Shown here: piece after piece, positions 1-64,000 of the stretch
Position numbering within the stretch: the first letter of the stretch is position 1
How the letters are laid out: each line of letters starts with the position of its first letter
Source of the DNA: an uncultured Acidobacteriota bacterium
GTDB lineage: Bacteria > Acidobacteriota > Thermoanaerobaculia > Multivoradales > UBA5704
Assembly: GCA_963770895.1 (NCBI GenBank)
Contig: CAVYRF010000001.1
Location: 1,760,001 to 1,824,000, forward strand
Reading direction: 5' to 3'
Length of the DNA: 64,000 nt
Notes under the pieces: model-generated
What the model was told of the DNA's origin: nothing
Seen by the model: the letters and a program-made list of their open reading frames with translations, nothing else
Database searches by the model: none
Translations under genes and position numbers: made by a program

Positions 1-2
1 AC

Positions 3-281
3 AGGCTCTACAAGATCGTCGACGCGCTCGATCAGGTGGCCCACGACACCGGCAAGACGGTGCCGCAGATCGCCCTCAATTGGCTCCTCCAGCGGCCCAC
101 CGTGGCGACCGTCATCATCGGCGCGCGCAACGAAGAGCAGCTGCGGCAAAACCTGGGAGCCGTCGGCTGGGACCTCTCCCCGGACGCCGTCGCGGCGCTG
201 GATGCCGCGAGCGCCACCACCCTGGCCTATCCCTACTGGCACCAGCGCGGCTTCGCCGAGCGCAACCCGCCGCCGGTCTGA
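3..281 (+). CDS. Aldo/keto reductase, C-terminal part (5' end outside window)
   Basis: Open frame from the window start; QIALNWLLQRP-TVATVIIGARNEEQLRQNL is the typical AKR C-terminal motif. Confidence 0.9.
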   Translation, partial: RLYKIVDALDQVAHDTGKTVPQIALNWLLQRPTVATVIIGARNEEQLRQNLGAVGWDLSPDAVAALDAASATTLAYPYWHQRGFAERNPPPV

Positions 282-475
282 CGACCGCTCCACGCAAGTG
301 TCCGGGGCATGCGAAGGAACCGGACGGGTCGCCTAGCGCCGCCGCGATCCAAGGTCCCGCCGGGTGGCCGTTCCATACCACCTGGCGCAGGCCGATGCGC
401 CGTCAGTTCAGATAGTATTGCGCTTCGATGGTCACGTCCTGCTGCACTTCGACTTTGCTAACCAAAGGAGGAAGC

Positions 476-781
476 ATGCGCACCTGGATCGTCGCCCTGT
501 TTGTCCTCACCTGTCTGGTCGCTCCGCTCGCCGCTCACGCCGCATCGCAACCCGCGGCGGCCGCTTCCTTCCAACCCGCCGCCGTCGCGGCCAACCCGTT
601 CCAGCTCCCCGCGGAGCCCGCGGCGCAGCCGGCGGTGGCGCCGCAGGTCGCCGGCTTCCTGCAGTTCATCGCCACGACCGGCACCAGCCGCCAGCTGGGC
701 AAGGTCTGCTCGATCTCCTGCCGCGAATGCGTGTCCACCTGCCCGCCCGGCGAAGGGGTCTGCTTCCACGGCGGTTGCTGA
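476..781 (+). CDS. Small secreted protein with a C-terminal 6-Cys domain
   Basis: AAGGAGG RBS before ATG 476; signal peptide MRTWIVALFVLTCLVAPLAAHA; Ala/Pro/Gln-rich spacer; ends CSISCRECVSTCPPGEGVCFHGGC. Confidence 0.8.
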   Translation: MRTWIVALFVLTCLVAPLAAHAASQPAAAASFQPAAVAANPFQLPAEPAAQPAVAPQVAGFLQFIATTGTSRQLGKVCSISCRECVSTCPPGEGVCFHGGC

Positions 782-942
782 CCCTACCTTCGTTGCAGCC
801 AGGCGTCGTCGTCCACGGTGAGCCGTGGCGCGACGCCTGCGCCCCCCCGTCGTCCCTCCTGCCAGCCTTGCCGGCGACCGGTGCATCCCGCGGCCTCTCT
901 GTGAGAGCATGACGCCGGCACCGACCGGCGAAAGGACCAGCG

Positions 943-1749
943 ATGCGCGACGACCTGGCGGGAAAATCCATCATCGTTACGGGCGCGTCGCAAGGCATCG
1001 GCAAGGCGCTCTGCCTCGACCTGGCGGCGCGGCGCGCCAAGCTCACGCTGGTGGCGCGCGATGCCGCGGCGCTCGAGCAGGTCGCCGGGGCCTGCCGCGC
1101 CCTGGGCGGCCAGACGCTGGTGGCGCCGGCCGACGTCGCGCAGCCCACTGAGTGCGAAAACGTGGTCCGCCAGGCGATCGCGGCCTGGGGCGGCATCGAC
1201 GTGCTGATCAACAACGCGGGCATCAGCATGAGCGTCCGCTTCGATCAGGTGCAGGACCTGTCGGTTTTCGAGCGCCTCATGCGGGTCAACTACCTGGGAT
1301 ACGTCTATCTCACCTTTTTCGCCCTGCCCGAGCTCAAGCGCACCCAAGGCCGCCTGGTGGCGGTTTCCAGCCTGGCCGGCGTGAACGGCGTGCCCGAGCA
1401 CACCGGCTACGCCGCCACCAAGCACGCCATCTTCGGCTTCTTCGATTCCCTGCGCATCGAGCTCGCCGGCAGCGGCGTCTCCGTAACCCTGGTGGCGCCC
1501 GACTTCGTCCTCTCCGAGATCCACCGCCGCGCCGCCGGCGCCGACGGCCAGCCGATCGGCAAAAGCCCGCTGCAGGAATCCCGCATCATGACCGCGCAAG
1601 CCTGCGCGCGGGCGATCGTCGACGCAACCGAAAAGCGCCAACGCCTGCGCATCCTCTCCCTGCGCGGCCGCGTCGGCCGCATCGTCCGCCTCTTCGCCCC
1701 CGGCCTCATCGACGCCATCGCCGCCCGAGCCGTCCGCCGCGGCGTCTGA
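943..1749 (+). CDS. SDR family oxidoreductase
   Basis: TGASQGIG Rossmann motif, NNAG, catalytic YAATK; AAGGA RBS. Confidence 0.95.
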   Translation: MRDDLAGKSIIVTGASQGIGKALCLDLAARRAKLTLVARDAAALEQVAGACRALGGQTLVAPADVAQPTECENVVRQAIAAWGGIDVLINNAGISMSVRFDQVQDLSVFERLMRVNYLGYVYLTFFALPELKRTQGRLVAVSSLAGVNGVPEHTGYAATKHAIFGFFDSLRIELAGSGVSVTLVAPDFVLSEIHRRAAGADGQPIGKSPLQESRIMTAQACARAIVDATEKRQRLRILSLRGRVGRIVRLFAPGLIDAIAARAVRRGV

Positions 1750-1900
1750 CCCGCGCAAAGGACTGGAGAGGTTTGCGAGCGGCGGTCGCGGCGGCAGGTT
1801 GCGCGCTGCCGCCGCTCGCGGCCATGCCGCACGGCGTCGATACTGCGACCTTCCGGCCGCTCGCCGCCTCCGAGCCGCGGGTACCCCACCGCCGCCAAGC

Positions 1901-1998
1901 CAGCACCGTGTACACCTGGTGGCTCATCTTCGCCCCCGCAACAGGCAGCAGGCTGCATCGTGGTGATGCGGTGAGATTCCCAGGATGTTCAGTGCCAA
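1901..1998 (-). pseudogene. Internally deleted carbamoyltransferase remnant
   Basis: Reads LALNILGISPHHHDAACCLLR joined to SHQVYTVL, matching the first ~21 and last ~8 codons of the intact gene at 12373-14151 (MALNILGISAHYHDASCCLLR ... SHQVYTLL). Confidence 0.85.
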
Positions 1999-2113
1999 TC
2001 GCCTGCTTTCCGCGGTCCGCAAGGCCGCGGACAGCGCACCATCGCGCACCACCGCCGCGAAACCCATCCGCAGGGCACGATGTGCCGGCTCCCGAGGTGG
2101 AGTGACGGACGGC

Positions 2114-4354
2114 TCAACCGGCCACATCGATGGGCGCTTGCTGTCTCAGGGTGATCAACCCATGGCCGGCGAGTTTCTTGAGGTACCGCACCAGCCTCTC
2201 CACCTGCGGACTCTCGATGCTGCGCAGCAGATCGTCCAGCACGACCGGCTGGGGCGACTCCGTCAGCAACCGGTAGACCAGCGGGTCGAGGCAGATGCAC
2301 TTGGCACCCGCCATGCTCCAATATTTCCGCTGCCGTCCCGGCGCCAGGTTGGGCCGCGCCTCGGCCCACTCCTGAAACGAGCGGAGCGTCGGCTCGCGCG
2401 GCGTCTTGTCGAGCTGGCGCAGGTATGACGCCATGCTCTGGCGTTCTTTGATGATCTTGGCAAGATCGAATGGCGTATCGCGAACCACTCCCCGCGGTAC
2501 CACCACGCAGCCGTGCAAACCGGCATCGGCAATCTCGGTGCCATCGTCGCTGGTTTGTTGCAAATCGCGAAAAAAACGCCGTCCGTAATGATCGAAATAG
2601 ATCATGCTGTGCAGGCTGTCCACCCCTCCCGCCCAGGGCCTGCCCAGCAGGGCAGGAAAGACTCCCCCACGGTCTTCGAAGGAGGCATCCCGGTCCTCGG
2701 TGAGCAGCGTGCGCCCCTCGGCCTCGCCCGCTGCCTGTCCGTCCATCTCGTAGCCGGGAGCCCGTTCGATGTCGGCATCCTGCTTGTCGATCAACCGCAG
2801 TCCGAAACGCGAGGGGTCGCGGGCGACAATGGCCGACCCGGTGAGCTGGAAGGTCCCCATCCCGCCGGCGGACCAGAACCCGTCGTGCTCGCGGACGAAG
2901 CGCAGGGTCTCCTCTTTTTCGGCTGCGGTTTCCGACGGGAAGCCGCTGAATGTCATCAGCTGCACCGCCACTCCGGCGCCGGCAAAGTTCTTCATGGTCT
3001 CGCCCATGAAGGCAACCTTGGTGCCCTTGTCGATCAGATCGAGGACGCGCTGGTTGCCCGACTCCATGCCGAACGACACGCAGACGCAGCCGCTCTTCGC
3101 CAGCTTCTTGCAGCGCTCGGCGGAGAAGACCCTTTCCATGCGCAGCTCGGCGCCCCAGCGGATGTCCAGGCCGGCATCGACGATCGCATCGGTCAGGCGG
3201 TCCAGGTAGGCGGGCGACATCACGTCCACTGCGAAGTACACATAGCGGGTGTGGGTCGCGCCGACGATGTGAGCCAGATCCTCGATCACTTGATCCACGC
3301 CGCGCTCGCGCCACGGCGATGTCGGCTTCGAGGTGTTCAACCCATAGTCGCAGAAGGTGCAGCGATTCCAGTAGCAGCCGCGGGTCGGCGAGTAGTTGAT
3401 GCCGCGCTCCGGTGCCAGGTAGAGCTCCCATGGATAGCGGTAGAGGGGGCGGCCCAGCTGGGGTACGTTTTCATAGTGGATGTGCTGCGGCAGGAAGAGC
3501 TTCCCAGACCGTTTGTCGAAGGTGATCAGGTTCTGCACCCTGGCGCCAGGCACGACGCCGCCCGCATCGGCAATCTCGCACAGCGCAGTCTCGCCTTCGC
3601 CGACCACGATGCCGTCGCAGACGGCGAAAAAATCGGCCATGCGCTGCTTGTCTTTCATGTACTTGTAGAGCTGACTGATGGAGGTGCCGCCGAACAGCAC
3701 CTGCTTGGCAGGCCAGGCCTGCTTCACCCAGCGCGCCAGGTGCAAGGCGTGGAAAATCTGATGATCGTAGGCGACGCTGATGCCGACGCAATCGGCGGAG
3801 GAGAATTGCTCGTCCGCCGCCAGGCGCCCATCGAGGAAGCGGTCGAAGACCTGGCAGATCCTGCCGCCCAGGATCGGATCGAATAGATCGCGCAGATTGT
3901 AGGGTGAAAAGCGGCCGCGATTTGCCAGCCTGAAAGTGGTCAGCTCGCTCGGATAGCCGAGCGCTCCGAGCATCTCCATATAATCAGAGAGATCTGTTTG
4001 GTAGCGCTGGTAGTCTGGAAACGAAAGAAAGCAGCGGCGGTCACGCATCCCGGCGGCGGCGTGTCGAAGATCGTCATACCGCACCCGCCGCTGGCGCCAG
4101 AGTGCCAGATATTCTTCCTGCTCGGCAAAGCTGAGCGCAGCCTGGCGCTCGAAGGCGCTCAGCCGTCGCGCGGCCTCCTCGTAGAAGGCTGCGACGTTCT
4201 GCTCTTCCAGGGCCCAGTTGACCATCTCGATGTTGACGTCGCGGATCACCACGTCCGCAAACCCGGAATGAACCAGATGGCCGGCCAGGTAGGCGGTGGC
4301 GTGGTACGGCAGCGTCGGATCGTCGAGCGGAGGATGGGCCAACAGGATCTTCAT
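2114..4354 (-). CDS. B12-binding-domain radical SAM protein, paralog A (RiPP maturase, probable C-methyltransferase)
   Basis: CYWNRCTFC cluster motif; cobalamin-domain-like segment (VGISV...FGG...DGIVVGEGE); GMESG; C-terminal winged-helix/RRE-like segment; GAGGAG RBS. Confidence 0.9.
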   Translation of the reverse strand: MKILLAHPPLDDPTLPYHATAYLAGHLVHSGFADVVIRDVNIEMVNWALEEQNVAAFYEEAARRLSAFERQAALSFAEQEEYLALWRQRRVRYDDLRHAAAGMRDRRCFLSFPDYQRYQTDLSDYMEMLGALGYPSELTTFRLANRGRFSPYNLRDLFDPILGGRICQVFDRFLDGRLAADEQFSSADCVGISVAYDHQIFHALHLARWVKQAWPAKQVLFGGTSISQLYKYMKDKQRMADFFAVCDGIVVGEGETALCEIADAGGVVPGARVQNLITFDKRSGKLFLPQHIHYENVPQLGRPLYRYPWELYLAPERGINYSPTRGCYWNRCTFCDYGLNTSKPTSPWRERGVDQVIEDLAHIVGATHTRYVYFAVDVMSPAYLDRLTDAIVDAGLDIRWGAELRMERVFSAERCKKLAKSGCVCVSFGMESGNQRVLDLIDKGTKVAFMGETMKNFAGAGVAVQLMTFSGFPSETAAEKEETLRFVREHDGFWSAGGMGTFQLTGSAIVARDPSRFGLRLIDKQDADIERAPGYEMDGQAAGEAEGRTLLTEDRDASFEDRGGVFPALLGRPWAGGVDSLHSMIYFDHYGRRFFRDLQQTSDDGTEIADAGLHGCVVVPRGVVRDTPFDLAKIIKERQSMASYLRQLDKTPREPTLRSFQEWAEARPNLAPGRQRKYWSMAGAKCICLDPLVYRLLTESPQPVVLDDLLRSIESPQVERLVRYLKKLAGHGLITLRQQAPIDVAG

Positions 4355-4396
4355 CGCACATCTCCTCGCGCCTTGAAGCTCATCAAGGGGGCCGCG

Positions 4397-4975
4397 CTAC
4401 TCCTGCCTGGCAAGCCTGGCGGCCTGCGCAGCCTGGTGCTCGGCGACGAGCGACTTGAGCTTCGGCCACATCTCCTTGTAGGGGCAAAGGGAGCTGTTGA
4501 GGAACCGGCCGGCGGCCGCCGACCAGCCCCTGCCCAGCGGCAGCATGCAGGCGCCGAACTCGACCAGCCGGGCTACATTGGCGCGCACCGCCGGATGCGC
4601 CCACATCTCCGGCGCCATCGCCGGGCCGAAGGCGACCGGCCCGGTGAAGCTCAGATAACAGTGGGCGAGCAGCGTCTCCGCCGAACCTCCGGCGCAGCGC
4701 GCAAGGGTGGTGGCGCTGGCCGGTGCGACCAGGAAGAGATCGATGTCCTTGACCAGTTCGGGCGGGGAACGCATCGGACGCGGGTCGGACCACGGATCGA
4801 CATGCACGTCGACGCGCACCATGGCCTCGAGCGCCTGCGGATTGACAAAGCGAGCGGCGGCTGACGTCATGACCACCCGCAGCTCCTCGACCTCGGGCTC
4901 GGCCCGGAGGTTGATCAGGTAGGAGTGGATGTTAAGGACGCCGATCGAGCCGCTCACGCCGACCAGGATTCTCAT
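4397..4975 (-). CDS. HFCD-family flavoprotein (LanD/EpiD/PPC-decarboxylase-like), atypical
   Basis: ILVGVSGSI, VVMTSAAARF, LVAPASATT and PAMAPEMW motifs; lies directly after a precursor that ends in Cys. Confidence 0.88.
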   Translation of the reverse strand: MRILVGVSGSIGVLNIHSYLINLRAEPEVEELRVVMTSAAARFVNPQALEAMVRVDVHVDPWSDPRPMRSPPELVKDIDLFLVAPASATTLARCAGGSAETLLAHCYLSFTGPVAFGPAMAPEMWAHPAVRANVARLVEFGACMLPLGRGWSAAAGRFLNSSLCPYKEMWPKLKSLVAEHQAAQAARLARQE

Positions 4976-4997
4976 CGCGCAGGCTCCGCGCGCTGCC

Positions 4998-5044
4998 GCC
5001 GGTCTGCCGGAGAGGGCGTGCGACCGCCGTCTTGGCAGACCGGC
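4998..5044 (-). terminator. Stem-loop immediately downstream of precursor A
   Basis: Perfect 11-bp inverted repeat GCCGGTCTGCC (4998-5008) / GGCAGACCGGC (5034-5044); no U-tract. Confidence 0.6.
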
Positions 5045-5053
5045 CCTGACAGC

Positions 5054-5197
5054 TCAACAGCCGCCGTTGTTGTTGATATTGGTTTCTTCGTCTGAGGATG
5101 CCGCGCCGCCCGAGACATCTTCCAGCACGGTTTCGTCGATCTCACCGCTGCCAGCGTCCTCGAGTTCCTTTGCAACGTCTTCCGGTTTCTGGTCCAT
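5054..5197 (-). CDS. RiPP precursor A, 47 aa: MDQKPEDVAKELEDAGSGEIDETVLEDVSGG-AASSDEETNINNNGGC
   Basis: AAGGAGG RBS before ATG 5197; double-Gly leader EIDETVLEDVSGG; sits between the SPASM rSAM and HFCD genes. Confidence 0.92.
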   Translation of the reverse strand: MDQKPEDVAKELEDAGSGEIDETVLEDVSGGAASSDEETNINNNGGC

Positions 5198-5280
5198 GGA
5201 TTGCCTCCTTTGCCGGATCGCGACCGGCATTTGTCTGGTAAGGCACGCGGCACATGCCGCGCCCGTCGAAACCCTTACAT

Positions 5281-6756
5281 CTACTCGACGCCAGCCGCGG
5301 CGGTCTCGCCGTGCAACGGCACCGATGTCGATTCGCTTCGCCCCTCGACGGCGTCGATCAGTTCGAACTTGGCATTCCGGCGCAGCGGCGAGCACGGCGA
5401 ACTGCCGGTGTCCATGCGGATCTGCGGGCAGTAGACACCCTGGCAAACCGGCAGGATGGTGCACTTCCGGCACTTGGGGTCCTGCTCGAAGGCCGGTTCG
5501 GTCCACAACGCAAGCTTGTCCTGATCGAGCTCCATGCGACCGTCGGGGCGGAGGTAGCCCACCACGTTGCGGTCGTGCTTGTCGAGGTCGACCGTGCACT
5601 TCATCACCTTGCCGCTCGCCCCGATCAGGAAGTTGTAAGGCCGCGCCGCGTAGCAGACGTGCGAGCCCAGGCCCACTTCGGTGATCCCCGAGGCAAGGCT
5701 GAGGCCGCGCCGCTGGGCCTCCTTTTTCATCTCGCGTTCCATGCTCCAGGCGTCCTCGACGCCGCAGACCGCAAGGCTGGCGTCGTTCGGCCCACCCCAC
5801 TTGCCGACGGCGTAGAAGCGCATCTTGAAGCGCGGATCGCCGCCGAGCTCGCGCTCGATGATGTCGAGAAAGCCGCGGTAGCTCATCACGTTGTTGCGGT
5901 CGAAGTTGAAGCGCAACATGACCGTGAAGTCCTCGCTGCGGCGTGACAGCGCCTTGAGGTTGGCGAGGATGGTGCCGAAGGTTTCCTGGCCGTCGCGGGT
6001 GGGTCGAGTGCGGTTGTGGTCCTCCGGCACTCCGTCGATGGTGATCTGGAAAAACGCCACTTCCCAGGCCAGGAGCCGCTCGGCCACCTCCGGTGTGAGC
6101 AGGAAGGCGTTGGTGGTCATGTTGCTGGAGAAGCGGACCGAGTGTTCGCGGGCGATCGCCTGGAAGAACGGCGCGAGGTCCTCGATGGCCTCGAAGCCGT
6201 AGAGCGGCTCGCCGCCGAACCACGCCACCGACAGAGAGCTGAGCGAGCGGATGCGCGATTCGGTCAGCTTCTTGATGGCGGTGCGCACCGCCGGCTGCAT
6301 GGTGCCGCGGGCGAAGTCCTCGTAGCAGTAGGTGCAGCGGAAGTTGCAGTCTTCGGAGGCGAGGAGGATGAGTTGCAGGATGTCGGTGCGGTACTGGGCC
6401 TGGCCGAATTCGAGCTGGATGCGCCGGTATTCGTCAGTCCCCTCCTGGACCAGGAAGCCACGCTCGTAAAGGAGCTTGACGGCGCCCCGCCGTGCCGCCG
6501 TAAAACCCTTCTGCGTCAACAGGGTCTCGATCTTACGCCGGACTGCGACGGGGAAGACGCTCATCGTGCCGCGCAAGCTGTTCCACAGCACCAGACGGCC
6601 GTCGGTGGTGGTGGCGCGGGTGTTGTAGCGCGAGGGCACCCACCGCGTGGCGCCGGCCTCGGCCATCGCACTCCCTCCGGCGGGCACCGAGGGGATCTCC
6701 GTGTCGAGAGGAGATCGCACCAGAATGGGAAGCTTATCGCCGAGGCCGAGACTCAT
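5281..6756 (-). CDS. Radical SAM/SPASM domain peptide maturase
   Basis: CNFRCTYC, WFGGEP, SPASM cysteines (CYAA...KC...CRKCTILPVCQGVYCP...C); N-terminal RRE-like region; AAGGAGG RBS. Confidence 0.93.
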   Translation of the reverse strand: MSLGLGDKLPILVRSPLDTEIPSVPAGGSAMAEAGATRWVPSRYNTRATTTDGRLVLWNSLRGTMSVFPVAVRRKIETLLTQKGFTAARRGAVKLLYERGFLVQEGTDEYRRIQLEFGQAQYRTDILQLILLASEDCNFRCTYCYEDFARGTMQPAVRTAIKKLTESRIRSLSSLSVAWFGGEPLYGFEAIEDLAPFFQAIAREHSVRFSSNMTTNAFLLTPEVAERLLAWEVAFFQITIDGVPEDHNRTRPTRDGQETFGTILANLKALSRRSEDFTVMLRFNFDRNNVMSYRGFLDIIERELGGDPRFKMRFYAVGKWGGPNDASLAVCGVEDAWSMEREMKKEAQRRGLSLASGITEVGLGSHVCYAARPYNFLIGASGKVMKCTVDLDKHDRNVVGYLRPDGRMELDQDKLALWTEPAFEQDPKCRKCTILPVCQGVYCPQIRMDTGSSPCSPLRRNAKFELIDAVEGRSESTSVPLHGETAAAGVE

Positions 6757-6782
6757 GGCCGATCCTCCTTGGTAACACGCTT

Positions 6783-6811
6783 ACTGTAGATAAGCAATTT
6801 CATTTTGTCAA
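6783..6811 (-). promoter_or_regulatory. Sigma70-type promoter of the SPASM-precursor A-HFCD-rSAM operon
   Basis: Minus strand reads TTGACA-17 nt-TACAGT within an AT-rich patch, 26 nt upstream of the ATG. Confidence 0.75.
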
Positions 6812-6997
6812 GTTATGCGTAAGTCTATTATTCCTACATAGATGCAAGTTGGCGCGAAGGAACGCGCATGCTCTCCTCCCGCTTGGGGTCCGCGATGGCC
6901 GGCTTGCGCAGACGCGCTGGTGGTCGCGCCTTGCCTTCTGGCGTTAGGCCAGGGCAGCCCTCATAATCCGCCCCATGGAATGGAAAGGAGTCTCAGG

Positions 6998-7993
6998 ATG
7001 ACCTGTCGCCCGCCGCGGCCGCCGGCCTTTGCCATCGCCCTGCTGTGCGGAGCGCCGCTGTTCGCCCCTGGCGTCGCCGCCGCGCAGCAGGGCGCGCCGC
7101 CCGATCCCGCGGCGTATCAGCAGGAGATCGAAGCGTGGCGCGCCAACCGCGTCGCCAGCCTCAAGCAGGACCAGGGGTGGCTGGCCGACGCGGGCAGGTT
7201 CCGGCTGGACGAGGGAGAAAGCCGCGTCGGCAGCGATCCGGCGTCGCGCGTGCTGCTGCCGTCCGGCAGGGCGCCCGCCTTTGCCGGCACGCTGGCGCGG
7301 CACGGCGACGCGGTAACCTTCGTGCCCGCTCCCGGCCTGGCTCCGCCGCCCACCGCCGAGCGCCACCAGAACGGCGACCACGGCGCCCTGCTGGCCGCGC
7401 CGGCCGGCGGCGCCTTTGCGGGATCGCTGGTCCTGGCGGACGACAGCACCGAAGGCGGCCCGACCGTCGTCCACCTGGGCGCGATTTCGTTCTATGTCAT
7501 CCGGCGCTTCGACAAGATGATCGTCCGCGTCAAGGACGCCCAGGCCCCGGCGATCGCCGCCTTCCAGGGCATCGACAACTTCCCGCTGCGCGCCGACTGG
7601 CGGGTCCAGGCCCGCTTCGAGCCCTACAAGCCCCCCAAGCCGCTCACCATCACCAACGTCGTCGGTGAGATCGACGACGGCCTGGTGCCCGGCGCGGTCG
7701 TCTTCGACCACGACGGCCACTCCTACCGCCTGGACGCTTTCGACGAGGCCGACGGCCGCCTCTTCATCGTCTTCGGCGACCAGACCAACGCCTTCGAAAC
7801 CTACGGCGCCGGCCGCTTCCTGGACGCCGAAAAGCCCGCCAAGGACGGCCGCCTGATTCTCGATTTCAACAAAGCGTACAACCCCCCGTGCGCCATCTCC
7901 ACCTACGCCGTCTGCCCTCTGCCGCCGCGCCAGAACCGCCTCCCCGTCCAGGTCCAGGCCGGCGAAAAGACCTTCCGCGGGGCCCACGGCTGA
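6998..7993 (+). CDS. DUF1684-type secreted protein
   Basis: AAGGAG RBS before ATG 6998; signal-like N-terminus; FGDQTNAFETYGAGRFL and LDFNKAYNPPCA...CPLPP motifs. Confidence 0.88.
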   Translation: MTCRPPRPPAFAIALLCGAPLFAPGVAAAQQGAPPDPAAYQQEIEAWRANRVASLKQDQGWLADAGRFRLDEGESRVGSDPASRVLLPSGRAPAFAGTLARHGDAVTFVPAPGLAPPPTAERHQNGDHGALLAAPAGGAFAGSLVLADDSTEGGPTVVHLGAISFYVIRRFDKMIVRVKDAQAPAIAAFQGIDNFPLRADWRVQARFEPYKPPKPLTITNVVGEIDDGLVPGAVVFDHDGHSYRLDAFDEADGRLFIVFGDQTNAFETYGAGRFLDAEKPAKDGRLILDFNKAYNPPCAISTYAVCPLPPRQNRLPVQVQAGEKTFRGAHG

Positions 7994-8122
7994 GACGCCT
8001 CCCTTCTCAATGGCAGCCGCGCGACCTTGACTTGCCGCAGGGTTGCGCACAGCATATTGCGAAGATGCGTTAGTGCAAGCCACTGGACCTGACTCGGCCC
8101 GGTGGCGGGGGAGCGTGGCACC

Positions 8123-9364
8123 ATGATTCCCTACTTTCTGAACCTCGGCCAGAGCATCGAACGGGCCTGGCTGGCGCGGGGCTACGACGAAGAGGTGTTC
8201 CCTACGCTGGCGGTGGATCTCCTGGCGGAGAATCCACCGCAGCAGCATGTCGGGACGGCGGATGTCGTCGATTGGGTCTTCGGTACTTCCCACCCCTTTT
8301 TGCAGCCCGCTGGACGCGCCTTTTTCGGCGAGCCGCCGGTGCTGGTCTACCAGGGGCCGCGGTTCTATATCGAAGTTCTGTTCTGGATGGCGGCGACCAC
8401 CTCCATCCACGAGCATGGCTTCAGCGGCGCTTTCGCGGTCCTGGCCGGATCGAGCGTGCACAGCCACTGGCGTTTCGCGCGCGAGCGGACGATCAATTCC
8501 CGCCTGCTGTGCGGCCGGCTGGAGCGCGTGTCGACCGAGATCCTGCGGCCCGGCGCCATCCGCCAGATCGACTCCGGCAGCCGGCTGATCCACCAGCTTT
8601 TCCACCTGGAGCTGCCGTCGGTCACGATCGTCGTGCGTACCTATTCCGATCGCAAACATCAGCCGCAGTATCAGTACCTGCCGCCGGGACTGGCGATCGA
8701 CCCCGAGGACCACGACCCGCTGCGGGCGCGGCGCCTGCTGCTGCTCGACAACATGGCCCGCGGCCGGCTTCCGGGCCTGCCGGAGTACGCCGGCAGGCTC
8801 ATCGCCGTCGCCGATCCGGAGACGCTGTGGCAGATGTTCTCGACCTTGACCCGCCGCAAGGTGGACCGCGGCCTGCTCGACGGCCTGTTCCGGCTTGCCC
8901 GCGACCGCCACGGCGACGTGGTGGACCTGTTCCGCCGGGTGTGCGAAGACGAGCGGCGCACCCGCGTGGTGACCGCGCTGCGGGAAAAAGTCGTCGATCC
9001 GCAGGCGCGGTTCCTGCTGGCGCTGCTGATGCTGATGCCCGATCGCGACGCGATCGTCGAAACCGTGCAGCAACAGTTTCCCAACCTGCAGCCGGTGCCG
9101 GCGATCGAAACCTGGGTCGCATCCATGGCCGGCAAGGAAACCATCGGCTTTCACCTCACCGACCTCAACCGCCTCATCTTCCGCGGCCTGGTGGAAGGTG
9201 TCGACGCGGATGGCCTCTTGCAGCGGTTGCGGACCCAGCTCCAGGACGGCGCCGCCACCGATCCCGAGCACGCGCTCGACCACGCCAAGCGCATGGCGCG
9301 GCTGGACCTGTTCTATCCGTTGTTTTCACGTTCGCCGCTGCGCGAAGCGGCGCGGATGGCCTGA
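8123..9364 (+). CDS. Cupin (cysteine-dioxygenase-like) domain protein, candidate peptide oxygenase
   Basis: TSIHEHGFSGAFAVLAG ... LIHQLFH gives an HxH...H metal triad; convergent with precursor B. Confidence 0.75.
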   Translation: MIPYFLNLGQSIERAWLARGYDEEVFPTLAVDLLAENPPQQHVGTADVVDWVFGTSHPFLQPAGRAFFGEPPVLVYQGPRFYIEVLFWMAATTSIHEHGFSGAFAVLAGSSVHSHWRFARERTINSRLLCGRLERVSTEILRPGAIRQIDSGSRLIHQLFHLELPSVTIVVRTYSDRKHQPQYQYLPPGLAIDPEDHDPLRARRLLLLDNMARGRLPGLPEYAGRLIAVADPETLWQMFSTLTRRKVDRGLLDGLFRLARDRHGDVVDLFRRVCEDERRTRVVTALREKVVDPQARFLLALLMLMPDRDAIVETVQQQFPNLQPVPAIETWVASMAGKETIGFHLTDLNRLIFRGLVEGVDADGLLQRLRTQLQDGAATDPEHALDHAKRMARLDLFYPLFSRSPLREAARMA

Positions 9365-9422
9365 ACGGCCGGCGGGCTACGGGCGAAGGGGCGGCGTCCT
9401 GCGATGGCGTGCCGGTGCGACG

Positions 9423-9460
9423 CCCCCGGCCCTGCTGTGTACAACCAGACGGGCCAGGGG
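9423..9460. terminator. Imperfect GC hairpin between the convergent cupin and precursor B genes
   Basis: CCCC-GGCCC..CTG / CAG..GGGCC-A-GGGG inverted repeat 10 nt past the precursor stop. Confidence 0.45.
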
Positions 9461-9470
9461 CACCGGGAGC

Positions 9471-9584
9471 TCAGTTGGGATTGTTGATGATGTTGTTGTT
9501 GTCGTCCGGCTTCGCATCGCCGCCCGACACGTCTTCCAGAACCTCGTCATCCAGCTCTGCACTCTTGGACTTCTCGTCGGCCAT
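9471..9584 (-). CDS. RiPP precursor B, 37 aa: MADEKSKSAELDDEVLEDVSGG-DAKPDDNNNIINNPN
   Basis: Translated by hand (below the ORF-track cutoff); AAAGGAG RBS; leader end VLEDVSGG identical to precursor A; directly downstream of rSAM paralog B. Confidence 0.92.
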   Translation of the reverse strand: MADEKSKSAELDDEVLEDVSGGDAKPDDNNNIINNPN

Positions 9585-9676
9585 GGGATGGCTCCTTTGG
9601 GTGAATACCTCCGTTCAACATGAACGAAGGCCGTCATCAGCGTGGTTGCTATCCGCCATTGCAAGGTCAGGCGGGC

Positions 9677-12001
9677 TCATCTGGGCGCCGCCACCATCGG
9701 CGCGGGATCGGAACCCGGTTCCGAGTGTCGCGGCGTCCACCCCTGCCGGGGCCCGCGGGATCTCCCGGCAGCCGTCGGCATTGCCGCCTTCTGCGACGCC
9801 GTCAATACGATCAGGCCTTGCGCGGCGAGCCGCCGGAAGTAGCGCAGGAACCTGGCGGCCTCCGGCTGGTCGACACGGCCGAGCAGCTCCCGCAGCGTGA
9901 CCGTCTGCGTCTCGGTCGCCGCCAGCAGCTGGTAGACGAACGGATCGATCCGCACACACTTGGCGCCGGCCATCGCCCAGTAGCGGCGTTGCGGGCCGGC
10001 TGCCAGCGCGGTGCGGCCGGCAGCCCATTCGCGATAGGCCTGCTGCGTCGGTTCGCGCGGGACCTTGGCCAGCGCCGCCAGATAGGACGCCATCTGTTTG
10101 CGTTCGCGCAGGATCGTGGCCAGGTCGTACGGTGAGTCCCGCAGCACCCCCGGCACCCCGACGGCGCACGCCAGCAGCTGCTCGTCCGACATCGCATCGT
10201 CGGTGTCGAGGTTGTCGCGGAAAAAGCGCCGGCCGTAGAAATCGTAATAAATCATGCTGTGCAGGCTGTCGGTGCCGCCGGCCCAAGGTCTTCCCAGCAT
10301 CAGGGGAAAGATGTTGCCGCGGGCGTCGAACGAAGCGTCGCGGTCTTCGGTGAGCATCGCCTTGCTCTCTTCGCCCCGCGCGTCGTCTTCCAGCTCGTAG
10401 GCCGGCGCCCGCAGCACGTCGACGTCCTGCTTTTCGATCAGGCGCACGCCGAAGCGGCCGGGGTCCTTGGCGACGATCGCCGTGCCGGTCAGCAGGAAGG
10501 TGCCGATGCCGCCGGTGGACCAGTAGTCGTCGTGGTCGCGGACGAAGCGATGGGTCTCCGCCTTTTCTGCCGCGGTTTCCGATGGGAAGTCGGAGAACGC
10601 CATGAGCTGGACCGCGACGCCGGCCTCCGCGAAGTTCTTCATCGTTTCGCCCATGAAGGCGACCTTGGTGCCTTTGTCGATCAGGTCCAGGATGCGCTGG
10701 CTGCCGGACTCCATGCCGAACGAGACGCAGACGCAGCCGCTGGCCGCCAGCTTGGCGCAGCGGTCTTGCGTGAAAACCTTTTCCAAGCGCATTTCCGCCG
10801 CCCAGCGGATGTCCAGATCGGCGGCGGCGATGGCGTCGGACAGCCTGTCCAGGTAGGCGGGCGCCATGACGTCGACGGCGAAATAGACATACCGGGCACC
10901 GGTTTCGCCAATGGCGCTGCGCAGGTCGTCGACCGCCTGGTCGACCCGGCGCTCGCGCCATGGGGAGGTCGGCTTGGAGGTGTTGAGGCCGTAGTCGCAA
11001 AACGTGCAGCGATTCCAATAGCAGCCGCGCGTGGGCGAATAGTTGATGCCGCGCGCCGGCGCCAGGTACAGGTCCCACGGGTAGCGGAAAAGCGGGCGGC
11101 CCAGGGCCGGCACGTTCTCGTAATGGATGCAGTCGGGCAGGTACAGCTTGTCCGCCGTGCGGTCGTACGAGATGAGGTTGTGGACCTTGGCGCCGGGCTT
11201 GACCTGCCCGGCGTCGGCGATCTGGCACAGCGCCGTCTCGCCTTCGCCGACGACGATGCCATCGCACATTTCGAAAAAGCGCCGCATCTGCTGCTTGTCG
11301 CGGATGTACTTGTAAAACTGGCTGATCGAGGTGCCGCCCAGCAGGATCTGCTTGTCCGGCCAGCGCCGCTTCGCCCACCGTGCCATGTGCAGGGCGTGAA
11401 ACATCTGGTGGTCGTAGACGATGCTGAGCCCCAGGCAGTCCGCGGCGGCGAGCTGGGCGTCGTCCGCCAGCCGCTCGTCGAGGAAGCGATCGAAGACCTG
11501 GCAGATCGTTGCGGTCAGGCCGGGTTCGAAAAGATCGCGGAAGTTGTAGGGCGAAAAGCGGCCGCGGCTGACCTGCCTGAAGTTGGTCACGTCGCCGGGG
11601 TAGCTGAGGCTGCCGAGCATGCTTTCGTAACGCAGCAAGCTCATCCGAAAGGTCTTGTACTCATCGAAAGCAAGGAAGGCGTCGCGATCGCGCAATCCGG
11701 CGAGCGATCGTTGCAGCTGTTCGTAGGAGACGCGATGCTGGCGCCAGAGGCCGAGGTACTCTTCCTGCTCCAGGAAGGACAGCGACCCTTTGCGTTCCAA
11801 GGCCTTCAACCGCCGGTCGGCCTCTTCGTAGAACGACGAGAAGACCGCTTCCTCGAACGTCCAATTCACCATCTCGATGTTGACGTCGCGGATGGCGACG
11901 TCGTCGAAGCCGCAATGCACCAGGTGGCCGGCGAGGTAGGCGGTCGAATGGTACGGCAACGTGGGATCGTCGAGCGGCGGGTGCGCGAGCACGATCTTCA
12001 T
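9677..12001 (-). CDS. B12-binding-domain radical SAM protein, paralog B
   Basis: Colinear paralog of 2114-4354 (MKIVLAHPPLDDPTLPYH, CYWNRCTFCDYGLNTSKPTSPWRER); GGAGG RBS supports start 12001 rather than 12133. Confidence 0.9.
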   Translation of the reverse strand: MKIVLAHPPLDDPTLPYHSTAYLAGHLVHCGFDDVAIRDVNIEMVNWTFEEAVFSSFYEEADRRLKALERKGSLSFLEQEEYLGLWRQHRVSYEQLQRSLAGLRDRDAFLAFDEYKTFRMSLLRYESMLGSLSYPGDVTNFRQVSRGRFSPYNFRDLFEPGLTATICQVFDRFLDERLADDAQLAAADCLGLSIVYDHQMFHALHMARWAKRRWPDKQILLGGTSISQFYKYIRDKQQMRRFFEMCDGIVVGEGETALCQIADAGQVKPGAKVHNLISYDRTADKLYLPDCIHYENVPALGRPLFRYPWDLYLAPARGINYSPTRGCYWNRCTFCDYGLNTSKPTSPWRERRVDQAVDDLRSAIGETGARYVYFAVDVMAPAYLDRLSDAIAAADLDIRWAAEMRLEKVFTQDRCAKLAASGCVCVSFGMESGSQRILDLIDKGTKVAFMGETMKNFAEAGVAVQLMAFSDFPSETAAEKAETHRFVRDHDDYWSTGGIGTFLLTGTAIVAKDPGRFGVRLIEKQDVDVLRAPAYELEDDARGEESKAMLTEDRDASFDARGNIFPLMLGRPWAGGTDSLHSMIYYDFYGRRFFRDNLDTDDAMSDEQLLACAVGVPGVLRDSPYDLATILRERKQMASYLAALAKVPREPTQQAYREWAAGRTALAAGPQRRYWAMAGAKCVRIDPFVYQLLAATETQTVTLRELLGRVDQPEAARFLRYFRRLAAQGLIVLTASQKAAMPTAAGRSRGPRQGWTPRHSEPGSDPAPMVAAPR

Positions 12002-12372
12002 TTGCGACCTCCTTGGCGTTGCGTTCCGCCTGCCGTCGGAGCGAAGGATCTGCCGGGGCGTCTCCTTCGTCTCATGGTGCTTCGTATATGCCAACATTAC
12101 CCTATAACAGTGAGTAGTTGATACGCAATACAACGTACAAATGAAATCATGTTTAATACCTGACAGGGGTGGTCAGTTTATGGGACAAGCGCCCCAATTA
12201 CAGGCCGCGCCAGACTCTTTTCGCCGGGTTTTTGTGCTGCTCAATCTGTGCTAAGTGCCTTGTAGAAATCGATGCTTACGTAGTACTCTCTGTTTTGCGC
12301 GGTTTTGTGAGGCCGCGGGGCGCTGTCCTGGGCCTGGCAGGCCTCTCCTCGTGGAGCGCGGGACAAGGGCGA

Positions 12373-14151
12373 ATGGCACTGAACATCCTGGGGATCTCAG
12401 CGCACTACCACGATGCATCCTGTTGCCTGTTGCGCGACGGGCAGCTCATCTGCGCGGCGGAGGAAGAGCGCTTCTCCCGCGTCAAGCACGACAGCCGCCT
12501 GCCCTGGCGCTCTTTTCGCTTCTGCCTCGAACAGGGGGGCATCACCCTGCCCGAGGTCGACTGCGTCGCCTACTATGAAAATCCTGAAAAGAAGCTGTCC
12601 CGGCAGATCTGGATGGCCCTGCATCCGGATGCCTCCGACTCCATCCGCCGCAGCGTTCTGAGCCGGCTGCCGGATCGCGTCGACCGGGTCGAACGGCAGA
12701 TCCGCCACCAGCTCGGCTACACCGGCCGGTTGGAGCTTTTCGATCATCACCAGTCTCACGCCGCCAGCAGCTTTTTTTACTCCGGGTTCGAAGAGGCCGC
12801 GGTGTTGACCGTGGACGGCGTGGGCGAATGGGCGACGACCGCCTTCGGCGCCGCCGCCGGCGCCGCCATCGATCTGTTCGAAGAGGTCCGCTTCCCCAAC
12901 TCGCTGGGCATGCTGTACAGCGCCATGACCGCGTATCTGGGCTTTGACGTCAACGACGGCGAATACAAAGTCATGGGGCTCGCCCCCTACGGAGAGCCGC
13001 GCTACGTCGACCAGGTGCGCGCCCTGGTGACGCGGCAAGGGGACGGCCAGTACCGGCTCAACCTCCAGTATTTCGATTTCCTGCGGCGCAACCGGATGTA
13101 TTCGGACCAACTGGTGGATCTATTCGGGGCACCGCCGCGGTTGCCCGAGGCGGAGCTGCTGGCATTTCACCAGGACGTCGCGCGCAGCGTCCAGTGGGTG
13201 CTCGAAGAGATCCTGCTCGAAAAAGTGCACTACCTCCACGACCGGGTTCCCAGCCGCAACCTCTGCATGGCGGGCGGCGTCGCGCTCAACTGCGTGGCCA
13301 ACAGCCGCATCCTCCGCGACGGGCCCTTCGCCCAGCTGTTCGTACAGCCCGCCGCGAGCGATGCCGGCGGCTGCCTGGGCGCCGCCGCCCTGGCGCACGT
13401 GCGCCTGACCGGCGAGCGGCCGGCCCAGGGCCGCCTGGCCCACATGTACTGGGGCCCCGCCACGCCGGTCGAAGACGTCGCCGGCATGCTCGCCGGAACC
13501 GCGCTGCCGGCCCTCGACTTCCGCTGCCGGCCCGACGACCTGCTGCAGGCGACCGTCGAGCGCCTGGCGGCCGGCAAGGTCGTGGGCTGGTTCCAGGGCC
13601 GCATGGAGTTCGGACCGCGCGCGCTGGGGGCCAGGTCGATCCTGGCGGACCCGCGCGACGAAGGCATGCGCGACCGGATCAACGCCCTGGTCAAGATGCG
13701 CGAAAGCTTCCGTCCCTTCGCCCCGGCGGTTCTCGAAAGCCGGGCGCGGGATCACTTCGCCATCGACCATCCCTCTCCCTTCATGCTGGAAACCTGCCCG
13801 GTCAGCTCGCCGATCCATCTGCCGGCGGTCACCCACGTCGACCGCTCGGCCCGCCTGCAGACCGTCGACCCGGCGTCGAGCCCGCGCTTCGCCGCCCTCC
13901 TGGAGCGCTTTGCCGATCGCACCGGCTGCCCGATCCTGCTCAACACCTCCTTCAACGTCCGCGGCGAACCCATCGTCCGCACGCCGGAGGAGGCGCTGCT
14001 CTGTTTTGCACGCTCGGGCATCGATACCCTGGTCCTCGAAGACTTCGTCATCGACCGCCAATCGGTGCCGCCGGCCTGGAGCCAGCTGCTGCCGAAGCAG
14101 GAGCGACCCGGCGGGCCGAGGGTGAGCCACCAGGTGTACACGCTGCTGTAG
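12373..14151 (+). CDS. Carbamoyltransferase (NodU/CmcH/TobZ family)
   Basis: ILGISAHYHD, EEERFSRVKH, HHQSHAAS, DGVGE, EYKVMGLAPYG, GGVALNC, EFGPRALG, LNTSFN; start set at ATG 12373. Confidence 0.95.
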   Translation: MALNILGISAHYHDASCCLLRDGQLICAAEEERFSRVKHDSRLPWRSFRFCLEQGGITLPEVDCVAYYENPEKKLSRQIWMALHPDASDSIRRSVLSRLPDRVDRVERQIRHQLGYTGRLELFDHHQSHAASSFFYSGFEEAAVLTVDGVGEWATTAFGAAAGAAIDLFEEVRFPNSLGMLYSAMTAYLGFDVNDGEYKVMGLAPYGEPRYVDQVRALVTRQGDGQYRLNLQYFDFLRRNRMYSDQLVDLFGAPPRLPEAELLAFHQDVARSVQWVLEEILLEKVHYLHDRVPSRNLCMAGGVALNCVANSRILRDGPFAQLFVQPAASDAGGCLGAAALAHVRLTGERPAQGRLAHMYWGPATPVEDVAGMLAGTALPALDFRCRPDDLLQATVERLAAGKVVGWFQGRMEFGPRALGARSILADPRDEGMRDRINALVKMRESFRPFAPAVLESRARDHFAIDHPSPFMLETCPVSSPIHLPAVTHVDRSARLQTVDPASSPRFAALLERFADRTGCPILLNTSFNVRGEPIVRTPEEALLCFARSGIDTLVLEDFVIDRQSVPPAWSQLLPKQERPGGPRVSHQVYTLL

Positions 14152-14181
14152 GTTTGCCAGCGCCCTTACCCTGGAGGAGCC

Positions 14182-16212
14182 GTGCCGGAACAGCCTGACC
14201 ACGACCAGCTTTTGAAAGCGGTCGCCGACGCGACGGCGGGCCTGCTCAGCCAGGGCGACGGCGCCGCCGCCGTTCTGATCCTGGAGCGCCTGGGCCTGCT
14301 GAAGGCGGCGGCCAGGAAGACCGCCGCCGCCTCGCCCGGCACGATCGGCGTGTGGGAGGCCGGGCCGCAGGGGCACCAGCGTTCGGCCGCGCGGCGCGAC
14401 GACTGGCATTTCTGGGCCGATGTCCAGTCCATTCCGCCCAAGGGGGAGCGGCCGCGGGTGGCGCTGGTGGGCGAATCGGTGGCCCGCGGTTTTCTCTACG
14501 ACCCGGCGTTCAATCCGGCCCAGGCCCTGGAGGCTTGCCTGACGGCGGCCCTCGGACAGCCGGTCGAAGTGCTCGACCTCGCCAAGATCGACCTGCTGCC
14601 CCAGGAGCTCATGAGCCTCACCGAGGCGGCGACCACGCTGGCGCCCGACGTGCTGGTGGTCTTCGCTGGCAATAACTGGTTCATGCACGACCAGCGCGAC
14701 CTGCCGATCGAAGCGGCCGCCCTGCGCGAGCGGGGAGCTGCCGGGCTCAAGGAGCTGCGCGAGCAGCGCCTGGCCGCCTTTGCCGCCGGCACTTTCCGGC
14801 AGCTGCTCACCGAGCTATCCCAGCGCCAGCCGCTGGTGGTGGTGGTTCCAGAGATCAACCTCGCCGACTGGCGCCTGGATGCGGAAGCGGATGCGCCCTG
14901 GCTGCCGGACGGACGCAACCGCCTCTGGCTGGAATGCCGCGCGGCGGCCCGCGCCGCGCTGGCCGCCGGTCGCCTGGACCAAGCGGCGGCCCTGGCGCGC
15001 CAGATGATCGACCTGGACGGCGGCACCGCGGCTTCCGGCTGGACCCTGCTGGCCGACTGCGCGCGCGCCACGGCAGAGACGGAAACCGCCCGCGCCTGCC
15101 TTGAAAAGGCGCGCGACGCTCACACCTGGGACTACACCCACCAGACGCCGCGGATTCTCTCTCTCGCCCAGGGCGCCTTGCGGGACTGCGCGCTGCCCGG
15201 CCGCATCGCAATCGTCGACCTGCCGCGCTGTTTCGCCGCCTGGCGCCCCGGCGAGCTCCCCGGCCGGCGCCTGTTCCTGGACTACTGCCACATGAGCGCG
15301 GAGGGGATCCGCGTCGCCATGGCGGCGACGGCATTACAGGTTGCGACGCTGCTGGACGCCAGCCGGCCGCTTCCGGCGCTGGCGAGCGTGGTCGAAGCTG
15401 CCCCCGCCCCCGACGCCCGCATCGAGGCGGCGGCCCAGTTTGCCGGGGCGCTCCATTCCGCGCATTGGGGCCAGGTGAGCCCGTTCGTCTCGGCTCTCTG
15501 TCACCAGGCCGCCCAGACGTCCCCCGAAATCGCCCAGGCGATGCGGCTCTACCTGGAATTGCAGGTCCGGCAGGCGCCGGTGTGGGCCTGCGCGGCGGCC
15601 GGGCAGCTGGCCGACGTGGCGCCGCCTTTCCTGCGCCGCTACATCCTGCATCCCCACAAAAGGCTTTTCGACCCGGTGCTGCTGCCGGCCATCGCCGGCG
15701 CGCTCGAAGAAACCGGCCTGCCCACGCTGGCCTTTCTCACCGAGCTGCGCCAGCAGGAGAGGAGCCTTTCCAACCGTCCGCGCAACCTCCTGGACCCCTA
15801 CCATCGCGCGTCCTGGGCGGACCTCGACTGGCTGGACTGGCCCAACCATTTCTGCCGCGCCTACAGCCCCAGGTCGCGCTACCCCTGGGTTTCCCGCACG
15901 CCGCGCGACCTGGCGTTCACCCTGACCTGCCGGCGCCGGCACGCGGCCGGCCCCAGCGAGTGCCACCTGTCGATCAACGGCACCTGCGCCGGACGCCTGT
16001 CCCTCACCGCCGGCTGGAGCACCTATCGCTTCAGCGCCCCCGCGGCGCTGGTGCAGGCCGGAGTGAACTGGCTGGAGATCGACTGGCCTGCCGATCCTGC
16101 GGATGGCGAACAGGCGATCGGCAGCATCGCTCATCAGCTGGAGCTTCGCCGCTACACCCCGCTGCTTCCGGTCTTTGCGGAGATCTATTCGCTGACCGCC
16201 GTCGAGACCTGA
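14182..16212 (+). CDS. SGNH/GDSL-hydrolase-like protein with helical insert
   Basis: VALVGESVARG (block I-like), FAGNN, FLDYCH (DxxH); GGAGGAG RBS; follows the carbamoyltransferase on the same strand. Confidence 0.65.
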   Translation: MPEQPDHDQLLKAVADATAGLLSQGDGAAAVLILERLGLLKAAARKTAAASPGTIGVWEAGPQGHQRSAARRDDWHFWADVQSIPPKGERPRVALVGESVARGFLYDPAFNPAQALEACLTAALGQPVEVLDLAKIDLLPQELMSLTEAATTLAPDVLVVFAGNNWFMHDQRDLPIEAAALRERGAAGLKELREQRLAAFAAGTFRQLLTELSQRQPLVVVVPEINLADWRLDAEADAPWLPDGRNRLWLECRAAARAALAAGRLDQAAALARQMIDLDGGTAASGWTLLADCARATAETETARACLEKARDAHTWDYTHQTPRILSLAQGALRDCALPGRIAIVDLPRCFAAWRPGELPGRRLFLDYCHMSAEGIRVAMAATALQVATLLDASRPLPALASVVEAAPAPDARIEAAAQFAGALHSAHWGQVSPFVSALCHQAAQTSPEIAQAMRLYLELQVRQAPVWACAAAGQLADVAPPFLRRYILHPHKRLFDPVLLPAIAGALEETGLPTLAFLTELRQQERSLSNRPRNLLDPYHRASWADLDWLDWPNHFCRAYSPRSRYPWVSRTPRDLAFTLTCRRRHAAGPSECHLSINGTCAGRLSLTAGWSTYRFSAPAALVQAGVNWLEIDWPADPADGEQAIGSIAHQLELRRYTPLLPVFAEIYSLTAVET

Positions 16213-16224
16213 CCCCTCCGCGGA

Positions 16225-18642
16225 TTACCGCGAACGCAGCGTCGCCGCGGTGTCCAGCCGCAAGGAGCGTCGCGAGGCGCCCAGCCCGGCCAGCGCCGCC
16301 GTCGCCAGCAGCACGACCGCCACCAGGCAGAACACCAGCGGATCGCGTGCGTCGATGCCGTAGAGCAGGCTGGCTAAAAAGCGCACCAGGACGAGCGCCG
16401 CCGCAAGCCCCAGCCCGATGCCGATCAGGGTCAGCCTGAGCGGCTGCGCCAGCAGCGCACCGAGCACCTGCCGCACGCTGGCGCCGAGCGCCACGCGGAT
16501 GGCGATCTCGCGCGTCCGCAGCGAGGCGTTGTAGGCGATGACGCCGTAGATGCCGAGGGTGGCGAGCAGCAGGCCCGCCGAGCCGAAAAACAGGAACAGA
16601 AAGTTGAAGAATCGGTTGCGCGCGCCGGCGCTCTCGACCAGATCGGTCAAGGCGAAGCTCTTGAGGATCGGCTGGTTGGGATCCACGGCGGCGATCTGCC
16701 GCTGCACCGCGACCTGCGGGATCTGCTGCGCGCCGGCGGTGCGCAAGACCACCACCATGCTGCTGTGCGGCAGCTGCAGGAAGGGAGCGTAGATCGCCGG
16801 CTCGGGGTCCGACTTGAGATCGGTGATGCGAGTGTCGCCCACCACGCCGACGACCTCGTAGGCCGTCTTGACGCTGCCGCGCACGGCCAGCATCAGGCGG
16901 CTGCCCAAGGGCTCGCGGTGGGCGAAGAAGCGGTCGGCCATGCGCTGGTTGATGACCACGACCGGTTGGGCGGCGGCGCCGTCCCGGTCGCTGACGTCGC
17001 GGCCCTTGATCAGCGGAATGCCCATGGTGTGGAAGTAACCGGGGGAGACGGCGCTGAACTGCGCGAAGACCCCGGCGGTCGGCGCCGCCGGGTCCGGCTT
17101 TTCAAGATCGAAGGCCTGGAGGTTGCGGCCGAAGGTTTCGAGCGGCACGCTGCTGGCGGCTGCCACGGCGCGCACACCCGGATAGGCCCGCAGCCGGTCG
17201 AGCAGCTGGGTGACGAACTGCACCCGGTCCGCGTCGCGGTCGTAGTGCTTGGGCGGTAGCGCGATCTCGATGCCGCTGGCACCCGCGGGCTGGAACCCCA
17301 GGTTCACCCCCTGCAGCCTGGCTGAGCTCAGCAGCATCAGGCCGGCGCCGATCAACAGGATGGTGGCGAGCGTGCTTTCGGCCATGACCAGGGCGGCGCG
17401 GAAGCGGCCGGCGCCGCGGCCCGACGAAGCTCCCGCCTGGTCCTTGAGGGCCTGCTGCACGCCGGCCCGCGCCATGCGCAGGCCCGGCGCCGCGCCGCAG
17501 GCGATTCCCGCCACCACCACCAGGCACAGGGCGAAGGCCAGCACCCATGGATCCACCCGGATCGTGCCCGCCAGCGGCAGCAGGCGCGGATTGCTGGCGA
17601 GCGCCGCGTGCAGCCCCCAGCTCGCCAGCGCCACGCCGACCACGCCGCCGGCCACCGCCACCACCAGGCTCTCGACCAGGAACAGCCGGAACAGGCTGCC
17701 GTCGCCGGCGCCGAGCGCGATGCGCAGCGCCGTTTCGTGACCCCGCGCCGCGGCCCGCACCAGGAACAGGTTGGTGACGTTGGTGCAGGCGATCAGCAGC
17801 ACCAGCAGGGCGGCGCCGAACAGCAGCAGCAGCGCCGGCCGGACCCGCCGCACCGTGCTGTCGCGCAGATCCTGCACGTCGCAGGACCAACCCCGGTTGG
17901 AGACCGGGTAGGCCGTCTCGAGATGCCGCGCCAGGGCGTTGATCTCCTGGCGCGCCTGGGCCAGCGAGGCGCCGGGCGCCAGCCTGCCGACGACCTGAAG
18001 GTAGTGGCTCTGGCGGTCGTCGGCGCCGCCGGGCGCCGGCAGCGCCAGCCACAGCTCGGTCGCCGCGCTGGGGAAGGCGAAATCCGCCGGCATGATGCCG
18101 ACGACGGCATAGGCGTCGTCGTCCAGCCGCAGGACCTTGCCGAGGACCGCCGGATCGCCGCCCAGGCGCCGCCGCCAGAACTCGTGGCTGACCACCACCG
18201 CCCGCGCCTGGCCGGGTTCCTGGTCTTGCGGCAGGAGCGTCCGGCCGCGGTCCGCCGCGGTGCCCAGCAGGTGGAACAGCTCGGGAGATACGGCGGCGAT
18301 GGGCACCGCCAGCGGCTCCTCGCCCCGCGTCCAGTTGGCGTTCCGGCTGGTGGCGGCGGCGAGCCCGCTCAGCGTGCGCAGCTGAGCACGGTAGTCGTAG
18401 AAGTCGCCAAGCGCCAGGCCGGCGCCCTCCAGCCCCCGCTCCAGGTTGGCGGCGCTGACCTGCACCAGGCGGTCGGCGTCCCGGTAGGGGAGGGGCCGCA
18501 GCAGCACGGCATACACGACGCTGAAGATCATCGTGCCGGCGCCAATGCCCAGCGCCAGGGTGGCTACCGAAACCAGGGAAAAGCTGGGCCGCTTGCGCAG
18601 CGCGCGGAAGGCTATCCGAAGTTCGCGAAGTACCGCCGCCAT
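16225..18642 (-). CDS. ADOP-type duplicated MacB/FtsX ABC permease
   Basis: LALGIGA...LLRPLPY, LLIACTNVTNL, RIALGA and REIAIRVALGA; two permease halves; GAGGTG RBS before ATG 18642. Confidence 0.92.
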   Translation of the reverse strand: MAAVLRELRIAFRALRKRPSFSLVSVATLALGIGAGTMIFSVVYAVLLRPLPYRDADRLVQVSAANLERGLEGAGLALGDFYDYRAQLRTLSGLAAATSRNANWTRGEEPLAVPIAAVSPELFHLLGTAADRGRTLLPQDQEPGQARAVVVSHEFWRRRLGGDPAVLGKVLRLDDDAYAVVGIMPADFAFPSAATELWLALPAPGGADDRQSHYLQVVGRLAPGASLAQARQEINALARHLETAYPVSNRGWSCDVQDLRDSTVRRVRPALLLLFGAALLVLLIACTNVTNLFLVRAAARGHETALRIALGAGDGSLFRLFLVESLVVAVAGGVVGVALASWGLHAALASNPRLLPLAGTIRVDPWVLAFALCLVVVAGIACGAAPGLRMARAGVQQALKDQAGASSGRGAGRFRAALVMAESTLATILLIGAGLMLLSSARLQGVNLGFQPAGASGIEIALPPKHYDRDADRVQFVTQLLDRLRAYPGVRAVAAASSVPLETFGRNLQAFDLEKPDPAAPTAGVFAQFSAVSPGYFHTMGIPLIKGRDVSDRDGAAAQPVVVINQRMADRFFAHREPLGSRLMLAVRGSVKTAYEVVGVVGDTRITDLKSDPEPAIYAPFLQLPHSSMVVVLRTAGAQQIPQVAVQRQIAAVDPNQPILKSFALTDLVESAGARNRFFNFLFLFFGSAGLLLATLGIYGVIAYNASLRTREIAIRVALGASVRQVLGALLAQPLRLTLIGIGLGLAAALVLVRFLASLLYGIDARDPLVFCLVAVVLLATAALAGLGASRRSLRLDTAATLRSR

Positions 18643-18715
18643 GGTCACCTCGTCGTCCTGGTTCACCAGCAGATCGACAGCTAAGCAGTGTAGCAGGCTC
18701 GCGTCGTAGCGGGCG

Positions 18716-19903
18716 TCATGCCGGCGGCACGCCGGCCGCCTGCTGCGGCCGCCAGCCGCAGGTGCGATCGTACGCGGCCGCGAGACGCACCGGAGCGCTG
18801 GCGTCCGCCAGGTCTTCCAGGCGCAGCGTGGCGAGCGCGGCGATGACCAGGGCGCGGTCGCGCGGCGTCGCCAGCGGCGGCCGGCGGTCGTCGTCGAAGC
18901 GTCCCAGGTTGGCTGCCGCGGCATGGACCAGCGCCCGCAGCACGGCAAAGGCGCCGTCCGACAGCGGCGGCGTGCCGCGATACACCTGCAGGCGGCCGGC
19001 CGGCCGGTAGCGCGGGAAGTCCTCGAGGCCCAGGAAGCGCAGCAGCCAGTCGGGACGGAAGCGGCCCAGGGCCGAGCCGATGCCGACAAAGTCGGCGATC
19101 AGCTCGTCGAGCAGGTTGTTGCGCATGACGCCGAACAGCCGGCGGGTGAAGTAGTGCGCTCCTTCGTGCTCGCGGCGGATGGCGAGCGACAGCTGCCGCC
19201 ATCGGCCGCCGTCCACGCCCAGCTGCTCGGCGGGCACGGCGCTGTACGGGCCGTCGCTGAGCAGGATGAGACGGTCCTGGTAGAGGTCCTTTTGCGGCCG
19301 CAGCCGCTCCATCTCCGCGGCCCAGGAGGCGGTCGCCCGCAGCGCGGCGGGCGTCGCCTCCCATGCCCGGCGCAGCTCGTGGAGCCGCGCCCAGTTGACG
19401 TAGCCGGAGATCATCTGGGCGCCCATCGCCTCGGGCACCGGCCACGGCTCGTTGCGCCGGCTGAGCGCCTGGACCAGCAGCACGAAGTCCTGGCGGCAGC
19501 CGGCGACGAGCAGGGGGATCCTGCCGGCGGGGCTCTGGTGCAGGACGATCTGCAACCGCTCCGGGGCGCTGAGCGTCAGGCCCTGGCCGCCCGGCGGCGG
19601 GTCGGGCGCCACGCCCTGCCGCGTCGCCGCCAGGTAGGGAGCGGTCTGGCTGATGCCCGCGGCGACGGGGAAGCGCAGCTGCGGCAGCTTGGCGCGCAGC
19701 ACCGCGAAGCTGCCGCGGTCGGCGGCCTCCAGGACACAGCTCTCCCAGAAGGCGATGAACGGTTCGTCGGCCAGGGGCAGCCGCGGCGCCGCGAAGATCG
19801 CCTCGCTGGCGAACAGGTTTTCGTTGTAGGCCAGGAGCTCCGCCACCTCGCCGGCGGCGGCGCCGAAGGTCGTCAGGGTGCCAGCTTGCCGAGCTTCAGC
19901 CAT
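18716..19903 (-). CDS. Uncharacterised HExxH-motif protein
   Basis: 395-aa ORF; RREHEGAHYF followed by DELIAD (third-ligand-like Glu). Confidence 0.75.
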   Translation of the reverse strand: MAEARQAGTLTTFGAAAGEVAELLAYNENLFASEAIFAAPRLPLADEPFIAFWESCVLEAADRGSFAVLRAKLPQLRFPVAAGISQTAPYLAATRQGVAPDPPPGGQGLTLSAPERLQIVLHQSPAGRIPLLVAGCRQDFVLLVQALSRRNEPWPVPEAMGAQMISGYVNWARLHELRRAWEATPAALRATASWAAEMERLRPQKDLYQDRLILLSDGPYSAVPAEQLGVDGGRWRQLSLAIRREHEGAHYFTRRLFGVMRNNLLDELIADFVGIGSALGRFRPDWLLRFLGLEDFPRYRPAGRLQVYRGTPPLSDGAFAVLRALVHAAAANLGRFDDDRRPPLATPRDRALVIAALATLRLEDLADASAPVRLAAAYDRTCGWRPQQAAGVPPA

Positions 19904-19932
19904 CGCTATAGCATATGGTGGAGAGAGCGAGC

Positions 19933-21537
19933 ATGAAAGTATTGTCGGGCCAGGGCAACCGGGTCAGAGAGGGGTGGGGAGGCCGGCTGCTGGCGCTGCT
20001 GACCTGCGGCACCGTGGCCCTGGGAACAGCCGGCGGCCAGCTGCCCGCCGCCGCCCCGGCGCCCGCTCCAGGCCTCGGCCTGCTCGAGTCGGTGCGCCTG
20101 ATGCTCGCCAACGACCCCAACGTGGTGGTGGCACGCGCACACCTGACCAGCGCCCTGGGCGCACTGTCGGTGCAGAGCGGCACCTTCGACTCGGTGATCA
20201 CCGCCAGCACCTCCTACAGCGACACCCGCACGCCGGTCTTCAGCTTTCCCGCGGACCGCGAAACCGCCCTCACCAGCACCCTGGGCCTGACCCAGGAGCT
20301 GCGCTCCGGCACCACCCTGACGCCGCAGGTGAGCCTCAGCAGCGACAGCGAAAACACCGCGCTCAGCGGTCTGTCCGGTCCGCCGGTGATCTTCAATACC
20401 GCCAACGTCTCCTTCGCGCTGCGCCAGCCGCTGCTGCGCGGCCGCGGCGTCAAGGTGGCGGACGCTCCCGAGCGTGCGGCGCAGCGCGAAGCCGAAGCTG
20501 CCGCCCTCGACCTGCGGTTCACCGTCTCGCAGCGCATCCTCACCGTGGCGACGCAGTACTGGACGGCCATGGCCGCCCGCTACAGCCTCGACATCCTGCG
20601 CACCAACGAAGAGACCTCGCGCCGGCTGCTGACCACCACGCGGCGCCTGATCGAAGCCGACATCACGGCGCCGGCCGAAGCGGTGCAGCTGGAGGCCAAC
20701 CTGGCCGCCGCCGAGGCTTCCCGCGTCGCCGGCGAAAACGCGCTGTTCCGGGCGCGCCAGGACCTGGGCCGCGAGATCGGGCTCGACGGCGCCCGCACCG
20801 CGGCGCTGCCGGCGCCGGCCGGCCCCTTCCCGGAGCTGGCGCCGGGCGCCTTGGACAGCGCCGGCGCGGCGCGCTTCGTCGCCGCCGCGCTGCGCCGCCG
20901 CGCCGACCTGCAGGCGGCGCGCAAGCGCCTGGAAGAAAGCGACATGCTGGTCACGGCCGCCGCCAACGCGCTGCTGCCGCAGCTCGATCTGGTGCTCACG
21001 CCGAGCTATTCCGGGCTGATGGGCGGCGGCGGCGTCGCCGCGTCCCTCGCCGCGCTGACGCACCAGATCCCCGGCGTCAGCTCGTTGCTGTCGCTCAATC
21101 TCACCTGGCCGGTGCGCCGCGACGCGGCCTACGGCCAGTGGCTGCAGGCGACCGCCACGCGGCAGCAGAACGCGGCGCTGCTCGACCAGCTGGAAAAAAG
21201 CGTCGGCACCGACGTCCCCACCGACGTGGACACCGTGGCCCGCGGCGCCCAGCAGCTGGACCGGGCGCACGCGGCGGTCCATCTGTTCGAACGCGCGGTG
21301 GCCAACGAGGAGCGCAAGCTGCGCGCCGGCAGCTCGACGGTGCTGGACGTCATCACCCAGCAGGACCGGCTGCTGACCGCGGCGCAGACCGAGGTGGCGG
21401 CGGAGCTGTCGCTGGCCCAGGCGCTGGCGCAGCTGCGCTTCGCCACCGGCACGCTGATGGCCGAGAGCGGCGACCTGGAGGTGGTGGACGCCGACCGCAT
21501 CACCAGCGTACCGGCAGGCCAGGAGACGAGCCCATGA
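19933..21537 (+). CDS. TolC-family outer membrane efflux protein
   Basis: Signal peptide, LRQPLLRG, LLPQLDL, GSSTVLDV; first gene of the export operon (alternative start 19915). Confidence 0.88.
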   Translation: MKVLSGQGNRVREGWGGRLLALLTCGTVALGTAGGQLPAAAPAPAPGLGLLESVRLMLANDPNVVVARAHLTSALGALSVQSGTFDSVITASTSYSDTRTPVFSFPADRETALTSTLGLTQELRSGTTLTPQVSLSSDSENTALSGLSGPPVIFNTANVSFALRQPLLRGRGVKVADAPERAAQREAEAAALDLRFTVSQRILTVATQYWTAMAARYSLDILRTNEETSRRLLTTTRRLIEADITAPAEAVQLEANLAAAEASRVAGENALFRARQDLGREIGLDGARTAALPAPAGPFPELAPGALDSAGAARFVAAALRRRADLQAARKRLEESDMLVTAAANALLPQLDLVLTPSYSGLMGGGGVAASLAALTHQIPGVSSLLSLNLTWPVRRDAAYGQWLQATATRQQNAALLDQLEKSVGTDVPTDVDTVARGAQQLDRAHAAVHLFERAVANEERKLRAGSSTVLDVITQQDRLLTAAQTEVAAELSLAQALAQLRFATGTLMAESGDLEVVDADRITSVPAGQETSP

Positions 21538-22775
21538 TCTTCCGCAAGGTGGCGCTGGAGCGCCTGTCGTCGCCCGAGCAGCTGGACCAGCTCCTGGAAG
21601 TCACCACGCCCATCGGCTGGCTGGCGCTCGCGGCGCTCGGCGCGCTGGTGGCGGCGGGGATGGCCTGGGCGCTGTTCGGCTCCATCCCGACGCTGGCCGC
21701 CGGCGAAGGCATCCTGCTGCGCCGCAGCGGCGTCATGGACTTGGTGGCGACCGCCGGCGGCCAGGTCGACGAAGTGCTGGTCCACGTCGGCGACGTGATC
21801 GAAAAGGGCCAGCGCGTGGCCTCCATCCGCCAGCAGGGGCTGCTGCGCCAGATGGAAGACCTGCGCGGCAAGCGCGCGGTCCTCGACCAGGAGTACCAGG
21901 CGCTGCTGCGGTTCACCGCCGGGCAGCAGCAGCTCAAGCAGAGCGAGCTCGAGCAGCAGCGCGCCAACCTGCAGCGCACCGTGGCCGCGCTGGGCAGAAA
22001 CGTGCAGCTGCTGGTCGAGCGCGTCACCGCCGAGCAGAAGCTGGTCGACGACGGATTGATCACCAAGCAGACCCTGCTGGCCTCCGAGCAGAGCTTGAAC
22101 ACCGGCCGCGACCAGCTGGCCGCCGCCCGCGTCGACCTCGCCGACCTCGAGCTCAAGCGGCGGGAATCGGAGGAGGCGCAAAAGGAGCAGCTGCTGGCGC
22201 GCAGCGCCCTGATCCGCGACCTGGACTCGCAGATCCACGAGCTGCAGGCCAGACTGCGCGAAGACGTCGACGTGGTTTCGCCCTACCGCGGCCGGGTGCT
22301 CGAACTGATGGTCAATCGCGGCGACCTGGTCAACCCGGGAGCGCCGATGCTCAACCTGGAGATGATCGGCGACGATCTGCTGGCGGTCCTCTTCGTGCCG
22401 GCGACGATGGGCAAGCGGGTGCAGCAGGGGATGCTGGTGCGGATCTCGCCGTCGACCGTCAACAGCGAAGAATACGGCTACATGCTCGGGCGGGTGAACT
22501 GGGTCGCCGACTACCCGTCCACGGCGCGCGGCATGACCCGCCTGCTGGCCAACGAAGCGCTGGTCAACCGCCTGATGGCGGCCGGGCCGCCGGTGCAGGT
22601 CAACGTGGCGCTGATCGCCGACGCCGCGACGCCGACCGGCTACCGGTGGTCGTCGATGCGCGGCCCCAGCCTCAAGATCAGCAGCGGCACGCTGGCCTCC
22701 GGCAGCATCGTGGTGCGCCAGGACCATCCCCTGCACCTGCTGGTGCCGACGGTGCGCGAGCGGCTCGGTGTCTGA
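21534..22775 (+). CDS. NHLP bacteriocin system secretion protein (HlyD-like membrane fusion protein)
   Basis: MIFRKVALERLSSPEQLDQL, EEYGYMLG and TPTGYRWSS motifs; ATGA overlap with the TolC stop. Confidence 0.93.
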   Translation: MIFRKVALERLSSPEQLDQLLEVTTPIGWLALAALGALVAAGMAWALFGSIPTLAAGEGILLRRSGVMDLVATAGGQVDEVLVHVGDVIEKGQRVASIRQQGLLRQMEDLRGKRAVLDQEYQALLRFTAGQQQLKQSELEQQRANLQRTVAALGRNVQLLVERVTAEQKLVDDGLITKQTLLASEQSLNTGRDQLAAARVDLADLELKRRESEEAQKEQLLARSALIRDLDSQIHELQARLREDVDVVSPYRGRVLELMVNRGDLVNPGAPMLNLEMIGDDLLAVLFVPATMGKRVQQGMLVRISPSTVNSEEYGYMLGRVNWVADYPSTARGMTRLLANEALVNRLMAAGPPVQVNVALIADAATPTGYRWSSMRGPSLKISSGTLASGSIVVRQDHPLHLLVPTVRERLGV

Positions 22776-24981
22776 ACCTGCCGCCCCTGCCGATCCCGCC
22801 GCCGCCGCTGCCGCACCGGGCGAGCGGCGGCGGCCGCGGCGGGTGCGCACGCCGACGGTGCTGCAGATGGAGGCGGTGGAGTGCGGCGCCGCGGCGCTCG
22901 CCATCGTCCTGGCCACCTTCAACCGCTGGGTGCCGCTCGAGCAGCTGCGCGTCGCCTGCGGCGTGTCGCGCGACGGCAGCAAGGCCAGCAACGTGGTCAA
23001 GGCGGCGCGCACCTTCGGCCTGGAAGCCAAGGGCTACAAGAAGGAGCCGGCGGCGCTGCGCGACCTCGTGCCGCCGATGATCCTGCACTGGAACTTCAAC
23101 CATTTCGTGGTGCTCGAAGGGTGGAAGCGCGGCCGCGTCTACCTCAACGACCCGGCCTCGGGGCCGCGTACCGTCAGCGAAGAAGAGCTCGACCAGGCGT
23201 TCACCGGCGTCGTGCTGGTCTTCCGGCCGGGTCCCGGCTTCCAGCCCGGCGGCGGCGCCCCCAGCCTGCTCGCCGCGCTGCGCCAGCGGCTGGCCGGAAT
23301 GCGCGCGGCGCTGGCCTTCGCGCTGCTCACCGGCCTGGCGCTGGTGGTCCCCGGCCTGGCGGTGCCGGCGTACTCCAAGGTGTTCGTCGACGAAGTGCTG
23401 CTCGCCGGGCACCACGACTGGATGCTGCCGCTGATGGGGCTGATGGTGGTGACGGCGCTCGCCAGCGCCGCCCTGATCTGGCTGCAGCAGGCCTACTTGC
23501 TGCGCATGGAAACCAAGATGGCGCTGGCCGGTTCCAGCCGTTTCCTGTGGCACGTCCTGCGGCTGCCGCTGGAATTTTTCAACCAGCGCTTCGCCGGCGA
23601 CATCAGCTCGCGGGTGGCGATCAACGACCAGGTGGCGGGCCTGCTGTCGCGCGACCTCGCCTCGGGCGCCCTGGGGGCCCTGGTGGTGGTCTTCTACGCC
23701 ATCCTGATGCTGCGCTACGACGTGCCGCTGACCGTCCTGGGGCTGGTGATCGTGTCGCTCAACGTCGCCGCCCTGCGCTACGTGTCGCGCCAGCGGGTGG
23801 ACGGCAACCGCCGCCTGGCGCAGGACCGCGGCAAGCTCCTGTCGACCGCCATCGGCGGCTTGCAGATGATCGAGACGCTCAAGGCCATGGGCTCGGAGTC
23901 GGACCTGTTCGCGCGCTGGGCGGGCCACCAGGCCAAGGTGGTCAACGCGCGCCAGGGTCTGGAACGCTACACCCAGGTGCTCGGCGCCGTGCCGCCCGCG
24001 CTCGCGGCGCTCAACACCGCGGCGATCCTGGGCGTCGGCGGCCTGCGCGTCGCCAACGGCGGCCTCAGCCTGGGCGGCCTGGTGGCCTTCCAGGTGCTGA
24101 TGGCGGGGTTGACGGCGCCGGTCGAACGGCTGGTGAACCTCGGCGGCCAGCTGCAGACCGCGGAAGGAGACATGAGGCGCCTCGACGACGTGCTGCGCTA
24201 CCCGGAGGTGGCGGGCGGCGACGCGCCATCCGAGCCGCTGCCCGCCGGCCAGCCGGTGCGCCTGGCCGGACACCTCGAGCTGCGCGACGTCTCGTTCGGC
24301 TACAGCCGCCTGGATCCGCCGCTCATCGAAGGCTTCCACCTGGACCTCAAGCCGGGCGCGCGGGTGGCGCTGGTGGGCGGCTCGGGCAGCGGCAAATCGA
24401 CCATCGCCAAGCTGGTGCTGGGACTCTACGAGCCCTGGGAGGGCCAGATCCTGTTCGACGGCCGGCCGCGCCGCCAGGTGCCGCGGCGGGTGCTCGCCAA
24501 CTCGCTGGCGTACGTCGACCAGTCGATCTTCCTGTTCGAGGGCACGGTGCGCGACAACCTGACGCTGTGGGACTCGACCGTGCCGCTGCCGGAGATGATC
24601 GGCGCGGCCAAGGACGCCTGCATCCACGACGTCATCGCGGCCAAGGTGGGCGGCTACAGCAGCACGGTGCAGGAAGACGGCGCCAATTTCAGCGGCGGCC
24701 AGCGGCAGCGCCTGGAGATCGCCCGCGCGCTGGTCGGCCGGCCGCGCCTGATCGTGCTCGACGAAGCCACCAGCGCGCTCGACCCGGTGACCGAAGCAGA
24801 GATCGATCGGCACCTCAGGCGGCGTGGCGTCACCTGCCTGATCGTCGCCCACCGGTTGAGCACCATCCGCGATGCCGACGAGATCATCGTGCTCGACAAG
24901 GGCAAGGTGGCGCAGCGCGGCACCCACGACCAGCTCAAGGACGCGGCCGGCGCCTACGCCCGCCTGATCGGCGCCGAATGA
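22768..24981 (+). CDS. NHLP-family ABC transporter, C39 peptidase/permease/ATPase
   Basis: QMEAVECGAA (catalytic Cys), HWNFNHFVV, NDP; GGSGSGKS; FSGGQRQR; LDEATSALD. Confidence 0.96.
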   Translation: MSEPAAPADPAAAAAAPGERRRPRRVRTPTVLQMEAVECGAAALAIVLATFNRWVPLEQLRVACGVSRDGSKASNVVKAARTFGLEAKGYKKEPAALRDLVPPMILHWNFNHFVVLEGWKRGRVYLNDPASGPRTVSEEELDQAFTGVVLVFRPGPGFQPGGGAPSLLAALRQRLAGMRAALAFALLTGLALVVPGLAVPAYSKVFVDEVLLAGHHDWMLPLMGLMVVTALASAALIWLQQAYLLRMETKMALAGSSRFLWHVLRLPLEFFNQRFAGDISSRVAINDQVAGLLSRDLASGALGALVVVFYAILMLRYDVPLTVLGLVIVSLNVAALRYVSRQRVDGNRRLAQDRGKLLSTAIGGLQMIETLKAMGSESDLFARWAGHQAKVVNARQGLERYTQVLGAVPPALAALNTAAILGVGGLRVANGGLSLGGLVAFQVLMAGLTAPVERLVNLGGQLQTAEGDMRRLDDVLRYPEVAGGDAPSEPLPAGQPVRLAGHLELRDVSFGYSRLDPPLIEGFHLDLKPGARVALVGGSGSGKSTIAKLVLGLYEPWEGQILFDGRPRRQVPRRVLANSLAYVDQSIFLFEGTVRDNLTLWDSTVPLPEMIGAAKDACIHDVIAAKVGGYSSTVQEDGANFSGGQRQRLEIARALVGRPRLIVLDEATSALDPVTEAEIDRHLRRRGVTCLIVAHRLSTIRDADEIIVLDKGKVAQRGTHDQLKDAAGAYARLIGAE

Positions 24982-24994
24982 GCCGCGGCCAGCC

Positions 24995-27967
24995 ATGACC
25001 GAGCCCGCCGCGCAGGACCGCCTGGCGACGTCGCTCGCGGCCGCCGCCCAGGGGCTGGCGCTCACCGCCGCCTCGCCGCTGCGCCTGGACACCTCGGCGG
25101 CGCTCTGGCTGGTCGACTCCGGGCGGCTGGAGGTGTTCGCGGTGGTGGAGAAGGAGGGACCCGGCGCGGAGCCCGGCGCGCGCAGCCACCTCGCCACCGC
25201 GACCGCCGGCCAGCTGCTCTGCGGGCTGGCGTCGGCGGCGGGCGATGCCGGCGTCGGCGTCGGCGTCCTCGCGGTGGCAGCCCCCGCGGCGCGCCTGCTG
25301 CGGCTGGAGCCGGCCGCGGTGCGGCGGCTGGCCGCCGAGCCGGCGCTGCGCGAGCCGCTGGCAGTGCTGCTGGACGGCTGGCTGAGCCTGCTGGCGGCGG
25401 CGCTCGCCACGGAGCCGGGGCCGCGCGCCTTCACCGAGCTGCGGCGCGGCACCCAGGTGGATCTCGAGGCCGGGCGCCCGGCGCGGTGCCGCGAGGGCGC
25501 CGTCTGGGTGCGCCAGGTGAGCGGCGCGAGCGCGCTGCTGGGGCGGCCCGACCTGACCGTCGCGGCGGGCGAGCTGGCGCCGGTCGCGGCGGAGAGCTGG
25601 CTGGTCGCCGCCGAGCCGTCGTGCCTGACGGTCAGCGGCGGCGCCCACCTGGTGGCGGGCGACGACCTGTGGGCGGCGCTCGCACGCTTCCACGGCCGCT
25701 GGCTGGCGACGCTGGCGCGGCAGCGGGCCGGCAGCGAACGGCTGGACCGCGACCGCCTGGAGCGCAAGACGGCACTGGACCGCCAGCTGCTGCGCGGCGC
25801 CTTCACGCGCCTGGCCTCCGTGCTGGCGGCGGACCACCCGGCCGCCGGTGCTGAAGTCGCCGGCCAGGACGCCGCGGCCCAGCCCCTGCTGGCGACCTGC
25901 CGGCTGGTGGCGGCGGCGCAAGGCATGCGCTTCCAGGGCCGCCCCGAAAGCGCCGCCGGCGACCGCCGCCCGCCGGCCGGCGAGCACCTGGCCAGCCTCT
26001 GTGCGGCGGCGCGGGTGCGCCACCGGCGGGTGATCCTGCGCGGCGCCTGGTGGCGCCACGACAACGGCCCGCTGGTGGGCTTCCTGACGCCGCCGGCGGG
26101 GCCGGGGCCGACGGCGAGCCGGCCGGTCGCCTTGCTGCCCAGCTCGCGCACCAGCTACGACCTGGTGGACCCGGCGGCGGGCCGGCGGGCGACGGTCGAC
26201 CAGGCGACGGCCGAAAGCCTGGGGGCCGAAGCGTTCATGCTGTACACGCCGCTGCCCGAACGGCCGGTGACCGCCCGCGACCTGCTGCGCGCGGCGCTCG
26301 GCGGCCGGCGCGGCGACCTGTGGACGTTGCTGCTGATGGGGCTCGCCAGCGGCATTCTGGCGCTGCTGGTGCCGATCGTCACCGGCCAGGTGTTCGGCCA
26401 CGCGATCCCGGACGCCGACCGGCCGGGGCTGCTCCAGCTCACCCTGGTGCTGGTGGTCGGGGCGCTCGCGGCGAGCGCTTTCCAGCTCACCCGCAGCTTC
26501 ACCGTGGTGCGCCTGAGCGCCCGCCTGGAAGGCAGCGTCCAGGCGGCGATCTGGGATCGCCTGCTGGCGCTGCCAGTGGCCTTCTTCCGCCGCTACTCGG
26601 TCGGCGACCTGGCCGACCGCTCGCTGGGCGTCGAGCGCATCCGCGAGCTGCTCACCGGCAACGTCGTCACCTCGATCCTGGCCGCCGTCTTTTCGGTCTT
26701 CAGCTTTGCCCTGCTGTTCTATTACAGCTGGTCGATGGCCCTCATGGCCACGGCCCTGGTGGCGGTGCTGGTGGCCGCCACCGCGCTGCTCACCTGGATG
26801 CAGCTGCGCCATCAGCGCAGCCTGCTGGCCCGCCAGGGCAAGATTGCCAGCCTGCTGCTGGGCCTCATCCGCGGCATCGCCAAGCTGCGGGTGGCGGCGG
26901 CGGAGGAGCGCGCCTTCAGCCGCTGGGCGGAGAGCTTCGCCGAGCAGCGGCGCTTCTCGGTCGAGGCGCGGCGGATCGCCAACGCCCAGTCGGCTTTCAA
27001 CGCCGGCTATGGCGTGCTCACCTCGCTCGCCATCTTCGCCATGGTCACCTGGTCCAGCGCCGCCGGCATGCCGGTGGGCGACTTCCTGGCCTGGAACGCG
27101 GCGTTCGCCCAGTTCCTCACCGCCGCGCTGGCCACCGTCGCGCTGCTGTCGAGCATGCTCACCATCGTGCCCCTCTACGAGCGCCTGCAGCCCATCCTGG
27201 CGGCGGTCCCCGAAGTCGACGCCGGCCAGGCGGACGCCGGGGACCTGACCGGCGACATCGAATGCAGCCACCTGTGCTTCCGCTACGACGAACAGGGACC
27301 GCTGATCCTGGACGACGTCTCGTTCCACGCCGCCGCCGGCGAGTTCGTGGCGCTGGTCGGCGCCTCGGGCTCGGGAAAATCGACCTGCCTGCGCCTGCTG
27401 CTGGGCTTCGATCGGCCGGAGTCGGGATCGATCTATTTCGACGGCCAGGACCTGGCGGCGCTCGGCGTGCAATCGGTGCGCCGCCAGATCGGCGTGGTCA
27501 TGCAGCACAGCCGGATCGCGGTGGGCGACATCTTCACCAACATCGTCGGCGGCTCCAACCTGACGCTCGACGACGCCTGGGAGGCGGCCCGCATGGCCGG
27601 CATCGAGGACGACGTCCGCGCCATGCCGATGGGCATGCACACGGTGGTGAGCGAGGGGGGCGAAACGTTCTCGGGCGGTCAGAAGCAGCGGCTGCTGATC
27701 GCCCGCGCCATCATCAACCGGCCGCGCATCCTGCTGTTCGACGAAGCCACCAGCGCGCTCGACAACCGCACCCAGGAGATGGTGAGCCGCAGCCTCGAAG
27801 GGCTCAAGGCGACGCGCATCGTCATCGCCCATCGCCTGAGCACCATCGTCAACGCCGACCGCATCTACGTTTTCGACGCCGGGAAGGTGGTGGAGGTCGG
27901 CAGCTACCGCGAGCTGGTCGAGCGCGGCGGCATCTTCTCCGCCCTGGCGAGGCGGCAGCTGGCGTGA
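24995..27967 (+). CDS. NHLP-family ABC transporter permease/ATPase (second subunit)
   Basis: WWRHDNGPL, WDRLLALP, GASGSGKS, FSGGQKQR, FDEATSALD; N-terminal cNMP-domain-like segment. Confidence 0.95.
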   Translation: MTEPAAQDRLATSLAAAAQGLALTAASPLRLDTSAALWLVDSGRLEVFAVVEKEGPGAEPGARSHLATATAGQLLCGLASAAGDAGVGVGVLAVAAPAARLLRLEPAAVRRLAAEPALREPLAVLLDGWLSLLAAALATEPGPRAFTELRRGTQVDLEAGRPARCREGAVWVRQVSGASALLGRPDLTVAAGELAPVAAESWLVAAEPSCLTVSGGAHLVAGDDLWAALARFHGRWLATLARQRAGSERLDRDRLERKTALDRQLLRGAFTRLASVLAADHPAAGAEVAGQDAAAQPLLATCRLVAAAQGMRFQGRPESAAGDRRPPAGEHLASLCAAARVRHRRVILRGAWWRHDNGPLVGFLTPPAGPGPTASRPVALLPSSRTSYDLVDPAAGRRATVDQATAESLGAEAFMLYTPLPERPVTARDLLRAALGGRRGDLWTLLLMGLASGILALLVPIVTGQVFGHAIPDADRPGLLQLTLVLVVGALAASAFQLTRSFTVVRLSARLEGSVQAAIWDRLLALPVAFFRRYSVGDLADRSLGVERIRELLTGNVVTSILAAVFSVFSFALLFYYSWSMALMATALVAVLVAATALLTWMQLRHQRSLLARQGKIASLLLGLIRGIAKLRVAAAEERAFSRWAESFAEQRRFSVEARRIANAQSAFNAGYGVLTSLAIFAMVTWSSAAGMPVGDFLAWNAAFAQFLTAALATVALLSSMLTIVPLYERLQPILAAVPEVDAGQADAGDLTGDIECSHLCFRYDEQGPLILDDVSFHAAAGEFVALVGASGSGKSTCLRLLLGFDRPESGSIYFDGQDLAALGVQSVRRQIGVVMQHSRIAVGDIFTNIVGGSNLTLDDAWEAARMAGIEDDVRAMPMGMHTVVSEGGETFSGGQKQRLLIARAIINRPRILLFDEATSALDNRTQEMVSRSLEGLKATRIVIAHRLSTIVNADRIYVFDAGKVVEVGSYRELVERGGIFSALARRQLA

Positions 27968-28022
27968 GGCCGCATGCCGCCGCCGCGCCCGACCGATCCA
28001 CCCGTTTCCCTCAGGGGGGGCC

Positions 28023-28592
28023 ATGCGCAAAGTACTCTTCCTCTTCGGCCAGCTCAACGACGACGACGTCGAGTGGCTGATCGCGAGCGGCACGGTGCGC
28101 CAGGTGGCGCCGGGCGAAATCCTCATCCGCCAGGGGACCCACGTCGACGCCGTGTTCATCCTGCTCGCCGGCCGCCTGTCGGTGCTGCTGGCGCGGACAG
28201 GCGATCGTGAGATCGCGCGCCTGCAGGCCGGCGAGATCGCCGGCGAGATGTCGTTCCTGGATTCACGGCCGCCGTCGGCGACGGTGTGCGCCCTGGAGAC
28301 GTCGACGGTGTACGCCATCCCGCGCGCGATGCTGGCGGCGCGGCTCGCCGCCGACCTGGGCTTCGCCGCCCGCTTCTACCGGGCGCTGGCGATCTTCCTC
28401 GCCACCACCGTGCGCGAGCGCCACCGCAGCCTGGTGCTGACCGCCGGGGACGTCGGCCCGGCACCGCAGGCGGCCTTGGTCGCGGACGACGAAGAGGACG
28501 ACGCCGACGAGCTCGAAGGCAACGTGCTCGACAACGTCTACCTGGCGGGCGAGCGCTTCAACCGCATGGTCCGGCGCCTGACCGGAGCCTAG
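28023..28592 (+). CDS. Cyclic nucleotide-binding protein (bacteriocin-transport associated)
   Basis: GEIAGEMSFLDSRPPSATV cNMP-binding motif; directly follows the NHLP ABC genes. Confidence 0.9.
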   Translation: MRKVLFLFGQLNDDDVEWLIASGTVRQVAPGEILIRQGTHVDAVFILLAGRLSVLLARTGDREIARLQAGEIAGEMSFLDSRPPSATVCALETSTVYAIPRAMLAARLAADLGFAARFYRALAIFLATTVRERHRSLVLTAGDVGPAPQAALVADDEEDDADELEGNVLDNVYLAGERFNRMVRRLTGA

Positions 28593-28706
28593 CGCAGGCC
28601 CCCGGCCGGCCGCCTGCGCCGTGCGGATCGGTCCGGCGGACCGGCGGCGGTCGCAAGGGCCGGTTTCAGCTGGGGTGTACACTGTACATTCAGGAAGTTC
28701 TCCAGC

Positions 28707-31700
28707 ATGCACTGTCCGCACTGCCAGTTCGCCAACCCGCCGGGGATGAAATTCTGCGGCGCCTGCGGCGAGCGCCTGGCGCTGGTGTGCACGCGGTGCG
28801 GCGCCGAGATCCCCGCCGGCTTCAAGTTCTGCGGCGGCTGCGGCACGCCGCTGGCGCCGGCGGAGGCGGCGGGGGCGCCGCAGCGCGCCGGTACGCCCGC
28901 GGCCGACGGCCGGGCGCAGCCGTCCGCCGCCGCGGGCGCGCCGCCGCCCCCGGTGGCGCCCTACACGCCGCCGCACCTGGAGGCGCAGGGCATGAGCTCG
29001 CGCGCCTCCTTCGAGGGCGAGCGCAAGCAGGTGACGGTGCTGTTCTGCGACCTGGTGAGCTCGACGGCGCTGGCCGACCGCATCGGGCCGGAAGCCATGC
29101 ACGCCTTGCTGCAGGGCTTTTTCGAGCTGGCGCTGGGCGAAGTGCACCGCTACGGTGGCACCATCAACCAGTTTCTGGGCGACGGCTTCATGGCGCTGTT
29201 CGGCGCGCCGGTGGCGCATGAGGACCACGCGCGCCGCGCCGTGCTGTCGGCCCTGGCGGTGCGGCGGGCGCTCGCCCAGGGCGACCTGGGCCGGTCCGGC
29301 GGCGCCGCCCCCGGCGCGGACCCGGCGCCGCCGGAGGGCCTGGCGGTGCGCATGGGCCTCAACACCGGCTGGGTGGTGGTCGGCAGCCTGGGCGACCACC
29401 TGCGGACGGACTACACCGCGGTGGGCGGCAGCACCAACCTGGCGGCGCGGCTGCAACAGCTGGCGGCGGCCGGCGACATCCTGATCAGCGAAGCCACGCG
29501 CGCCCTGGCCGGCAGCGACATGAACGTCGAGGCGCTGGCGCCGGCGATGGTGAAGGGCGTGGCGAACCCGGTGACGGCCTACCGCCTGCTGGACGTCGCC
29601 GAAAGCGCCGCGCCGCCGGCCGCGGCTCGCCGCGAGCAGAGCCCCCTGGTCGGGCGCGAAGCGGAGATGCGCAGCCTCGAGGCGCTGGTGGAGCGGGCGG
29701 CGGCCGGCCAGGGTCAGGTGGCGGGAATCGTCGGCGATGCCGGCCTCGGCAAGTCGCGCCTGGTCCTGGAGCTGCGGCGCCGCGTCGAACCGCGGCTCAA
29801 CGTCACCTGGTTCGGCGGCCGCTGCCTGTCGTACGGGCAGGGCATCCCGTACCTGCCGTTCCTCAACCTGCTGCGCGAGGCGTGGTCGATCTCCGACGCC
29901 GATCCGCCGGAGGAGGTCGCGGCCAAGGTCGACGCCGGCTTGGCGCAGGCGGGGATCGCGAGCCGTGAGCCCGTGCCGTACATCCTGGAGCTGATGGGGG
30001 TGAGCCAGGGCGGCCATGCGGCGGCCGAGCTGGGTTCCCAGGTGATGCAGCGGCGCATTTTCGCCGCCCTGCGGCAGCTCTTCCTGCAAGCCAGCCGGCG
30101 CTGCCTGGTGGTGGTCGAGATCGAAGACCTGCACTGGGTCGACCCCACCTCGGAAGAGCTGCTGCTCAGCCTGGTGGAGGAGCTGCCGGGGGTCGCCCTG
30201 CTGCTGCTCGTGACCTACCGCACCGGCTACCGGCCGCCCTGGGCGGAAAAGTCCTATGCCACCCAGGTCGGGGTGCAGTCGCTGTCGATGCACGAAAGCC
30301 GCGAGCTGATCGAGGCCACGCTGCGCCGCTCCGACGTTTCCTGGGAGCTCACCGCCGCCATCCTGGAGCGGGCGGAAGGCAACCCGTTCTTCCTCGAAGA
30401 GCTGGCGCGTGCCGTCGAGGATCGGGTCACGGGCAGCGACAGCGTCGTGCCCGACACCGTGCAGGCGGTGCTGATGGCGCGCATCGACCGCCTGCCCGAA
30501 GAGCACAAGCGTCTGCTGCAGACCGCCTCGGTGCTCGGGCGCGAGCTGCAGCGCAGCCTGCTGGCGGCGGTCTGGGAGAGCCCGTCGACCCTGGACGCGC
30601 TGCTGCAGGACCTCAAGCGCTGGGAGCTGCTCAAGGAAGTGCCCGCCGCCAACGGCGAAACGCTGCTGATGTTCCGCCACGTGCTGGCCCAGGAGGCCGC
30701 CTACGCCAGCCTGCTGACCCACCGCCGCGAAGCGCTGCACGCGGCGGCGGGGCGGGCGCTCGAAGTGCTCTTCCGCGGCCGCCTCGAAGAGGCCTACGCC
30801 GGTCTCGCCTATCACTTCCCGCAGGCCAACGACACGGCCAAGGCGGTCGAGTACCTGGCGCGCTCGGCCGAATGGTGGGCGCGCCGCTTCGCTCACCCCG
30901 AAGCCGCCAAAGCCTTGCAGGAGGCGTTGCAGCACGCCGAGCGCCTGCCGGAGGCGGAGCGCGATCGCCGGCTGGTAGAGCTGGTGCTGCAGCTGGCCCA
31001 CTCGCTGCTGCCGCTGGCCCGCTTCCCCGACACCCTGGAGCTCTGCCTGGACCACCGCGAGCGCGTCGACCGCCTGGGGGACCCGGCGCTGACCGGCCGC
31101 TTCTACTTCTGGCTGGCCCACACCCACAGCTACCTGGGGGACCAGGCGCAGGCGGAGGTGGCGGCCGAGCGCGCCCTGGCGCTCGCGACGCAGAGCGACG
31201 ACGACGTGACGCGCGCCAAGGCGCACTACGTGCTGGCGCGAGACGGCTTCTGGTCCGGGCGGTTCGCCCACGGCGCCCAGCACGCGCTGCAAGCGGTGGC
31301 GCTGCTCGAACGGCACGGCGAGCGCTGGTGGCGCGGCCAGGCCTACTGGGTGGCCGGCTTCAACGAGTACGCGCTGGGCCGCTTCGCGCCGGCGCTGGAC
31401 GCCATGGCGCAGGCGCAGGCGATCGGCGAGGCGCTGGCCGACCCGCGGCTCGACACCTCCTGGAGCACCGGCTATTTCTACGCCACGATGGGGGAGTGGG
31501 AAGCGGCGATCCGCGACTGCCGCGGCGCCCTGGCGCGCTCGCGCGATCCGCTCAACACCACGGCGGCGCTCGGCTTCCTGGGCTACGCCTACCTGGAGCG
31601 GGGCGACCTGCCGGAGGCGGTGCAGGCGCTGGAGGCGGCGGTCGACAGCCTGCGCAAGGCGGGCTTCCGGCAGATGCTGGGGTGGTTCTGCGCCTTCCTC

Positions 31701-32132
31701 GCCGAAGCCTGCCTGCGCACCGGCAAGGCGGCGCAGGGGCGGCTGCTGGCCAGGGAGGCGCTCGAGATCGCCCGCGAAACCCGCTTCGGCTACGGCGCCG
31801 GGCTGGCGCAGCGGGCGCTGGGCAGGATCGCGCGCCAGGCCGGCACCGGGGGCGAGGCGGCGGAATGGCTGGGGGAGGCGCTCGCCACCTTCACGCAGCT
31901 CGCGGCGCGCTTCGAGATCGGGCGCTCCCACCTCGACCTGGCGGCGCTGGCCGCCGATCGCGGCGACGACCCGGCGGCCGAGCGGCACCTGGGCCTTGCC
32001 CGCGACCTGTTCGAAGAGCTGGGCGCGACGCGCTACCGCGAACGGGTGGAGCAGCTGGCGGCGGCGCGCGGCGAGTCGTGGCTGGAGCGCGCGGCCGGCG
32101 GCAGCCAGCCGCCGCCTCAGGCCGGCGGCTGA
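28707..32132 (+). CDS. Double zinc ribbon-class III nucleotide cyclase-AAA ATPase-TPR protein
   Basis: Four CxxC pairs; VLFCDLVSST, FLGDGFMALFG, TNLAARLQ; GDAGLGKS; EDLHW; GNPFFLEEL; TPR-like C-terminus. Confidence 0.93.
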   Translation: MHCPHCQFANPPGMKFCGACGERLALVCTRCGAEIPAGFKFCGGCGTPLAPAEAAGAPQRAGTPAADGRAQPSAAAGAPPPPVAPYTPPHLEAQGMSSRASFEGERKQVTVLFCDLVSSTALADRIGPEAMHALLQGFFELALGEVHRYGGTINQFLGDGFMALFGAPVAHEDHARRAVLSALAVRRALAQGDLGRSGGAAPGADPAPPEGLAVRMGLNTGWVVVGSLGDHLRTDYTAVGGSTNLAARLQQLAAAGDILISEATRALAGSDMNVEALAPAMVKGVANPVTAYRLLDVAESAAPPAAARREQSPLVGREAEMRSLEALVERAAAGQGQVAGIVGDAGLGKSRLVLELRRRVEPRLNVTWFGGRCLSYGQGIPYLPFLNLLREAWSISDADPPEEVAAKVDAGLAQAGIASREPVPYILELMGVSQGGHAAAELGSQVMQRRIFAALRQLFLQASRRCLVVVEIEDLHWVDPTSEELLLSLVEELPGVALLLLVTYRTGYRPPWAEKSYATQVGVQSLSMHESRELIEATLRRSDVSWELTAAILERAEGNPFFLEELARAVEDRVTGSDSVVPDTVQAVLMARIDRLPEEHKRLLQTASVLGRELQRSLLAAVWESPSTLDALLQDLKRWELLKEVPAANGETLLMFRHVLAQEAAYASLLTHRREALHAAAGRALEVLFRGRLEEAYAGLAYHFPQANDTAKAVEYLARSAEWWARRFAHPEAAKALQEALQHAERLPEAERDRRLVELVLQLAHSLLPLARFPDTLELCLDHRERVDRLGDPALTGRFYFWLAHTHSYLGDQAQAEVAAERALALATQSDDDVTRAKAHYVLARDGFWSGRFAHGAQHALQAVALLERHGERWWRGQAYWVAGFNEYALGRFAPALDAMAQAQAIGEALADPRLDTSWSTGYFYATMGEWEAAIRDCRGALARSRDPLNTTAALGFLGYAYLERGDLPEAVQALEAAVDSLRKAGFRQMLGWFCAFLAEACLRTGKAAQGRLLAREALEIARETRFGYGAGLAQRALGRIARQAGTGGEAAEWLGEALATFTQLAARFEIGRSHLDLAALAADRGDDPAAERHLGLARDLFEELGATRYRERVEQLAAARGESWLERAAGGSQPPPQAGG

Positions 32133-33223
32133 GCCAGGGCGGCGGCCAGCAGGTAGAGCTTGGCGGCGAGCGGCCGGCGGCGGTCGCAGACCAGCTTGAC
32201 GTGGCTGAGGACGCGCGCGCAGCGCAGCGCGGCGGCGTCGCGGCCCAGCGGCCAGCGCCCGGGCGCCGTCCACAGGCTGTCCTGTCCCGGCCAGGCGAGC
32301 GCCGCGTCGCGCGCCGCGGGCGAGCACAGACCGGCCGCGACCAGGCGGCCCAGCAGGCGCTCCCAGCGCGGATCGCGCCGCGGCTGGCGGGAAAACGAAA
32401 CCTCGACGCCGACCCGCGGCCCGATGCTCTCCAGGTGGTGGTCCAGGTCGCAGGACAGGTGCAGGCGGCCGCCCTCGGCGAGCAGCGGCGCCAGCCCGGC
32501 GACCCGCGCCGCCGCCGCCGGCGCCCGGAGCCGTTCCAGGAAGGCCACCAGGGGGGGCAGCTCGCTCCAGCCCGCCACCTCCAGGCGCACGGCGCGCGTC
32601 CGGCGCGGCTGCAGGGCGAAGACGTAGAGCGGCCGGCCCGGCGGCGGCACCTCGCGCCAGCAGCGCTCCAGCAGCCGGCGCTGCGCGGCCGGCAGCGGCG
32701 CGCCGCACATGGCCGGCAGCAACGTGGCGGCAACCCATTCGACCGCGGCCCCGGAGGCGAGCCGGGCGCAGAGGATCGGCTGCGGCAGCGCCGAGGGCGG
32801 CGCGAGCGGGAGCGCCGACGCCGGCGCCGGCGGTGGGGGCGGCGCCGGGCGCAGGTCGAACTCCAGCCAGATCGAGGTGGCGTGGGCGCGCCAGTCGGGG
32901 CGCGCCGCCCAGGTTCGCAGGAAGCGCTGCCAGCCGGGAGTGGCGGCCGTCGCCGTCGGGTCGCCCCCGTCGGCGGCGCCGCCGCCCAGCGCCAGCGTCA
33001 TCGCCTGGGCGGGACTGGTCACCCGCAACGACAGGTCGACGCGGTGCGGTGTCCTGCCGGCAGGTGTCAGGCTGGTTTCGAACACCAGCGCCCCATCGCC
33101 CGGCAGCCGGCCGGCGAGCGCACGCAGGCTCGCCACCGATCGGCGGCCGGCCAGGCAGGCGGGAAGGCGCGGCAGCACCACCTCCAGCCAGTCCGCCGCG
33201 CTGGCAGAAGCGGCAGGAGGCAC
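32117..33223 (-). CDS. Uncharacterised protein downstream of the Nif11 precursor (possible peptide-modifying enzyme)
   Basis: Open frame with IWLEFD and LSHVKL...AKLYL motifs; start uncertain (GTG 33223 is the first in-frame start after the precursor stop); 3' end overlaps the cyclase gene by 16 bp. Confidence 0.7.
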   Translation of the reverse strand: MPPAASASAADWLEVVLPRLPACLAGRRSVASLRALAGRLPGDGALVFETSLTPAGRTPHRVDLSLRVTSPAQAMTLALGGGAADGGDPTATAATPGWQRFLRTWAARPDWRAHATSIWLEFDLRPAPPPPPAPASALPLAPPSALPQPILCARLASGAAVEWVAATLLPAMCGAPLPAAQRRLLERCWREVPPPGRPLYVFALQPRRTRAVRLEVAGWSELPPLVAFLERLRAPAAAARVAGLAPLLAEGGRLHLSCDLDHHLESIGPRVGVEVSFSRQPRRDPRWERLLGRLVAAGLCSPAARDAALAWPGQDSLWTAPGRWPLGRDAAALRCARVLSHVKLVCDRRRPLAAKLYLLAAALAQPPA

Positions 33224-33273
33224 GATGTCAGAAGTGTCCGGCGCGGCAGCCGCCGCCGGCCGCGATGGCTGGT

Positions 33274-33516
33274 CTAGCTGCCGCTGGGAGGTGGATCGGT
33301 CGAGCTCCAGCCGCCGGCGGCCAGGTCCAGGTCGTCGTCCGACAGCTCGCCGGCGCGGTTGAGGGCTTCGGCCTCCGCGCGGGTGAAGTCGTAACCGCGC
33401 GCGCGAGCCCATTGCACCGCCGCCTCCAGATCCTGGGAGCGGCGCCGGAACTCCGCCGCCAGTTGGGCATTGCCATCGACATCGGAAAGGAAGCGCTCCA
33501 GCTCTTTCTGGCTCAT
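33274..33516 (-). CDS. Nif11-like leader RiPP precursor, core WSSTDPPPSGS
   Basis: MSQKELERFL...ARARGYDFT...ELSDDDLDLAAGG is a typical Nif11-type leader ending in double Gly. Confidence 0.92.
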   Translation of the reverse strand: MSQKELERFLSDVDGNAQLAAEFRRRSQDLEAAVQWARARGYDFTRAEAEALNRAGELSDDDLDLAAGGWSSTDPPPSGS

Positions 33517-33749
33517 CGTCCCACCCCACAGAGATACGGCAGCACGAGCTTGCAGCGGCCGCTCATCCTTGTGCCACTTCGAAAGTTAGTGTAGGAGGCG
33601 GGACCGCTCGCGTCAACGACGGGGGAAGCGGCAGAATCGTGTCTTATCCAACCAGATGAATCCATTGCGCTGGATCGCGAGGCATCCGGCAGATGAAGTC
33701 TGTGCCTGATAGCAAGTAGACTGGCATATCTAACTGATTGTTGCCGATT

Positions 33750-33765
33750 TGGCATGCCGTTCGCA
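33750..33765 (+). promoter_or_regulatory. Possible sigma54 promoter
   Basis: TGGCATGCCGTTCGCA has GG-N10-GC spacing and lies about 115 nt upstream of ATG 33882. Confidence 0.5.
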
Positions 33766-33881
33766 TCTCCGGTCGACTGAGCTCCTGCGACGCCGCCCAG
33801 ACCTGAGTCGAACCGGCCTGCCCGCAACCGCGCGTGGCGCCGGCCGGGGGGCGGTGTGGTCGCACGAAACGGGGGTGAACG

Positions 33882-35828
33882 ATGAAGAGCAGGGCGTCTC
33901 GGCTTGGCAGGTCGGTCGGGTTCGCCCGCGGCGCGGGTGGCGTCGCGGTTCTCTGGATCGCCACCGAGGTGGTGCTTGCGGGTGGCGGCGCAGGCCCGGT
34001 CTGGGCGGGACCCGCTACGGCGGGGCCGGCGGCCGGCGGTGGGGCCGGCGCGCCGAGCGCAGGTGGGGCGGTGACGCTGCCGCTTGCACAGTTCGAGGAG
34101 CTGCGGGCGCGCGCGCAGGTCGCGGCCGAGCCGCCGGCTATGCCGCCGGCACCGTTTGCGATCTTGAGCGACCAGGTGGAGATCGCGGTCGGGCCGAGCA
34201 GCGCGGCGGTGTTGCAGCGGCTCACGGTGCGGGTGCTGAGCCGCGATTGGGTGGAGGTGCCGCTGGGCGACGCGGGCTCGCTGGTGGAGGCCGACCTGGG
34301 GGGGCTGGAAGGGCAGGTGCAGGCCGGCCGCGGCGAAACCGTGCTGCGCGTGCGCGGCGCCGGAGACCACCAGCTGCGCCTGAGCTCGGCGGTGGCGGTG
34401 GCCGCCGATTCGGCGGCGACGCGGCCGGCGTGGCGGTTTGCGCTGCGCCTGCCGGTGGCGGCGGTGGTGCACGGCCGGCTGGTGGCGTCACCGGCGCTCG
34501 CCGGCAAGGTCGAGGATGCGGCCCTGGAGGCGGGCGGCTTTGCGGAGCCGGGAAGCGCGGCCGCGGGGTGGAGCTTCGCCGGCGAGCCGGGCCGCGAGCT
34601 GCGCGCCGGGCTTCTGGGGCGCGCGGTGGTGCCGGAGAGGGCGCGGCTGCCGCTGCGTTTCGAGGCCACCTCGGCCAGCTCCCTGACGGTGTCGCGGACC
34701 CGCCTCAAGGTGCGTGCCTGGGTGCAGGCGCGCGTGGCGCAGGGGAGCCTGCCGGAGCTGGTGTTGCGGCTGCCCCAGGGGCTGGTGGTCGAAGGCGTGA
34801 CGGGGACGCAGGTGGCGGGCTGGAAGGTGGCCGACGGCGCCCTGGCGGTGACTCCCTTTACCGCCGCCGAAGATCAGTTGACGGTGGAGGTGGAGCTCAG
34901 CGGCGCGCCGGTGGACGCCCTTGCGGCGCCGCTGCTGGTGCCGGCGGGCGCCGGGCGCACCACCTACCTGGCGCGCGCGGCGGTGCAGGGTGACGGCCTG
35001 CTCGAAGTGGCCGACCGCGGCTCGACGCGGCCGCCCGACGCCGCCGAGATCGCACCCCTGGGCGACCAGGCCGCCGCCTGGACGGCGGGCACCGGCGGCA
35101 AGGCCTGGCTGGTCGGCGACGCCGCGCAGCCGCCGCGCTGGCACGCCCTGTGGGCCGAGCGCACCGAGGTGCTGGCGGCGCAGATCGATCAGCTCTGGCT
35201 GGAGGTGGCCGCCGGTGAGGCGGGGCGCGCGACCTACCAGGTGTGGGCGCTGGTGCGCAACCGCGGCAGCACCGACCTGGAACTGCTGCCACCGGCCGGA
35301 TTCGAGCTGCGACAGGCGAGCCGCGATGGCGTGCCGATGCCCGTGGGGATGGCTGCCGGCGGCGGCCTGACGATGCCGCTGCTGGCGCGCGAGGCGCCGC
35401 AGGTGATCCACCTGTCCGGCCTGGTACCGCTGCAGCTGCCCACAGGAAAAGGGGAGCTGGCGGTGCCGCTGCCGGCGCTTTCGGCCCCCGCCGCGCGCAT
35501 CGACGTGCGGCTGCTGCTGCCGGCCGCCGGCCGCGCCTACGCGCTGGCGGACCGCACGCGCGCGGCGCCGGCCGCGGTGCCGCCGCCGTCGCCGTCGCCG
35601 TCGCCAGCGGCGACGGGCGCGACGCCACCGGGGGCGCTGGGTGGCGGCGACCTCGCGGCGCAGGTCCGGCAGCTGCCTGCCGCGGCGGCGGTCCTCGACC
35701 GCGCCCTGCCCGGCGAGCTTCCGCAGGGCTTTGTCGAGCTGAATGCGAGCTGGAGCGCGCTGTCCGCAACACCGGGACCGCTTGCCATCTCCGTGATGGC
35801 GCGAAAGGACGGTGAGCCATGGTTCTGA
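33882..35828 (+). CDS. Large exported hypothetical protein
   Basis: 648-aa ORF with signal-like N-terminus; overlaps the next gene by 10 bp. Confidence 0.75.
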   Translation: MKSRASRLGRSVGFARGAGGVAVLWIATEVVLAGGGAGPVWAGPATAGPAAGGGAGAPSAGGAVTLPLAQFEELRARAQVAAEPPAMPPAPFAILSDQVEIAVGPSSAAVLQRLTVRVLSRDWVEVPLGDAGSLVEADLGGLEGQVQAGRGETVLRVRGAGDHQLRLSSAVAVAADSAATRPAWRFALRLPVAAVVHGRLVASPALAGKVEDAALEAGGFAEPGSAAAGWSFAGEPGRELRAGLLGRAVVPERARLPLRFEATSASSLTVSRTRLKVRAWVQARVAQGSLPELVLRLPQGLVVEGVTGTQVAGWKVADGALAVTPFTAAEDQLTVEVELSGAPVDALAAPLLVPAGAGRTTYLARAAVQGDGLLEVADRGSTRPPDAAEIAPLGDQAAAWTAGTGGKAWLVGDAAQPPRWHALWAERTEVLAAQIDQLWLEVAAGEAGRATYQVWALVRNRGSTDLELLPPAGFELRQASRDGVPMPVGMAAGGGLTMPLLAREAPQVIHLSGLVPLQLPTGKGELAVPLPALSAPAARIDVRLLLPAAGRAYALADRTRAAPAAVPPPSPSPSPAATGATPPGALGGGDLAAQVRQLPAAAAVLDRALPGELPQGFVELNASWSALSATPGPLAISVMARKDGEPWF

Positions 35829-38218
35829 GCAGAAGATTCGTCGTCGTCGTTGTCGCCGCCTCGACGGTGATCGCCGCCTCCTCCGCCTGCTTCCCGGCCG
35901 CGGCGGCGGAGGTGCAGCCGGCGCGCGCGGGCGAGGTCAGCCTGTCGCTCAAGGACTACCTGACTCTCAAGGACAGCGCGGAGCGCGCCGACACGCAGCG
36001 GCAGGCGGCGGCGCACCGCGAGGCGCCGGTCGCCGCGGTGGCGGCGCAGCACACGGCCGTCGACGTCGGCCGCGCCGGCGGCACCACCGCCGCCCCAGGC
36101 GGGGCGCGCGCGGCGCTCGCGGCGCGTTTCTCGTCGCAGCTCGAAGTCCTGGTGCAGGGTCGGCCGCAACAGCCGATCGCGCTGCCGTCGGCCGGCCTGG
36201 TGTCGGCGGTCGAGGTGCTCCCGGCCGGCTCCGGCGCGACGGCGGCCGGCGCCGGACCGCACGGACCAGGGCTTTTCCTGGTCGCCCCGGAGGCGGGGCG
36301 CTACGGCGTGCGGGTGCGCAGCGAAGAGCGCGTCGTCGACGACTTCGGGGTGAGCCGCGTGGCGTTGCCGCCGATCTTGGCGCCGGTCGCCGCGATGGAT
36401 GTGACGCTCCCCGCCGACCTGGCCTGGGAGTGCGCCGGCATGGTGGTCATCGAGGATCGCGTCGACGGCGGCAGCCGGCGGCTGCGGCTGTCAGGTCCGC
36501 GCGGCCTCGAGCCGGTGCTGGTGCTGCGCCAGGCGGTGGCGGGCGATCAGGCGGCGGAGCTGCTGGTGCAGGACGTCGCCGCCACCCTGCTGCAGCTGCG
36601 TCCGGAAGGGCTGCGGCGCCAGGACGTCATCCTGTACGAGGTGAAGCGCGGCGGTCTGGCCGACCTGGTGGTCGATCTGCCGCCCGGCCTGGAGGTGGAA
36701 CGCGCGGCGACCGACGAAGGGCTGGTGACCGCGGTCGCGGAAGGGCGCCGCCTCACCGTGCACCGCCGCCAACGCCTCACAGGGAGCGGCTACCTGGTGC
36801 TCACCTCGCGCCCGCCGGGAGGCCCCGGCCTGCTGCCGCTGGCGGCGGTCGCGCCGCAGCCGGCGCCGCGGGCCCGCTATCTCGCGGTGGCCGCCACGGT
36901 GCCGGGCCGCCTGGCGCCGCAACCGGCCGCGGCCTGGACGCGCGTCGACCTGGACGACCTGCCGGCTCCGCTCCAGGGAGCGCTCACGGCGCTCGACTCC
37001 ACCAGCGCCTGGCGCCAGGCGGCGGACGGCCGCGACGCCGCGGCGGTCGAATGGAGCACGACACCACAGGCCAGCAGCCTGGAGACCGTGGTGCAGCGGC
37101 GCCAGACCACGACGCTGCTCAGCGCCGACGGCACCCTTTTGCATCGCGACAGCTTCGAGCTGGCGCAGGCGGGAGCGGTGCTGTCGCTGGACCTCCCCGC
37201 CGGCGCCACGCTGTGGTCGGCGGCGATCGACGGCACCGCGGTGCGGCCGTTGCAGCGCGGCAGCCGGCTCGACGTGCCGCTCGGCGGCGGCGCCCGCGTG
37301 GTCGAGGTGGTGGAGGTCCTGCCGCGCGCCATCGCAGCGGGCGGCAGGTCGCGGCTCAGCTTCGAGCTGGCGCAGGTCGCGGCTCCGGTCGTCGAACACC
37401 GCTGGCGGCTGCTGCTGCCGGCCAGCGCGCGCTATCGCTTTGCCGGCGGCTCGCTGCAACCCATCCCGGCGCCGCAGCCGGCGGCGGCGGACATGGCGGT
37501 ACGAGCGAAGGTCCGCTGGCTGGGGCCGGTGCCGACGGCCAGGGATCCGTGGGTGATCCTGCAGTCGACTCCGGGCGTGATGACCGATCGCGTCAACCGC
37601 GGTGGCAACGAGAGCGGCCAGAATTCGGCCTACGTCCGTCCGGCCTCGGGAGCGTCCGCGGCACTGCAAGGGCAGGTCACCGATCCCGGTGGTACGCCGC
37701 TCCCCGGCGTCGACATCAGCCTGGCGCCGGTGGAGCAGCAGGGGCAGAAGCTGACGCAGGTGTCGGGGCCGGATGGGCGGTTTGCCTTTACCGGCGTGTC
37801 CGCCGGCCAGTATCACCTGAAGGCCCAGCTCGACGGCTTCGCGGTGACCGAGGTCCCCAACGTGCGCCTCGATGCGGGGGCCGCGCAAGCCGTCGAGCTG
37901 GTGCTGAGCAACACGACCGAAGAGGTGATCACCGTGACCTCTGAGGCGCCGCTGCTCGACGAGCGCAGGCTGAGCACCGGCGCCACGGTGTCCACGGCGG
38001 ACATGCGCCAGGTGCCCACTGCCAGGGCGCCGGCCGCGCCGGCGCCGGCATCGCCCCAGCTGCTCGACGAGCTCCACAACGGCCTGGCCGGCGGCGTCCG
38101 GCCGCTGCCGATCAGCGTGCCGGAGAGCGGCAAGGCGCTGCTCCTTGCGGGCGTCCTGCCGCCGGCGCGCGTCACCCTCGAGCTCGAGGTGAAGGCCGAC
38201 CGCCGGCACGGCGACTGA
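35819..38218 (+). CDS. Exported protein containing a carboxypeptidase-regulatory-like domain and TonB-receptor-derived segments
   Basis: Signal peptide; LQGQVTDPGGTPLPGV...GQYHLKAQLDGF; ARDPWVILQSTPGV. Confidence 0.8.
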   Translation: MVLSRRFVVVVVAASTVIAASSACFPAAAAEVQPARAGEVSLSLKDYLTLKDSAERADTQRQAAAHREAPVAAVAAQHTAVDVGRAGGTTAAPGGARAALAARFSSQLEVLVQGRPQQPIALPSAGLVSAVEVLPAGSGATAAGAGPHGPGLFLVAPEAGRYGVRVRSEERVVDDFGVSRVALPPILAPVAAMDVTLPADLAWECAGMVVIEDRVDGGSRRLRLSGPRGLEPVLVLRQAVAGDQAAELLVQDVAATLLQLRPEGLRRQDVILYEVKRGGLADLVVDLPPGLEVERAATDEGLVTAVAEGRRLTVHRRQRLTGSGYLVLTSRPPGGPGLLPLAAVAPQPAPRARYLAVAATVPGRLAPQPAAAWTRVDLDDLPAPLQGALTALDSTSAWRQAADGRDAAAVEWSTTPQASSLETVVQRRQTTTLLSADGTLLHRDSFELAQAGAVLSLDLPAGATLWSAAIDGTAVRPLQRGSRLDVPLGGGARVVEVVEVLPRAIAAGGRSRLSFELAQVAAPVVEHRWRLLLPASARYRFAGGSLQPIPAPQPAAADMAVRAKVRWLGPVPTARDPWVILQSTPGVMTDRVNRGGNESGQNSAYVRPASGASAALQGQVTDPGGTPLPGVDISLAPVEQQGQKLTQVSGPDGRFAFTGVSAGQYHLKAQLDGFAVTEVPNVRLDAGAAQAVELVLSNTTEEVITVTSEAPLLDERRLSTGATVSTADMRQVPTARAPAAPAPASPQLLDELHNGLAGGVRPLPISVPESGKALLLAGVLPPARVTLELEVKADRRHGD

Positions 38219-38424
38219 CCCTGGCCCGCCCGAGCCCCGCCGGCGCGCGGCCGGCATCGCCGCCGGCGGGGAGCCGTACCGGCCGCGGGCGCTGTCCCAG
38301 ATGTCCCACAACCCGGAAACCATCACACCACTCGGATGAGGGCTCCCCGTGTCCTGCCGAGTCCGGCGACGGAGCGATCGGCGGTCGGCGGCCGTGGGAG
38401 ATCCGTGCAAGGGAAGGAGAGCCT

Positions 38425-38649
38425 ATGAACCGTACGCGATGTCTCCTGTTGGGCCTGGCGGTCGGGTTGATGATGCTGGCGGGCAGAGCGCAGGTCGAGG
38501 CCGTGCCGTGCGAAGAGTGCATCTGCCTCCAGAACTGCGAGGCCATCGAGACGCAATGCCTGGATCGCTGCGACGGCAACGGTACCTGCGAGACCAACTG
38601 CGAGCACGAATACGCCACCTGCTACGACGGCTGCCTGGGCATCCGCTGA
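38425..38649 (+). CDS. Small secreted Cys-rich protein (10 Cys in mature part)
   Basis: AAGGAG RBS; signal peptide ending AQVEA; repeated CxxxC units. Confidence 0.85.
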   Translation: MNRTRCLLLGLAVGLMMLAGRAQVEAVPCEECICLQNCEAIETQCLDRCDGNGTCETNCEHEYATCYDGCLGIR

Positions 38650-38747
38650 TCCAGCTCCCCTCCCTCGACCGCCGGCCCTGTCCGCGTTGCGGTAGGGCCG
38701 GCAGCACCGGCAAGCACCCCCTGTTTCCCGATTGATCTCCCGGTTCG

Positions 38748-40610
38748 CTAGGGCTGGGCGGTGAGCGCCGCGAGATCGTCGCTGAGCGGCGGCTCGGCGG
38801 CGAAGGCGGCGGCCAGGGGGGCGTCCTGGTGGTAGACGTCGGGGCGGGTCTCGATCGTGCCGTCGGGGTCGGCCCAGGCGGTCTGGTAGAGGATGTAGAT
38901 GGGGATGGGTTGGGGCAGGGCGACGGTGGTGGTGCGGCCGCTGCCGACGGCGGTTTCGATCGCGTCGGGAGACCACTGCGGATCGGTCCGCAGCAGGTAT
39001 GCGGCCAGGTCGGCGGGGTGTTCGAGGCGGACGCAGCCGTGGCTGAATGCGCGCTCGGAGCGGGCGAAGAGGGCGCGGCTGCCGGGAGTGTCGTGGAGGT
39101 AGATGTCGAAGGGGTTGGCGATGACGAACTTGTAGCGGCCCAGGGCGTTGGCGGTGCCGGGTGGCTGGCGCAGGCGGTAGGGTGAGCCGTTCCTGCCCAG
39201 CTGGCGAATGTCCTGGTCGCTCAGCGCATCGGCGTCGATCGGGTCGTCGTCGCCACGGCGGTGGATCTCGTAGCCTTTGCGCGCCAGGTAGTCGGGATCT
39301 CGCAGCAGCTGCGGCGCCACCTCGGCGGAGGCGATGGAGTCCGGGATCCTCCAGGGCGGGTTCAGCACGACGTGGGTGAGGGTTGCGGCCAGGACCGGTG
39401 TCTCATGGTGCGGCTTGCCGACGATGATTCTCATGGTGAGGGTGGGCACGCCGTTTTCCACCACCACCAGCTGGTAGGCGGGAATGTTGACCAGGATGTA
39501 GCGGCTGCCGGGATCGCGCGTCCAGCGCCAGCGCTCCAGATTGATCTCGATCTGGCGGATGCGGGCGGCGATGGGGGTGTTGAGCTCGGCGAGCGTGGCA
39601 TCGTCCACGCCCGCGGACTTCGGCTTCAGCCCGTGGGCGGCCTGGAAGCGGGCGACGGCTGCGGCCAGGGACGTGTCGAAGCGAGCGCCCGCGCCCGCCG
39701 CGCCCGCCGCGTCCGGCTCCCCGGAGGGCGGAGCGAGCTCGCCCGACGCGGCCAGGCGCGCGGCCAGCGCCGCGACGCGGGGCCCCTGGTCGCCGGGGCG
39801 CAGGGGCGGCCCGTCCGGGATCTCCGGCCAGCCGCCGCGCGCGGCGAGCGCGCGGTAGCGGGTCAGCGCCTGCCGCAAGCGCTCATAGTCCGGTGAGTGC
39901 GGCTCCGCGCCGGCCAGCGCCCCGGCGACGTCCTCGCCCGGTCCCAGCGCGCGCTCGAGCGCCGCGGCCAGATCGACGTTCGGGCGCTCCGCATACCAGC
40001 CCTCGCGCGTCCTTTCGGCGGTCGGCACGCAGCCGCTCGACAGGTGCGCCGCAACGGTCAGGAAGGTGAAACTGAGCGCCGCGTCCAGCGACGCCATGCC
40101 CGCCGCGCCGCGCATGCCGCCGGCGGGCGCACCGGCCGCCTGGACTTGGCGCCGCAGCGCCTGGGTGGGGTAGAGCTGCGGATCGAAGCCATCCTCCGGG
40201 AGGGTGTCCAGGACGGCGAGCAGACGGCCGGCGCCGGGCCGCAGGTTGCCGTCGGCGTCCCACCAGGCCAGCCGGTGATCGCGCCGGGCATAGAACGTCC
40301 GCAGCGCACTCCACGCCCGGCGCCGTTCCGCACCGTGGCCTGACGTCGCCGGCAGCGAAGCCGCCTGCAGCTCGGACCGCAGCAGCAGCGCCGCCGCTTG
40401 CAGCGGCGGTGCCGGTGAGCTCGCGGCCGCGGCCGCCGGCGCTCCCGAAACCGCCGGCAAGGGGGCCTGGTGCCCCGCCGCCGTCTCGCTGGCCGACAGC
40501 AGAACGAACACCAGGCAGAAGGCTTCGAGCAGCAACCACGCACCCGCACCTTGCGAGGCGCGACGCCCGACCTGCCATCGACTCCCAGTCCGACCCCGTT
40601 GACCCGCCAT
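38748..40610 (-). CDS. L,D-transpeptidase (YcbB/LdtD-like) with peptidoglycan-binding domain
   Basis: AVARFQAAHGL, NLERWRW, VNIPAY, IYLHDTP, FSHGCVRL (catalytic H/C). Confidence 0.93.
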   Translation of the reverse strand: MAGQRGRTGSRWQVGRRASQGAGAWLLLEAFCLVFVLLSASETAAGHQAPLPAVSGAPAAAAASSPAPPLQAAALLLRSELQAASLPATSGHGAERRRAWSALRTFYARRDHRLAWWDADGNLRPGAGRLLAVLDTLPEDGFDPQLYPTQALRRQVQAAGAPAGGMRGAAGMASLDAALSFTFLTVAAHLSSGCVPTAERTREGWYAERPNVDLAAALERALGPGEDVAGALAGAEPHSPDYERLRQALTRYRALAARGGWPEIPDGPPLRPGDQGPRVAALAARLAASGELAPPSGEPDAAGAAGAGARFDTSLAAAVARFQAAHGLKPKSAGVDDATLAELNTPIAARIRQIEINLERWRWTRDPGSRYILVNIPAYQLVVVENGVPTLTMRIIVGKPHHETPVLAATLTHVVLNPPWRIPDSIASAEVAPQLLRDPDYLARKGYEIHRRGDDDPIDADALSDQDIRQLGRNGSPYRLRQPPGTANALGRYKFVIANPFDIYLHDTPGSRALFARSERAFSHGCVRLEHPADLAAYLLRTDPQWSPDAIETAVGSGRTTTVALPQPIPIYILYQTAWADPDGTIETRPDVYHQDAPLAAAFAAEPPLSDDLAALTAQP

Positions 40611-40831
40611 GACGTCCCCCCCTTCGCCGCGGCCGGCTGCATGCCCGCCGTGGGCACGATCCACCTATGCAACGATCGCGCACACCCCGCGGGCGGCCGG
40701 CGCTTCCCGAGGCGCCGGGCTCCGTCTCTCAACGAGCACTTGACTTCTGCGCCGATCGATGCCAAAATCGCAACATCGCGTGATTAATTTGCATTCGACG
40801 ATAGGTATAACTATCGTGGGGGGCGCATTCC

Positions 40832-41728
40832 ATGACGCACCGGTCGCTCGTTTCCTGCATTTCGGCCTTCCTGCTGTGGTGCGTACTTGCAGCCACGGCG
40901 AGTCTGGCTGCTACCAATGCGCCCGCTCCAGCGCCGGCGCCAGCGCCGCACGCGGCGGCGGCACCCGCGACGGCGCATCCGGCGGCACCCGCGACGGCGG
41001 GAGGGCGCGGCGGCGCGGCGGCGGCGCCTCTGGGCAGGGGCGGAGTCCCCTCGGGCGGTGCGGCGCGCGGCCTGGTGAGCCCGAAGATGGGCAGTGCGCT
41101 GAGCGGCCGGTCGGCCGGGGTCTCCACGTCGGCGGCGGCGCGGGCCGGGTCCCGGCAGGGGTTCAGCACCAACCCCAATCTGTTCAACTGCATCGACAAC
41201 GCGGGCAACCAATACCAGTCCCCCAGCCCCTGCCCCTTCGGCGACGGCGCGGCGGGCGCACCGGGCAGCATCGGCGGCGATACCTACAACTTCAACCTGT
41301 TCGTCTTCATGGTGCCGGGGGCTCAGCGCCAGCAGGTGGCCGCGGAGCCGGGAGGCCTCGGCGGTTTTGCCGAAGCCACCGCCGCGGGCCGCGGCGCCGG
41401 CGTCAAGGCAAGCAACGCCGGCGGCATCGCACCGGGCACCGGCGTCCGTCTGGTGGACCCCTTCCTGGAGCGCGCCGGACTGCCGATCGCCACTCAGGCC
41501 CAGGGCTACCCGGTGGTTACCAACATCTCCCAGAGCCCCTCGCAATATGCCATCGTGCTGCGCTCCGGCCTGGCCCTGGCGACTCAGGAGCCGCCCACCC
41601 GGTCGGGCAACCTGATCGTCGGCCACGACCGCACCGGCCACCTCTTCTCGGTCCGCTCCACCGAAGTCGACCTGGCCGCCTCGCAGATCCCGGCACCACC
41701 CGCGGCGGCGCCCAAGCAGAAGCCGTAA
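40832..41728 (+). CDS. Secreted hypothetical protein with Ala/Pro-rich linker
   Basis: Signal peptide, low-complexity linker, globular C-terminal part; AT-rich upstream region. Confidence 0.7.
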   Translation: MTHRSLVSCISAFLLWCVLAATASLAATNAPAPAPAPAPHAAAAPATAHPAAPATAGGRGGAAAAPLGRGGVPSGGAARGLVSPKMGSALSGRSAGVSTSAAARAGSRQGFSTNPNLFNCIDNAGNQYQSPSPCPFGDGAAGAPGSIGGDTYNFNLFVFMVPGAQRQQVAAEPGGLGGFAEATAAGRGAGVKASNAGGIAPGTGVRLVDPFLERAGLPIATQAQGYPVVTNISQSPSQYAIVLRSGLALATQEPPTRSGNLIVGHDRTGHLFSVRSTEVDLAASQIPAPPAAAPKQKP

Positions 41729-42350
41729 ACCGGCGCCGGCCCAGGCGCCAGCTTTCCTCGCCCTCACCTGGGCGGGCGGCCGCATTTCCTGGTACCGTTC
41801 GGGCTTCACTGCGGCCCTCGCCAGGAGGTAACACCATGTCGGAGGACGCGGACCAGATCGCCAGCCCGACGTCCTGGAAGACCGCACCCATCCCTGCCCA
41901 GGTCGCGACCCAGCCCTTCGCGGGGGGCCCGACCAGAGCGCCTGCACCCCCAACCACACCGTACCTGGGCAGTGAGGCGGCGTCCAGCCGACCGCTTTGA
42001 TTGGTGCCTGAGGCGGGGCTCCCATTGCGGAATGTTGTACCTGTTGAGCCGGCGCCAGGGGGGCCATGGACAGTGCCTCAATGGCAACTACATCCTGACC
42101 AGCATGGCGCTGCGACGCACCACTGTGACGGCCCGCGACGACGACACCCCCGGGGAGTGGACCACGAAGGCACAGGGTCTCACCTGGCCGTGCAGCAATA
42201 GTTGCACCAGCCTGGCCAAATCCTCCAAGAGCGACGGCCGCGCCCCATCCACCAGCTCTGAATGCTGGAATGCATCCGAAGGCGGTGGGCCATCACTGAG
42301 AGTGGTGTCGAGCCAGCCACGGATCGGGGCCCACCGCCGAGCGCAACCCC

Positions 42351-44771
42351 CTATTGGAAGTAGCCGCTGACGTCCAGGATGAGCTCTACAGACGAGCTGC
42401 CGCTGTTGAGTACCGTGATCCCTCCAGCTCCGTCACCGGACAGGCTGATCACGGCGTTGTTCGCCCTCACCACCCCGGTCCGGTAGTTGATTGTAGAAGT
42501 AGCCGGCAGTCCGCGGTCGCTGGCTCCGATGGTCAGGTAGCCGTCGGCCGTGGCGCCGACGACCGTCACGTTGACGGAGACCGCCTGTGCAGTGGCCGGT
42601 ATGCCGCAGATTCCGGTCGTGGCAAAGACTCGGTCAGCGCTCGCTTGCAGCGCCGGACCGGCGAGGACCCCTGGGGCATTGCGCGTATCGACGACCCGGC
42701 ATGGCGCCAAGGTGTAGAACTTCAAGCCGGGCGGCGCGGGCAGATAGTCCCAGATGCCCTTGCCGTAGGTCCCGAACCGCACTGCGCCGAGCGCCGGTAC
42801 GCCTTCGACCGACCAGTAGTCCTGGAGTGGAGCATTGCCGGAGACGATACTTTTCCAGGTCGCTGTCGCCGCATCGAAGACGAACGCACCGGCATCGGCG
42901 GCGGCGTAGAGATTCAATCGGACGGGATCGTCGAATGCGAGCCCCAGCACGAGTGTGCTGGGGAGGCCGTCGCCCATCGCCTGCCAGGTAACGCCGCCAT
43001 CCGTGGTCGTGTAGACGGCCGGTCCGCTGTATCCGCTCCCGCCGACGTAGCAGGTGGTGGCGACGATTGGCGAGCAGACGATCGTCGTGCCATAGAGATA
43101 TTGGAATGCGGGGCCTGTGGATGCCGACAGCGTCCACGTCGCGCCCTGGTTGTGGGAGTACCAGAGGTAGCCTTGGGCTGACGCCGCGTACCAGAAGCTG
43201 GGATTGACATGGGAGATGGCGAGCGCGGTCACATAGTCGTGGTTGGAGCCGCGGGAGAAGTCCTGCGGCATGGCGGTCCAGTGCCAACCGCCAGCGTCGA
43301 GATTGGCGCGAAGCAGGGGGTTGCCGGTCAGATAAACGACGTCCGCATTGGTGGGATCGGCGAGGATGAAGGGCAGCCACGGGCGGTTCGTGGCGGCGGG
43401 ATAGGCTGGGAGCTCCGTGACGCTGTGCGGCGGGGACTCACGGTCGAGAACCACCACGTACGAATCGCCGCCAGCCGCGGCGTAGAGCATGTTGTGGTCG
43501 CCGGCAGACGAGGTCAGATGGCCATAGTCGCCGCCGTCCAGGATGTTGAAGGTCATCGCGGCGCGCGGCGCCGATTGCGACTGCTGGAAGCCTTGATCCT
43601 GTGAGCCCCCAGCGATCAAGTCCGGATCGTTCTTGCTGGTCAACGTGCTGTAGTACTCGCCGTTGATGATGCCCGACAGGGTTATATTGTCGAAAGTCGC
43701 TCCCAGATCGGTGGACATGTAGGTCCCGCCGTCGGTGTCGGTGAAGAAGGTCTCGGTGCCCCGGTAGCCGATACAGTCGATCCCGCGCACGTCCGCGTGC
43801 AGCAGGTGCGCCGGGTCATTGCCATAGTCCTGCCAGTCGGTCACCGCTTGGAAGGTCGCACCGCTGTCGGTCGAGCGGTAGGCGTCGATGCCGCCCAGCA
43901 TCACCAGGTTCGGAGTGGAGATCGAGGCGGTGACGACCCCCAGCGCCATGTACGGGTCATTGACGGTGCCGCGGTTGATCCAGGTCCGCCCGCCGTCAGC
44001 GGACGCGAACAGCACGGCTGTGTTCTGGCTGGAGTTGCCGGCGAGGACGTAGAAAGACGGCGCTCCGGCTTCGGAGCCCGCGATACGAAGGCTGTCGCCG
44101 GTCGCGCCCGGCAGGGTGCCGACGAGGGAGAAGGACGCACCGTGATCCGCGGAGGAGTGGAGGCCTGCATCGGTCAACAGATAGAGGGGGCCGGCGGCGA
44201 CCCGGCTCAGCCAGATGTCGGGAGCCGCTGCGGAGCTGCCGCTTACCAGTGCGGTGAAGTCGAGCCCGCCATCTTCGGAACGCAGCAGCGTATAGGTGAG
44301 AGAGGACCCGCTGTTCGGAACGGTGCTGAGGAGGTAGACCGTGCGCGAGGTCCCAGGTTCGCGCAGGAGGCGGGTGATGTGAAAACCGCTTGGCGGGATC
44401 TGCGGCGGACCGGTCGGCCTCGTCCAGGACACTCCTTGGTTCGTCGAAACGAACACCTCCGAGTTGGAGCTCAGGTTCTCGACCGAGTTTCCGCCCACGA
44501 CGACAATCCAGGACTCGGGTGTGCCTGGCACGACGACCAGCTGCTGCACTCCCGCGCCGACTTGGGCCGCACGCTGAGCCCAACCTGCGGACTCGGGCGT
44601 TCCCGAAAACAGGCCGCCGCCCTGATCGCCGCTGCCCAAAAGCAAGGTGTCGCCGTCTCCGGTCACCGCGGTCACGAACGTCCGTCCTGTCTGGTTGGTC
44701 GGTCCCCGCTGCTGCCAAACGCCCCCCGGCGGGGACCCGGCAGCGAGAGCGATAGGATGGCCTGTGTCGCC
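42351..44771 (-). CDS. BNR/Asp-box beta-propeller protein with Acidobacteria-type C-terminal domain; 5' end unclear or truncated
   Basis: Repeated S-x-D-G-G-x-T-W/F boxes; WQQRGPTNQTGR; HADVR, DGG, GTYGKGIW; C-terminal PCRVVDTR...CGIP...RANNA...DVSGYF; 5' coordinate approximate. Confidence 0.75.
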   Translation of the reverse strand, partial: GDTGHPIALAAGSPPGGVWQQRGPTNQTGRTFVTAVTGDGDTLLLGSGDQGGGLFSGTPESAGWAQRAAQVGAGVQQLVVVPGTPESWIVVVGGNSVENLSSNSEVFVSTNQGVSWTRPTGPPQIPPSGFHITRLLREPGTSRTVYLLSTVPNSGSSLTYTLLRSEDGGLDFTALVSGSSAAAPDIWLSRVAAGPLYLLTDAGLHSSADHGASFSLVGTLPGATGDSLRIAGSEAGAPSFYVLAGNSSQNTAVLFASADGGRTWINRGTVNDPYMALGVVTASISTPNLVMLGGIDAYRSTDSGATFQAVTDWQDYGNDPAHLLHADVRGIDCIGYRGTETFFTDTDGGTYMSTDLGATFDNITLSGIINGEYYSTLTSKNDPDLIAGGSQDQGFQQSQSAPRAAMTFNILDGGDYGHLTSSAGDHNMLYAAAGGDSYVVVLDRESPPHSVTELPAYPAATNRPWLPFILADPTNADVVYLTGNPLLRANLDAGGWHWTAMPQDFSRGSNHDYVTALAISHVNPSFWYAASAQGYLWYSHNQGATWTLSASTGPAFQYLYGTTIVCSPIVATTCYVGGSGYSGPAVYTTTDGGVTWQAMGDGLPSTLVLGLAFDDPVRLNLYAAADAGAFVFDAATATWKSIVSGNAPLQDYWSVEGVPALGAVRFGTYGKGIWDYLPAPPGLKFYTLAPCRVVDTRNAPGVLAGPALQASADRVFATTGICGIPATAQAVSVNVTVVGATADGYLTIGASDRGLPATSTINYRTGVVRANNAVISLSGDGAGGITVLNSGSSSVELILDVSGYFQ

Positions 44772-44900
44772 ATGATGGCGCCGCCACGCCTTGAGCCGCG
44801 GCCGCCTGCTGAAATCGAACGGGTAGCATCTTCCTTCCTTGCGGCCCGAGCGCAGGCCACCATGCGAGGATTCCCTTTGCTCTTTCGACAGGAGGTTCCG

Positions 44901-45446
44901 ATGTCCGAATTTAGCAATCCCGTGGGCGAGAGCGGTTCTGCCGCGGACGCCTATGTGGCGGCCCTTCTTGCGCTGGTCGGAGACCGAGATCCCCTGGAGG
45001 TACAGGAGGAGCTGCCGCAGGTCCTGCACCAGCTCACGGCCGGCCTTGACGACGCCGCGCTCCGCCAGCCCGAGAAACCCGGCAAATGGTCGGTGATGGC
45101 GGTGGTGCAGCACCTGGCGGACAGCGAGCTGGTCAGCGGCTACCGCATCCGCATGATCCTCTCCGAGCCGGCACCCAGGATCCAAGCCTACGATCAGGAT
45201 CTGTGGGCGCGCGAGCTTCGCTATGACCGTGCCGGCCTGCCAGAGGCCCTTGAGGTCATCCGCGTCCTGAGGGGCGCCAACCTCCGCCTGCTACGGGCGC
45301 AAGACGATGCCCGCCTCGACCGCTTCGGACTGCACGCCGAGCGCGGCCAGGAGACCCTGCGCCGCCTGGTGCGCATGATCGCCGGCCACGACCTTGCCCA
45401 CCGCCGCCAGATCCAGCGCATCCGCGACGCCATCGGTGCTGCCTGA
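44901..45446 (+). CDS. DinB-family protein
   Basis: AGGAGG RBS; GKWSVMAVVQHLADSE, IQAYDQDLWA, GHDLAHRRQI. Confidence 0.9.
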   Translation: MSEFSNPVGESGSAADAYVAALLALVGDRDPLEVQEELPQVLHQLTAGLDDAALRQPEKPGKWSVMAVVQHLADSELVSGYRIRMILSEPAPRIQAYDQDLWARELRYDRAGLPEALEVIRVLRGANLRLLRAQDDARLDRFGLHAERGQETLRRLVRMIAGHDLAHRRQIQRIRDAIGAA

Positions 45447-45538
45447 GGTCACGGTGACCGCGCGCCCCGCGCGCCGCCCGCGGCTGCCGTGAGGCGTGGG
45501 GGCAGGCTACACTGTGGCCGGCTTGGCACGGAGGAGCG

Positions 45539-46522
45539 ATGATCGACCTGGGAGCGGATATTGCGCGGTATGGGGTGGGGTTCGTGTTCCTGAACGTCTT
45601 CGCCACGCAGGCGGGCCTGCCGCTGCCGGCCGTACCGGCGATGATGGTGGCCGGCGGGCTGGCCGCCGAGGGCAAGCTGTCACCCTGGAGCGTGCTGGGG
45701 GCGGCGATCGGCGCGGCCGTCCTTGCCGATTCGCTGTGGTTCAACCTTGGGCGCTGGCGCGGGCGGCGGGTGCTGAAGGTGGTCTGCAAGGTCGCCGTGT
45801 CGCCCGACTCCTGCGTGCAGCGGATGGAGTCGCTGTACCAGCGCTTCGGCTTGCGCTCGCTGCTGTTCTGCAAGTTCGTGCCCGGCTTTGCGACCGTGGC
45901 GCCGAGCCTGGGCGGGGCGCTCAAGGCGCCGCGCTGGCGCTTCCAGCTCTACGATGCGGCGGGCTGCGCCCTGTGGGCGGTGAGCATCATCGGCACCGGC
46001 GCACTCTTCCACTCGGCGCTCGACAAGGCGCTGGCGGTGCTCGAGCGGATGGGTGCGCTCGCCCTGCTGCTGACGGCTGCCGCCGCGGCCGCGTACGTGG
46101 TGTGGCGGTTCGTCCTGCGGCGGCGTTTCATCCGCGACCTGCGGATGGCGCGCATCTCGGTGGAGGATCTGACCGCCGCGCTCGCCGGCTCCACGCCGCC
46201 GCTGATCGTCGACGTGCGCACCCGCGGCGCCGTGTGGCTCGACTCGCGCCGCATACCGGGAGCCTTGCGGATGTCCTTCGATGAGGTCGAGGAGCGTCTG
46301 GCCGAGCTGCCGCGCGGCCGCGACCTGATCCTCTACTGTACCTGACCGAGCGAAGCCTCGTCGGCCCGTGTGGCCTTCAAGCTAAAGCAGTTGGGTTTCA
46401 CCCGCATCCGCCCGCTGTTCGGCGGTCTGGAAGCCTGGATCGACGCCGGCATGCCGGTCGACGCCGACGAAGCCGCGGGCACCGCCGCCTGGAATGGCGA
46501 GCCTGCCGCCGACGGCCGTTGA
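45539..46522 (+). CDS. DedA/VTT-rhodanese fusion, probable selenoprotein (in-frame UGA at 46343-46345)
   Basis: DedA motifs (GLPLPA, KFVPG); rhodanese LYCT-[UGA]-PSEASSARVA...IRPLFGGLEAW continues in frame for 58 codons to TGA 46520-46522. Confidence 0.82.
46346..46378 (+). promoter_or_regulatory. Candidate bacterial SECIS hairpin
   Basis: GGCC-CGTGT-GGCC stem-loop with G at loop position 2, loop starting 21 nt after the UGA; extendable by GAA/TTC pairing. Confidence 0.45.
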
Positions 46523-46548
46523 CGGCATCGGAGACGCCGCGCGGTTGC

Positions 46549-47358
46549 TCAGGGCCGCGTCGCCACGAAGAGCGTCCCCCAGTCCCGAATTGCGATGCCC
46601 TCGGGGCCCTTCCGCGCCTCGAACGCGGCGGCCAGGTCGAGGCGCAGGGCCTCGCGCAGCTCCTCGGGGACGGCTTTGGAGTGGTTGCCGAAGGCGCTCG
46701 ACTCGATGAACGCGACCACGTCCGCTCCCGTAGCGTGATGCCGGGAGCGCGCCGCGACGTGCAGCTCGGCGAGCACGAGGCCGCTTTCGACCACCATCGA
46801 GATCACGCGCGTGGTGGTGTAGTCCCGGCTCAGGGCGCCGAGGCCCGACCGGTCCACCCGCTCCGCGTAGGGCGGCCGTGCGAGCACGGAGCCGAGGACC
46901 GCGGGCACGGTCCCCGCGCCGCTCAGCTCGCCCGGAATCGTGGTCACCCCCAGGCGACCGCCGGGGCGCAGGACGCGGCGGATCTCGGCGAGCGCCCGCG
47001 GTTTGTCGGAGACCCAGTGAAAGACCGCCGACATGCTCACGGCGTCGAAGCTCTCGGCGGCGAAGGCGCCCAGGTCCTCGGCCTGACCCACCGCAAAGCT
47101 GATGCCGCCGGCACGGGCGTTCGCAATGGCGATGCGCTCGGCGACCGGGTCGATGCCGACGACGCTGCCCGTGGGACTCACGCGCTCGGCGATCCAGTGA
47201 GCGAGCCGGCCCGTGCCGCAGCCCACGTCGAGGACGCGATCGCCCGCCTTGAGGTTCAGGTGCTCGACGAGGCGCTTGCCGTTTTCGAACTGAAAGTCGC
47301 TGATGCGGTCGTAGGTTTCGGCGAGGTGCGAGGTGTCGTCTGTGAAAGAGGTTGTCAT
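46549..47358 (-). CDS. Class I SAM-dependent methyltransferase
   Basis: VLDVGCGTG, SFDAV, FHWV, RVLRPGG; GGAG RBS before ATG 47358. Confidence 0.92.
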   Translation of the reverse strand: MTTSFTDDTSHLAETYDRISDFQFENGKRLVEHLNLKAGDRVLDVGCGTGRLAHWIAERVSPTGSVVGIDPVAERIAIANARAGGISFAVGQAEDLGAFAAESFDAVSMSAVFHWVSDKPRALAEIRRVLRPGGRLGVTTIPGELSGAGTVPAVLGSVLARPPYAERVDRSGLGALSRDYTTTRVISMVVESGLVLAELHVAARSRHHATGADVVAFIESSAFGNHSKAVPEELREALRLDLAAAFEARKGPEGIAIRDWGTLFVATRP

Positions 47359-47675
47359 CGGTAGCTCCAGGCCGAAGTGTACCCTCCCGGCACCCTGCGT
47401 CGCAATCCTGAGGCTTTTCCTGCCACCTGACAATCACCGCATGGTCGGTGCATTGCAAGCAAGGTCGCATCGATTGCCAAAAATGACGGTTGTCGCCAAA
47501 GAAGCGCCGCGTTTCGATCTATTCGTATTGGTACATTTACACTTGCATCCGGTAGCGCGAAGGTTCCAACTCCGTGATCGACAAGGCACCCCCGGCAGAC
47601 AGCAGCTCCGCACCGCCGGCCCATCCGGCAGCCGGCGCCGCCGGTTCCAGGCGGGTTGCCGGGGAGGACCGGGAG

Positions 47676-64000
<16,325 letters not shown>

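What the first reader, a model, noticed from the sequence alone, without database searches (positions are those of the whole stretch)
2114..16212. Candidate new RiPP family: Asn-rich double-Gly precursors with paired B12 radical SAMs, SPASM rSAM, HFCD, cupin and carbamoyltransferase
Seen: two tiny precursors share the leader end (E-I/L-D-x-x-VLEDVSGG) and have acidic, Asn-rich cores (AASSDEETNINNNGGC; DAKPDDNNNIINNPN). Each is co-oriented with its own B12-type radical SAM paralog, and no lanthipeptide dehydratase, kinase/lyase or YcaO was recognised. Established: class B rSAMs such as PoyB/PoyC C-methylate peptide residues, and C39 ABC transporters cleave after GG. Inference: this is a family of heavily modified Asn-rich peptides, with an enzyme combination I cannot assign to a described class.
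Basis: partly seen in the sequence, partly recalled or inferred. Interest (0 to 1): 0.92.

Follow-up and report, generated by a model that had tools for sequence, protein, structure and literature searches.

The report
Asn-rich peptide cluster with B12 radical-SAM enzymes
A soil acidobacterium carries a gene cluster that makes two tiny asparagine-rich peptides, each paired with its own vitamin-B12-dependent radical enzyme, and the same enzyme family sits next to asparagine- or glutamine-rich peptides in dozens of other environmental genomes, which points to an undescribed family of modified peptides.

Summary
Two short ORFs (5054-5197 and 9471-9584, minus strand) share the leader end VLEDVSGG and have acidic, Asn-rich cores. 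Each is co-oriented with one of two 67%-identical B12-type radical SAM paralogs. The SPASM radical SAM, HFCD flavoprotein, cupin and carbamoyltransferase are all real.

The cluster is longer than reported and runs to about 28592. It also holds an SGNH hydrolase, an ADOP permease, DUF7005 and a complete NHLP-type export cassette with a C39 peptidase.

The organism is an acidobacterium. A profile of the leader finds 91 database peptides: 90 carry LEDVxGG and 81 have at least 4 Asn in the core.

In sister clades of the enzyme the leader is unrelated (PEELEPRLELQ, with an RRE-M50 protease), yet the cores are again poly-Asn, poly-Gln or NNC-rich. The enzyme therefore tracks carboxamide-rich cores, not the leader.

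The most likely mechanism is leader-guided, repeated C-methylation of Asn, followed by variable tailoring and GG cleavage on export. The chemistry is inferred. The HFCD lacks the usual catalytic His.

No curated family and none of eight literature searches describes this system. Verdict: real, conserved, and probably a new RiPP family.

The parts
2114..4354 (-). B12rSAM1: 746-aa B12-binding-type radical SAM, last gene of the operon SPASM-preA-HFCD-rSAM1
   Evidence: Pfam Radical_SAM scores 45.4 bits (cut-off 29.5). B12-binding scores 28.6 bits, E 1.4e-6, below the 32.1 cut-off. Best NCBIfam hits are PhpK-type at 75.2 bits and TIGR03975 at 72.7 bits, both far below their cut-offs. It is 67% identical to rSAM2. 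Orthologs of 87-89% identity exist in metagenomes.
4397..4975 (-). HFCD-type flavoprotein (192 aa), atypical
   Evidence: Pfam Flavoprotein scores 74.7 bits, above the 22.7 cut-off. The CypD family model scores 30.6 against a cut-off of 215. In 5 of 5 printed alignments to solved HFCDs, the His that lies about 15 residues before the PA(T/S)A motif aligns with Pro, Ser, Val or a gap.
5054..5197 (-). preA: 47-aa precursor, with leader to the GG at residues 30-31 and a 16-aa core that ends in Cys
   Evidence: About 11 close relatives in the database have cores that end in NN(I/N)NNGGC or NGSC.
4985..5053 (-). Stable RNA hairpin directly after the preA stop codon
   Evidence: One search folded 4985-5060 (-): -47.7 kcal/mol, z -3.50, and 1 of 200 shuffles folded as well.
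5281..6756 (-). Radical SAM/SPASM peptide maturase (491 aa)
   Evidence: Best NCBIfam hit is TIGR04463 at 190.2 bits (cut-off 525); PapB scores 96.3 (cut-off 340). CNFRCTYC and the C-terminal Cx2Cx5Cx3C can be read directly. A promoter-like site lies at 6811-6783 (-), but the count of 1 equals the chance expectation.
6842..7993 (+). DUF1684 protein with a signal-peptide-like N-terminus; probably a passenger
   Evidence: It is not found in any related locus. A 50% paralog lies elsewhere in the genome.
8102..9364 (+). 3-His cupin plus C-terminal helical domain (420 aa, no Pfam hit)
   Evidence: H103, H105, H164 and H168 are invariant in 38 sequences. AF2 model: pLDDT 93.2. Top Foldseek hits are thiol dioxygenases (ADO, MDO, CDO), E from 4.9e-6. 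Orthologs are present in L004, L005 and L011. The family has 1843 representatives at E<=1e-3.
9471..9584 (-). preB: 37-aa precursor, with leader to the GG at residues 21-22 and a 15-aa acidic, Asn-rich core
   Evidence: The orthologous position is filled in 10 other loci.
9677..12001 (-). B12rSAM2: 774-aa B12-binding-type radical SAM directly upstream of preB
   Evidence: The start is set at M45 of the 818-aa ORF by alignment to rSAM1. C327, C332 and C335 (Cx4Cx2C) are invariant in 26 homologs. The complex model with preB gives weak support.
12169..14151 (+). Carbamoyltransferase of the TobZ/NodU type (the real start is probably near 12345-12375)
   Evidence: Carbam_trans_N scores 235 bits and Carbam_trans_C 228.9 bits. 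Orthologs of 81-82% identity in L004, L005 and L014 align from query residue 59-71.
14182..16212 (+). SGNH hydrolase with a helical/TPR insert and a C-terminal beta-sandwich (676 aa)
   Evidence: G97-E98-S99, G163-N164-N165 and D367-x-x-H370 are invariant or nearly invariant in 30 sequences. AF2 model: pLDDT 88.8. Foldseek finds GDSL esterases, crocagin CgnD (8a2n, E 2.9e-3) and CBM35-like modules. It is adjacent to the carbamoyltransferase in L004, L005 and L014.
16225..18630 (-). ADOP-family duplicated MacB/FtsX-type permease (the ORF stays open to 19089; the family match starts at residue 154)
   Evidence: TIGR03434 scores 822.5 bits, above the 622.3 cut-off. An ADOP gene follows the precursor in 7 of 7 type-1 loci that have enough flank.
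18716..19903 (-). DUF7005 protein (395 aa), function unknown
   Evidence: PF22541 scores 460.5 bits. It is conserved beside the export genes and the radical SAM in 10 related loci. No PDB relative was found.
19915..21537 (+). TolC-like outer-membrane efflux protein
   Evidence: Pfam OEP. TIGR01844 scores 69 bits, below its cut-off.
21540..22775 (+). NHLP-system HlyD-type adaptor
   Evidence: TIGR03794 scores 344.5 bits, above the 156.2 cut-off.
22768..24981 (+). NHLP-type ABC exporter with an N-terminal C39 peptidase (the GG leader cleavage enzyme)
   Evidence: Peptidase_C39 scores 116.4 bits. TIGR03796 scores 1073.3 bits, above the 853.3 cut-off.
24995..27967 (+). Second NHLP-type ABC subunit (990 aa)
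   Evidence: TIGR03797 scores 919.5 bits, above the 709.4 cut-off.
28023..28592 (+). Cyclic-nucleotide-binding, bacteriocin-transport-associated protein
   Evidence: cNMP_binding scores 69 bits. TIGR03896 scores 149.1 bits, just below the 161.05 cut-off. It lies directly before the radical SAM in about 10 related loci.

Best explanation
This is a RiPP biosynthetic gene cluster, spanning about 2114-28592, in an uncultured soil acidobacterium. It has two sub-pathways.

Shown by sequence:
- Two ribosomal precursors carry a shared double-glycine leader (...VLEDVSGG) and acidic, Asn-rich cores.
- Each lies in an operon with its own paralog of a large, uncharacterised clade of B12-binding-type radical SAM enzymes.
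- An NHLP-type C39 ABC exporter set is present in the cluster.

Inferred mechanism:
1. The radical SAM binds the leader.
2. It acts repeatedly on the Asn residues of the core. The most likely reaction is methylation of unactivated side-chain or alpha carbons, using methylcobalamin as class B radical SAM methyltransferases do.
3. The preB-type peptide is then tailored by the 3-His cupin (oxidation), the carbamoyltransferase (carbamoylation of a hydroxyl or amine) and the SGNH hydrolase (ester or amide hydrolysis, possibly trimming).
4. The preA-type peptide is instead cross-linked through its conserved C-terminal Cys by the SPASM radical SAM, with the atypical HFCD flavoprotein acting on that Cys.
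5. The C39 ABC system cleaves after GG and exports the products through HlyD and TolC.
6. The ADOP permease acts as a second exporter or as self-protection.
For: Reality of the precursors:
- Ribosome-binding sites and downstream hairpins are present.
- The Asn-richness is extremely rare in this genome.
- 91 database peptides match the leader profile. 90 have LEDVxGG, 81 of those 90 have 4 or more Asn in the core, 70 have an NNN run, and Asn is 33.9% of core residues.

Synteny:
- An LEDVSGG plus poly-Asn ORF lies directly after the radical SAM in L001, L002, L004, L005, L011, L014, L016, L048, L067, L075 and the window.
- An ADOP gene follows in 7 of 7 loci with enough flank.
- Carbamoyltransferase plus SGNH are present in L004, L005, L014 and the window; the cupin is present in L004, L005, L011 and the window.

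The enzyme tracks carboxamide-rich cores across unrelated leaders:
- 22 loci of the 50-59%-identity clades (one locus at 66%) have a PEELEPRLELQ-type leader. Their cores are poly-Asn, NQ repeats, poly-Gln or NNC(R)DGGNC.
- These leaders come with an RRE/M50-like HExxH protease, not a C39 peptidase.
- On the enzyme tree, precursor type follows clade; the GG clade of 14 rows has 100% support.

Enzyme class:
- Radical_SAM is above its cut-off and B12-binding has E about 1e-6.
- The nearest curated families are peptide or phosphinate C/P-methyltransferases, namely TIGR03975 and PhpK, and the MCR glutamine C-methyltransferase also hits weakly.
- PoyB and PoyC are B12-dependent radical SAM C-methyltransferases of a RiPP (passages of PMC11285071; PMC10288494).

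Binding:
- The complex model of rSAM2 with preB scores 0.57 against a best control of 0.02; the tool's verdict is 'weak support'. That mark was reached by 58 of 80 solved complexes and 2 of 110 mismatched pairs. At 0.60 or under it was reached by only 7 of those 80 solved complexes and by both of the 2 mismatches that passed. Runs agree in at least 45% of contacts, and the partner's pLDDT is at least 48.

Export:
- TIGR03794, TIGR03796 and TIGR03797 all score above their curated cut-offs.
- The cassette lies next to the radical SAM in 11 related loci.

Precedent for the tailoring logic:
- In crocagin biosynthesis an oxygenase, the carbamoyltransferase CgnI and an esterase-fold leader protease CgnD work together (passages of PMC10070186).
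Against: - No chemistry was observed, so methylation is an inference from enzyme class.
- The radical SAMs score far below the cut-off of the PoyB/C-type family: 72.7 and 81.9 bits against 281.85.
- They have no solved sequence relative; the best hit is E 0.0076.
- They carry a Cx4Cx2C motif in place of the canonical Cx3Cx2C.
- The B12-binding domain is below Pfam's gathering score.
- In 27 of 57 full-length homolog loci, my patterns found no precursor.
- The cupin resembles thiol dioxygenases, but 72 of 90 cores have no Cys.
- The carbamoyltransferase-SGNH pair also occurs elsewhere in the genome without any RiPP context, and it was not found in the 6 kb downstream of L002.
- The HFCD lacks the canonical His.
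- The complex score is only weak support.
Confidence: 0.6

Rival explanations
1. The same RiPP system, but the B12-type radical SAM does not methylate. Instead it performs another radical reaction on the carboxamide residues, such as a C-C or C-N cross-link between neighbouring Asn or Gln residues, a rearrangement, or an epimerisation-like H-abstraction.
For: The enzyme is very distant from every curated methyltransferase family; all NCBIfam hits are far below cut-off. It has no solved sequence relative. It has an unusual Cx4Cx2C motif and an uncharacterised C-terminal region of about 250 aa. NCBIfam's own list of weaker hits includes non-methylating B12 or B12-like radical SAMs such as BchE cyclase and AprD4 dehydratase. 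Homopolymeric Asn or Gln substrates have no precedent that I could find.
Against: The two highest-scoring curated families for both paralogs are methyltransferases. Among characterised RiPP class B enzymes in the texts I read, methylation is the known activity.
Confidence: 0.25
2. Nothing new: the locus is an ordinary member of an existing class, such as a proteusin/NHLP-type cluster or a lanthipeptide-type cluster, and the radical SAM is a routine PoyB/C-like tailoring enzyme.
For: The export cassette is the curated NHLP bacteriocin system. In a sister subclade (L003, L007) the same radical SAM sits with LanC-like and lantibiotic-dehydratase genes and CC-containing GG precursors. TIGR03975 is the first or second best hit.
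Against: The leaders are 21-31 aa and match no NHLP, Nif11 or other precursor model. No lanthipeptide dehydratase, cyclase or YcaO was found in the window. The radical SAM scores are about a quarter of the TIGR03975 cut-off. Poly-Asn and poly-Gln cores are not a feature of those classes in any text I found.
Confidence: 0.1
3. The short ORFs are not substrates, or not genes. In this reading the radical SAMs act on a non-peptide substrate such as a lipid, cofactor or glycan, and the carbamoyltransferase-SGNH pair points to polysaccharide modification.
For: JGI annotates many homologs as BchE-like or YgiQ-like. The SGNH protein has a CBM35-like C-terminal domain. The carbamoyltransferase-SGNH pair exists without a radical SAM elsewhere in the genome. 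No precursor was found in 27 of 57 loci.
Against: The ORF, its leader motif and its Asn-rich core are conserved in position across 11 loci and 91 database entries. A second, unrelated leader family with N/Q-rich cores and an RRE-protease sits beside the sister clades. A dedicated C39 exporter is present. The L006 and L029 loci contain only a precursor, a protease and a radical SAM next to housekeeping genes.
Confidence: 0.03

Closest known systems
Proteusins, e.g. polytheonamides (PoyA with the B12-dependent radical SAM C-methyltransferases PoyB and PoyC; NHLP/Nif11 leaders; NHLP export cassette)
   Same: Both are RiPPs in which paired class-B-type radical SAM paralogs act on a peptide. Both use the same curated export cassette, TIGR03794/03796/03797. 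Asn-rich cores are also a feature of polytheonamide, where Asn is N-methylated by PoyE (passages).
   Different: The leaders are 21-31 aa and match no NHLP or Nif11 model. The radical SAMs are far below the TIGR03975 cut-off. The cores are 11-32 aa, acidic and near-homopolymeric in Asn. No epimerase, PoyE-type N-methyltransferase or dehydratase was seen.
Crocagin pathway (CgnC oxygenase, CgnI carbamoyltransferase, CgnD esterase-fold leader protease)
   Same: It is a RiPP pathway that combines an oxygenase, a carbamoyltransferase and an esterase-fold hydrolase (passages of PMC10070186). CgnD appears among the fold matches of the SGNH protein (8a2n, E 2.9e-3).
   Different: The fold match is weak (TM 0.22/0.44) and is shared with many GDSL esterases. 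The oxygenase here is a 3-His cupin, not an Fe/2OG enzyme. I did not search for CgnB/CgnE-type binding proteins. The core chemistry (Ile-Tyr-Trp against poly-Asn) is unrelated.
HFCD peptidyl-cysteine decarboxylases (EpiD, MrsD, CypD) that form AviCys
   Same: A flavoprotein-fold gene lies directly after a precursor whose core ends in Cys. 14 of 90 family cores end in Cys.
   Different: The canonical active-site His is absent in 5 of 5 alignments. That this His is the catalytic one is my recollection. The protein scores higher to CoaC than to CypD. No Ser/Thr dehydratase is present to provide a Michael acceptor.
SPASM thioether-forming maturases (ranthipeptide PapB; TIGR04463, Clo7bot and CefB families)
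   Same: It has a radical SAM Cx3Cx2C motif plus the SPASM Cys motif, and these are its best family hits. The substrate has Cys plus Asp and Glu.
   Different: All scores are well below the curated cut-offs: 190 against 525, and 96 against 340. The substrate has a single Cys, not a Cys-rich core.
Methyl-coenzyme M reductase glutamine C-methyltransferase (TIGR04014) and other class B radical SAM methyltransferases, e.g. those of the clavusporins
   Same: These are B12-type radical SAMs that methylate an unactivated carbon of a carboxamide residue in a polypeptide (family name). Multiple C-methylations of a ribosomal peptide are reported for clavusporins (abstract seen in the listing).
   Different: The similarity is only 26-33 bits. 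The substrate there is a folded enzyme or a hydrophobic peptide, not a leader-bearing poly-Asn peptide.

Membership tests
RiPP biosynthetic gene cluster (general) | A short precursor gene with a conserved leader and a variable core, next to modifying enzymes | tested here: met
   Alignment A5: VLEDVSGG is invariant in 11 of 11 sequences while the cores vary. 91 database relatives were found. Synteny is shown.
RiPP biosynthetic gene cluster (general) | A leader-removing protease or exporter matched to the leader type | tested here: met
   A C39 ABC transporter lies in the cluster (116.4 bits; TIGR03796 1073.3 above 853.3). The GG motif is present in both precursors.
Proteusin / NHLP-Nif11 family | Precursor with a nitrile-hydratase-like or Nif11-like leader | tested here: not met
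   No NCBIfam or Pfam hit above noise for preA, preB or 6 related precursors at E<=1. The leaders are only 21-31 aa.
Proteusin / NHLP-Nif11 family | NHLP bacteriocin export cassette (HlyD, ABC1 with C39, ABC2) | tested here: met
   344.5 above 156.2; 1073.3 above 853.3; 919.5 above 709.4 bits.
TIGR03975 RiPP maturation radical SAM C-methyltransferase (PoyB/C type) | Score at or above the curated cut-off of 281.85 bits | tested here: not met
   72.7 bits (rSAM1) and 81.9 bits (rSAM2).
Class B (cobalamin-binding) radical SAM | N-terminal B12-binding domain followed by a radical SAM domain | tested here: inconclusive
   Radical_SAM scores 45.4 and 37.5 bits, above the 29.5 cut-off. B12-binding scores 28.6 and 29.5 bits (E about 1e-6), below the 32.1 cut-off. 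PF02310 is precomputed for most homologs. Cobalamin binding itself cannot be tested here.
Class B (cobalamin-binding) radical SAM | Canonical Cx3Cx2C cluster motif | tested here: not met
   The motif is C-YWNR-C-TF-C, that is Cx4Cx2C. All three Cys are invariant in 26 of 26 homologs.
HFCD peptidyl-Cys decarboxylase (LanD/CypD) | Flavoprotein (PF02441) fold | tested here: met
   74.7 bits, above the 22.7 cut-off.
HFCD peptidyl-Cys decarboxylase (LanD/CypD) | Conserved active-site His upstream of the PASANT-type motif | tested here: not met
   It aligns to Pro, Ser, Val or a gap in 5 of 5 alignments (6tgv, 7cfu, 1qzu, 6jls, 3qjg). That this His is catalytic is recalled, not shown by a call.
HFCD peptidyl-Cys decarboxylase (LanD/CypD) | Substrate peptide with a C-terminal Cys | tested here: met
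   preA ends in GGC. 14 of 90 family cores end in Cys.
SPASM radical SAM peptide maturase | Cx3Cx2C motif plus a C-terminal SPASM Cys motif | tested here: met
   CNFRCTYC and C-RK-C-TILPV-C-QGVY-C are read. 60 NCBIfam radical SAM/SPASM families hit, none at its cut-off.
ADOP duplicated permease (TIGR03434) | Score at or above the curated cut-off | tested here: met
   822.5 bits, above the 622.3 cut-off.
Thiol dioxygenase (CDO/ADO/MDO) cupins | 3-His metal site in a cupin fold | tested here: met
   H103, H105 and H164 (plus H168) are invariant. Foldseek E from 4.9e-6, with TM normalised to the target of 0.46-0.68.
Thiol dioxygenase (CDO/ADO/MDO) cupins | A thiol substrate | tested here: inconclusive
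   preB and 72 of 90 family cores contain no Cys. The real substrate is unknown.
Lanthipeptides | LanB, LanM, LanKC or LanL dehydratase and a LanC cyclase in the cluster | tested here: not met
   None was found among the window ORFs scanned. They are present only in the sister-subclade loci L003 and L007.

The most novel reading that the evidence does not exclude
This clade of B12-type radical SAMs defines an undescribed RiPP class whose substrates are near-homopolymeric Asn or Gln tracts. The clade has 946 database homologs at E<=1e-3, and the named ones are all Acidobacteriota. The enzyme would carry out a modification of carboxamide residues that has no characterised precedent: either exhaustive C-methylation of every Asn or Gln, or a non-methylating radical reaction. 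Evolution has attached this enzyme to at least three leader and processing systems: GG leaders with C39 export, PEELEPRLELQ leaders with RRE-M50 proteases, and lanthipeptide-type clusters. The regular ADOP partner would also give the orphan ADOP permease family its first functional context, as a RiPP exporter or immunity protein.
Probability: 0.45. Interest if true: 0.88.

Novelty: new variant of a known kind. Interest (0 to 1): 0.8.

Why it matters
If the inference holds, this is a widespread and unstudied RiPP family from soil Acidobacteria, a phylum that is abundant but poorly explored for natural products. It would have an unusual substrate logic, with homopolymeric Asn or Gln cores, and a radical SAM clade that has no structural or biochemical relative.

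It offers three things:
- A new enzyme for C-H functionalisation of polar residues in peptides.
- A simple three-gene version (precursor, RRE-M50 protease, radical SAM) that is well suited to heterologous reconstitution.
- A first testable functional link for ADOP permeases and DUF7005.

The 3-His cupin, carbamoyltransferase and SGNH trio suggests further chemistry not previously seen on Asn-rich peptides.

Tried and rejected
Actinomycete origin. I assumed this at first from the 64-77% GC. I rejected it because all 7 genome loci and all named homologs are Acidobacteriota, Thermoanaerobaculia, Holophagales or Blastocatellia.

Phylum-wide genome scan. Only 2 of 401 sampled genomes, G000 included, had a homolog at E<=1e-100. 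The family is therefore rare among the species representatives searched, although it is common in metagenomes.

Literature. Eight full-text searches found no description of poly-Asn or poly-Gln RiPPs with B12 radical SAMs. The ADOP search was swamped by the word 'adopt'. The library lacks most subscription-journal papers, and I did not consult supplements, so a prior description cannot be excluded.

Curated precursor models. None fits.

Rfam. There were no matches in 1-32000, so no cobalamin riboswitch was found.

Expression. No RNA holder was listed for 4300-12100, and I did not use read laying.

Promoter and terminator scan. The counts equal the chance expectation.

Solved structures by sequence. 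Nothing useful was found for the radical SAM or for DUF7005.

Protein Atlas. It gave only 'hypothetical protein' and DUF7005 clusters.

Second carbamoyltransferase-SGNH pair on contig C2. I looked for a RiPP context and found none.

Third architecture. In the loci where the export module lies directly upstream of the radical SAM, I found no convincing precursor within 2.5 kb downstream.

I considered and rejected the following assignments:
- ApyD-like, PhpK-like or BchE-like: all far below cut-off.
- Lanthipeptide: no dehydratase in the window.
- Lys carbamoylation as the role of the carbamoyltransferase: only 26 of 90 cores contain Lys.

The complex prediction gave 'weak support' and no interface, so it does not show which domain binds the leader.

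Full report
1. WHAT IS THERE

The window is high-GC DNA, 64-77%, so I chose genes by third-position GC and then annotated them. Between 2114 and 28592 the genes are as follows.

- B12rSAM1 (2114-4354, -)
- HFCD flavoprotein (4397-4975, -)
- preA (5054-5197, -)
- SPASM radical SAM (5281-6756, -)
- A secreted DUF1684 protein (6842-7993, +)
- A 420-aa protein with no Pfam hit (8102-9364, +)
- preB (9471-9584, -)
- B12rSAM2 (9677-12001, -)
- Carbamoyltransferase (12169-14151, +)
- A 676-aa protein (14182-16212, +)
- ADOP permease (16225 to about 18630, -)
- DUF7005 (18716-19903, -)
- TolC-like protein (19915-21537, +)
- HlyD adaptor (21540-22775, +)
- C39 ABC transporter (22768-24981, +)
- A second ABC subunit (24995-27967, +)
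- A cyclic-nucleotide-binding protein (28023-28592, +)

Each has a good ribosome-binding site. A hairpin follows preA (z -3.5); the one after preB is weaker (z -1.56). The two B12-type radical SAMs are 67% identical over 737 residues. That alignment also moves the start of the second one to 12001.

2. IS IT MORE THAN CHANCE?

Asn is 1.0% of the six-frame translation of the 8.16-Mb genome. Only 8 ten-residue windows in all six frames hold 5 or more Asn, and preB is one of them. Genome-wide, the LEDVSGG leader occurs only in these two ORFs.

3. RELATIVES

All 7 loci recovered from species-representative genomes are acidobacterial MAGs. The protein database holds 946 homologs at E<=1e-3 among the 8000 candidates scored. 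The 120 listed are all 50% or more identical, and all are unnamed or generically named. In a sample of 401 genomes of the phylum, only 2 (G000 included) have a homolog at E<=1e-100. A metagenome scan gave 229 confirmed stretches, of which 80 were kept as loci.

In the clade that is 67% or more identical to rSAM2, an ORF with the invariant leader end VLEDVSGG and an acidic-then-poly-Asn core lies directly after the radical SAM. This holds in L001, L002, L004, L005, L011, L014, L016, L048, L067 and L075, as it does in the window.
- An ADOP permease follows in 7 of the 7 loci that extend far enough.
- The carbamoyltransferase and the 676-aa gene recur in L004, L005 and L014.
- The 420-aa gene recurs in L004, L005 and L011.
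- In L002 none of these three was found in the 6 kb downstream.

A profile of the 11 precursors retrieves 91 database peptides at E<=0.01.
- 90 have LEDVxGG.
- Of those 90, 81 have 4 or more Asn in the core and 70 have an NNN run.
- Asn is 33.9% of core residues.
- 74 have at least 2 Asp or Glu in the first 8 core residues.
- 14 end in Cys.
- The preA type is a sub-family of about 11 members whose cores end in ...NN(I/N)NNGGC or ...NGSC.

4. THE ENZYME FOLLOWS THE CORE, NOT THE LEADER

In the more distant clades (50-59% identity, one locus at 66%), 22 loci carry a completely different leader...L(L/M)xELxPEELEPRLELQ(V/L)x(V/L)DP.... Their cores fall into these groups:
- poly-Asn (L029, L079, L082)
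- NQ repeats (L052)
- poly-Gln (L006, L021, L033, L034, L055)
- NNC(R)DGGNC-type cores (L022-L026, L028, L036, L039, L041, L084, L088)
- NNDTNNNC-type cores (L027, L037)

Between precursor and radical SAM these loci encode a protein of about 430 aa. It has invariant HExxH and NPxFxFDG motifs and weak PqqD and M50 Pfam hits. I read it as an RRE-fused membrane metalloprotease. In L006 and L029 the system is just precursor, protease and radical SAM beside housekeeping genes.

A sub-clade of the GG clade (L003, L007, L013, L015, L074) has GG leaders with N- and CC-containing cores upstream of the radical SAM. In L003 and L007, the two of these loci that I scanned, the radical SAM sits with LanC-like, lantibiotic-dehydratase and JmjC genes.

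On a FastTree tree of 57 full-length enzymes, precursor type follows clade. The 14-row GG clade, which contains both window paralogs, has 100% local support. However, in 27 of the 57 rows my patterns found no precursor. Some of these are short contigs. Others belong to a third architecture in which the whole export module directly precedes the radical SAM.

5. THE ACCESSORY PROTEINS

The 420-aa protein:
- It has four invariant His residues: H103, H105, H164 and H168.
- The model is confident (pLDDT 93.2).
- Its cupin domain is most like the 3-His thiol dioxygenases (Foldseek E from 4.9e-6).
- Most cores have no Cys, so its substrate is unclear.

The 676-aa protein:
- It keeps the SGNH catalytic blocks: GES at 97-99, GNN at 163-165 and DxxH at 367-370.
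- The model has pLDDT 88.8.
- It matches GDSL esterases, including the crocagin hydrolase CgnD, and it ends in a CBM35-like beta-sandwich.

In crocagin biosynthesis an oxygenase, a carbamoyltransferase (CgnI) and the esterase-fold CgnD (a leader protease) work on one RiPP (passages of PMC10070186). A review passage also notes RRE-carbamoyltransferase fusions (PMC12710340).

Against a dedicated role, a second carbamoyltransferase-SGNH pair (61% and 32% identity) lies elsewhere in the genome without any RiPP context.

The HFCD passes the Pfam flavoprotein model. In 5 of 5 alignments to solved HFCDs, however, the His upstream of the PA(T/S)A motif is replaced. That this His is catalytic is my recollection.

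The SPASM enzyme has the expected Cys motifs but reaches no curated family cut-off.

6. EXPORT

The HlyD, C39-ABC and second ABC genes pass the curated NHLP-bacteriocin equivalogs, and the cyclic-nucleotide-binding protein falls just under TIGR03896. The cassette, usually with DUF7005, lies beside the radical SAM in L004, L031, L032, L035, L045, L046, L051, L058, L060, L069 and L077. It therefore belongs to the system, and the finding's right border at 16212 is too short.

7. MECHANISM

Shown:
- The gene content.
- Conservation of the precursor-radical SAM pairing.
- A GG leader together with a C39 exporter.

Inferred:
- The radical SAM binds the leader. The complex model scores 0.57 against a best control of 0.02; the tool calls this 'weak support'. 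The mark was reached by 58 of 80 solved complexes and 2 of 110 mismatches, but scores at or below 0.60 are more often wrong than right unless the pairing was likely beforehand. Run agreement is at least 45% and the partner's pLDDT at least 48.
- It modifies Asn, because Asn or Gln is the only feature common to all the core types.
- The reaction is most likely C-methylation, because the best curated relatives are class B methyltransferases and PoyB and PoyC are the RiPP precedent.

Doubts:
- The scores are about a quarter of the family cut-off.
- The cluster motif is Cx4Cx2C.
- No solved relative exists.

8. NOVELTY

No precursor model fits, no enzyme reaches an equivalog cut-off apart from the exporter and ADOP proteins, and eight literature searches found nothing. 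The searched library is incomplete and I did not consult supplements.

I rate this a new variant of a known kind: a RiPP with class-B-type radical SAM tailoring and NHLP export, but with an undescribed enzyme clade, an undescribed substrate type and an undescribed enzyme combination.

Noticed in passing
window 47574-63998 (+), open at the 3' end: A giant NRPS ORF of at least 5475 aa. Its first 3000 aa hold 3 condensation, 2 adenylation and 3 carrier domains. It forms a separate biosynthetic cluster 19 kb from the RiPP cluster.
   Followed up: partly
L006, L021, L033, L034, L055 (e.g. L006:8438-8638): Precursors with a PEELEPRLELQ-type leader and cores of 12-14 consecutive Gln. Each lies next to an RRE/M50-like protease and a homolog of the B12-type radical SAM.
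   Followed up: partly
L003:6576-9863 and L007:3799-9800: In a sister sub-clade the same radical SAM sits with LanC-like, lantibiotic-dehydratase-C and JmjC genes. These loci have up to three GG-leader precursors with ...N(A/S)CC... cores.
   Followed up: partly
window 18716-19903 (-); L031, L032, L035, L045, L046, L051, L058, L060, L069, L077: DUF7005 is conserved between the second NHLP ABC subunit and the cyclic-nucleotide-binding protein, directly upstream of the radical SAM, in 10 related loci. It has no PDB relative and no functional lead.
   Followed up: partly
window 28707-32132 (+): A 1141-aa protein with zinc-ribbon, adenylate/guanylate cyclase, AAA and TPR domains lies directly after the cyclic-nucleotide-binding transport-associated protein. 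This may mean that export is regulated by cyclic nucleotides.
   Followed up: no
genome contig C2: 3337610-3337861 (+) and 4466973-4467245 (+): Two further double-glycine-type short ORFs with Cys-containing cores and different leaders (LDSVSGG, LESVAGG) lie elsewhere in the genome.
   Followed up: no
genome contig C2: 5189997-5194156 (locus L091): A second carbamoyltransferase plus SGNH-hydrolase pair (61% and 32% identity) lies beside a 1691-aa transglutaminase-like protein and an M14 peptidase-like protein. No precursor or radical SAM is present.
   Followed up: yes
window 2000-14000: GC content is 64-68% here against 70-77% in the flanks. This fits horizontal acquisition of the modifying genes, although part of the dip comes from AAY-rich Asn codons.
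   Followed up: no
L001:5350-5451: A second B12-type radical SAM gene begins right after the ADOP permease. It is 85% identical to rSAM2 over 34 aa before the contig ends. Tandem radical SAM modules therefore occur in relatives too.
   Followed up: no
rSAM2 residues 327-335 (window about 10997-11023, -): The radical SAM cluster motif is Cx4Cx2C (C-YWNR-C-TF-C), not the canonical Cx3Cx2C. It is invariant in 26 of 26 homologs.
   Followed up: partly

Follow-up and report, generated by a model that had tools for sequence, protein, structure and literature searches.

A radical SAM/SPASM enzyme and a non-canonical flavoprotein probably build a sulfur-bridged C-terminal ring on an acidobacterial peptide

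Introduction

Can a soil acidobacterium close a sulfur-bridged ring at the end of a small secreted peptide without a dehydratase? To our knowledge, dehydratase-independent aminovinyl-thioether rings have so far been described from one staphylococcal cluster, and the locus analysed here, part of a stretch of 64,000 nucleotides (the window), suggests the same three-part logic in soil Acidobacteriota. In Staphylococcus, S-[2-aminovinyl]-3-carbamoylcysteine (AviCamCys) arises at a C-terminal NxxC through SycC, a radical SAM (rSAM)/SPASM enzyme with a CxxxCxxC motif, and SycD, a LanD-like flavoprotein (Cheng et al., Angew Chem 2023, as described in PMC10989515). An earlier note on the window had pointed to a precursor ending in N-G-G-C and flanked by a SPASM rSAM and an HFCD flavoprotein; all of these elements are present, and the three genes are adjacent in one minus-strand operon:

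5281-6756, minus strand: peptide maturase of the radical SAM/SPASM type, 491 aa, proposed to link the Cys47 sulfur to the C-beta of Asn44
5054-5197, minus strand: precursor A, 47 aa, a double-glycine leader to G31 followed by a 16-residue core ending N44-G-G-C47
4397-4975, minus strand: HFCD-family flavoprotein, 192 aa, Pfam PF02441, member of a non-canonical clade

The last four residues of the peptide (Asn-Gly-Gly-Cys) are probably drawn into a sulfur-bridged ring by the radical enzyme together with the flavoprotein. We read the cluster as an AviCamCys-type RiPP with an AviCamCys-like product, a reading to which we give a probability of roughly 0.55.

Precursor A and its operon

Precursor A is preceded by an AAGGAGG ribosome-binding site 5 nt upstream of its ATG, and its leader ends in V-S-G-G. 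The core carries five Asn and C47, the sole Cys of the peptide, with no other obviously reactive side chain, and it ends, as expected of an AviCamCys precursor, in Asn-x-x-Cys with Cys as the very last residue (N44-G-G-C47-stop). Scanning metagenomes with the single flavoprotein sequence recovered only two short near-identical contigs (L081 and L082); the near relative of precursor A on L082 shares its C-terminal octapeptide N-I-N-N-N-G-G-C and differs from it at seven of the first eight core residues. N-N-N-G-G-C and the stop are likewise kept, with synonymous changes only, in a contig from a soil RNA library (run X12; loose end behind 5045), a kind of contig that does not prove transcription. 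Judged by the conservation of the octapeptide, the exclusively synonymous changes and the enrichment of Asn at -3 of Cys, these features are more than chance.

Two regulatory elements are predicted around the operon genes:

6783-6811, minus strand: promoter of sigma-70 type, a consensus match only (TTGACA-17-TACAGT), in the AT-richer gap that precedes the rSAM gene
4992-5053, minus strand: stable RNA hairpin directly after the stop of precursor A and before the flavoprotein gene

The promoter-like site is the only one counted in 1800-7000 (shuffle mean 0.5). The hairpin region (4960-5070) folds at -61.4 kcal/mol (z -3.1), a value that one of 200 shuffles equals, and the hairpin may serve attenuation or stabilisation of the transcript.

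An rSAM family whose substrates are built of NxxC units

The rSAM enzyme (Pfam Radical_SAM, E 5e-14) combines the CxxxCxxC motif (C137-x3-C141-x2-C144) with seven further Cys in a SPASM-like arrangement (C368-x13-G-x4-C387, C429-x2-C432-x5-C438-x4-C443 and C455), as an AviCamCys-type cross-linker should. The last SPASM block usually reads Cx2Cx5Cx3C and here reads Cx2Cx5Cx4C. The N-terminal extension aligns with maturase models from residue 44, and the best solved relative is CteB (5wgg, E 3e-14). Among NCBIfam models, the best match is TIGR04463 at 190 bits, below its cut-off of 525, and the scores for CefB (142 against a cut-off of 600), Clo7bot (151/600), geopeptide (145/400), FlmE-OhkG (127/500) and PapB (96/340) are all below threshold as well; the published FlmE/OhkG account makes no statement on the reaction of its rSAM. 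No NxxcB-named model occurs among the best 25 of the 60 NCBIfam matches. Because all scores lie far under the curated cut-offs, and those of five other family members do likewise, we regard the family (more than 1,600 homologues) as an unmodelled sister, by sequence, of the ranthipeptide and sactipeptide maturases.

The substrates of this family point to the residues on which it would act. Across 29 cores from 25 loci beside related rSAMs, compared with 6 kb flanks only, 51 of 75 Cys have Asn at position -3, against a shuffle mean of 14% and with none of 2,000 shuffles reaching the observed value, a figure that overstates independence in that the loci are kin. These cores consist of Cys/Asn units with little else conserved: L017, for instance, has N-P-x-C four times over, and L001, L003 and L004 have N-x-N-C-x-C units. 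NxxC is, as the cores indicate, the recognisable unit of the family's substrates, and the NGGC end of precursor A, together with the family-wide enrichment of Asn at -3 of Cys, matches the substrate motif of an NxxcB-type beta-thioether synthase. The enzyme could in principle act elsewhere in the Asn-rich core, by epimerisation or by a C-C or other cross-link, leaving the NGGC end unrelated: the five Asn, alone among obviously reactive core side chains, the chemical diversity of SPASM enzymes and the sub-threshold NCBIfam matches would all agree with this. The co-variation of Cys with Asn at -3, the construction of related cores from Cys/Asn units and the nature of the nearest named families and nearest solved structure, which are thioether formers or Cys-rich peptide maturases, nevertheless render such a reading very improbable.

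The flavoprotein accompanies a C-terminal cysteine

Of 80 loci compared with their 6 kb flanks, 9 have a flavoprotein homologue there. Where a double-glycine precursor is recognisable, the core ends in Cys in 7 of 7 loci with the flavoprotein and in 0 of 18 without it (Fisher p 2e-6, a value that again overstates the independence of kindred loci); addition of L005, missed by the regular expression, brings the former count to 8 of 8. In a quick tree, the eight flavoprotein-linked rSAMs are interleaved with five flavoprotein-free ones in a single 13-row clade, so placed that the flavoprotein label changes at least two to three times, and gene order also varies between loci. In three of the flavoprotein loci (L002, L005 and L006) the terminal Cys has Met or Gln, not Asn, at -3.

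Two Paenibacillus loci (L056 and L057) are an independent, distant case. Their rSAM is 33% identical to that of the window (E 9e-79 for L056) and stands with a 26-aa peptide ending N-I-F-C, a canonical flavoprotein (34% identical to that of the window) and an MFS transporter, a combination also described for syc. In actinomycetes, related rSAMs adjoin peptides with the endings I-D-F-G-C or I-D-F-N-C, and their 6 kb surroundings contain no flavoprotein; C-terminal Cys alone therefore does not imply decarboxylation.

These comparisons bear on a rival reading in which the rSAM makes a saturated, NxxcB-like thioether between the Cys47 sulfur and the Asn44 C-beta, the carboxylate is kept and the flavoprotein does not decarboxylate but has some other task, such as supplying electrons from FMN to the rSAM clusters, binding the C terminus as a partner or acting as another kind of oxidoreductase. 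The actinomycete C-terminal DxxC peptides fit such a scheme, as do close rSAM relatives (55-64% identity) in loci devoid of any flavoprotein, which probably make saturated NxxcB-like links, and so does the absence from the flavoprotein clade of the His and motif Asn/Asp that other HFCD proteins conserve (see below). A general redox helper, however, is not expected to track C-terminal Cys as strictly as 8 of 8 against 0 of 18; in Paenibacillus and in the published Staphylococcus system alike, the two enzyme types go together with a C-terminal NxxC; and the flavoprotein retains a LanD-like substrate clamp region and an FMN-binding N terminus, its best profile matches including the peptide decarboxylase MrsD. 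We consider the saturated thioether unlikely.

A non-canonical HFCD clade

The flavoprotein has the PF02441 fold (E 8e-21) and the FMN-binding N terminus of the HFCD family, and its profile matches 7cfu (5e-29), MrsD (6e-23), 6jls and EpiD, with E-values from 5e-29 to 1e-14; residue-level alignments were obtained with 7cfu, CoaBC (6tgv), 6jls and MrsD. It belongs to a clade of at least 88 sequences, which we compared with 32 other HFCD hits. Pro71 aligns with the His of MrsD, 7cfu, 6jls and CoaBC, a column occupied by Pro in 86 of the 88 clade sequences and by His in all 32 other hits, and that we take to contain the active-site base (His67 of EpiD, His75 of MrsD). At the Asn/Asp position of PxMNxxMW, presumably a functional residue of LanD-type enzymes, the window protein has Ala121; of the 88 clade sequences, 87 have Ser, Ala, Glu or Pro there and none has Asn or Asp, as against Asp in 19, Asn in 12 and His in 1 of the other 32. 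The PASANT motif reads PASATT, with Thr at the Asn column in 79 of 88 clade members, although this column is only weakly diagnostic given that Asn occurs in 12 of the 32 others. Conversely, three Cys are specific to the clade (Cys94 in 88/88, Cys106 in 84/88 and Cys164 in 85/88) and are absent as conserved Cys outside it.

By family and adjacency the protein corresponds to a LanD-like partner, but it departs from such enzymes at the conserved His and Asn/Asp columns. The earlier note had assumed an ordinary LanD-type decarboxylase; the HFCD assignment holds, but Pro71 and Ala121 in place of the usual His and Asn/Asp make decarboxylation less certain than it supposed. With Pro71 and a clade devoid of the motif Asn/Asp, decarboxylase activity cannot be read from the sequence, and decarboxylation by this protein is accordingly worded here as a proposal. 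A prediction of the complex of three flavoprotein copies, three FMN and precursor A gave no answer in two runs, with a score of 0.00.

The clade-specific Cys would fit a redox-neutral variant of decarboxylation. In phosphopantothenoylcysteine (PPC) decarboxylases, a conserved clamp Cys carries out exactly such an enethiol reduction, and a clade Cys (for example, Cys164, beside the clamp) could reprotonate the enethiol, after which the rSAM would cross-link cysteamine into a saturated S-(2-aminoethyl)-3-carbamoylcysteine ring. Cys164, however, does not align with the PPC-decarboxylase Cys; its column falls on the Ala of an R-M-A-E-P segment that the majority of the 32 other HFCD hits contain. 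The base for the first half-reaction is missing in this reading as in the oxidative one, and we regard this variant as quite improbable. A broader proposal, which we hold to be doubtful, is that a distinct HFCD subfamily (at least 88 members, marked by Pro in place of the His, by the lack of the motif Asn/Asp and by three new invariant Cys) handles C-terminal Cys by a non-LanD mechanism or to a non-LanD product, be it redox-neutral to cysteamine or by a Cys-mediated route, and that the partner rSAM family builds overlapping N-x-N-C-x-C double rings.

The protein was also considered as a housekeeping CoaBC/PPC decarboxylase and rejected as such: it scores 90.6-91.8 bits against a TIGR00521 cut-off of 219.7 and, at 192 aa, lacks the CoaB part, and the true CoaBC of the genome (405 bits) lies at G000:C1:792656-793834. 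As to distribution, the clade was found in 1 of 401 genomes of a phylum sample, a count from which the idea of import from another phylum arose, and in 3 of 401 genomes of a class sample, the two additional ones being the genomes of L007 and L008, with no new loci. Import was dropped, the source genome (G000) belonging to the same family as these two (Thermoanaerobaculia/Acidobacteriota).

Second precursor, accessory genes and transporters

The surroundings of the operon contain a second precursor, candidate tailoring genes and transporters:

1936-2016, minus strand: carbamoyltransferase gene remnant of 27 residues, 70% identical by tblastn, over 27 aa, to positions 63-89 of the protein encoded by the ORF at 12169-14151
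2114-4354, minus strand: B12-binding radical SAM protein a (746 aa; Pfam B12-binding and Radical_SAM), with whose gene the operon ends
8102-9364, plus strand: cupin-domain protein, thiol-dioxygenase-like, 420 aa, recurrent neighbour of the rSAM family
9471-9584, minus strand: precursor B, 37 aa, leader end V-L-E-D-V-S-G-G as in precursor A, Asn-rich core without Cys
9677-12001, minus strand: B12-binding radical SAM protein b, whose longest ORF extends to 12133 and which aligns with paralogue a from the ATG at 12001
12169-14151, plus strand: carbamoyltransferase of NodU/CmcH type (Pfam Carbam_trans_N and _C), likely start ATG at 12373
19878-22775, plus strand: HlyD-type membrane fusion protein, in the C-terminal part of the ORF
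22768-24981, plus strand: ABC transporter with N-terminal C39 peptidase (Peptidase_C39 E 1e-33, ABC_membrane, ABC_tran)
24995-27967, plus strand: second ABC transporter

Precursor B, with an AAAGGAG site before its ATG, is 56% identical to precursor A over 32 aa. As the earlier note had observed, it has no Cys and neither the SPASM enzyme nor the flavoprotein beside it; its neighbour is a B12-radical SAM gene only. The two B12-radical SAM proteins are 67% identical paralogues. Protein a scores below all NCBIfam cut-offs, its best matches being PhpK and an RiPP C-methyltransferase subfamily, and is a possible C-methyltransferase. For the B12-radical SAM proteins, one homologue was found in 401 class genomes (G365), too little for assigning a function; that locus has a GG-leader peptide 2.8 kb upstream, and no SPASM enzyme or flavoprotein was found there. 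Carbamoyltransferase homologues 82-84% identical to that of the window stand beside the rSAM family in L007-L009, L013, L028 and L051. The 420-aa cupin protein has no Pfam or NCBIfam match, and homologues 57-67% identical to it adjoin the rSAM or precursor in L012, L015, L017, L019, L028 and L038. The top Foldseek matches of its AlphaFold2 model (pLDDT 75.6) are dioxygenases that act on cysteine, cysteamine or mercaptosuccinate, with E-values of 5e-5 or weaker, and His103, His105, His164 and His168 are invariant in six sequences. The C39-ABC transporter is expected, from its domains, to cut double-glycine leaders and to export precursors A and B.

Proposed pathway and implications

The sequences show the genes, their motifs and two co-variations, one between the flavoprotein and C-terminal Cys and one between Cys and Asn at -3; from these we infer the following steps and their order. 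Precursor A would be made with its double-glycine leader, the flavoprotein would turn Cys47 into an enethiol by oxidative decarboxylation, and the rSAM/SPASM enzyme would take a hydrogen from the C-beta of Asn44 and join that carbon to the sulfur, closing a four-residue C-terminal ring as S-[2-aminovinyl]-3-carbamoylcysteine. The C39-peptidase ABC transporter would then remove the leader after G31 and export the peptide. Further tailoring may fall to the B12-radical SAM proteins, to the carbamoyltransferase and to the thiol-dioxygenase-like protein, and precursor B may be a second, Cys-free substrate of the B12 enzymes only. The earlier note had presented a dehydratase-independent aminovinyl-thioether as new: its union of the Asn C-beta with the sulfur of a decarboxylated Cys fits all the comparative evidence collected here, but AviCamCys was published in 2023, the two-enzyme logic has been known since then and the chemistry proposed here is not new.

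The partner rSAM represents a large family with NxxC substrates that no curated model covers. The locus raises the questions of whether an HFCD protein lacking the conserved His can decarboxylate a peptide and whether one rSAM scaffold can accept both thiol and enethiol sulfur. It also suggests two simple rules for natural-product mining: the flavoprotein is to be expected where a core ends in Cys, and the cross-link where Asn stands at -3. The recurrent accessory genes are further markers. Were the non-LanD proposal true, acidobacterial peptides would carry a C-terminal knot other than AviCamCys, further altered by B12-dependent, carbamoyl-transfer and thiol-dioxygenase-like steps.

Comparison with known systems

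The ranthipeptide/sactipeptide maturases CteB and PapB and the TIGR04463, CefB, Clo7bot and geopeptide maturase models of NCBIfam share with the window rSAM the rSAM-plus-SPASM architecture and an N-terminal extension; it differs from them in how far its scores fall short of the curated cut-offs. LanD-type enzymes (EpiD, MrsD, CypD; 6jls, 7cfu) and the window flavoprotein have in common the PF02441 fold, a clamp-like G-x-S-A-A-x-G and no Cys at the PPC-decarboxylase clamp position, whereas the His column (Pro), the PxMN Asn/Asp column (Ala), PASATT for PASANT and three new invariant Cys set the latter apart. NxxcB, a streptococcal rSAM that links the Cys sulfur to the Asn C-beta in NxxC (as outlined in PMC10989515), acts on the same substrate motif as the window family, a comparison made by description only; the window family differs in hosts, leader type and repeated or overlapping N-x-N-C-x-C units, and in the window itself the Cys is C-terminal and paired with a flavoprotein.

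The closest system is syc of Staphylococcus ureilyticus YC419 (Cheng, Huang, Duan, Liu, Angew Chem 2023), in which, according to the account in PMC10989515, SycD acts first and SycC second on the 22-aa SycA to link Asn19 and Cys22. A search with the Paenibacillus rSAM returned no Staphylococcus-named protein among its 120 best homologues and, by tblastn, no Staphylococcus among 30 listed of 59 plasmid records; the papers retrieved that name AviCamCys or SycC/SycD/SycA describe no acidobacterial or double-glycine-leader version. Syc and the window share the C-terminal Asn-x-x-Cys, an adjacent CxxxCxxC/SPASM rSAM, an adjacent HFCD flavoprotein, the lack of a dehydratase and a ring from i to i+3, proposed in the case of the window. 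Among the probable differences is the Pro that the window flavoprotein carries at the His column, syc being compared here by description. The window encodes a 47-aa precursor with a double-glycine leader where syc has its 22-aa peptide, and a C39-ABC transporter where syc has an MFS transporter. Unlike syc, it comes from an acidobacterial host, and its extra genes encode B12-rSAM proteins, a carbamoyltransferase, a thiol-dioxygenase-like protein and a second precursor, which lacks Cys.

A precursor ending in N-G-G-C between two candidate ring-forming enzymes

The genes of interest form a minus-strand operon that runs from a promoter match through a radical SAM/SPASM gene (rSAM), precursor A, a hairpin, the gene of an HFCD-family flavoprotein and a B12-binding radical SAM gene to a carbamoyltransferase remnant, with a second sub-locus 3-9 kb away.

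Features of the operon and the second sub-locus
6811-6783, minus: sigma-70-like promoter match, in the sole AT-richer gap
5281-6756, minus: rSAM gene, with an 83-nt gap before precursor A
5054-5197, minus: precursor A, 47 aa, ending N44-G-G-C47, with a strong ribosome-binding site
Between precursor A and the flavoprotein gene, minus: stable hairpin
4397-4975, minus: flavoprotein gene, followed by 42 nt
2114-4354, minus: B12-binding radical SAM gene (B12-rSAM a)
1936-2016, minus: carbamoyltransferase gene remnant, 27 residues, 3' of B12-rSAM a
8102-9364, plus: 420-aa protein (second sub-locus)
9471-9584, minus: precursor B (second sub-locus)
9677-12001, minus: B12-rSAM paralogue b, 67% identical to a (second sub-locus)
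12169-14151, plus: full carbamoyltransferase, NodU/CmcH type (second sub-locus)

This layout bears out the earlier note's description of an N-G-G-C precursor flanked by a SPASM rSAM and an HFCD protein: C47 is the single Cys of precursor A, the rSAM carries C137-x3-C141-x2-C144 plus seven more Cys in a SPASM arrangement, and the flavoprotein matches Pfam PF02441. Precursor B had rightly been described as having no Cys and neither enzyme beside it; its core is Asn-rich, and its leader ends in V-L-E-D-V-S-G-G, the same as that of precursor A. Farther along the window come genes for an HlyD-type protein and two ABC transporters, the first of these with a C39 peptidase, a set that suits the double-glycine leaders of precursors A and B. 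The stretch between the tailoring genes and these C39-ABC export genes holds a weak GDSL-like match (14182-16212, plus), a MacB/FtsX-type permease (16225-19089, minus) and a DUF7005 protein (18716-19903, minus; E 5e-138), in a region (14182-19903) where some long ORFs overlap and gene calls are provisional. Just past the export genes, 28707-32132 (plus) encodes a large protein that resembles a regulator and combines zinc ribbon, adenylate/guanylate cyclase, AAA ATPase and TPR domains. From 47574 to 63998 (plus, open at its end) runs a giant ORF for a non-ribosomal peptide synthetase, with condensation, adenylation and carrier domains within its first 1500 aa; it is a biosynthetic cluster of its own.

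The radical SAM family and its NxxC cores

The rSAM has more than 1600 homologues, mostly unnamed, and among solved structures the thioether synthase CteB comes closest to it. The rSAM reached no NCBIfam cut-off (top match TIGR04463, 190 of 525 bits), and five further family members likewise fell under every one. Among 80 loci fetched around rSAM homologues, 40 lie at ≥48% identity, and 24 of these 40 have a double-glycine-leader peptide 3' of the rSAM gene; the cores of such peptides are made up of Asn and Cys. Of the 75 Cys in 29 cores (window included), 51 have Asn at -3, against a mean fraction of 0.14 in shuffles, with 0 of 2000 shuffles as high; kinship among the loci makes these figures look more independent than they are, yet the pattern is still plain. 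Asn is weakly enriched at -1 and -5 as well, because the recurrent N-x-N-C-x-C unit is two overlapping NxxC motifs. One core (L017) has four N-P-x-C motifs and another (L003) a tandem N-T-N-C-G-C. Next to this pattern and the kinship with CteB, and even granting the sub-threshold family matches, it seems very improbable that the rSAM acts elsewhere in the core.

One or several N-x-N-C-x-C units occur in loci without a flavoprotein (L001, L003, L004, L011, L013, L019, L038 and others), where the overlap of the two motifs suggests interlocked double thioether rings from one enzyme. The regular expression for double-glycine precursors found no match in 16 of the 40 loci; one precursor that it missed (L005) was recognised by eye, and reading of the frames revealed a longer conserved gene in place of the precursor in most of the others. 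A distant rSAM branch (L022, L025-L027, L029-L036 and L048; 49-52% identity; Pseudomonadota, Myxococcus and some Acidobacteriota) has such a longer gene and no GG-leader peptide 3' of the rSAM, the N-terminal part of its product being leader-like (L-S-D-D-E-L ... F-G-L-R-A-Y). Nine actinomycete loci (L040, L043, L044, L047, L049, L050, L052, L053 and L055; 36-40% identity) carry, ~200-300 nt upstream of the rSAM, a short acidic peptide ending in I-D-F-G-C (seven) or I-D-F-N-C (two), with Asp at -3 of the C-terminal Cys, and no flavoprotein within 6 kb. Two Anaerobacillus relatives, L039 and L041, have upstream peptides (2629-2730 and 2814-2882, respectively) with a terminal Cys and Asn at -6 (N-x-P-x-F-x-C).

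The flavoprotein accompanies a C-terminal cysteine

Searches with two queries and a threshold as loose as E 0.1 place a flavoprotein homologue in nine of the 80 loci, of which seven belong to Acidobacteriota (59-68% identity) and two to Paenibacillus (33-34%). The core's last residue is Cys in all seven acidobacterial loci and in the window (six different C-x-C endings, and G-G-C in the window); of the 18 loci that have a recognised precursor and no flavoprotein, none shows such an ending. The residue at -3 of this terminal Cys is Asn in L007-L010 and the window (five of the eight), Gln in L005 and L006, and Met in L002. A quick maximum-likelihood tree places the eight rSAMs of flavoprotein loci in a single clade of 13 rows with good support, where they intermingle with five rSAMs from loci that have no flavoprotein (L011, L001, L003, L004 and L038). 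In those five loci the C-x-C unit is followed by further residues, and the flavoprotein label requires two to three changes on the tree. The flavoprotein gene precedes the rSAM gene in six loci; in L006 it lies 1.5 kb beyond the rSAM gene, and in the window it follows the precursor. Taken together, these sequence patterns argue strongly for a tie between flavoprotein and C-terminal Cys, and the reaction that the enzyme performs there is inferred.

The protein itself is unusual. In a profile alignment, window S70-P71-P72-E73-L74 stands against S-H-V-E-I in MrsD, A-H-V-A-L in 7cfu, P-H-V-R-I in 6jls and Q-H-V-R-I in the housekeeping enzyme CoaBC; the His in the Pro71 column we take to be the essential active-site base of the decarboxylases EpiD and MrsD. 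A profile of the window protein's clade gave 428 hits at E 1e-10, the best 120 of which split at a score gap from 166 to 124 bits into a clade of 88, including the window protein, and 32 others. Among these best 120, Pro occupies the His column in 86 of the 88 clade members, and all 32 others have His there; the Asn/Asp column of PxMNxxMW holds Ser, Ala, Glu, Pro or His in the clade (37, 31, 10, 9 and 1) and Asp, Asn or His in the others (19, 12 and 1); and three Cys are specific to the clade, namely Cys94 (88/88), Cys106 (84/88) and Cys164 (85/88). The flavoprotein of Paenibacillus is of the canonical kind. A housekeeping role was ruled out for the window protein because a CoaBC over cut-off is encoded elsewhere in the genome.

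The altered active-site columns leave room for a saturated NxxC thioether made by the rSAM beside a flavoprotein that does not decarboxylate, which the regular pairing with a terminal Cys makes rather unlikely. A redox-neutral decarboxylation by the flavoprotein appears more doubtful again.

Accessory tailoring genes

The 420-aa protein, which has no Pfam or NCBIfam match, recurs beside rSAM family precursors in six loci (L012, L015, L017, L019, L028 and L038; 57-67% identity). Its predicted model (pLDDT 75.6) contains a cupin domain closest to cysteine (CDO), cysteamine (ADO) and mercaptosuccinate dioxygenases, and four His are invariant; judged from the model, it may oxygenate a peptide thiol or thioether. 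Six loci (L007-L009, L013, L028 and L051) have a carbamoyltransferase with 82-84% identity, which makes this enzyme more conserved than the rSAM, for which the same loci reach no more than 54-59% identity to the window protein. The second-copy remnant 3' of B12-rSAM a points to an earlier duplication of a block made up of B12-rSAM and carbamoyltransferase. Both B12-rSAMs (~740 aa) have family matches only under cut-off, from which one might guess that they possibly C-methylate both cores; the sole homologue of the pair among 401 class genomes (G365) lies at a locus (L092) where another kind of GG-leader peptide is encoded at a distance of 2.8 kb.

Occurrence in soil

The window stretch is present in soil metagenomes. 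Three of four soil RNA libraries (X12, X15 and X18, from three studies) contain contigs that fall over 4397-6860 and match parts of the genes for flavoprotein, precursor and rSAM with 90-95% identity. These contigs derive from relatives and not the same strain; such libraries may contain DNA, and the contigs are no proof of transcription. One of them spans the flavoprotein gene into the precursor gene end, with N-N-N-G-G-C-stop kept and the changes synonymous.

A probable distant variant of the AviCamCys system

In the two Paenibacillus loci (L056 and L057), a gene for a 26-aa peptide ending N-I-F-C is followed by those for an rSAM, a flavoprotein and an MFS transporter, in that order. According to a review (PMC10989515), exactly this gene set makes up the syc cluster of Staphylococcus ureilyticus YC419. 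The same review reports that SycD produces the C-terminal enethiol of the 22-aa SycA before the rSAM/SPASM enzyme SycC acts, that an aldehyde shunt product arises without SycC, and that the product is S-[2-aminovinyl]-3-carbamoylcysteine, AviCamCys (PMC10989515); the primary paper is cited in PMC11162475 (Cheng, Huang, Duan and Liu, Angew Chem 2023, e202308733). With cluster and product published in 2023, the aminovinyl-thioether macrocycle that the earlier note proposed as new is therefore known chemistry (PMC10989515), although its underlying idea, a radical thioether combined with decarboxylation, is mechanistically reasonable. Our literature search, which left subscription journals largely aside, found no AviCamCys in Acidobacteriota or with double-glycine-leader precursors. 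We put the probability that the window makes an AviCamCys-like ring at roughly 0.55. The window thus probably holds a far-removed, acidobacterial form of the AviCamCys system, set apart from the syc type by its unusual flavoprotein and its added tailoring genes.

Follow-up and report, generated by a model that had tools for sequence, protein, structure and literature searches.

The window analyzed in the present study, a stretch of 64,000 nucleotides from an uncultured Acidobacteriota bacterium, contains on its forward strand a gene for a DedA-type membrane domain fused with a rhodanese domain, and the reading frame of this gene includes an internal TGA. The sequence GGAGGAG (45530..45536), a putative but likely ribosome-binding site, lies just 5' of the ATG at 45539. 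When the window sequence is read directly, the frame from this ATG arrives at RGRDLILYCT and then at TGA (46343-46345), where an open reading frame of the annotated style (45539-46345) ends as LYCT-TGA. The frame itself stays open downstream of this codon (PSEASSARVAFKLKQLGFTRIRPLFGGLEAWIDAG...) and closes at a second TGA (46520-46522), which is the true stop judging from the sequence and its translation. The full coding sequence (45539..46522) comprises 328 codons including both TGA codons, and translation with the first TGA as selenocysteine (Sec, U) gives 327 residues and a stop, with Sec as codon 269. As an earlier note on this DNA had stated, the frame runs to 26 bp before the convergent gene, a methyltransferase whose open reading frame ends at 46549. 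The neighbours in the window encode a DinB_2 protein, a class I methyltransferase and a BNR/sortilin-like protein. A tblastn search found none of them beside the gene in 33 related loci, and clustering of the flanking open reading frames gave no neighbour family common beyond a few close or duplicate loci; thus, the gene context gives no functional pointer.

The N-terminal domain (residues 30-155, 45626..46003) matches Pfam VTT_dom/DedA PF09335 with 43.5 bits against a cut-off of 33.9, in line with its hydropathy and with the membrane helices predicted within residues 4-203 by the AlphaFold2 model (mean pLDDT 87.0, pTM 0.70). The C-terminal domain (residues 209-302, 46163..46444) matches Pfam Rhodanese PF00581 with 44.2 bits against a cut-off of 22.2, and this assignment is supported by profile matches to PDB entries and by fold matches. 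The latter are single-domain rhodaneses with a TM-score, normalised to the target, of up to 0.80; the matches listed were to the rhodanese domain only, with no solved structure for the DedA part among them. The tail is not conserved after about residue 310 in the alignment of full-length homologues, and from residue 314 onwards its pLDDT is below 50. Because the TGA falls within the Rhodanese match, a true stop there would split the domain; the remark that the protein of the open reading frame track stops mid-domain at LYCT was therefore correct. The nearest public proteins (44 clusters, 57-99% identity) are of 267-269 aa in 43/44 cases, the remaining one being a 191-aa fragment. Judging from these cluster lengths and a few source names, standard annotation truncates the gene, as had been suspected.

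Across Acidobacteriota we found 47 distinct orthologues, reaching down to 34% identity, that have an in-frame TGA at this codon, in the context [LF][YFL]C[TA]U. The set, in which distinct genes are counted, consists of the window gene, 18/18 loci of relatives that cover the site, 26/27 TGA-type loci of a phylum sample and the gene of genome G046. At two loci, L080 (genome G094) and L123, the motif pattern did not locate the site, and locus L027 (genome G007) runs out at a contig end before it. Recurrence of the TGA in all 47 of these genes is far beyond chance. Furthermore, the orthologue frames stay open across the TGA: in 47/47 orthologues there is no stop within the following 34 codons, and over these codons it is position 3 that differs most (0.536 differences per site, against 0.316 at position 1 and 0.283 at position 2), so that this segment appears to evolve as coding sequence. 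TGA is not reassigned in the genome, in which it is the commonest stop of long open reading frames (2185/3443).

The counterpart of this codon in homologues is a Cys codon. All of the 50 full-length homologues aligned (42-47% identical) have Cys at the column, and Y266, C267, C269 (Cys in these 50 sequences) and P270 are invariant in the alignment; its consensus, LYCTCPNEASAA, agrees with the pattern YCxCPxE.S.A that had been put forward for DedA-rhodanese homologues. A paralogue on contig 2 of the same genome reads LYCTCP, and TGC or TGT was found at the site in 13 loci of the phylum sample and in nine paralogues from the same genus. The column is thus a strict pair of TGA, in the 47 orthologues, and Cys, in 50/50 full-length homologues, and the tree of Sec and Cys forms requires at least three switches. 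This comparison shows that codon 269 (UGA) is conserved as a sense codon whose counterpart is Cys.

The earlier note had placed the UGA at the active-site CxC position of the rhodanese domain. The residue does lie in a C-x-U pair of the active-site loop, which reads C267-T-U269-P, but it is not a substitute for the classical catalytic Cys. Profile alignment to solved rhodaneses places C267 (codon TGT, 46337..46339) at the catalytic YC of 6mxv and 3nhv, and in the AlphaFold2 model C267 ends the strand 263-267, with U269 in a short loop that leads into helix 272-284. From the alignment invariance, the profile alignment and the model, C267 appears to be the canonical catalytic Cys position, and Sec is thus the second residue of the pair, two residues deeper in the loop. 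The classical rhodanese active-site loop has six residues, and the loop in the model is shorter than this.

The genome contains the genes required for Sec synthesis and incorporation. SelA (365.6 bits) and SelB (286.4 bits, or 319.8 bits with neighbours in frame) were found, tRNA-Sec with the anticodon tca is on contig 2, and SelD scores over the cut-off, although the assembly has it in two frames, broken at a run of six C. In a single, low-depth soil-metagenome contig that is 98.6% alike over 277 bases, one extra C restores the selD frame. A formate dehydrogenase with Sec at ARIUHS is also present, and its match is likewise split over two frames; rpoB, secA and gyrA (3/3 genes checked) are each in one frame. 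The search for selA, selB, selC and selD proposed in the earlier note thus recovered all four, selD in two frames, and the relatives, which might all have had TGC or TGT, have TGA in 18/18 loci. In a sample of 251 Acidobacteriota genomes, of which 30 have the TGA form of the gene and 199 have SelA, SelA was present in 30/30 genomes with the TGA form (29/29 without the unpublished genome G083) and in 1/13 genomes with the stop-free (Cys) form alone. This co-occurrence is clustered by descent, since all 12 genomes that have the Cys form alone and in which SelA was not found belong to one family.

A small hairpin follows the UGA, as had been noticed from the sequence. Its core (46363..46375) consists of the stem GGCC/GGCC (46363-46366 and 46372-46375) and the loop CGUGU (46367-46371), which starts 21 nt after the UGA. 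In the bacterial SECIS (bSECIS) model summarized in the legend to Fig. 2 of PMC13188914, the apical loop has 3-9 nt, the upper stem has at least 4 bp, a G occurs in the first two loop positions, the distance from the UGA is 16-37 nt and the free energy is -7.5 kcal/mol or lower. The window hairpin has this geometry (5-nt loop, 4-bp stem, 21-nt spacing), and its loop has G at position 2 followed by U, where the orthologues have G or U, which fits the model. In energy it is a weak form: its 4 bp give -6.7 kcal/mol when 30 nt are folded locally, against the limit of -7.5, whereas most of the orthologue hairpins have -10 to -17 kcal/mol; the 42-nt fold of the window has -11.0 kcal/mol, a value to which a second 5' hairpin contributes. 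With 42 nt or 48 nt of context, the minimum-energy fold contains the candidate SECIS hairpin (pair probabilities 0.71-0.87), but this hairpin is absent from that of 60 nt (pair probability 0.06), the stability of which is no better than that of shuffled sequences (z = -0.07). The case for a SECIS element rests on comparative evidence instead.

The codons GCC CGK GYG GCN are present in 45/45 distinct Sec genes. The full signature (loop CGKGY, 21 nt past the UGA) was found in 40/45 Sec genes and in 0/28 Cys genes, the rows of the latter including at least one pattern match outside the gene (locus L021). For the Arg in the loop, 45/45 Sec genes use CGU or CGG, whereas 7/9 of the Cys paralogues from the same genus use CGC. 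The pair 21-33, which joins two third-codon positions, is CG in 20 genes, GC in 11, GU in nine and UA in one, and is unpaired in four. Its covariation score of 0.190 compares with 0.090 +/- 0.015 for shuffles, none of 500 being as high; in a control with the partners slid by +3 the score was 0.252, above that of the structure, with pairs in 46% of cells against 71%. No variation occurs at the three apical pairs, which are thus uninformative for covariation, either way. A lower stem of seven pairs in one register was considered and not adopted: the pairs 18-36, 19-35 and 20-34 are unpaired in 23, 33 and 29 of the 45 genes, respectively, and because other clades have a bulged register, such a stem suits only some clades. 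Stand-alone CxU rhodanese genes of relatives show this hairpin too, in 15/16 loci. The candidate hairpin thus fits the published model in its geometry and is conserved, with covariation at pair 21-33, and it is probably under selection at synonymous sites.

Taken together, it is highly probable that the UGA codon 269 is decoded as Sec and that the locus is an intact selenoprotein gene for the full-length DedA-rhodanese fusion. If the TGA were instead a true stop, a nonsense mutation or an error of sequencing, the gene would yield a DedA protein of 268 residues that ends in a non-functional rhodanese remnant. The lengths of the public calls (267-269 aa in 43/44 of the nearest clusters) and the role of TGA as the main stop codon of the genome agree with this explanation; however, it is hardly credible given that 47 distinct orthologues, some as low as 34% in identity, share the TGA, that change after it is biased to codon position 3 with no stops following, that a Pfam domain would be split and that the hairpin is conserved. 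Another possibility is that the UGA is read through without selenium, either as Cys by way of thiophosphate on tRNA-Sec or as Trp or Cys by near-cognate tRNAs, and Cys does serve at the position in many homologues. We consider this very unlikely, as the TGA form occurs solely in SelA genomes of the sample (30/30), Cys dominates where SelA was not found, and the SECIS-type hairpin appears to be selected at synonymous sites. The gene could also be a selenoprotein by descent in an organism in which selD is truly frameshifted, so that a truncated product is made and the Cys paralogue on contig 2 does the work. The split of selD at the six-C run, the formate dehydrogenase match in two frames, the single frames of rpoB, secA and gyrA (3/3 checked) and the existence of the Cys paralogue would all suit such a loss. 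Nevertheless, the extra C in the one soil-metagenome contig (98.6%, 277 bases) restores the selD frame, selA, selB and tRNA-Sec are intact, and the frame past the TGA is undamaged, and thus we give this explanation very little weight.

A different kind of doubt concerns what the domain does. The C-x-U domain may be no transferase; it may regulate the DedA transporter, as a redox switch or as a reductase, or it may act in the detoxification of the oxyanions chromate, tellurite or arsenate. Oxyanion detoxification of this kind has reportedly been suggested for other rhodanese-like proteins. The second-best NCBIfam match of the window protein is the chromate-resistance rhodanese ChrE (38 bits against a cut-off of 120), the active-site loop of the model is shorter than the six residues of classical rhodaneses, and CxU and CxC pairs are typical redox motifs in the selenoprotein catalogues of PMC13188914 and PMC9312934. 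Against these roles, the neighbourhood has no conserved resistance gene or gene for a redox partner, and we regard them as possible but somewhat unlikely. The evidence here does not separate them from the sulfur/selenium relay set out below.

The DedA module differs from the canonical one. A C83-x8-C92 motif (CKVAVSPDSC, 45785..45814) lies in a Lys/Arg-rich loop (residues 68-112, with 10 K/R and two D/E). C83, P89 and C92 are invariant in 51/51 aligned sequences, and C-x8-C is present in 85/85 fused genes read from the loci and absent from the canonical DedA paralogue of the same genome, relative to which the loop is an insertion of the fused family. The two families align with a probability of 98.6 over 155 columns by hhalign. 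In this alignment the acidic PGD motif of the canonical paralogue falls on a gap of the fused family, and its RFVPIVRT corresponds to KFVPGFAT in the window protein. Assignment to canonical DedA (NF008102; COG0586 flippase type) was considered and rejected: the window protein has 36.3 bits against a cut-off of 236, the canonical paralogue has 248, and the charged PGD and R-F-x-P-x-x-R positions are not kept. Because two charged positions of the canonical paralogue are lost, the module is probably not a standard undecaprenyl-phosphate flippase. These motifs probably correspond to the E. coli residue numbers given in PMC10127716.

By the established bacterial mechanism, SelB with Sec-tRNA(Sec) would bind the small hairpin and deliver Sec at the UGA to give the 327-residue protein. 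The N-terminal DedA/VTT-type membrane domain would be joined by a long helix to the rhodanese domain, which is predicted to be cytoplasmic by the positive-inside rule. C267 would take the site of the persulfide-carrying Cys of ordinary rhodaneses and form with U269 a selenenylsulfide/persulfide relay, which, on the inner side of the membrane, may accept or reduce a species of sulfur or selenium; the C83-x8-C92 pair may be a second relay station or a substrate site. Such a relay function, like the sulfur/selenium transferase role suggested in the earlier note, is put forward tentatively. A bolder extension, which we think doubtful, is that the fusion works as a membrane station, complete in itself, through which chalcogens are trafficked, and in which the divergent DedA domain would bring selenite, thiosulfate or polysulfide to the inner face and the C-x8-C pair would hand it over to the C-x-U loop, which would carry it on as a protein-bound selenosulfide or perselenide. 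This would fit the tie, reportedly found by genetics by Ledgham et al. in 2005, of a DedA protein to the uptake of selenite, and the selenium-substituted rhodanese that Ogasawara et al. in 2001 are said to have proposed as a selenium delivery protein. If true, it would give DedA proteins a redox-coupled transport role.

If the UGA is read as we propose, dozens of soil Acidobacteriota encode a selenoprotein that appears in gene calls as a truncated DedA protein, and thus selenoproteome counts are too low for an abundant soil phylum. The hairpin pattern GCC CGK GYG GC, shared at 21 nt past the UGA, is a simple search pattern for more members. One polypeptide unites two poorly understood families, the DedA membrane proteins and the CxU rhodaneses, and its four invariant Cys/Sec residues are clear targets for mutagenesis. 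With Sec/Cys paralogue pairs in one genus, at least three switches and the Cys form where SelA was not found, the family offers a convenient natural setting in which to ask what a sulfurtransferase fold gains from selenium beyond what sulfur provides.

Among known proteins, YgaP of E. coli is an inner-membrane-tethered rhodanese, and its entries 5hbl, 5hbo and 2mrm are among the sequence and fold matches, the profile match being weak (E = 0.0079). In YgaP the rhodanese domain comes first and is followed by two C-terminal helices. Unlike the window protein, YgaP has neither a DedA domain nor Sec. Canonical DedA proteins (NF008102), which are proposed undecaprenyl-phosphate flippases, share the Pfam VTT domain with the fusion. 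The same domain order, N-terminal PF09335 and C-terminal PF00581, is found in Cys-type DedA (COG0586)-rhodanese fusions such as PA1209 of Pseudomonas aeruginosa, which is likened here by its description; this architecture is described in passages of PMC10127716 and PMC12893004, and in the former the authors call its tie to undecaprenyl phosphate unclear. The 50 full-length Cys-type homologues, one of which has the source name 'DedA family protein/thiosulfate sulfurtransferase GlpE', share Y-C-x-C-P and C-x8-C with the window protein, and Cys-type fusions carry Cys where it has Sec.

The CxU rhodanese selenoprotein type itself is already catalogued, as NF041203 (rhodanese_LYCAU, rhodanese-like selenoprotein form 3, corresponding to COG0607 form 2), and the CxU motif is tabulated for it in sections of PMC13188914 and PMC9312934. 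A DedA fusion of this type was not found in these reviews, where 'DedA' occurs 0 times in the main text, and a literature search gave no paper joining rhodanese, selenoprotein and DedA. NF041203 is the best NCBIfam match of the window protein, which scores 74.4 bits (70 in the genome search) and thus lies below the curated cut-off of 115 for membership; stand-alone CxU rhodaneses of Acidobacteriota are also below it, with 68-91 bits in 15/15 cases. These stand-alone proteins share the SECIS hairpin with the window gene, and several start with a signal-peptide-like stretch, whereas the fused domain is predicted to be cytoplasmic. NF041203 and the window protein, which reads LYCTU, both have C-x-U in the rhodanese active-site loop. 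However, NF041203 is a single domain of 126 positions, whereas in the window protein it matches residues 201-308 of 327, so that the rhodanese domain forms the C-terminal third of a membrane protein with an N-terminal DedA domain.

The DedA-rhodanese gene (45539..46522, forward strand) begins with the ATG at 45539, just downstream of GGAGGAG, and its frame reads ...RGRDLILYCT before a TGA at 46343-46345 (codon 269). Past this TGA the frame is open, as PSEASSARVAFKLKQLGFTRIRPLFGGLEAWIDAG..., until a second TGA at 46520-46522, 26 bp short of where a convergent methyltransferase gene ends. An earlier note, made from the sequence alone, had described an ORF halted at LYCT within this longer frame and proposed a CxU selenoprotein; the sequence agrees with the description. 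The read-through protein has a DedA/VTT domain at residues 30-155 (PF09335) and a rhodanese domain at residues 209-302 (PF00581), and because the latter match crosses the TGA, termination at that codon would leave only half of the rhodanese domain. The flanking genes encode a DinB_2 family protein (44900-45446, forward strand) and the class I SAM methyltransferase (46549-47433, reverse strand); neither recurs as a neighbour of DedA-rhodanese orthologues, and no conserved neighbour that could indicate function was found around these loci. Elsewhere in the window (48693-57770, reverse strand), a 3025-aa open frame matches no Pfam family at E <= 1e-5; with the DNA at 71% G+C, it could be either a genuine giant gene or a shadow frame.

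Whole genomes of 60 relatives were searched with the read-through protein. Every full-length match above about 45% identity contained one in-frame TGA, and a second group of matches, one of them in the own genome, had none. In the window and at all 18 relatives' loci covering the site, the TGA lies within LYC[TA]U-P and conserved rhodanese sequence follows. In a phylum sample of 251 genomes, 47 matches at E <= 1e-40 were spread over 44 genomes: 30 with TGA, 16 stop-free and one with TAA. The TGA was at the same codon in 26 of 27 TGA-type loci retrieved, the site in the other (L080) not being located by the motif pattern; the Sec gene (TGA at this codon) of genome G046 reads LLCTU there. None of 47 distinct Sec genes has a stop in the 34 codons downstream of the TGA, and differences per site after it were 0.316, 0.283 and 0.536 at codon positions 1, 2 and 3; thus, this region bears the signature of translation. 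The match with TAA in place of TGA (G161:C6:6711-7664), from a genome with SelA, may be a broken copy.

The earlier note had also expected truncation by standard annotation and Cys opposite the UGA in homologues, and both were found. The 44 nearest protein-collection clusters (57-99% identical) are 267-269 aa, the exact length of the product ended at the TGA, except one 191-aa fragment, and are named, where the source gives a name, only 'membrane protein DedA'. Full-length homologues (312-363 aa) appear only at 49% identity or less; when 50 of these were aligned with the window's protein, all had Cys at the Sec column, and Y266, C267, C269 and P270 were invariant. The stop-free paralogue in the own genome (contig 2:121470-122378, 47% identical) is likewise of Cys type (LYCTCP), reading LYCTCPDEASAARVA at the site. 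Each of the genus's nine other genomes also has a stop-free copy, accompanied in eight of the nine by the TGA copy as a single full-length match; in G007 the TGA copy is in two contig fragments, and in G002 the best match is stop-free. For 75 distinct fused genes, of which 48 are Sec and 27 Cys, a quick maximum-likelihood analysis (LG+G4, with SH-aLRT as the sole support measure) gave a tree that requires at least three changes between Sec and Cys. The window's protein falls in a clade made up of 10 Sec genes (support 100%), and the Cys paralogues of its genus fall inside a Sec-dominated clade. Since the root is the midpoint and genes were sampled by likeness to a Sec query, we claim no direction of change.

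The hairpin downstream of the UGA, proposed in the earlier note, proved to be conserved. The codons GCC CGK GYG GCN are present in all 45 distinct aligned Sec genes and form a stem of GCC/GGC plus a fourth pair, with a five-base loop, CGKGY, starting 21 nt past the UGA. The bacterial SECIS model in Fig. 2 of PMC13188914 has, by the figure legend, a loop of 3-9 nt, a stem of at least 4 bp, a spacing of 16-37 nt, and G in the first two loop positions, then G or U; our hairpin lies within the geometric limits given there. The three apical pairs are uninformative on structure because they are nearly invariant. The fourth pair (columns 21/33) links two third-codon positions and is C-G in 20 genes, G-C in 11, G-U in nine, U-A in one and unpaired in four, a pattern that protein constraint cannot produce. 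The overall covariation score was 0.190 versus 0.090 +/- 0.015 in 500 shuffles, none of which scored as high, although partners slid by +3 score 0.252, yet pair in 46% of cells versus 71%. The full signature occurs in 40 of 45 Sec genes versus none of 28 Cys-type sequences, a set that contains at least one stray pattern hit. The loop Arg codon is CGU or CGG in all 45 Sec genes; the nine same-genus Cys paralogues encode the same peptide, AARVAR, with CGC in seven. The window's hairpin is minimal: it has four pairs, and its energy in a local fold of 30 nt is -6.7 kcal/mol. It lies within the minimum-energy structure at 42 and 48 nt (pair probabilities 0.71-0.87) and is displaced from that at 60 nt. 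The same hairpin was found in 15 of 16 retrieved loci of relatives' stand-alone [YF]C[TA]U rhodanese genes, one of which (L121) has U-A where C-G is otherwise invariant. Several of these stand-alone rhodaneses (L108-L122) have a signal-peptide-like or membrane stretch at their start. On NF041203, the NCBIfam model of a CxU rhodanese selenoprotein, all of them reach 68-91 bits, below its cut-off of 115, and therefore the model would probably not name them.

The Sec machinery, to which the earlier note had pointed, was found in the own genome: SelA, SelB, SelD (its gene split over two frames) and tRNA-Sec with anticodon tca. A formate dehydrogenase alpha subunit (contig 2:580279-583354) also has Sec, in ...ENQARIUHSATVP. 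TGA ends 2185 of 3443 long ORFs and is the commonest ordinary stop; therefore the codon is not reassigned genome-wide. SelA is present in 199 of the 251 phylum-sample genomes and in all 30 with the TGA form (29 of 29 if the unpublished G083 is left out). Among 13 genomes with the stop-free form alone, SelA was found in one and not in 12. All 12 come from a single family in which other genera have SelA as well as the TGA form, so that they amount to a clustered signal and not to 12 independent events.

The own-genome selD (contig 2:1275592-1276514) is broken at a run of six C and reads ...TGGCAAKVGP, that is, Cys, at a site read as GGUAAK in three inspected loci; selD has one in-frame TGA in nine of nine same-genus relatives and three of five same-order genomes. 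Impaired Sec synthesis in this strain would fit the two frames of selD, a formate dehydrogenase family match likewise divided between two frames (near 582726-582749, with no obvious homopolymer there), and the single unbroken frame of each of rpoB, secA and gyrA. In one short soil-metagenome contig (98.6% alike over 277 bases, depth 2.8), an extra C in the run restores the selD frame; on this weak evidence the break is probably an assembly slip, and we consider impaired Sec synthesis very improbable. A conserved recoded UGA and a conserved hairpin thus stand in a genome with Sec machinery, and we are highly confident that the DedA-rhodanese gene is a genuine selenoprotein gene. In line with the pathway established in bacteria, SelB carrying Sec-tRNA would bind the hairpin and place Sec at codon 269.

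An AlphaFold2 model from a 51-row alignment (mean pLDDT 87.0, pTM 0.70) is helical at residues 4-203, the long helix 158-203 running into an alpha/beta rhodanese fold, in which strand 263-267 ends at C267 and a short loop (T268, U269, P270, S271) leads to helix 272-284. Foldseek matched single-domain rhodaneses (Alr3790, TVG0868615, YgaP and others), and none of the matches listed was to the membrane part. When solved structures were searched with a profile, Y266-C267 aligned with the catalytic YC of 6mxv and 3nhv; thus, the Sec is two residues past the canonical catalytic cysteine. Lys/Arg residues are plentiful in loop 68-112 (10) and in linker 192-215 (6), so that by the positive-inside rule the loop and the rhodanese domain are predicted to be cytoplasmic. 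The loop carries a C83-x8-C92 pair in all 51 aligned sequences and all 85 fused genes read from loci. From this anatomy, the persulfide cysteine C267 and the selenol two residues away could form a Se-S bond, which would allow relay or reductase action on sulfur or selenium species at the membrane, with C83/C92 as a possible second station; we put this role forward only tentatively. That the C-x-U rhodanese instead acts as a redox switch or an oxyanion reductase is almost as likely.

The DedA part differs from the canonical DedA of the own genome (an NF008102 member at 248 bits): the C83-x8-C92 loop is an insertion of the fused family by profile alignment, the canonical PGD motif aligns to a gap, and RFVPIVRT is replaced by KFVPGFAT. 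In the account of PMC10127716, the second re-entrant helix of DedA has two essential Arg that likely bind phosphate; these residues would correspond to this last motif. The same source notes a DedA-rhodanese architecture with Cys and describes its function as unclear; PA1209 is an example in PMC12893004. NF041203 was the best match of the window's protein, and membership was rejected, with 74.4 bits against the cut-off of 115 and a protein that, unlike that type, is not single-domain. Our literature search found nothing joining rhodanese, selenoprotein and DedA, and 'DedA' is not mentioned in the main text of the selenoprotein reviews PMC13188914 and PMC9312934. The DedA-rhodanese selenoprotein is widespread in Acidobacteriota and shortened in the public gene calls compared. 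What is new is that a known type of CxU rhodanese selenoprotein is here fused, in an undescribed combination, to a divergent DedA membrane domain.
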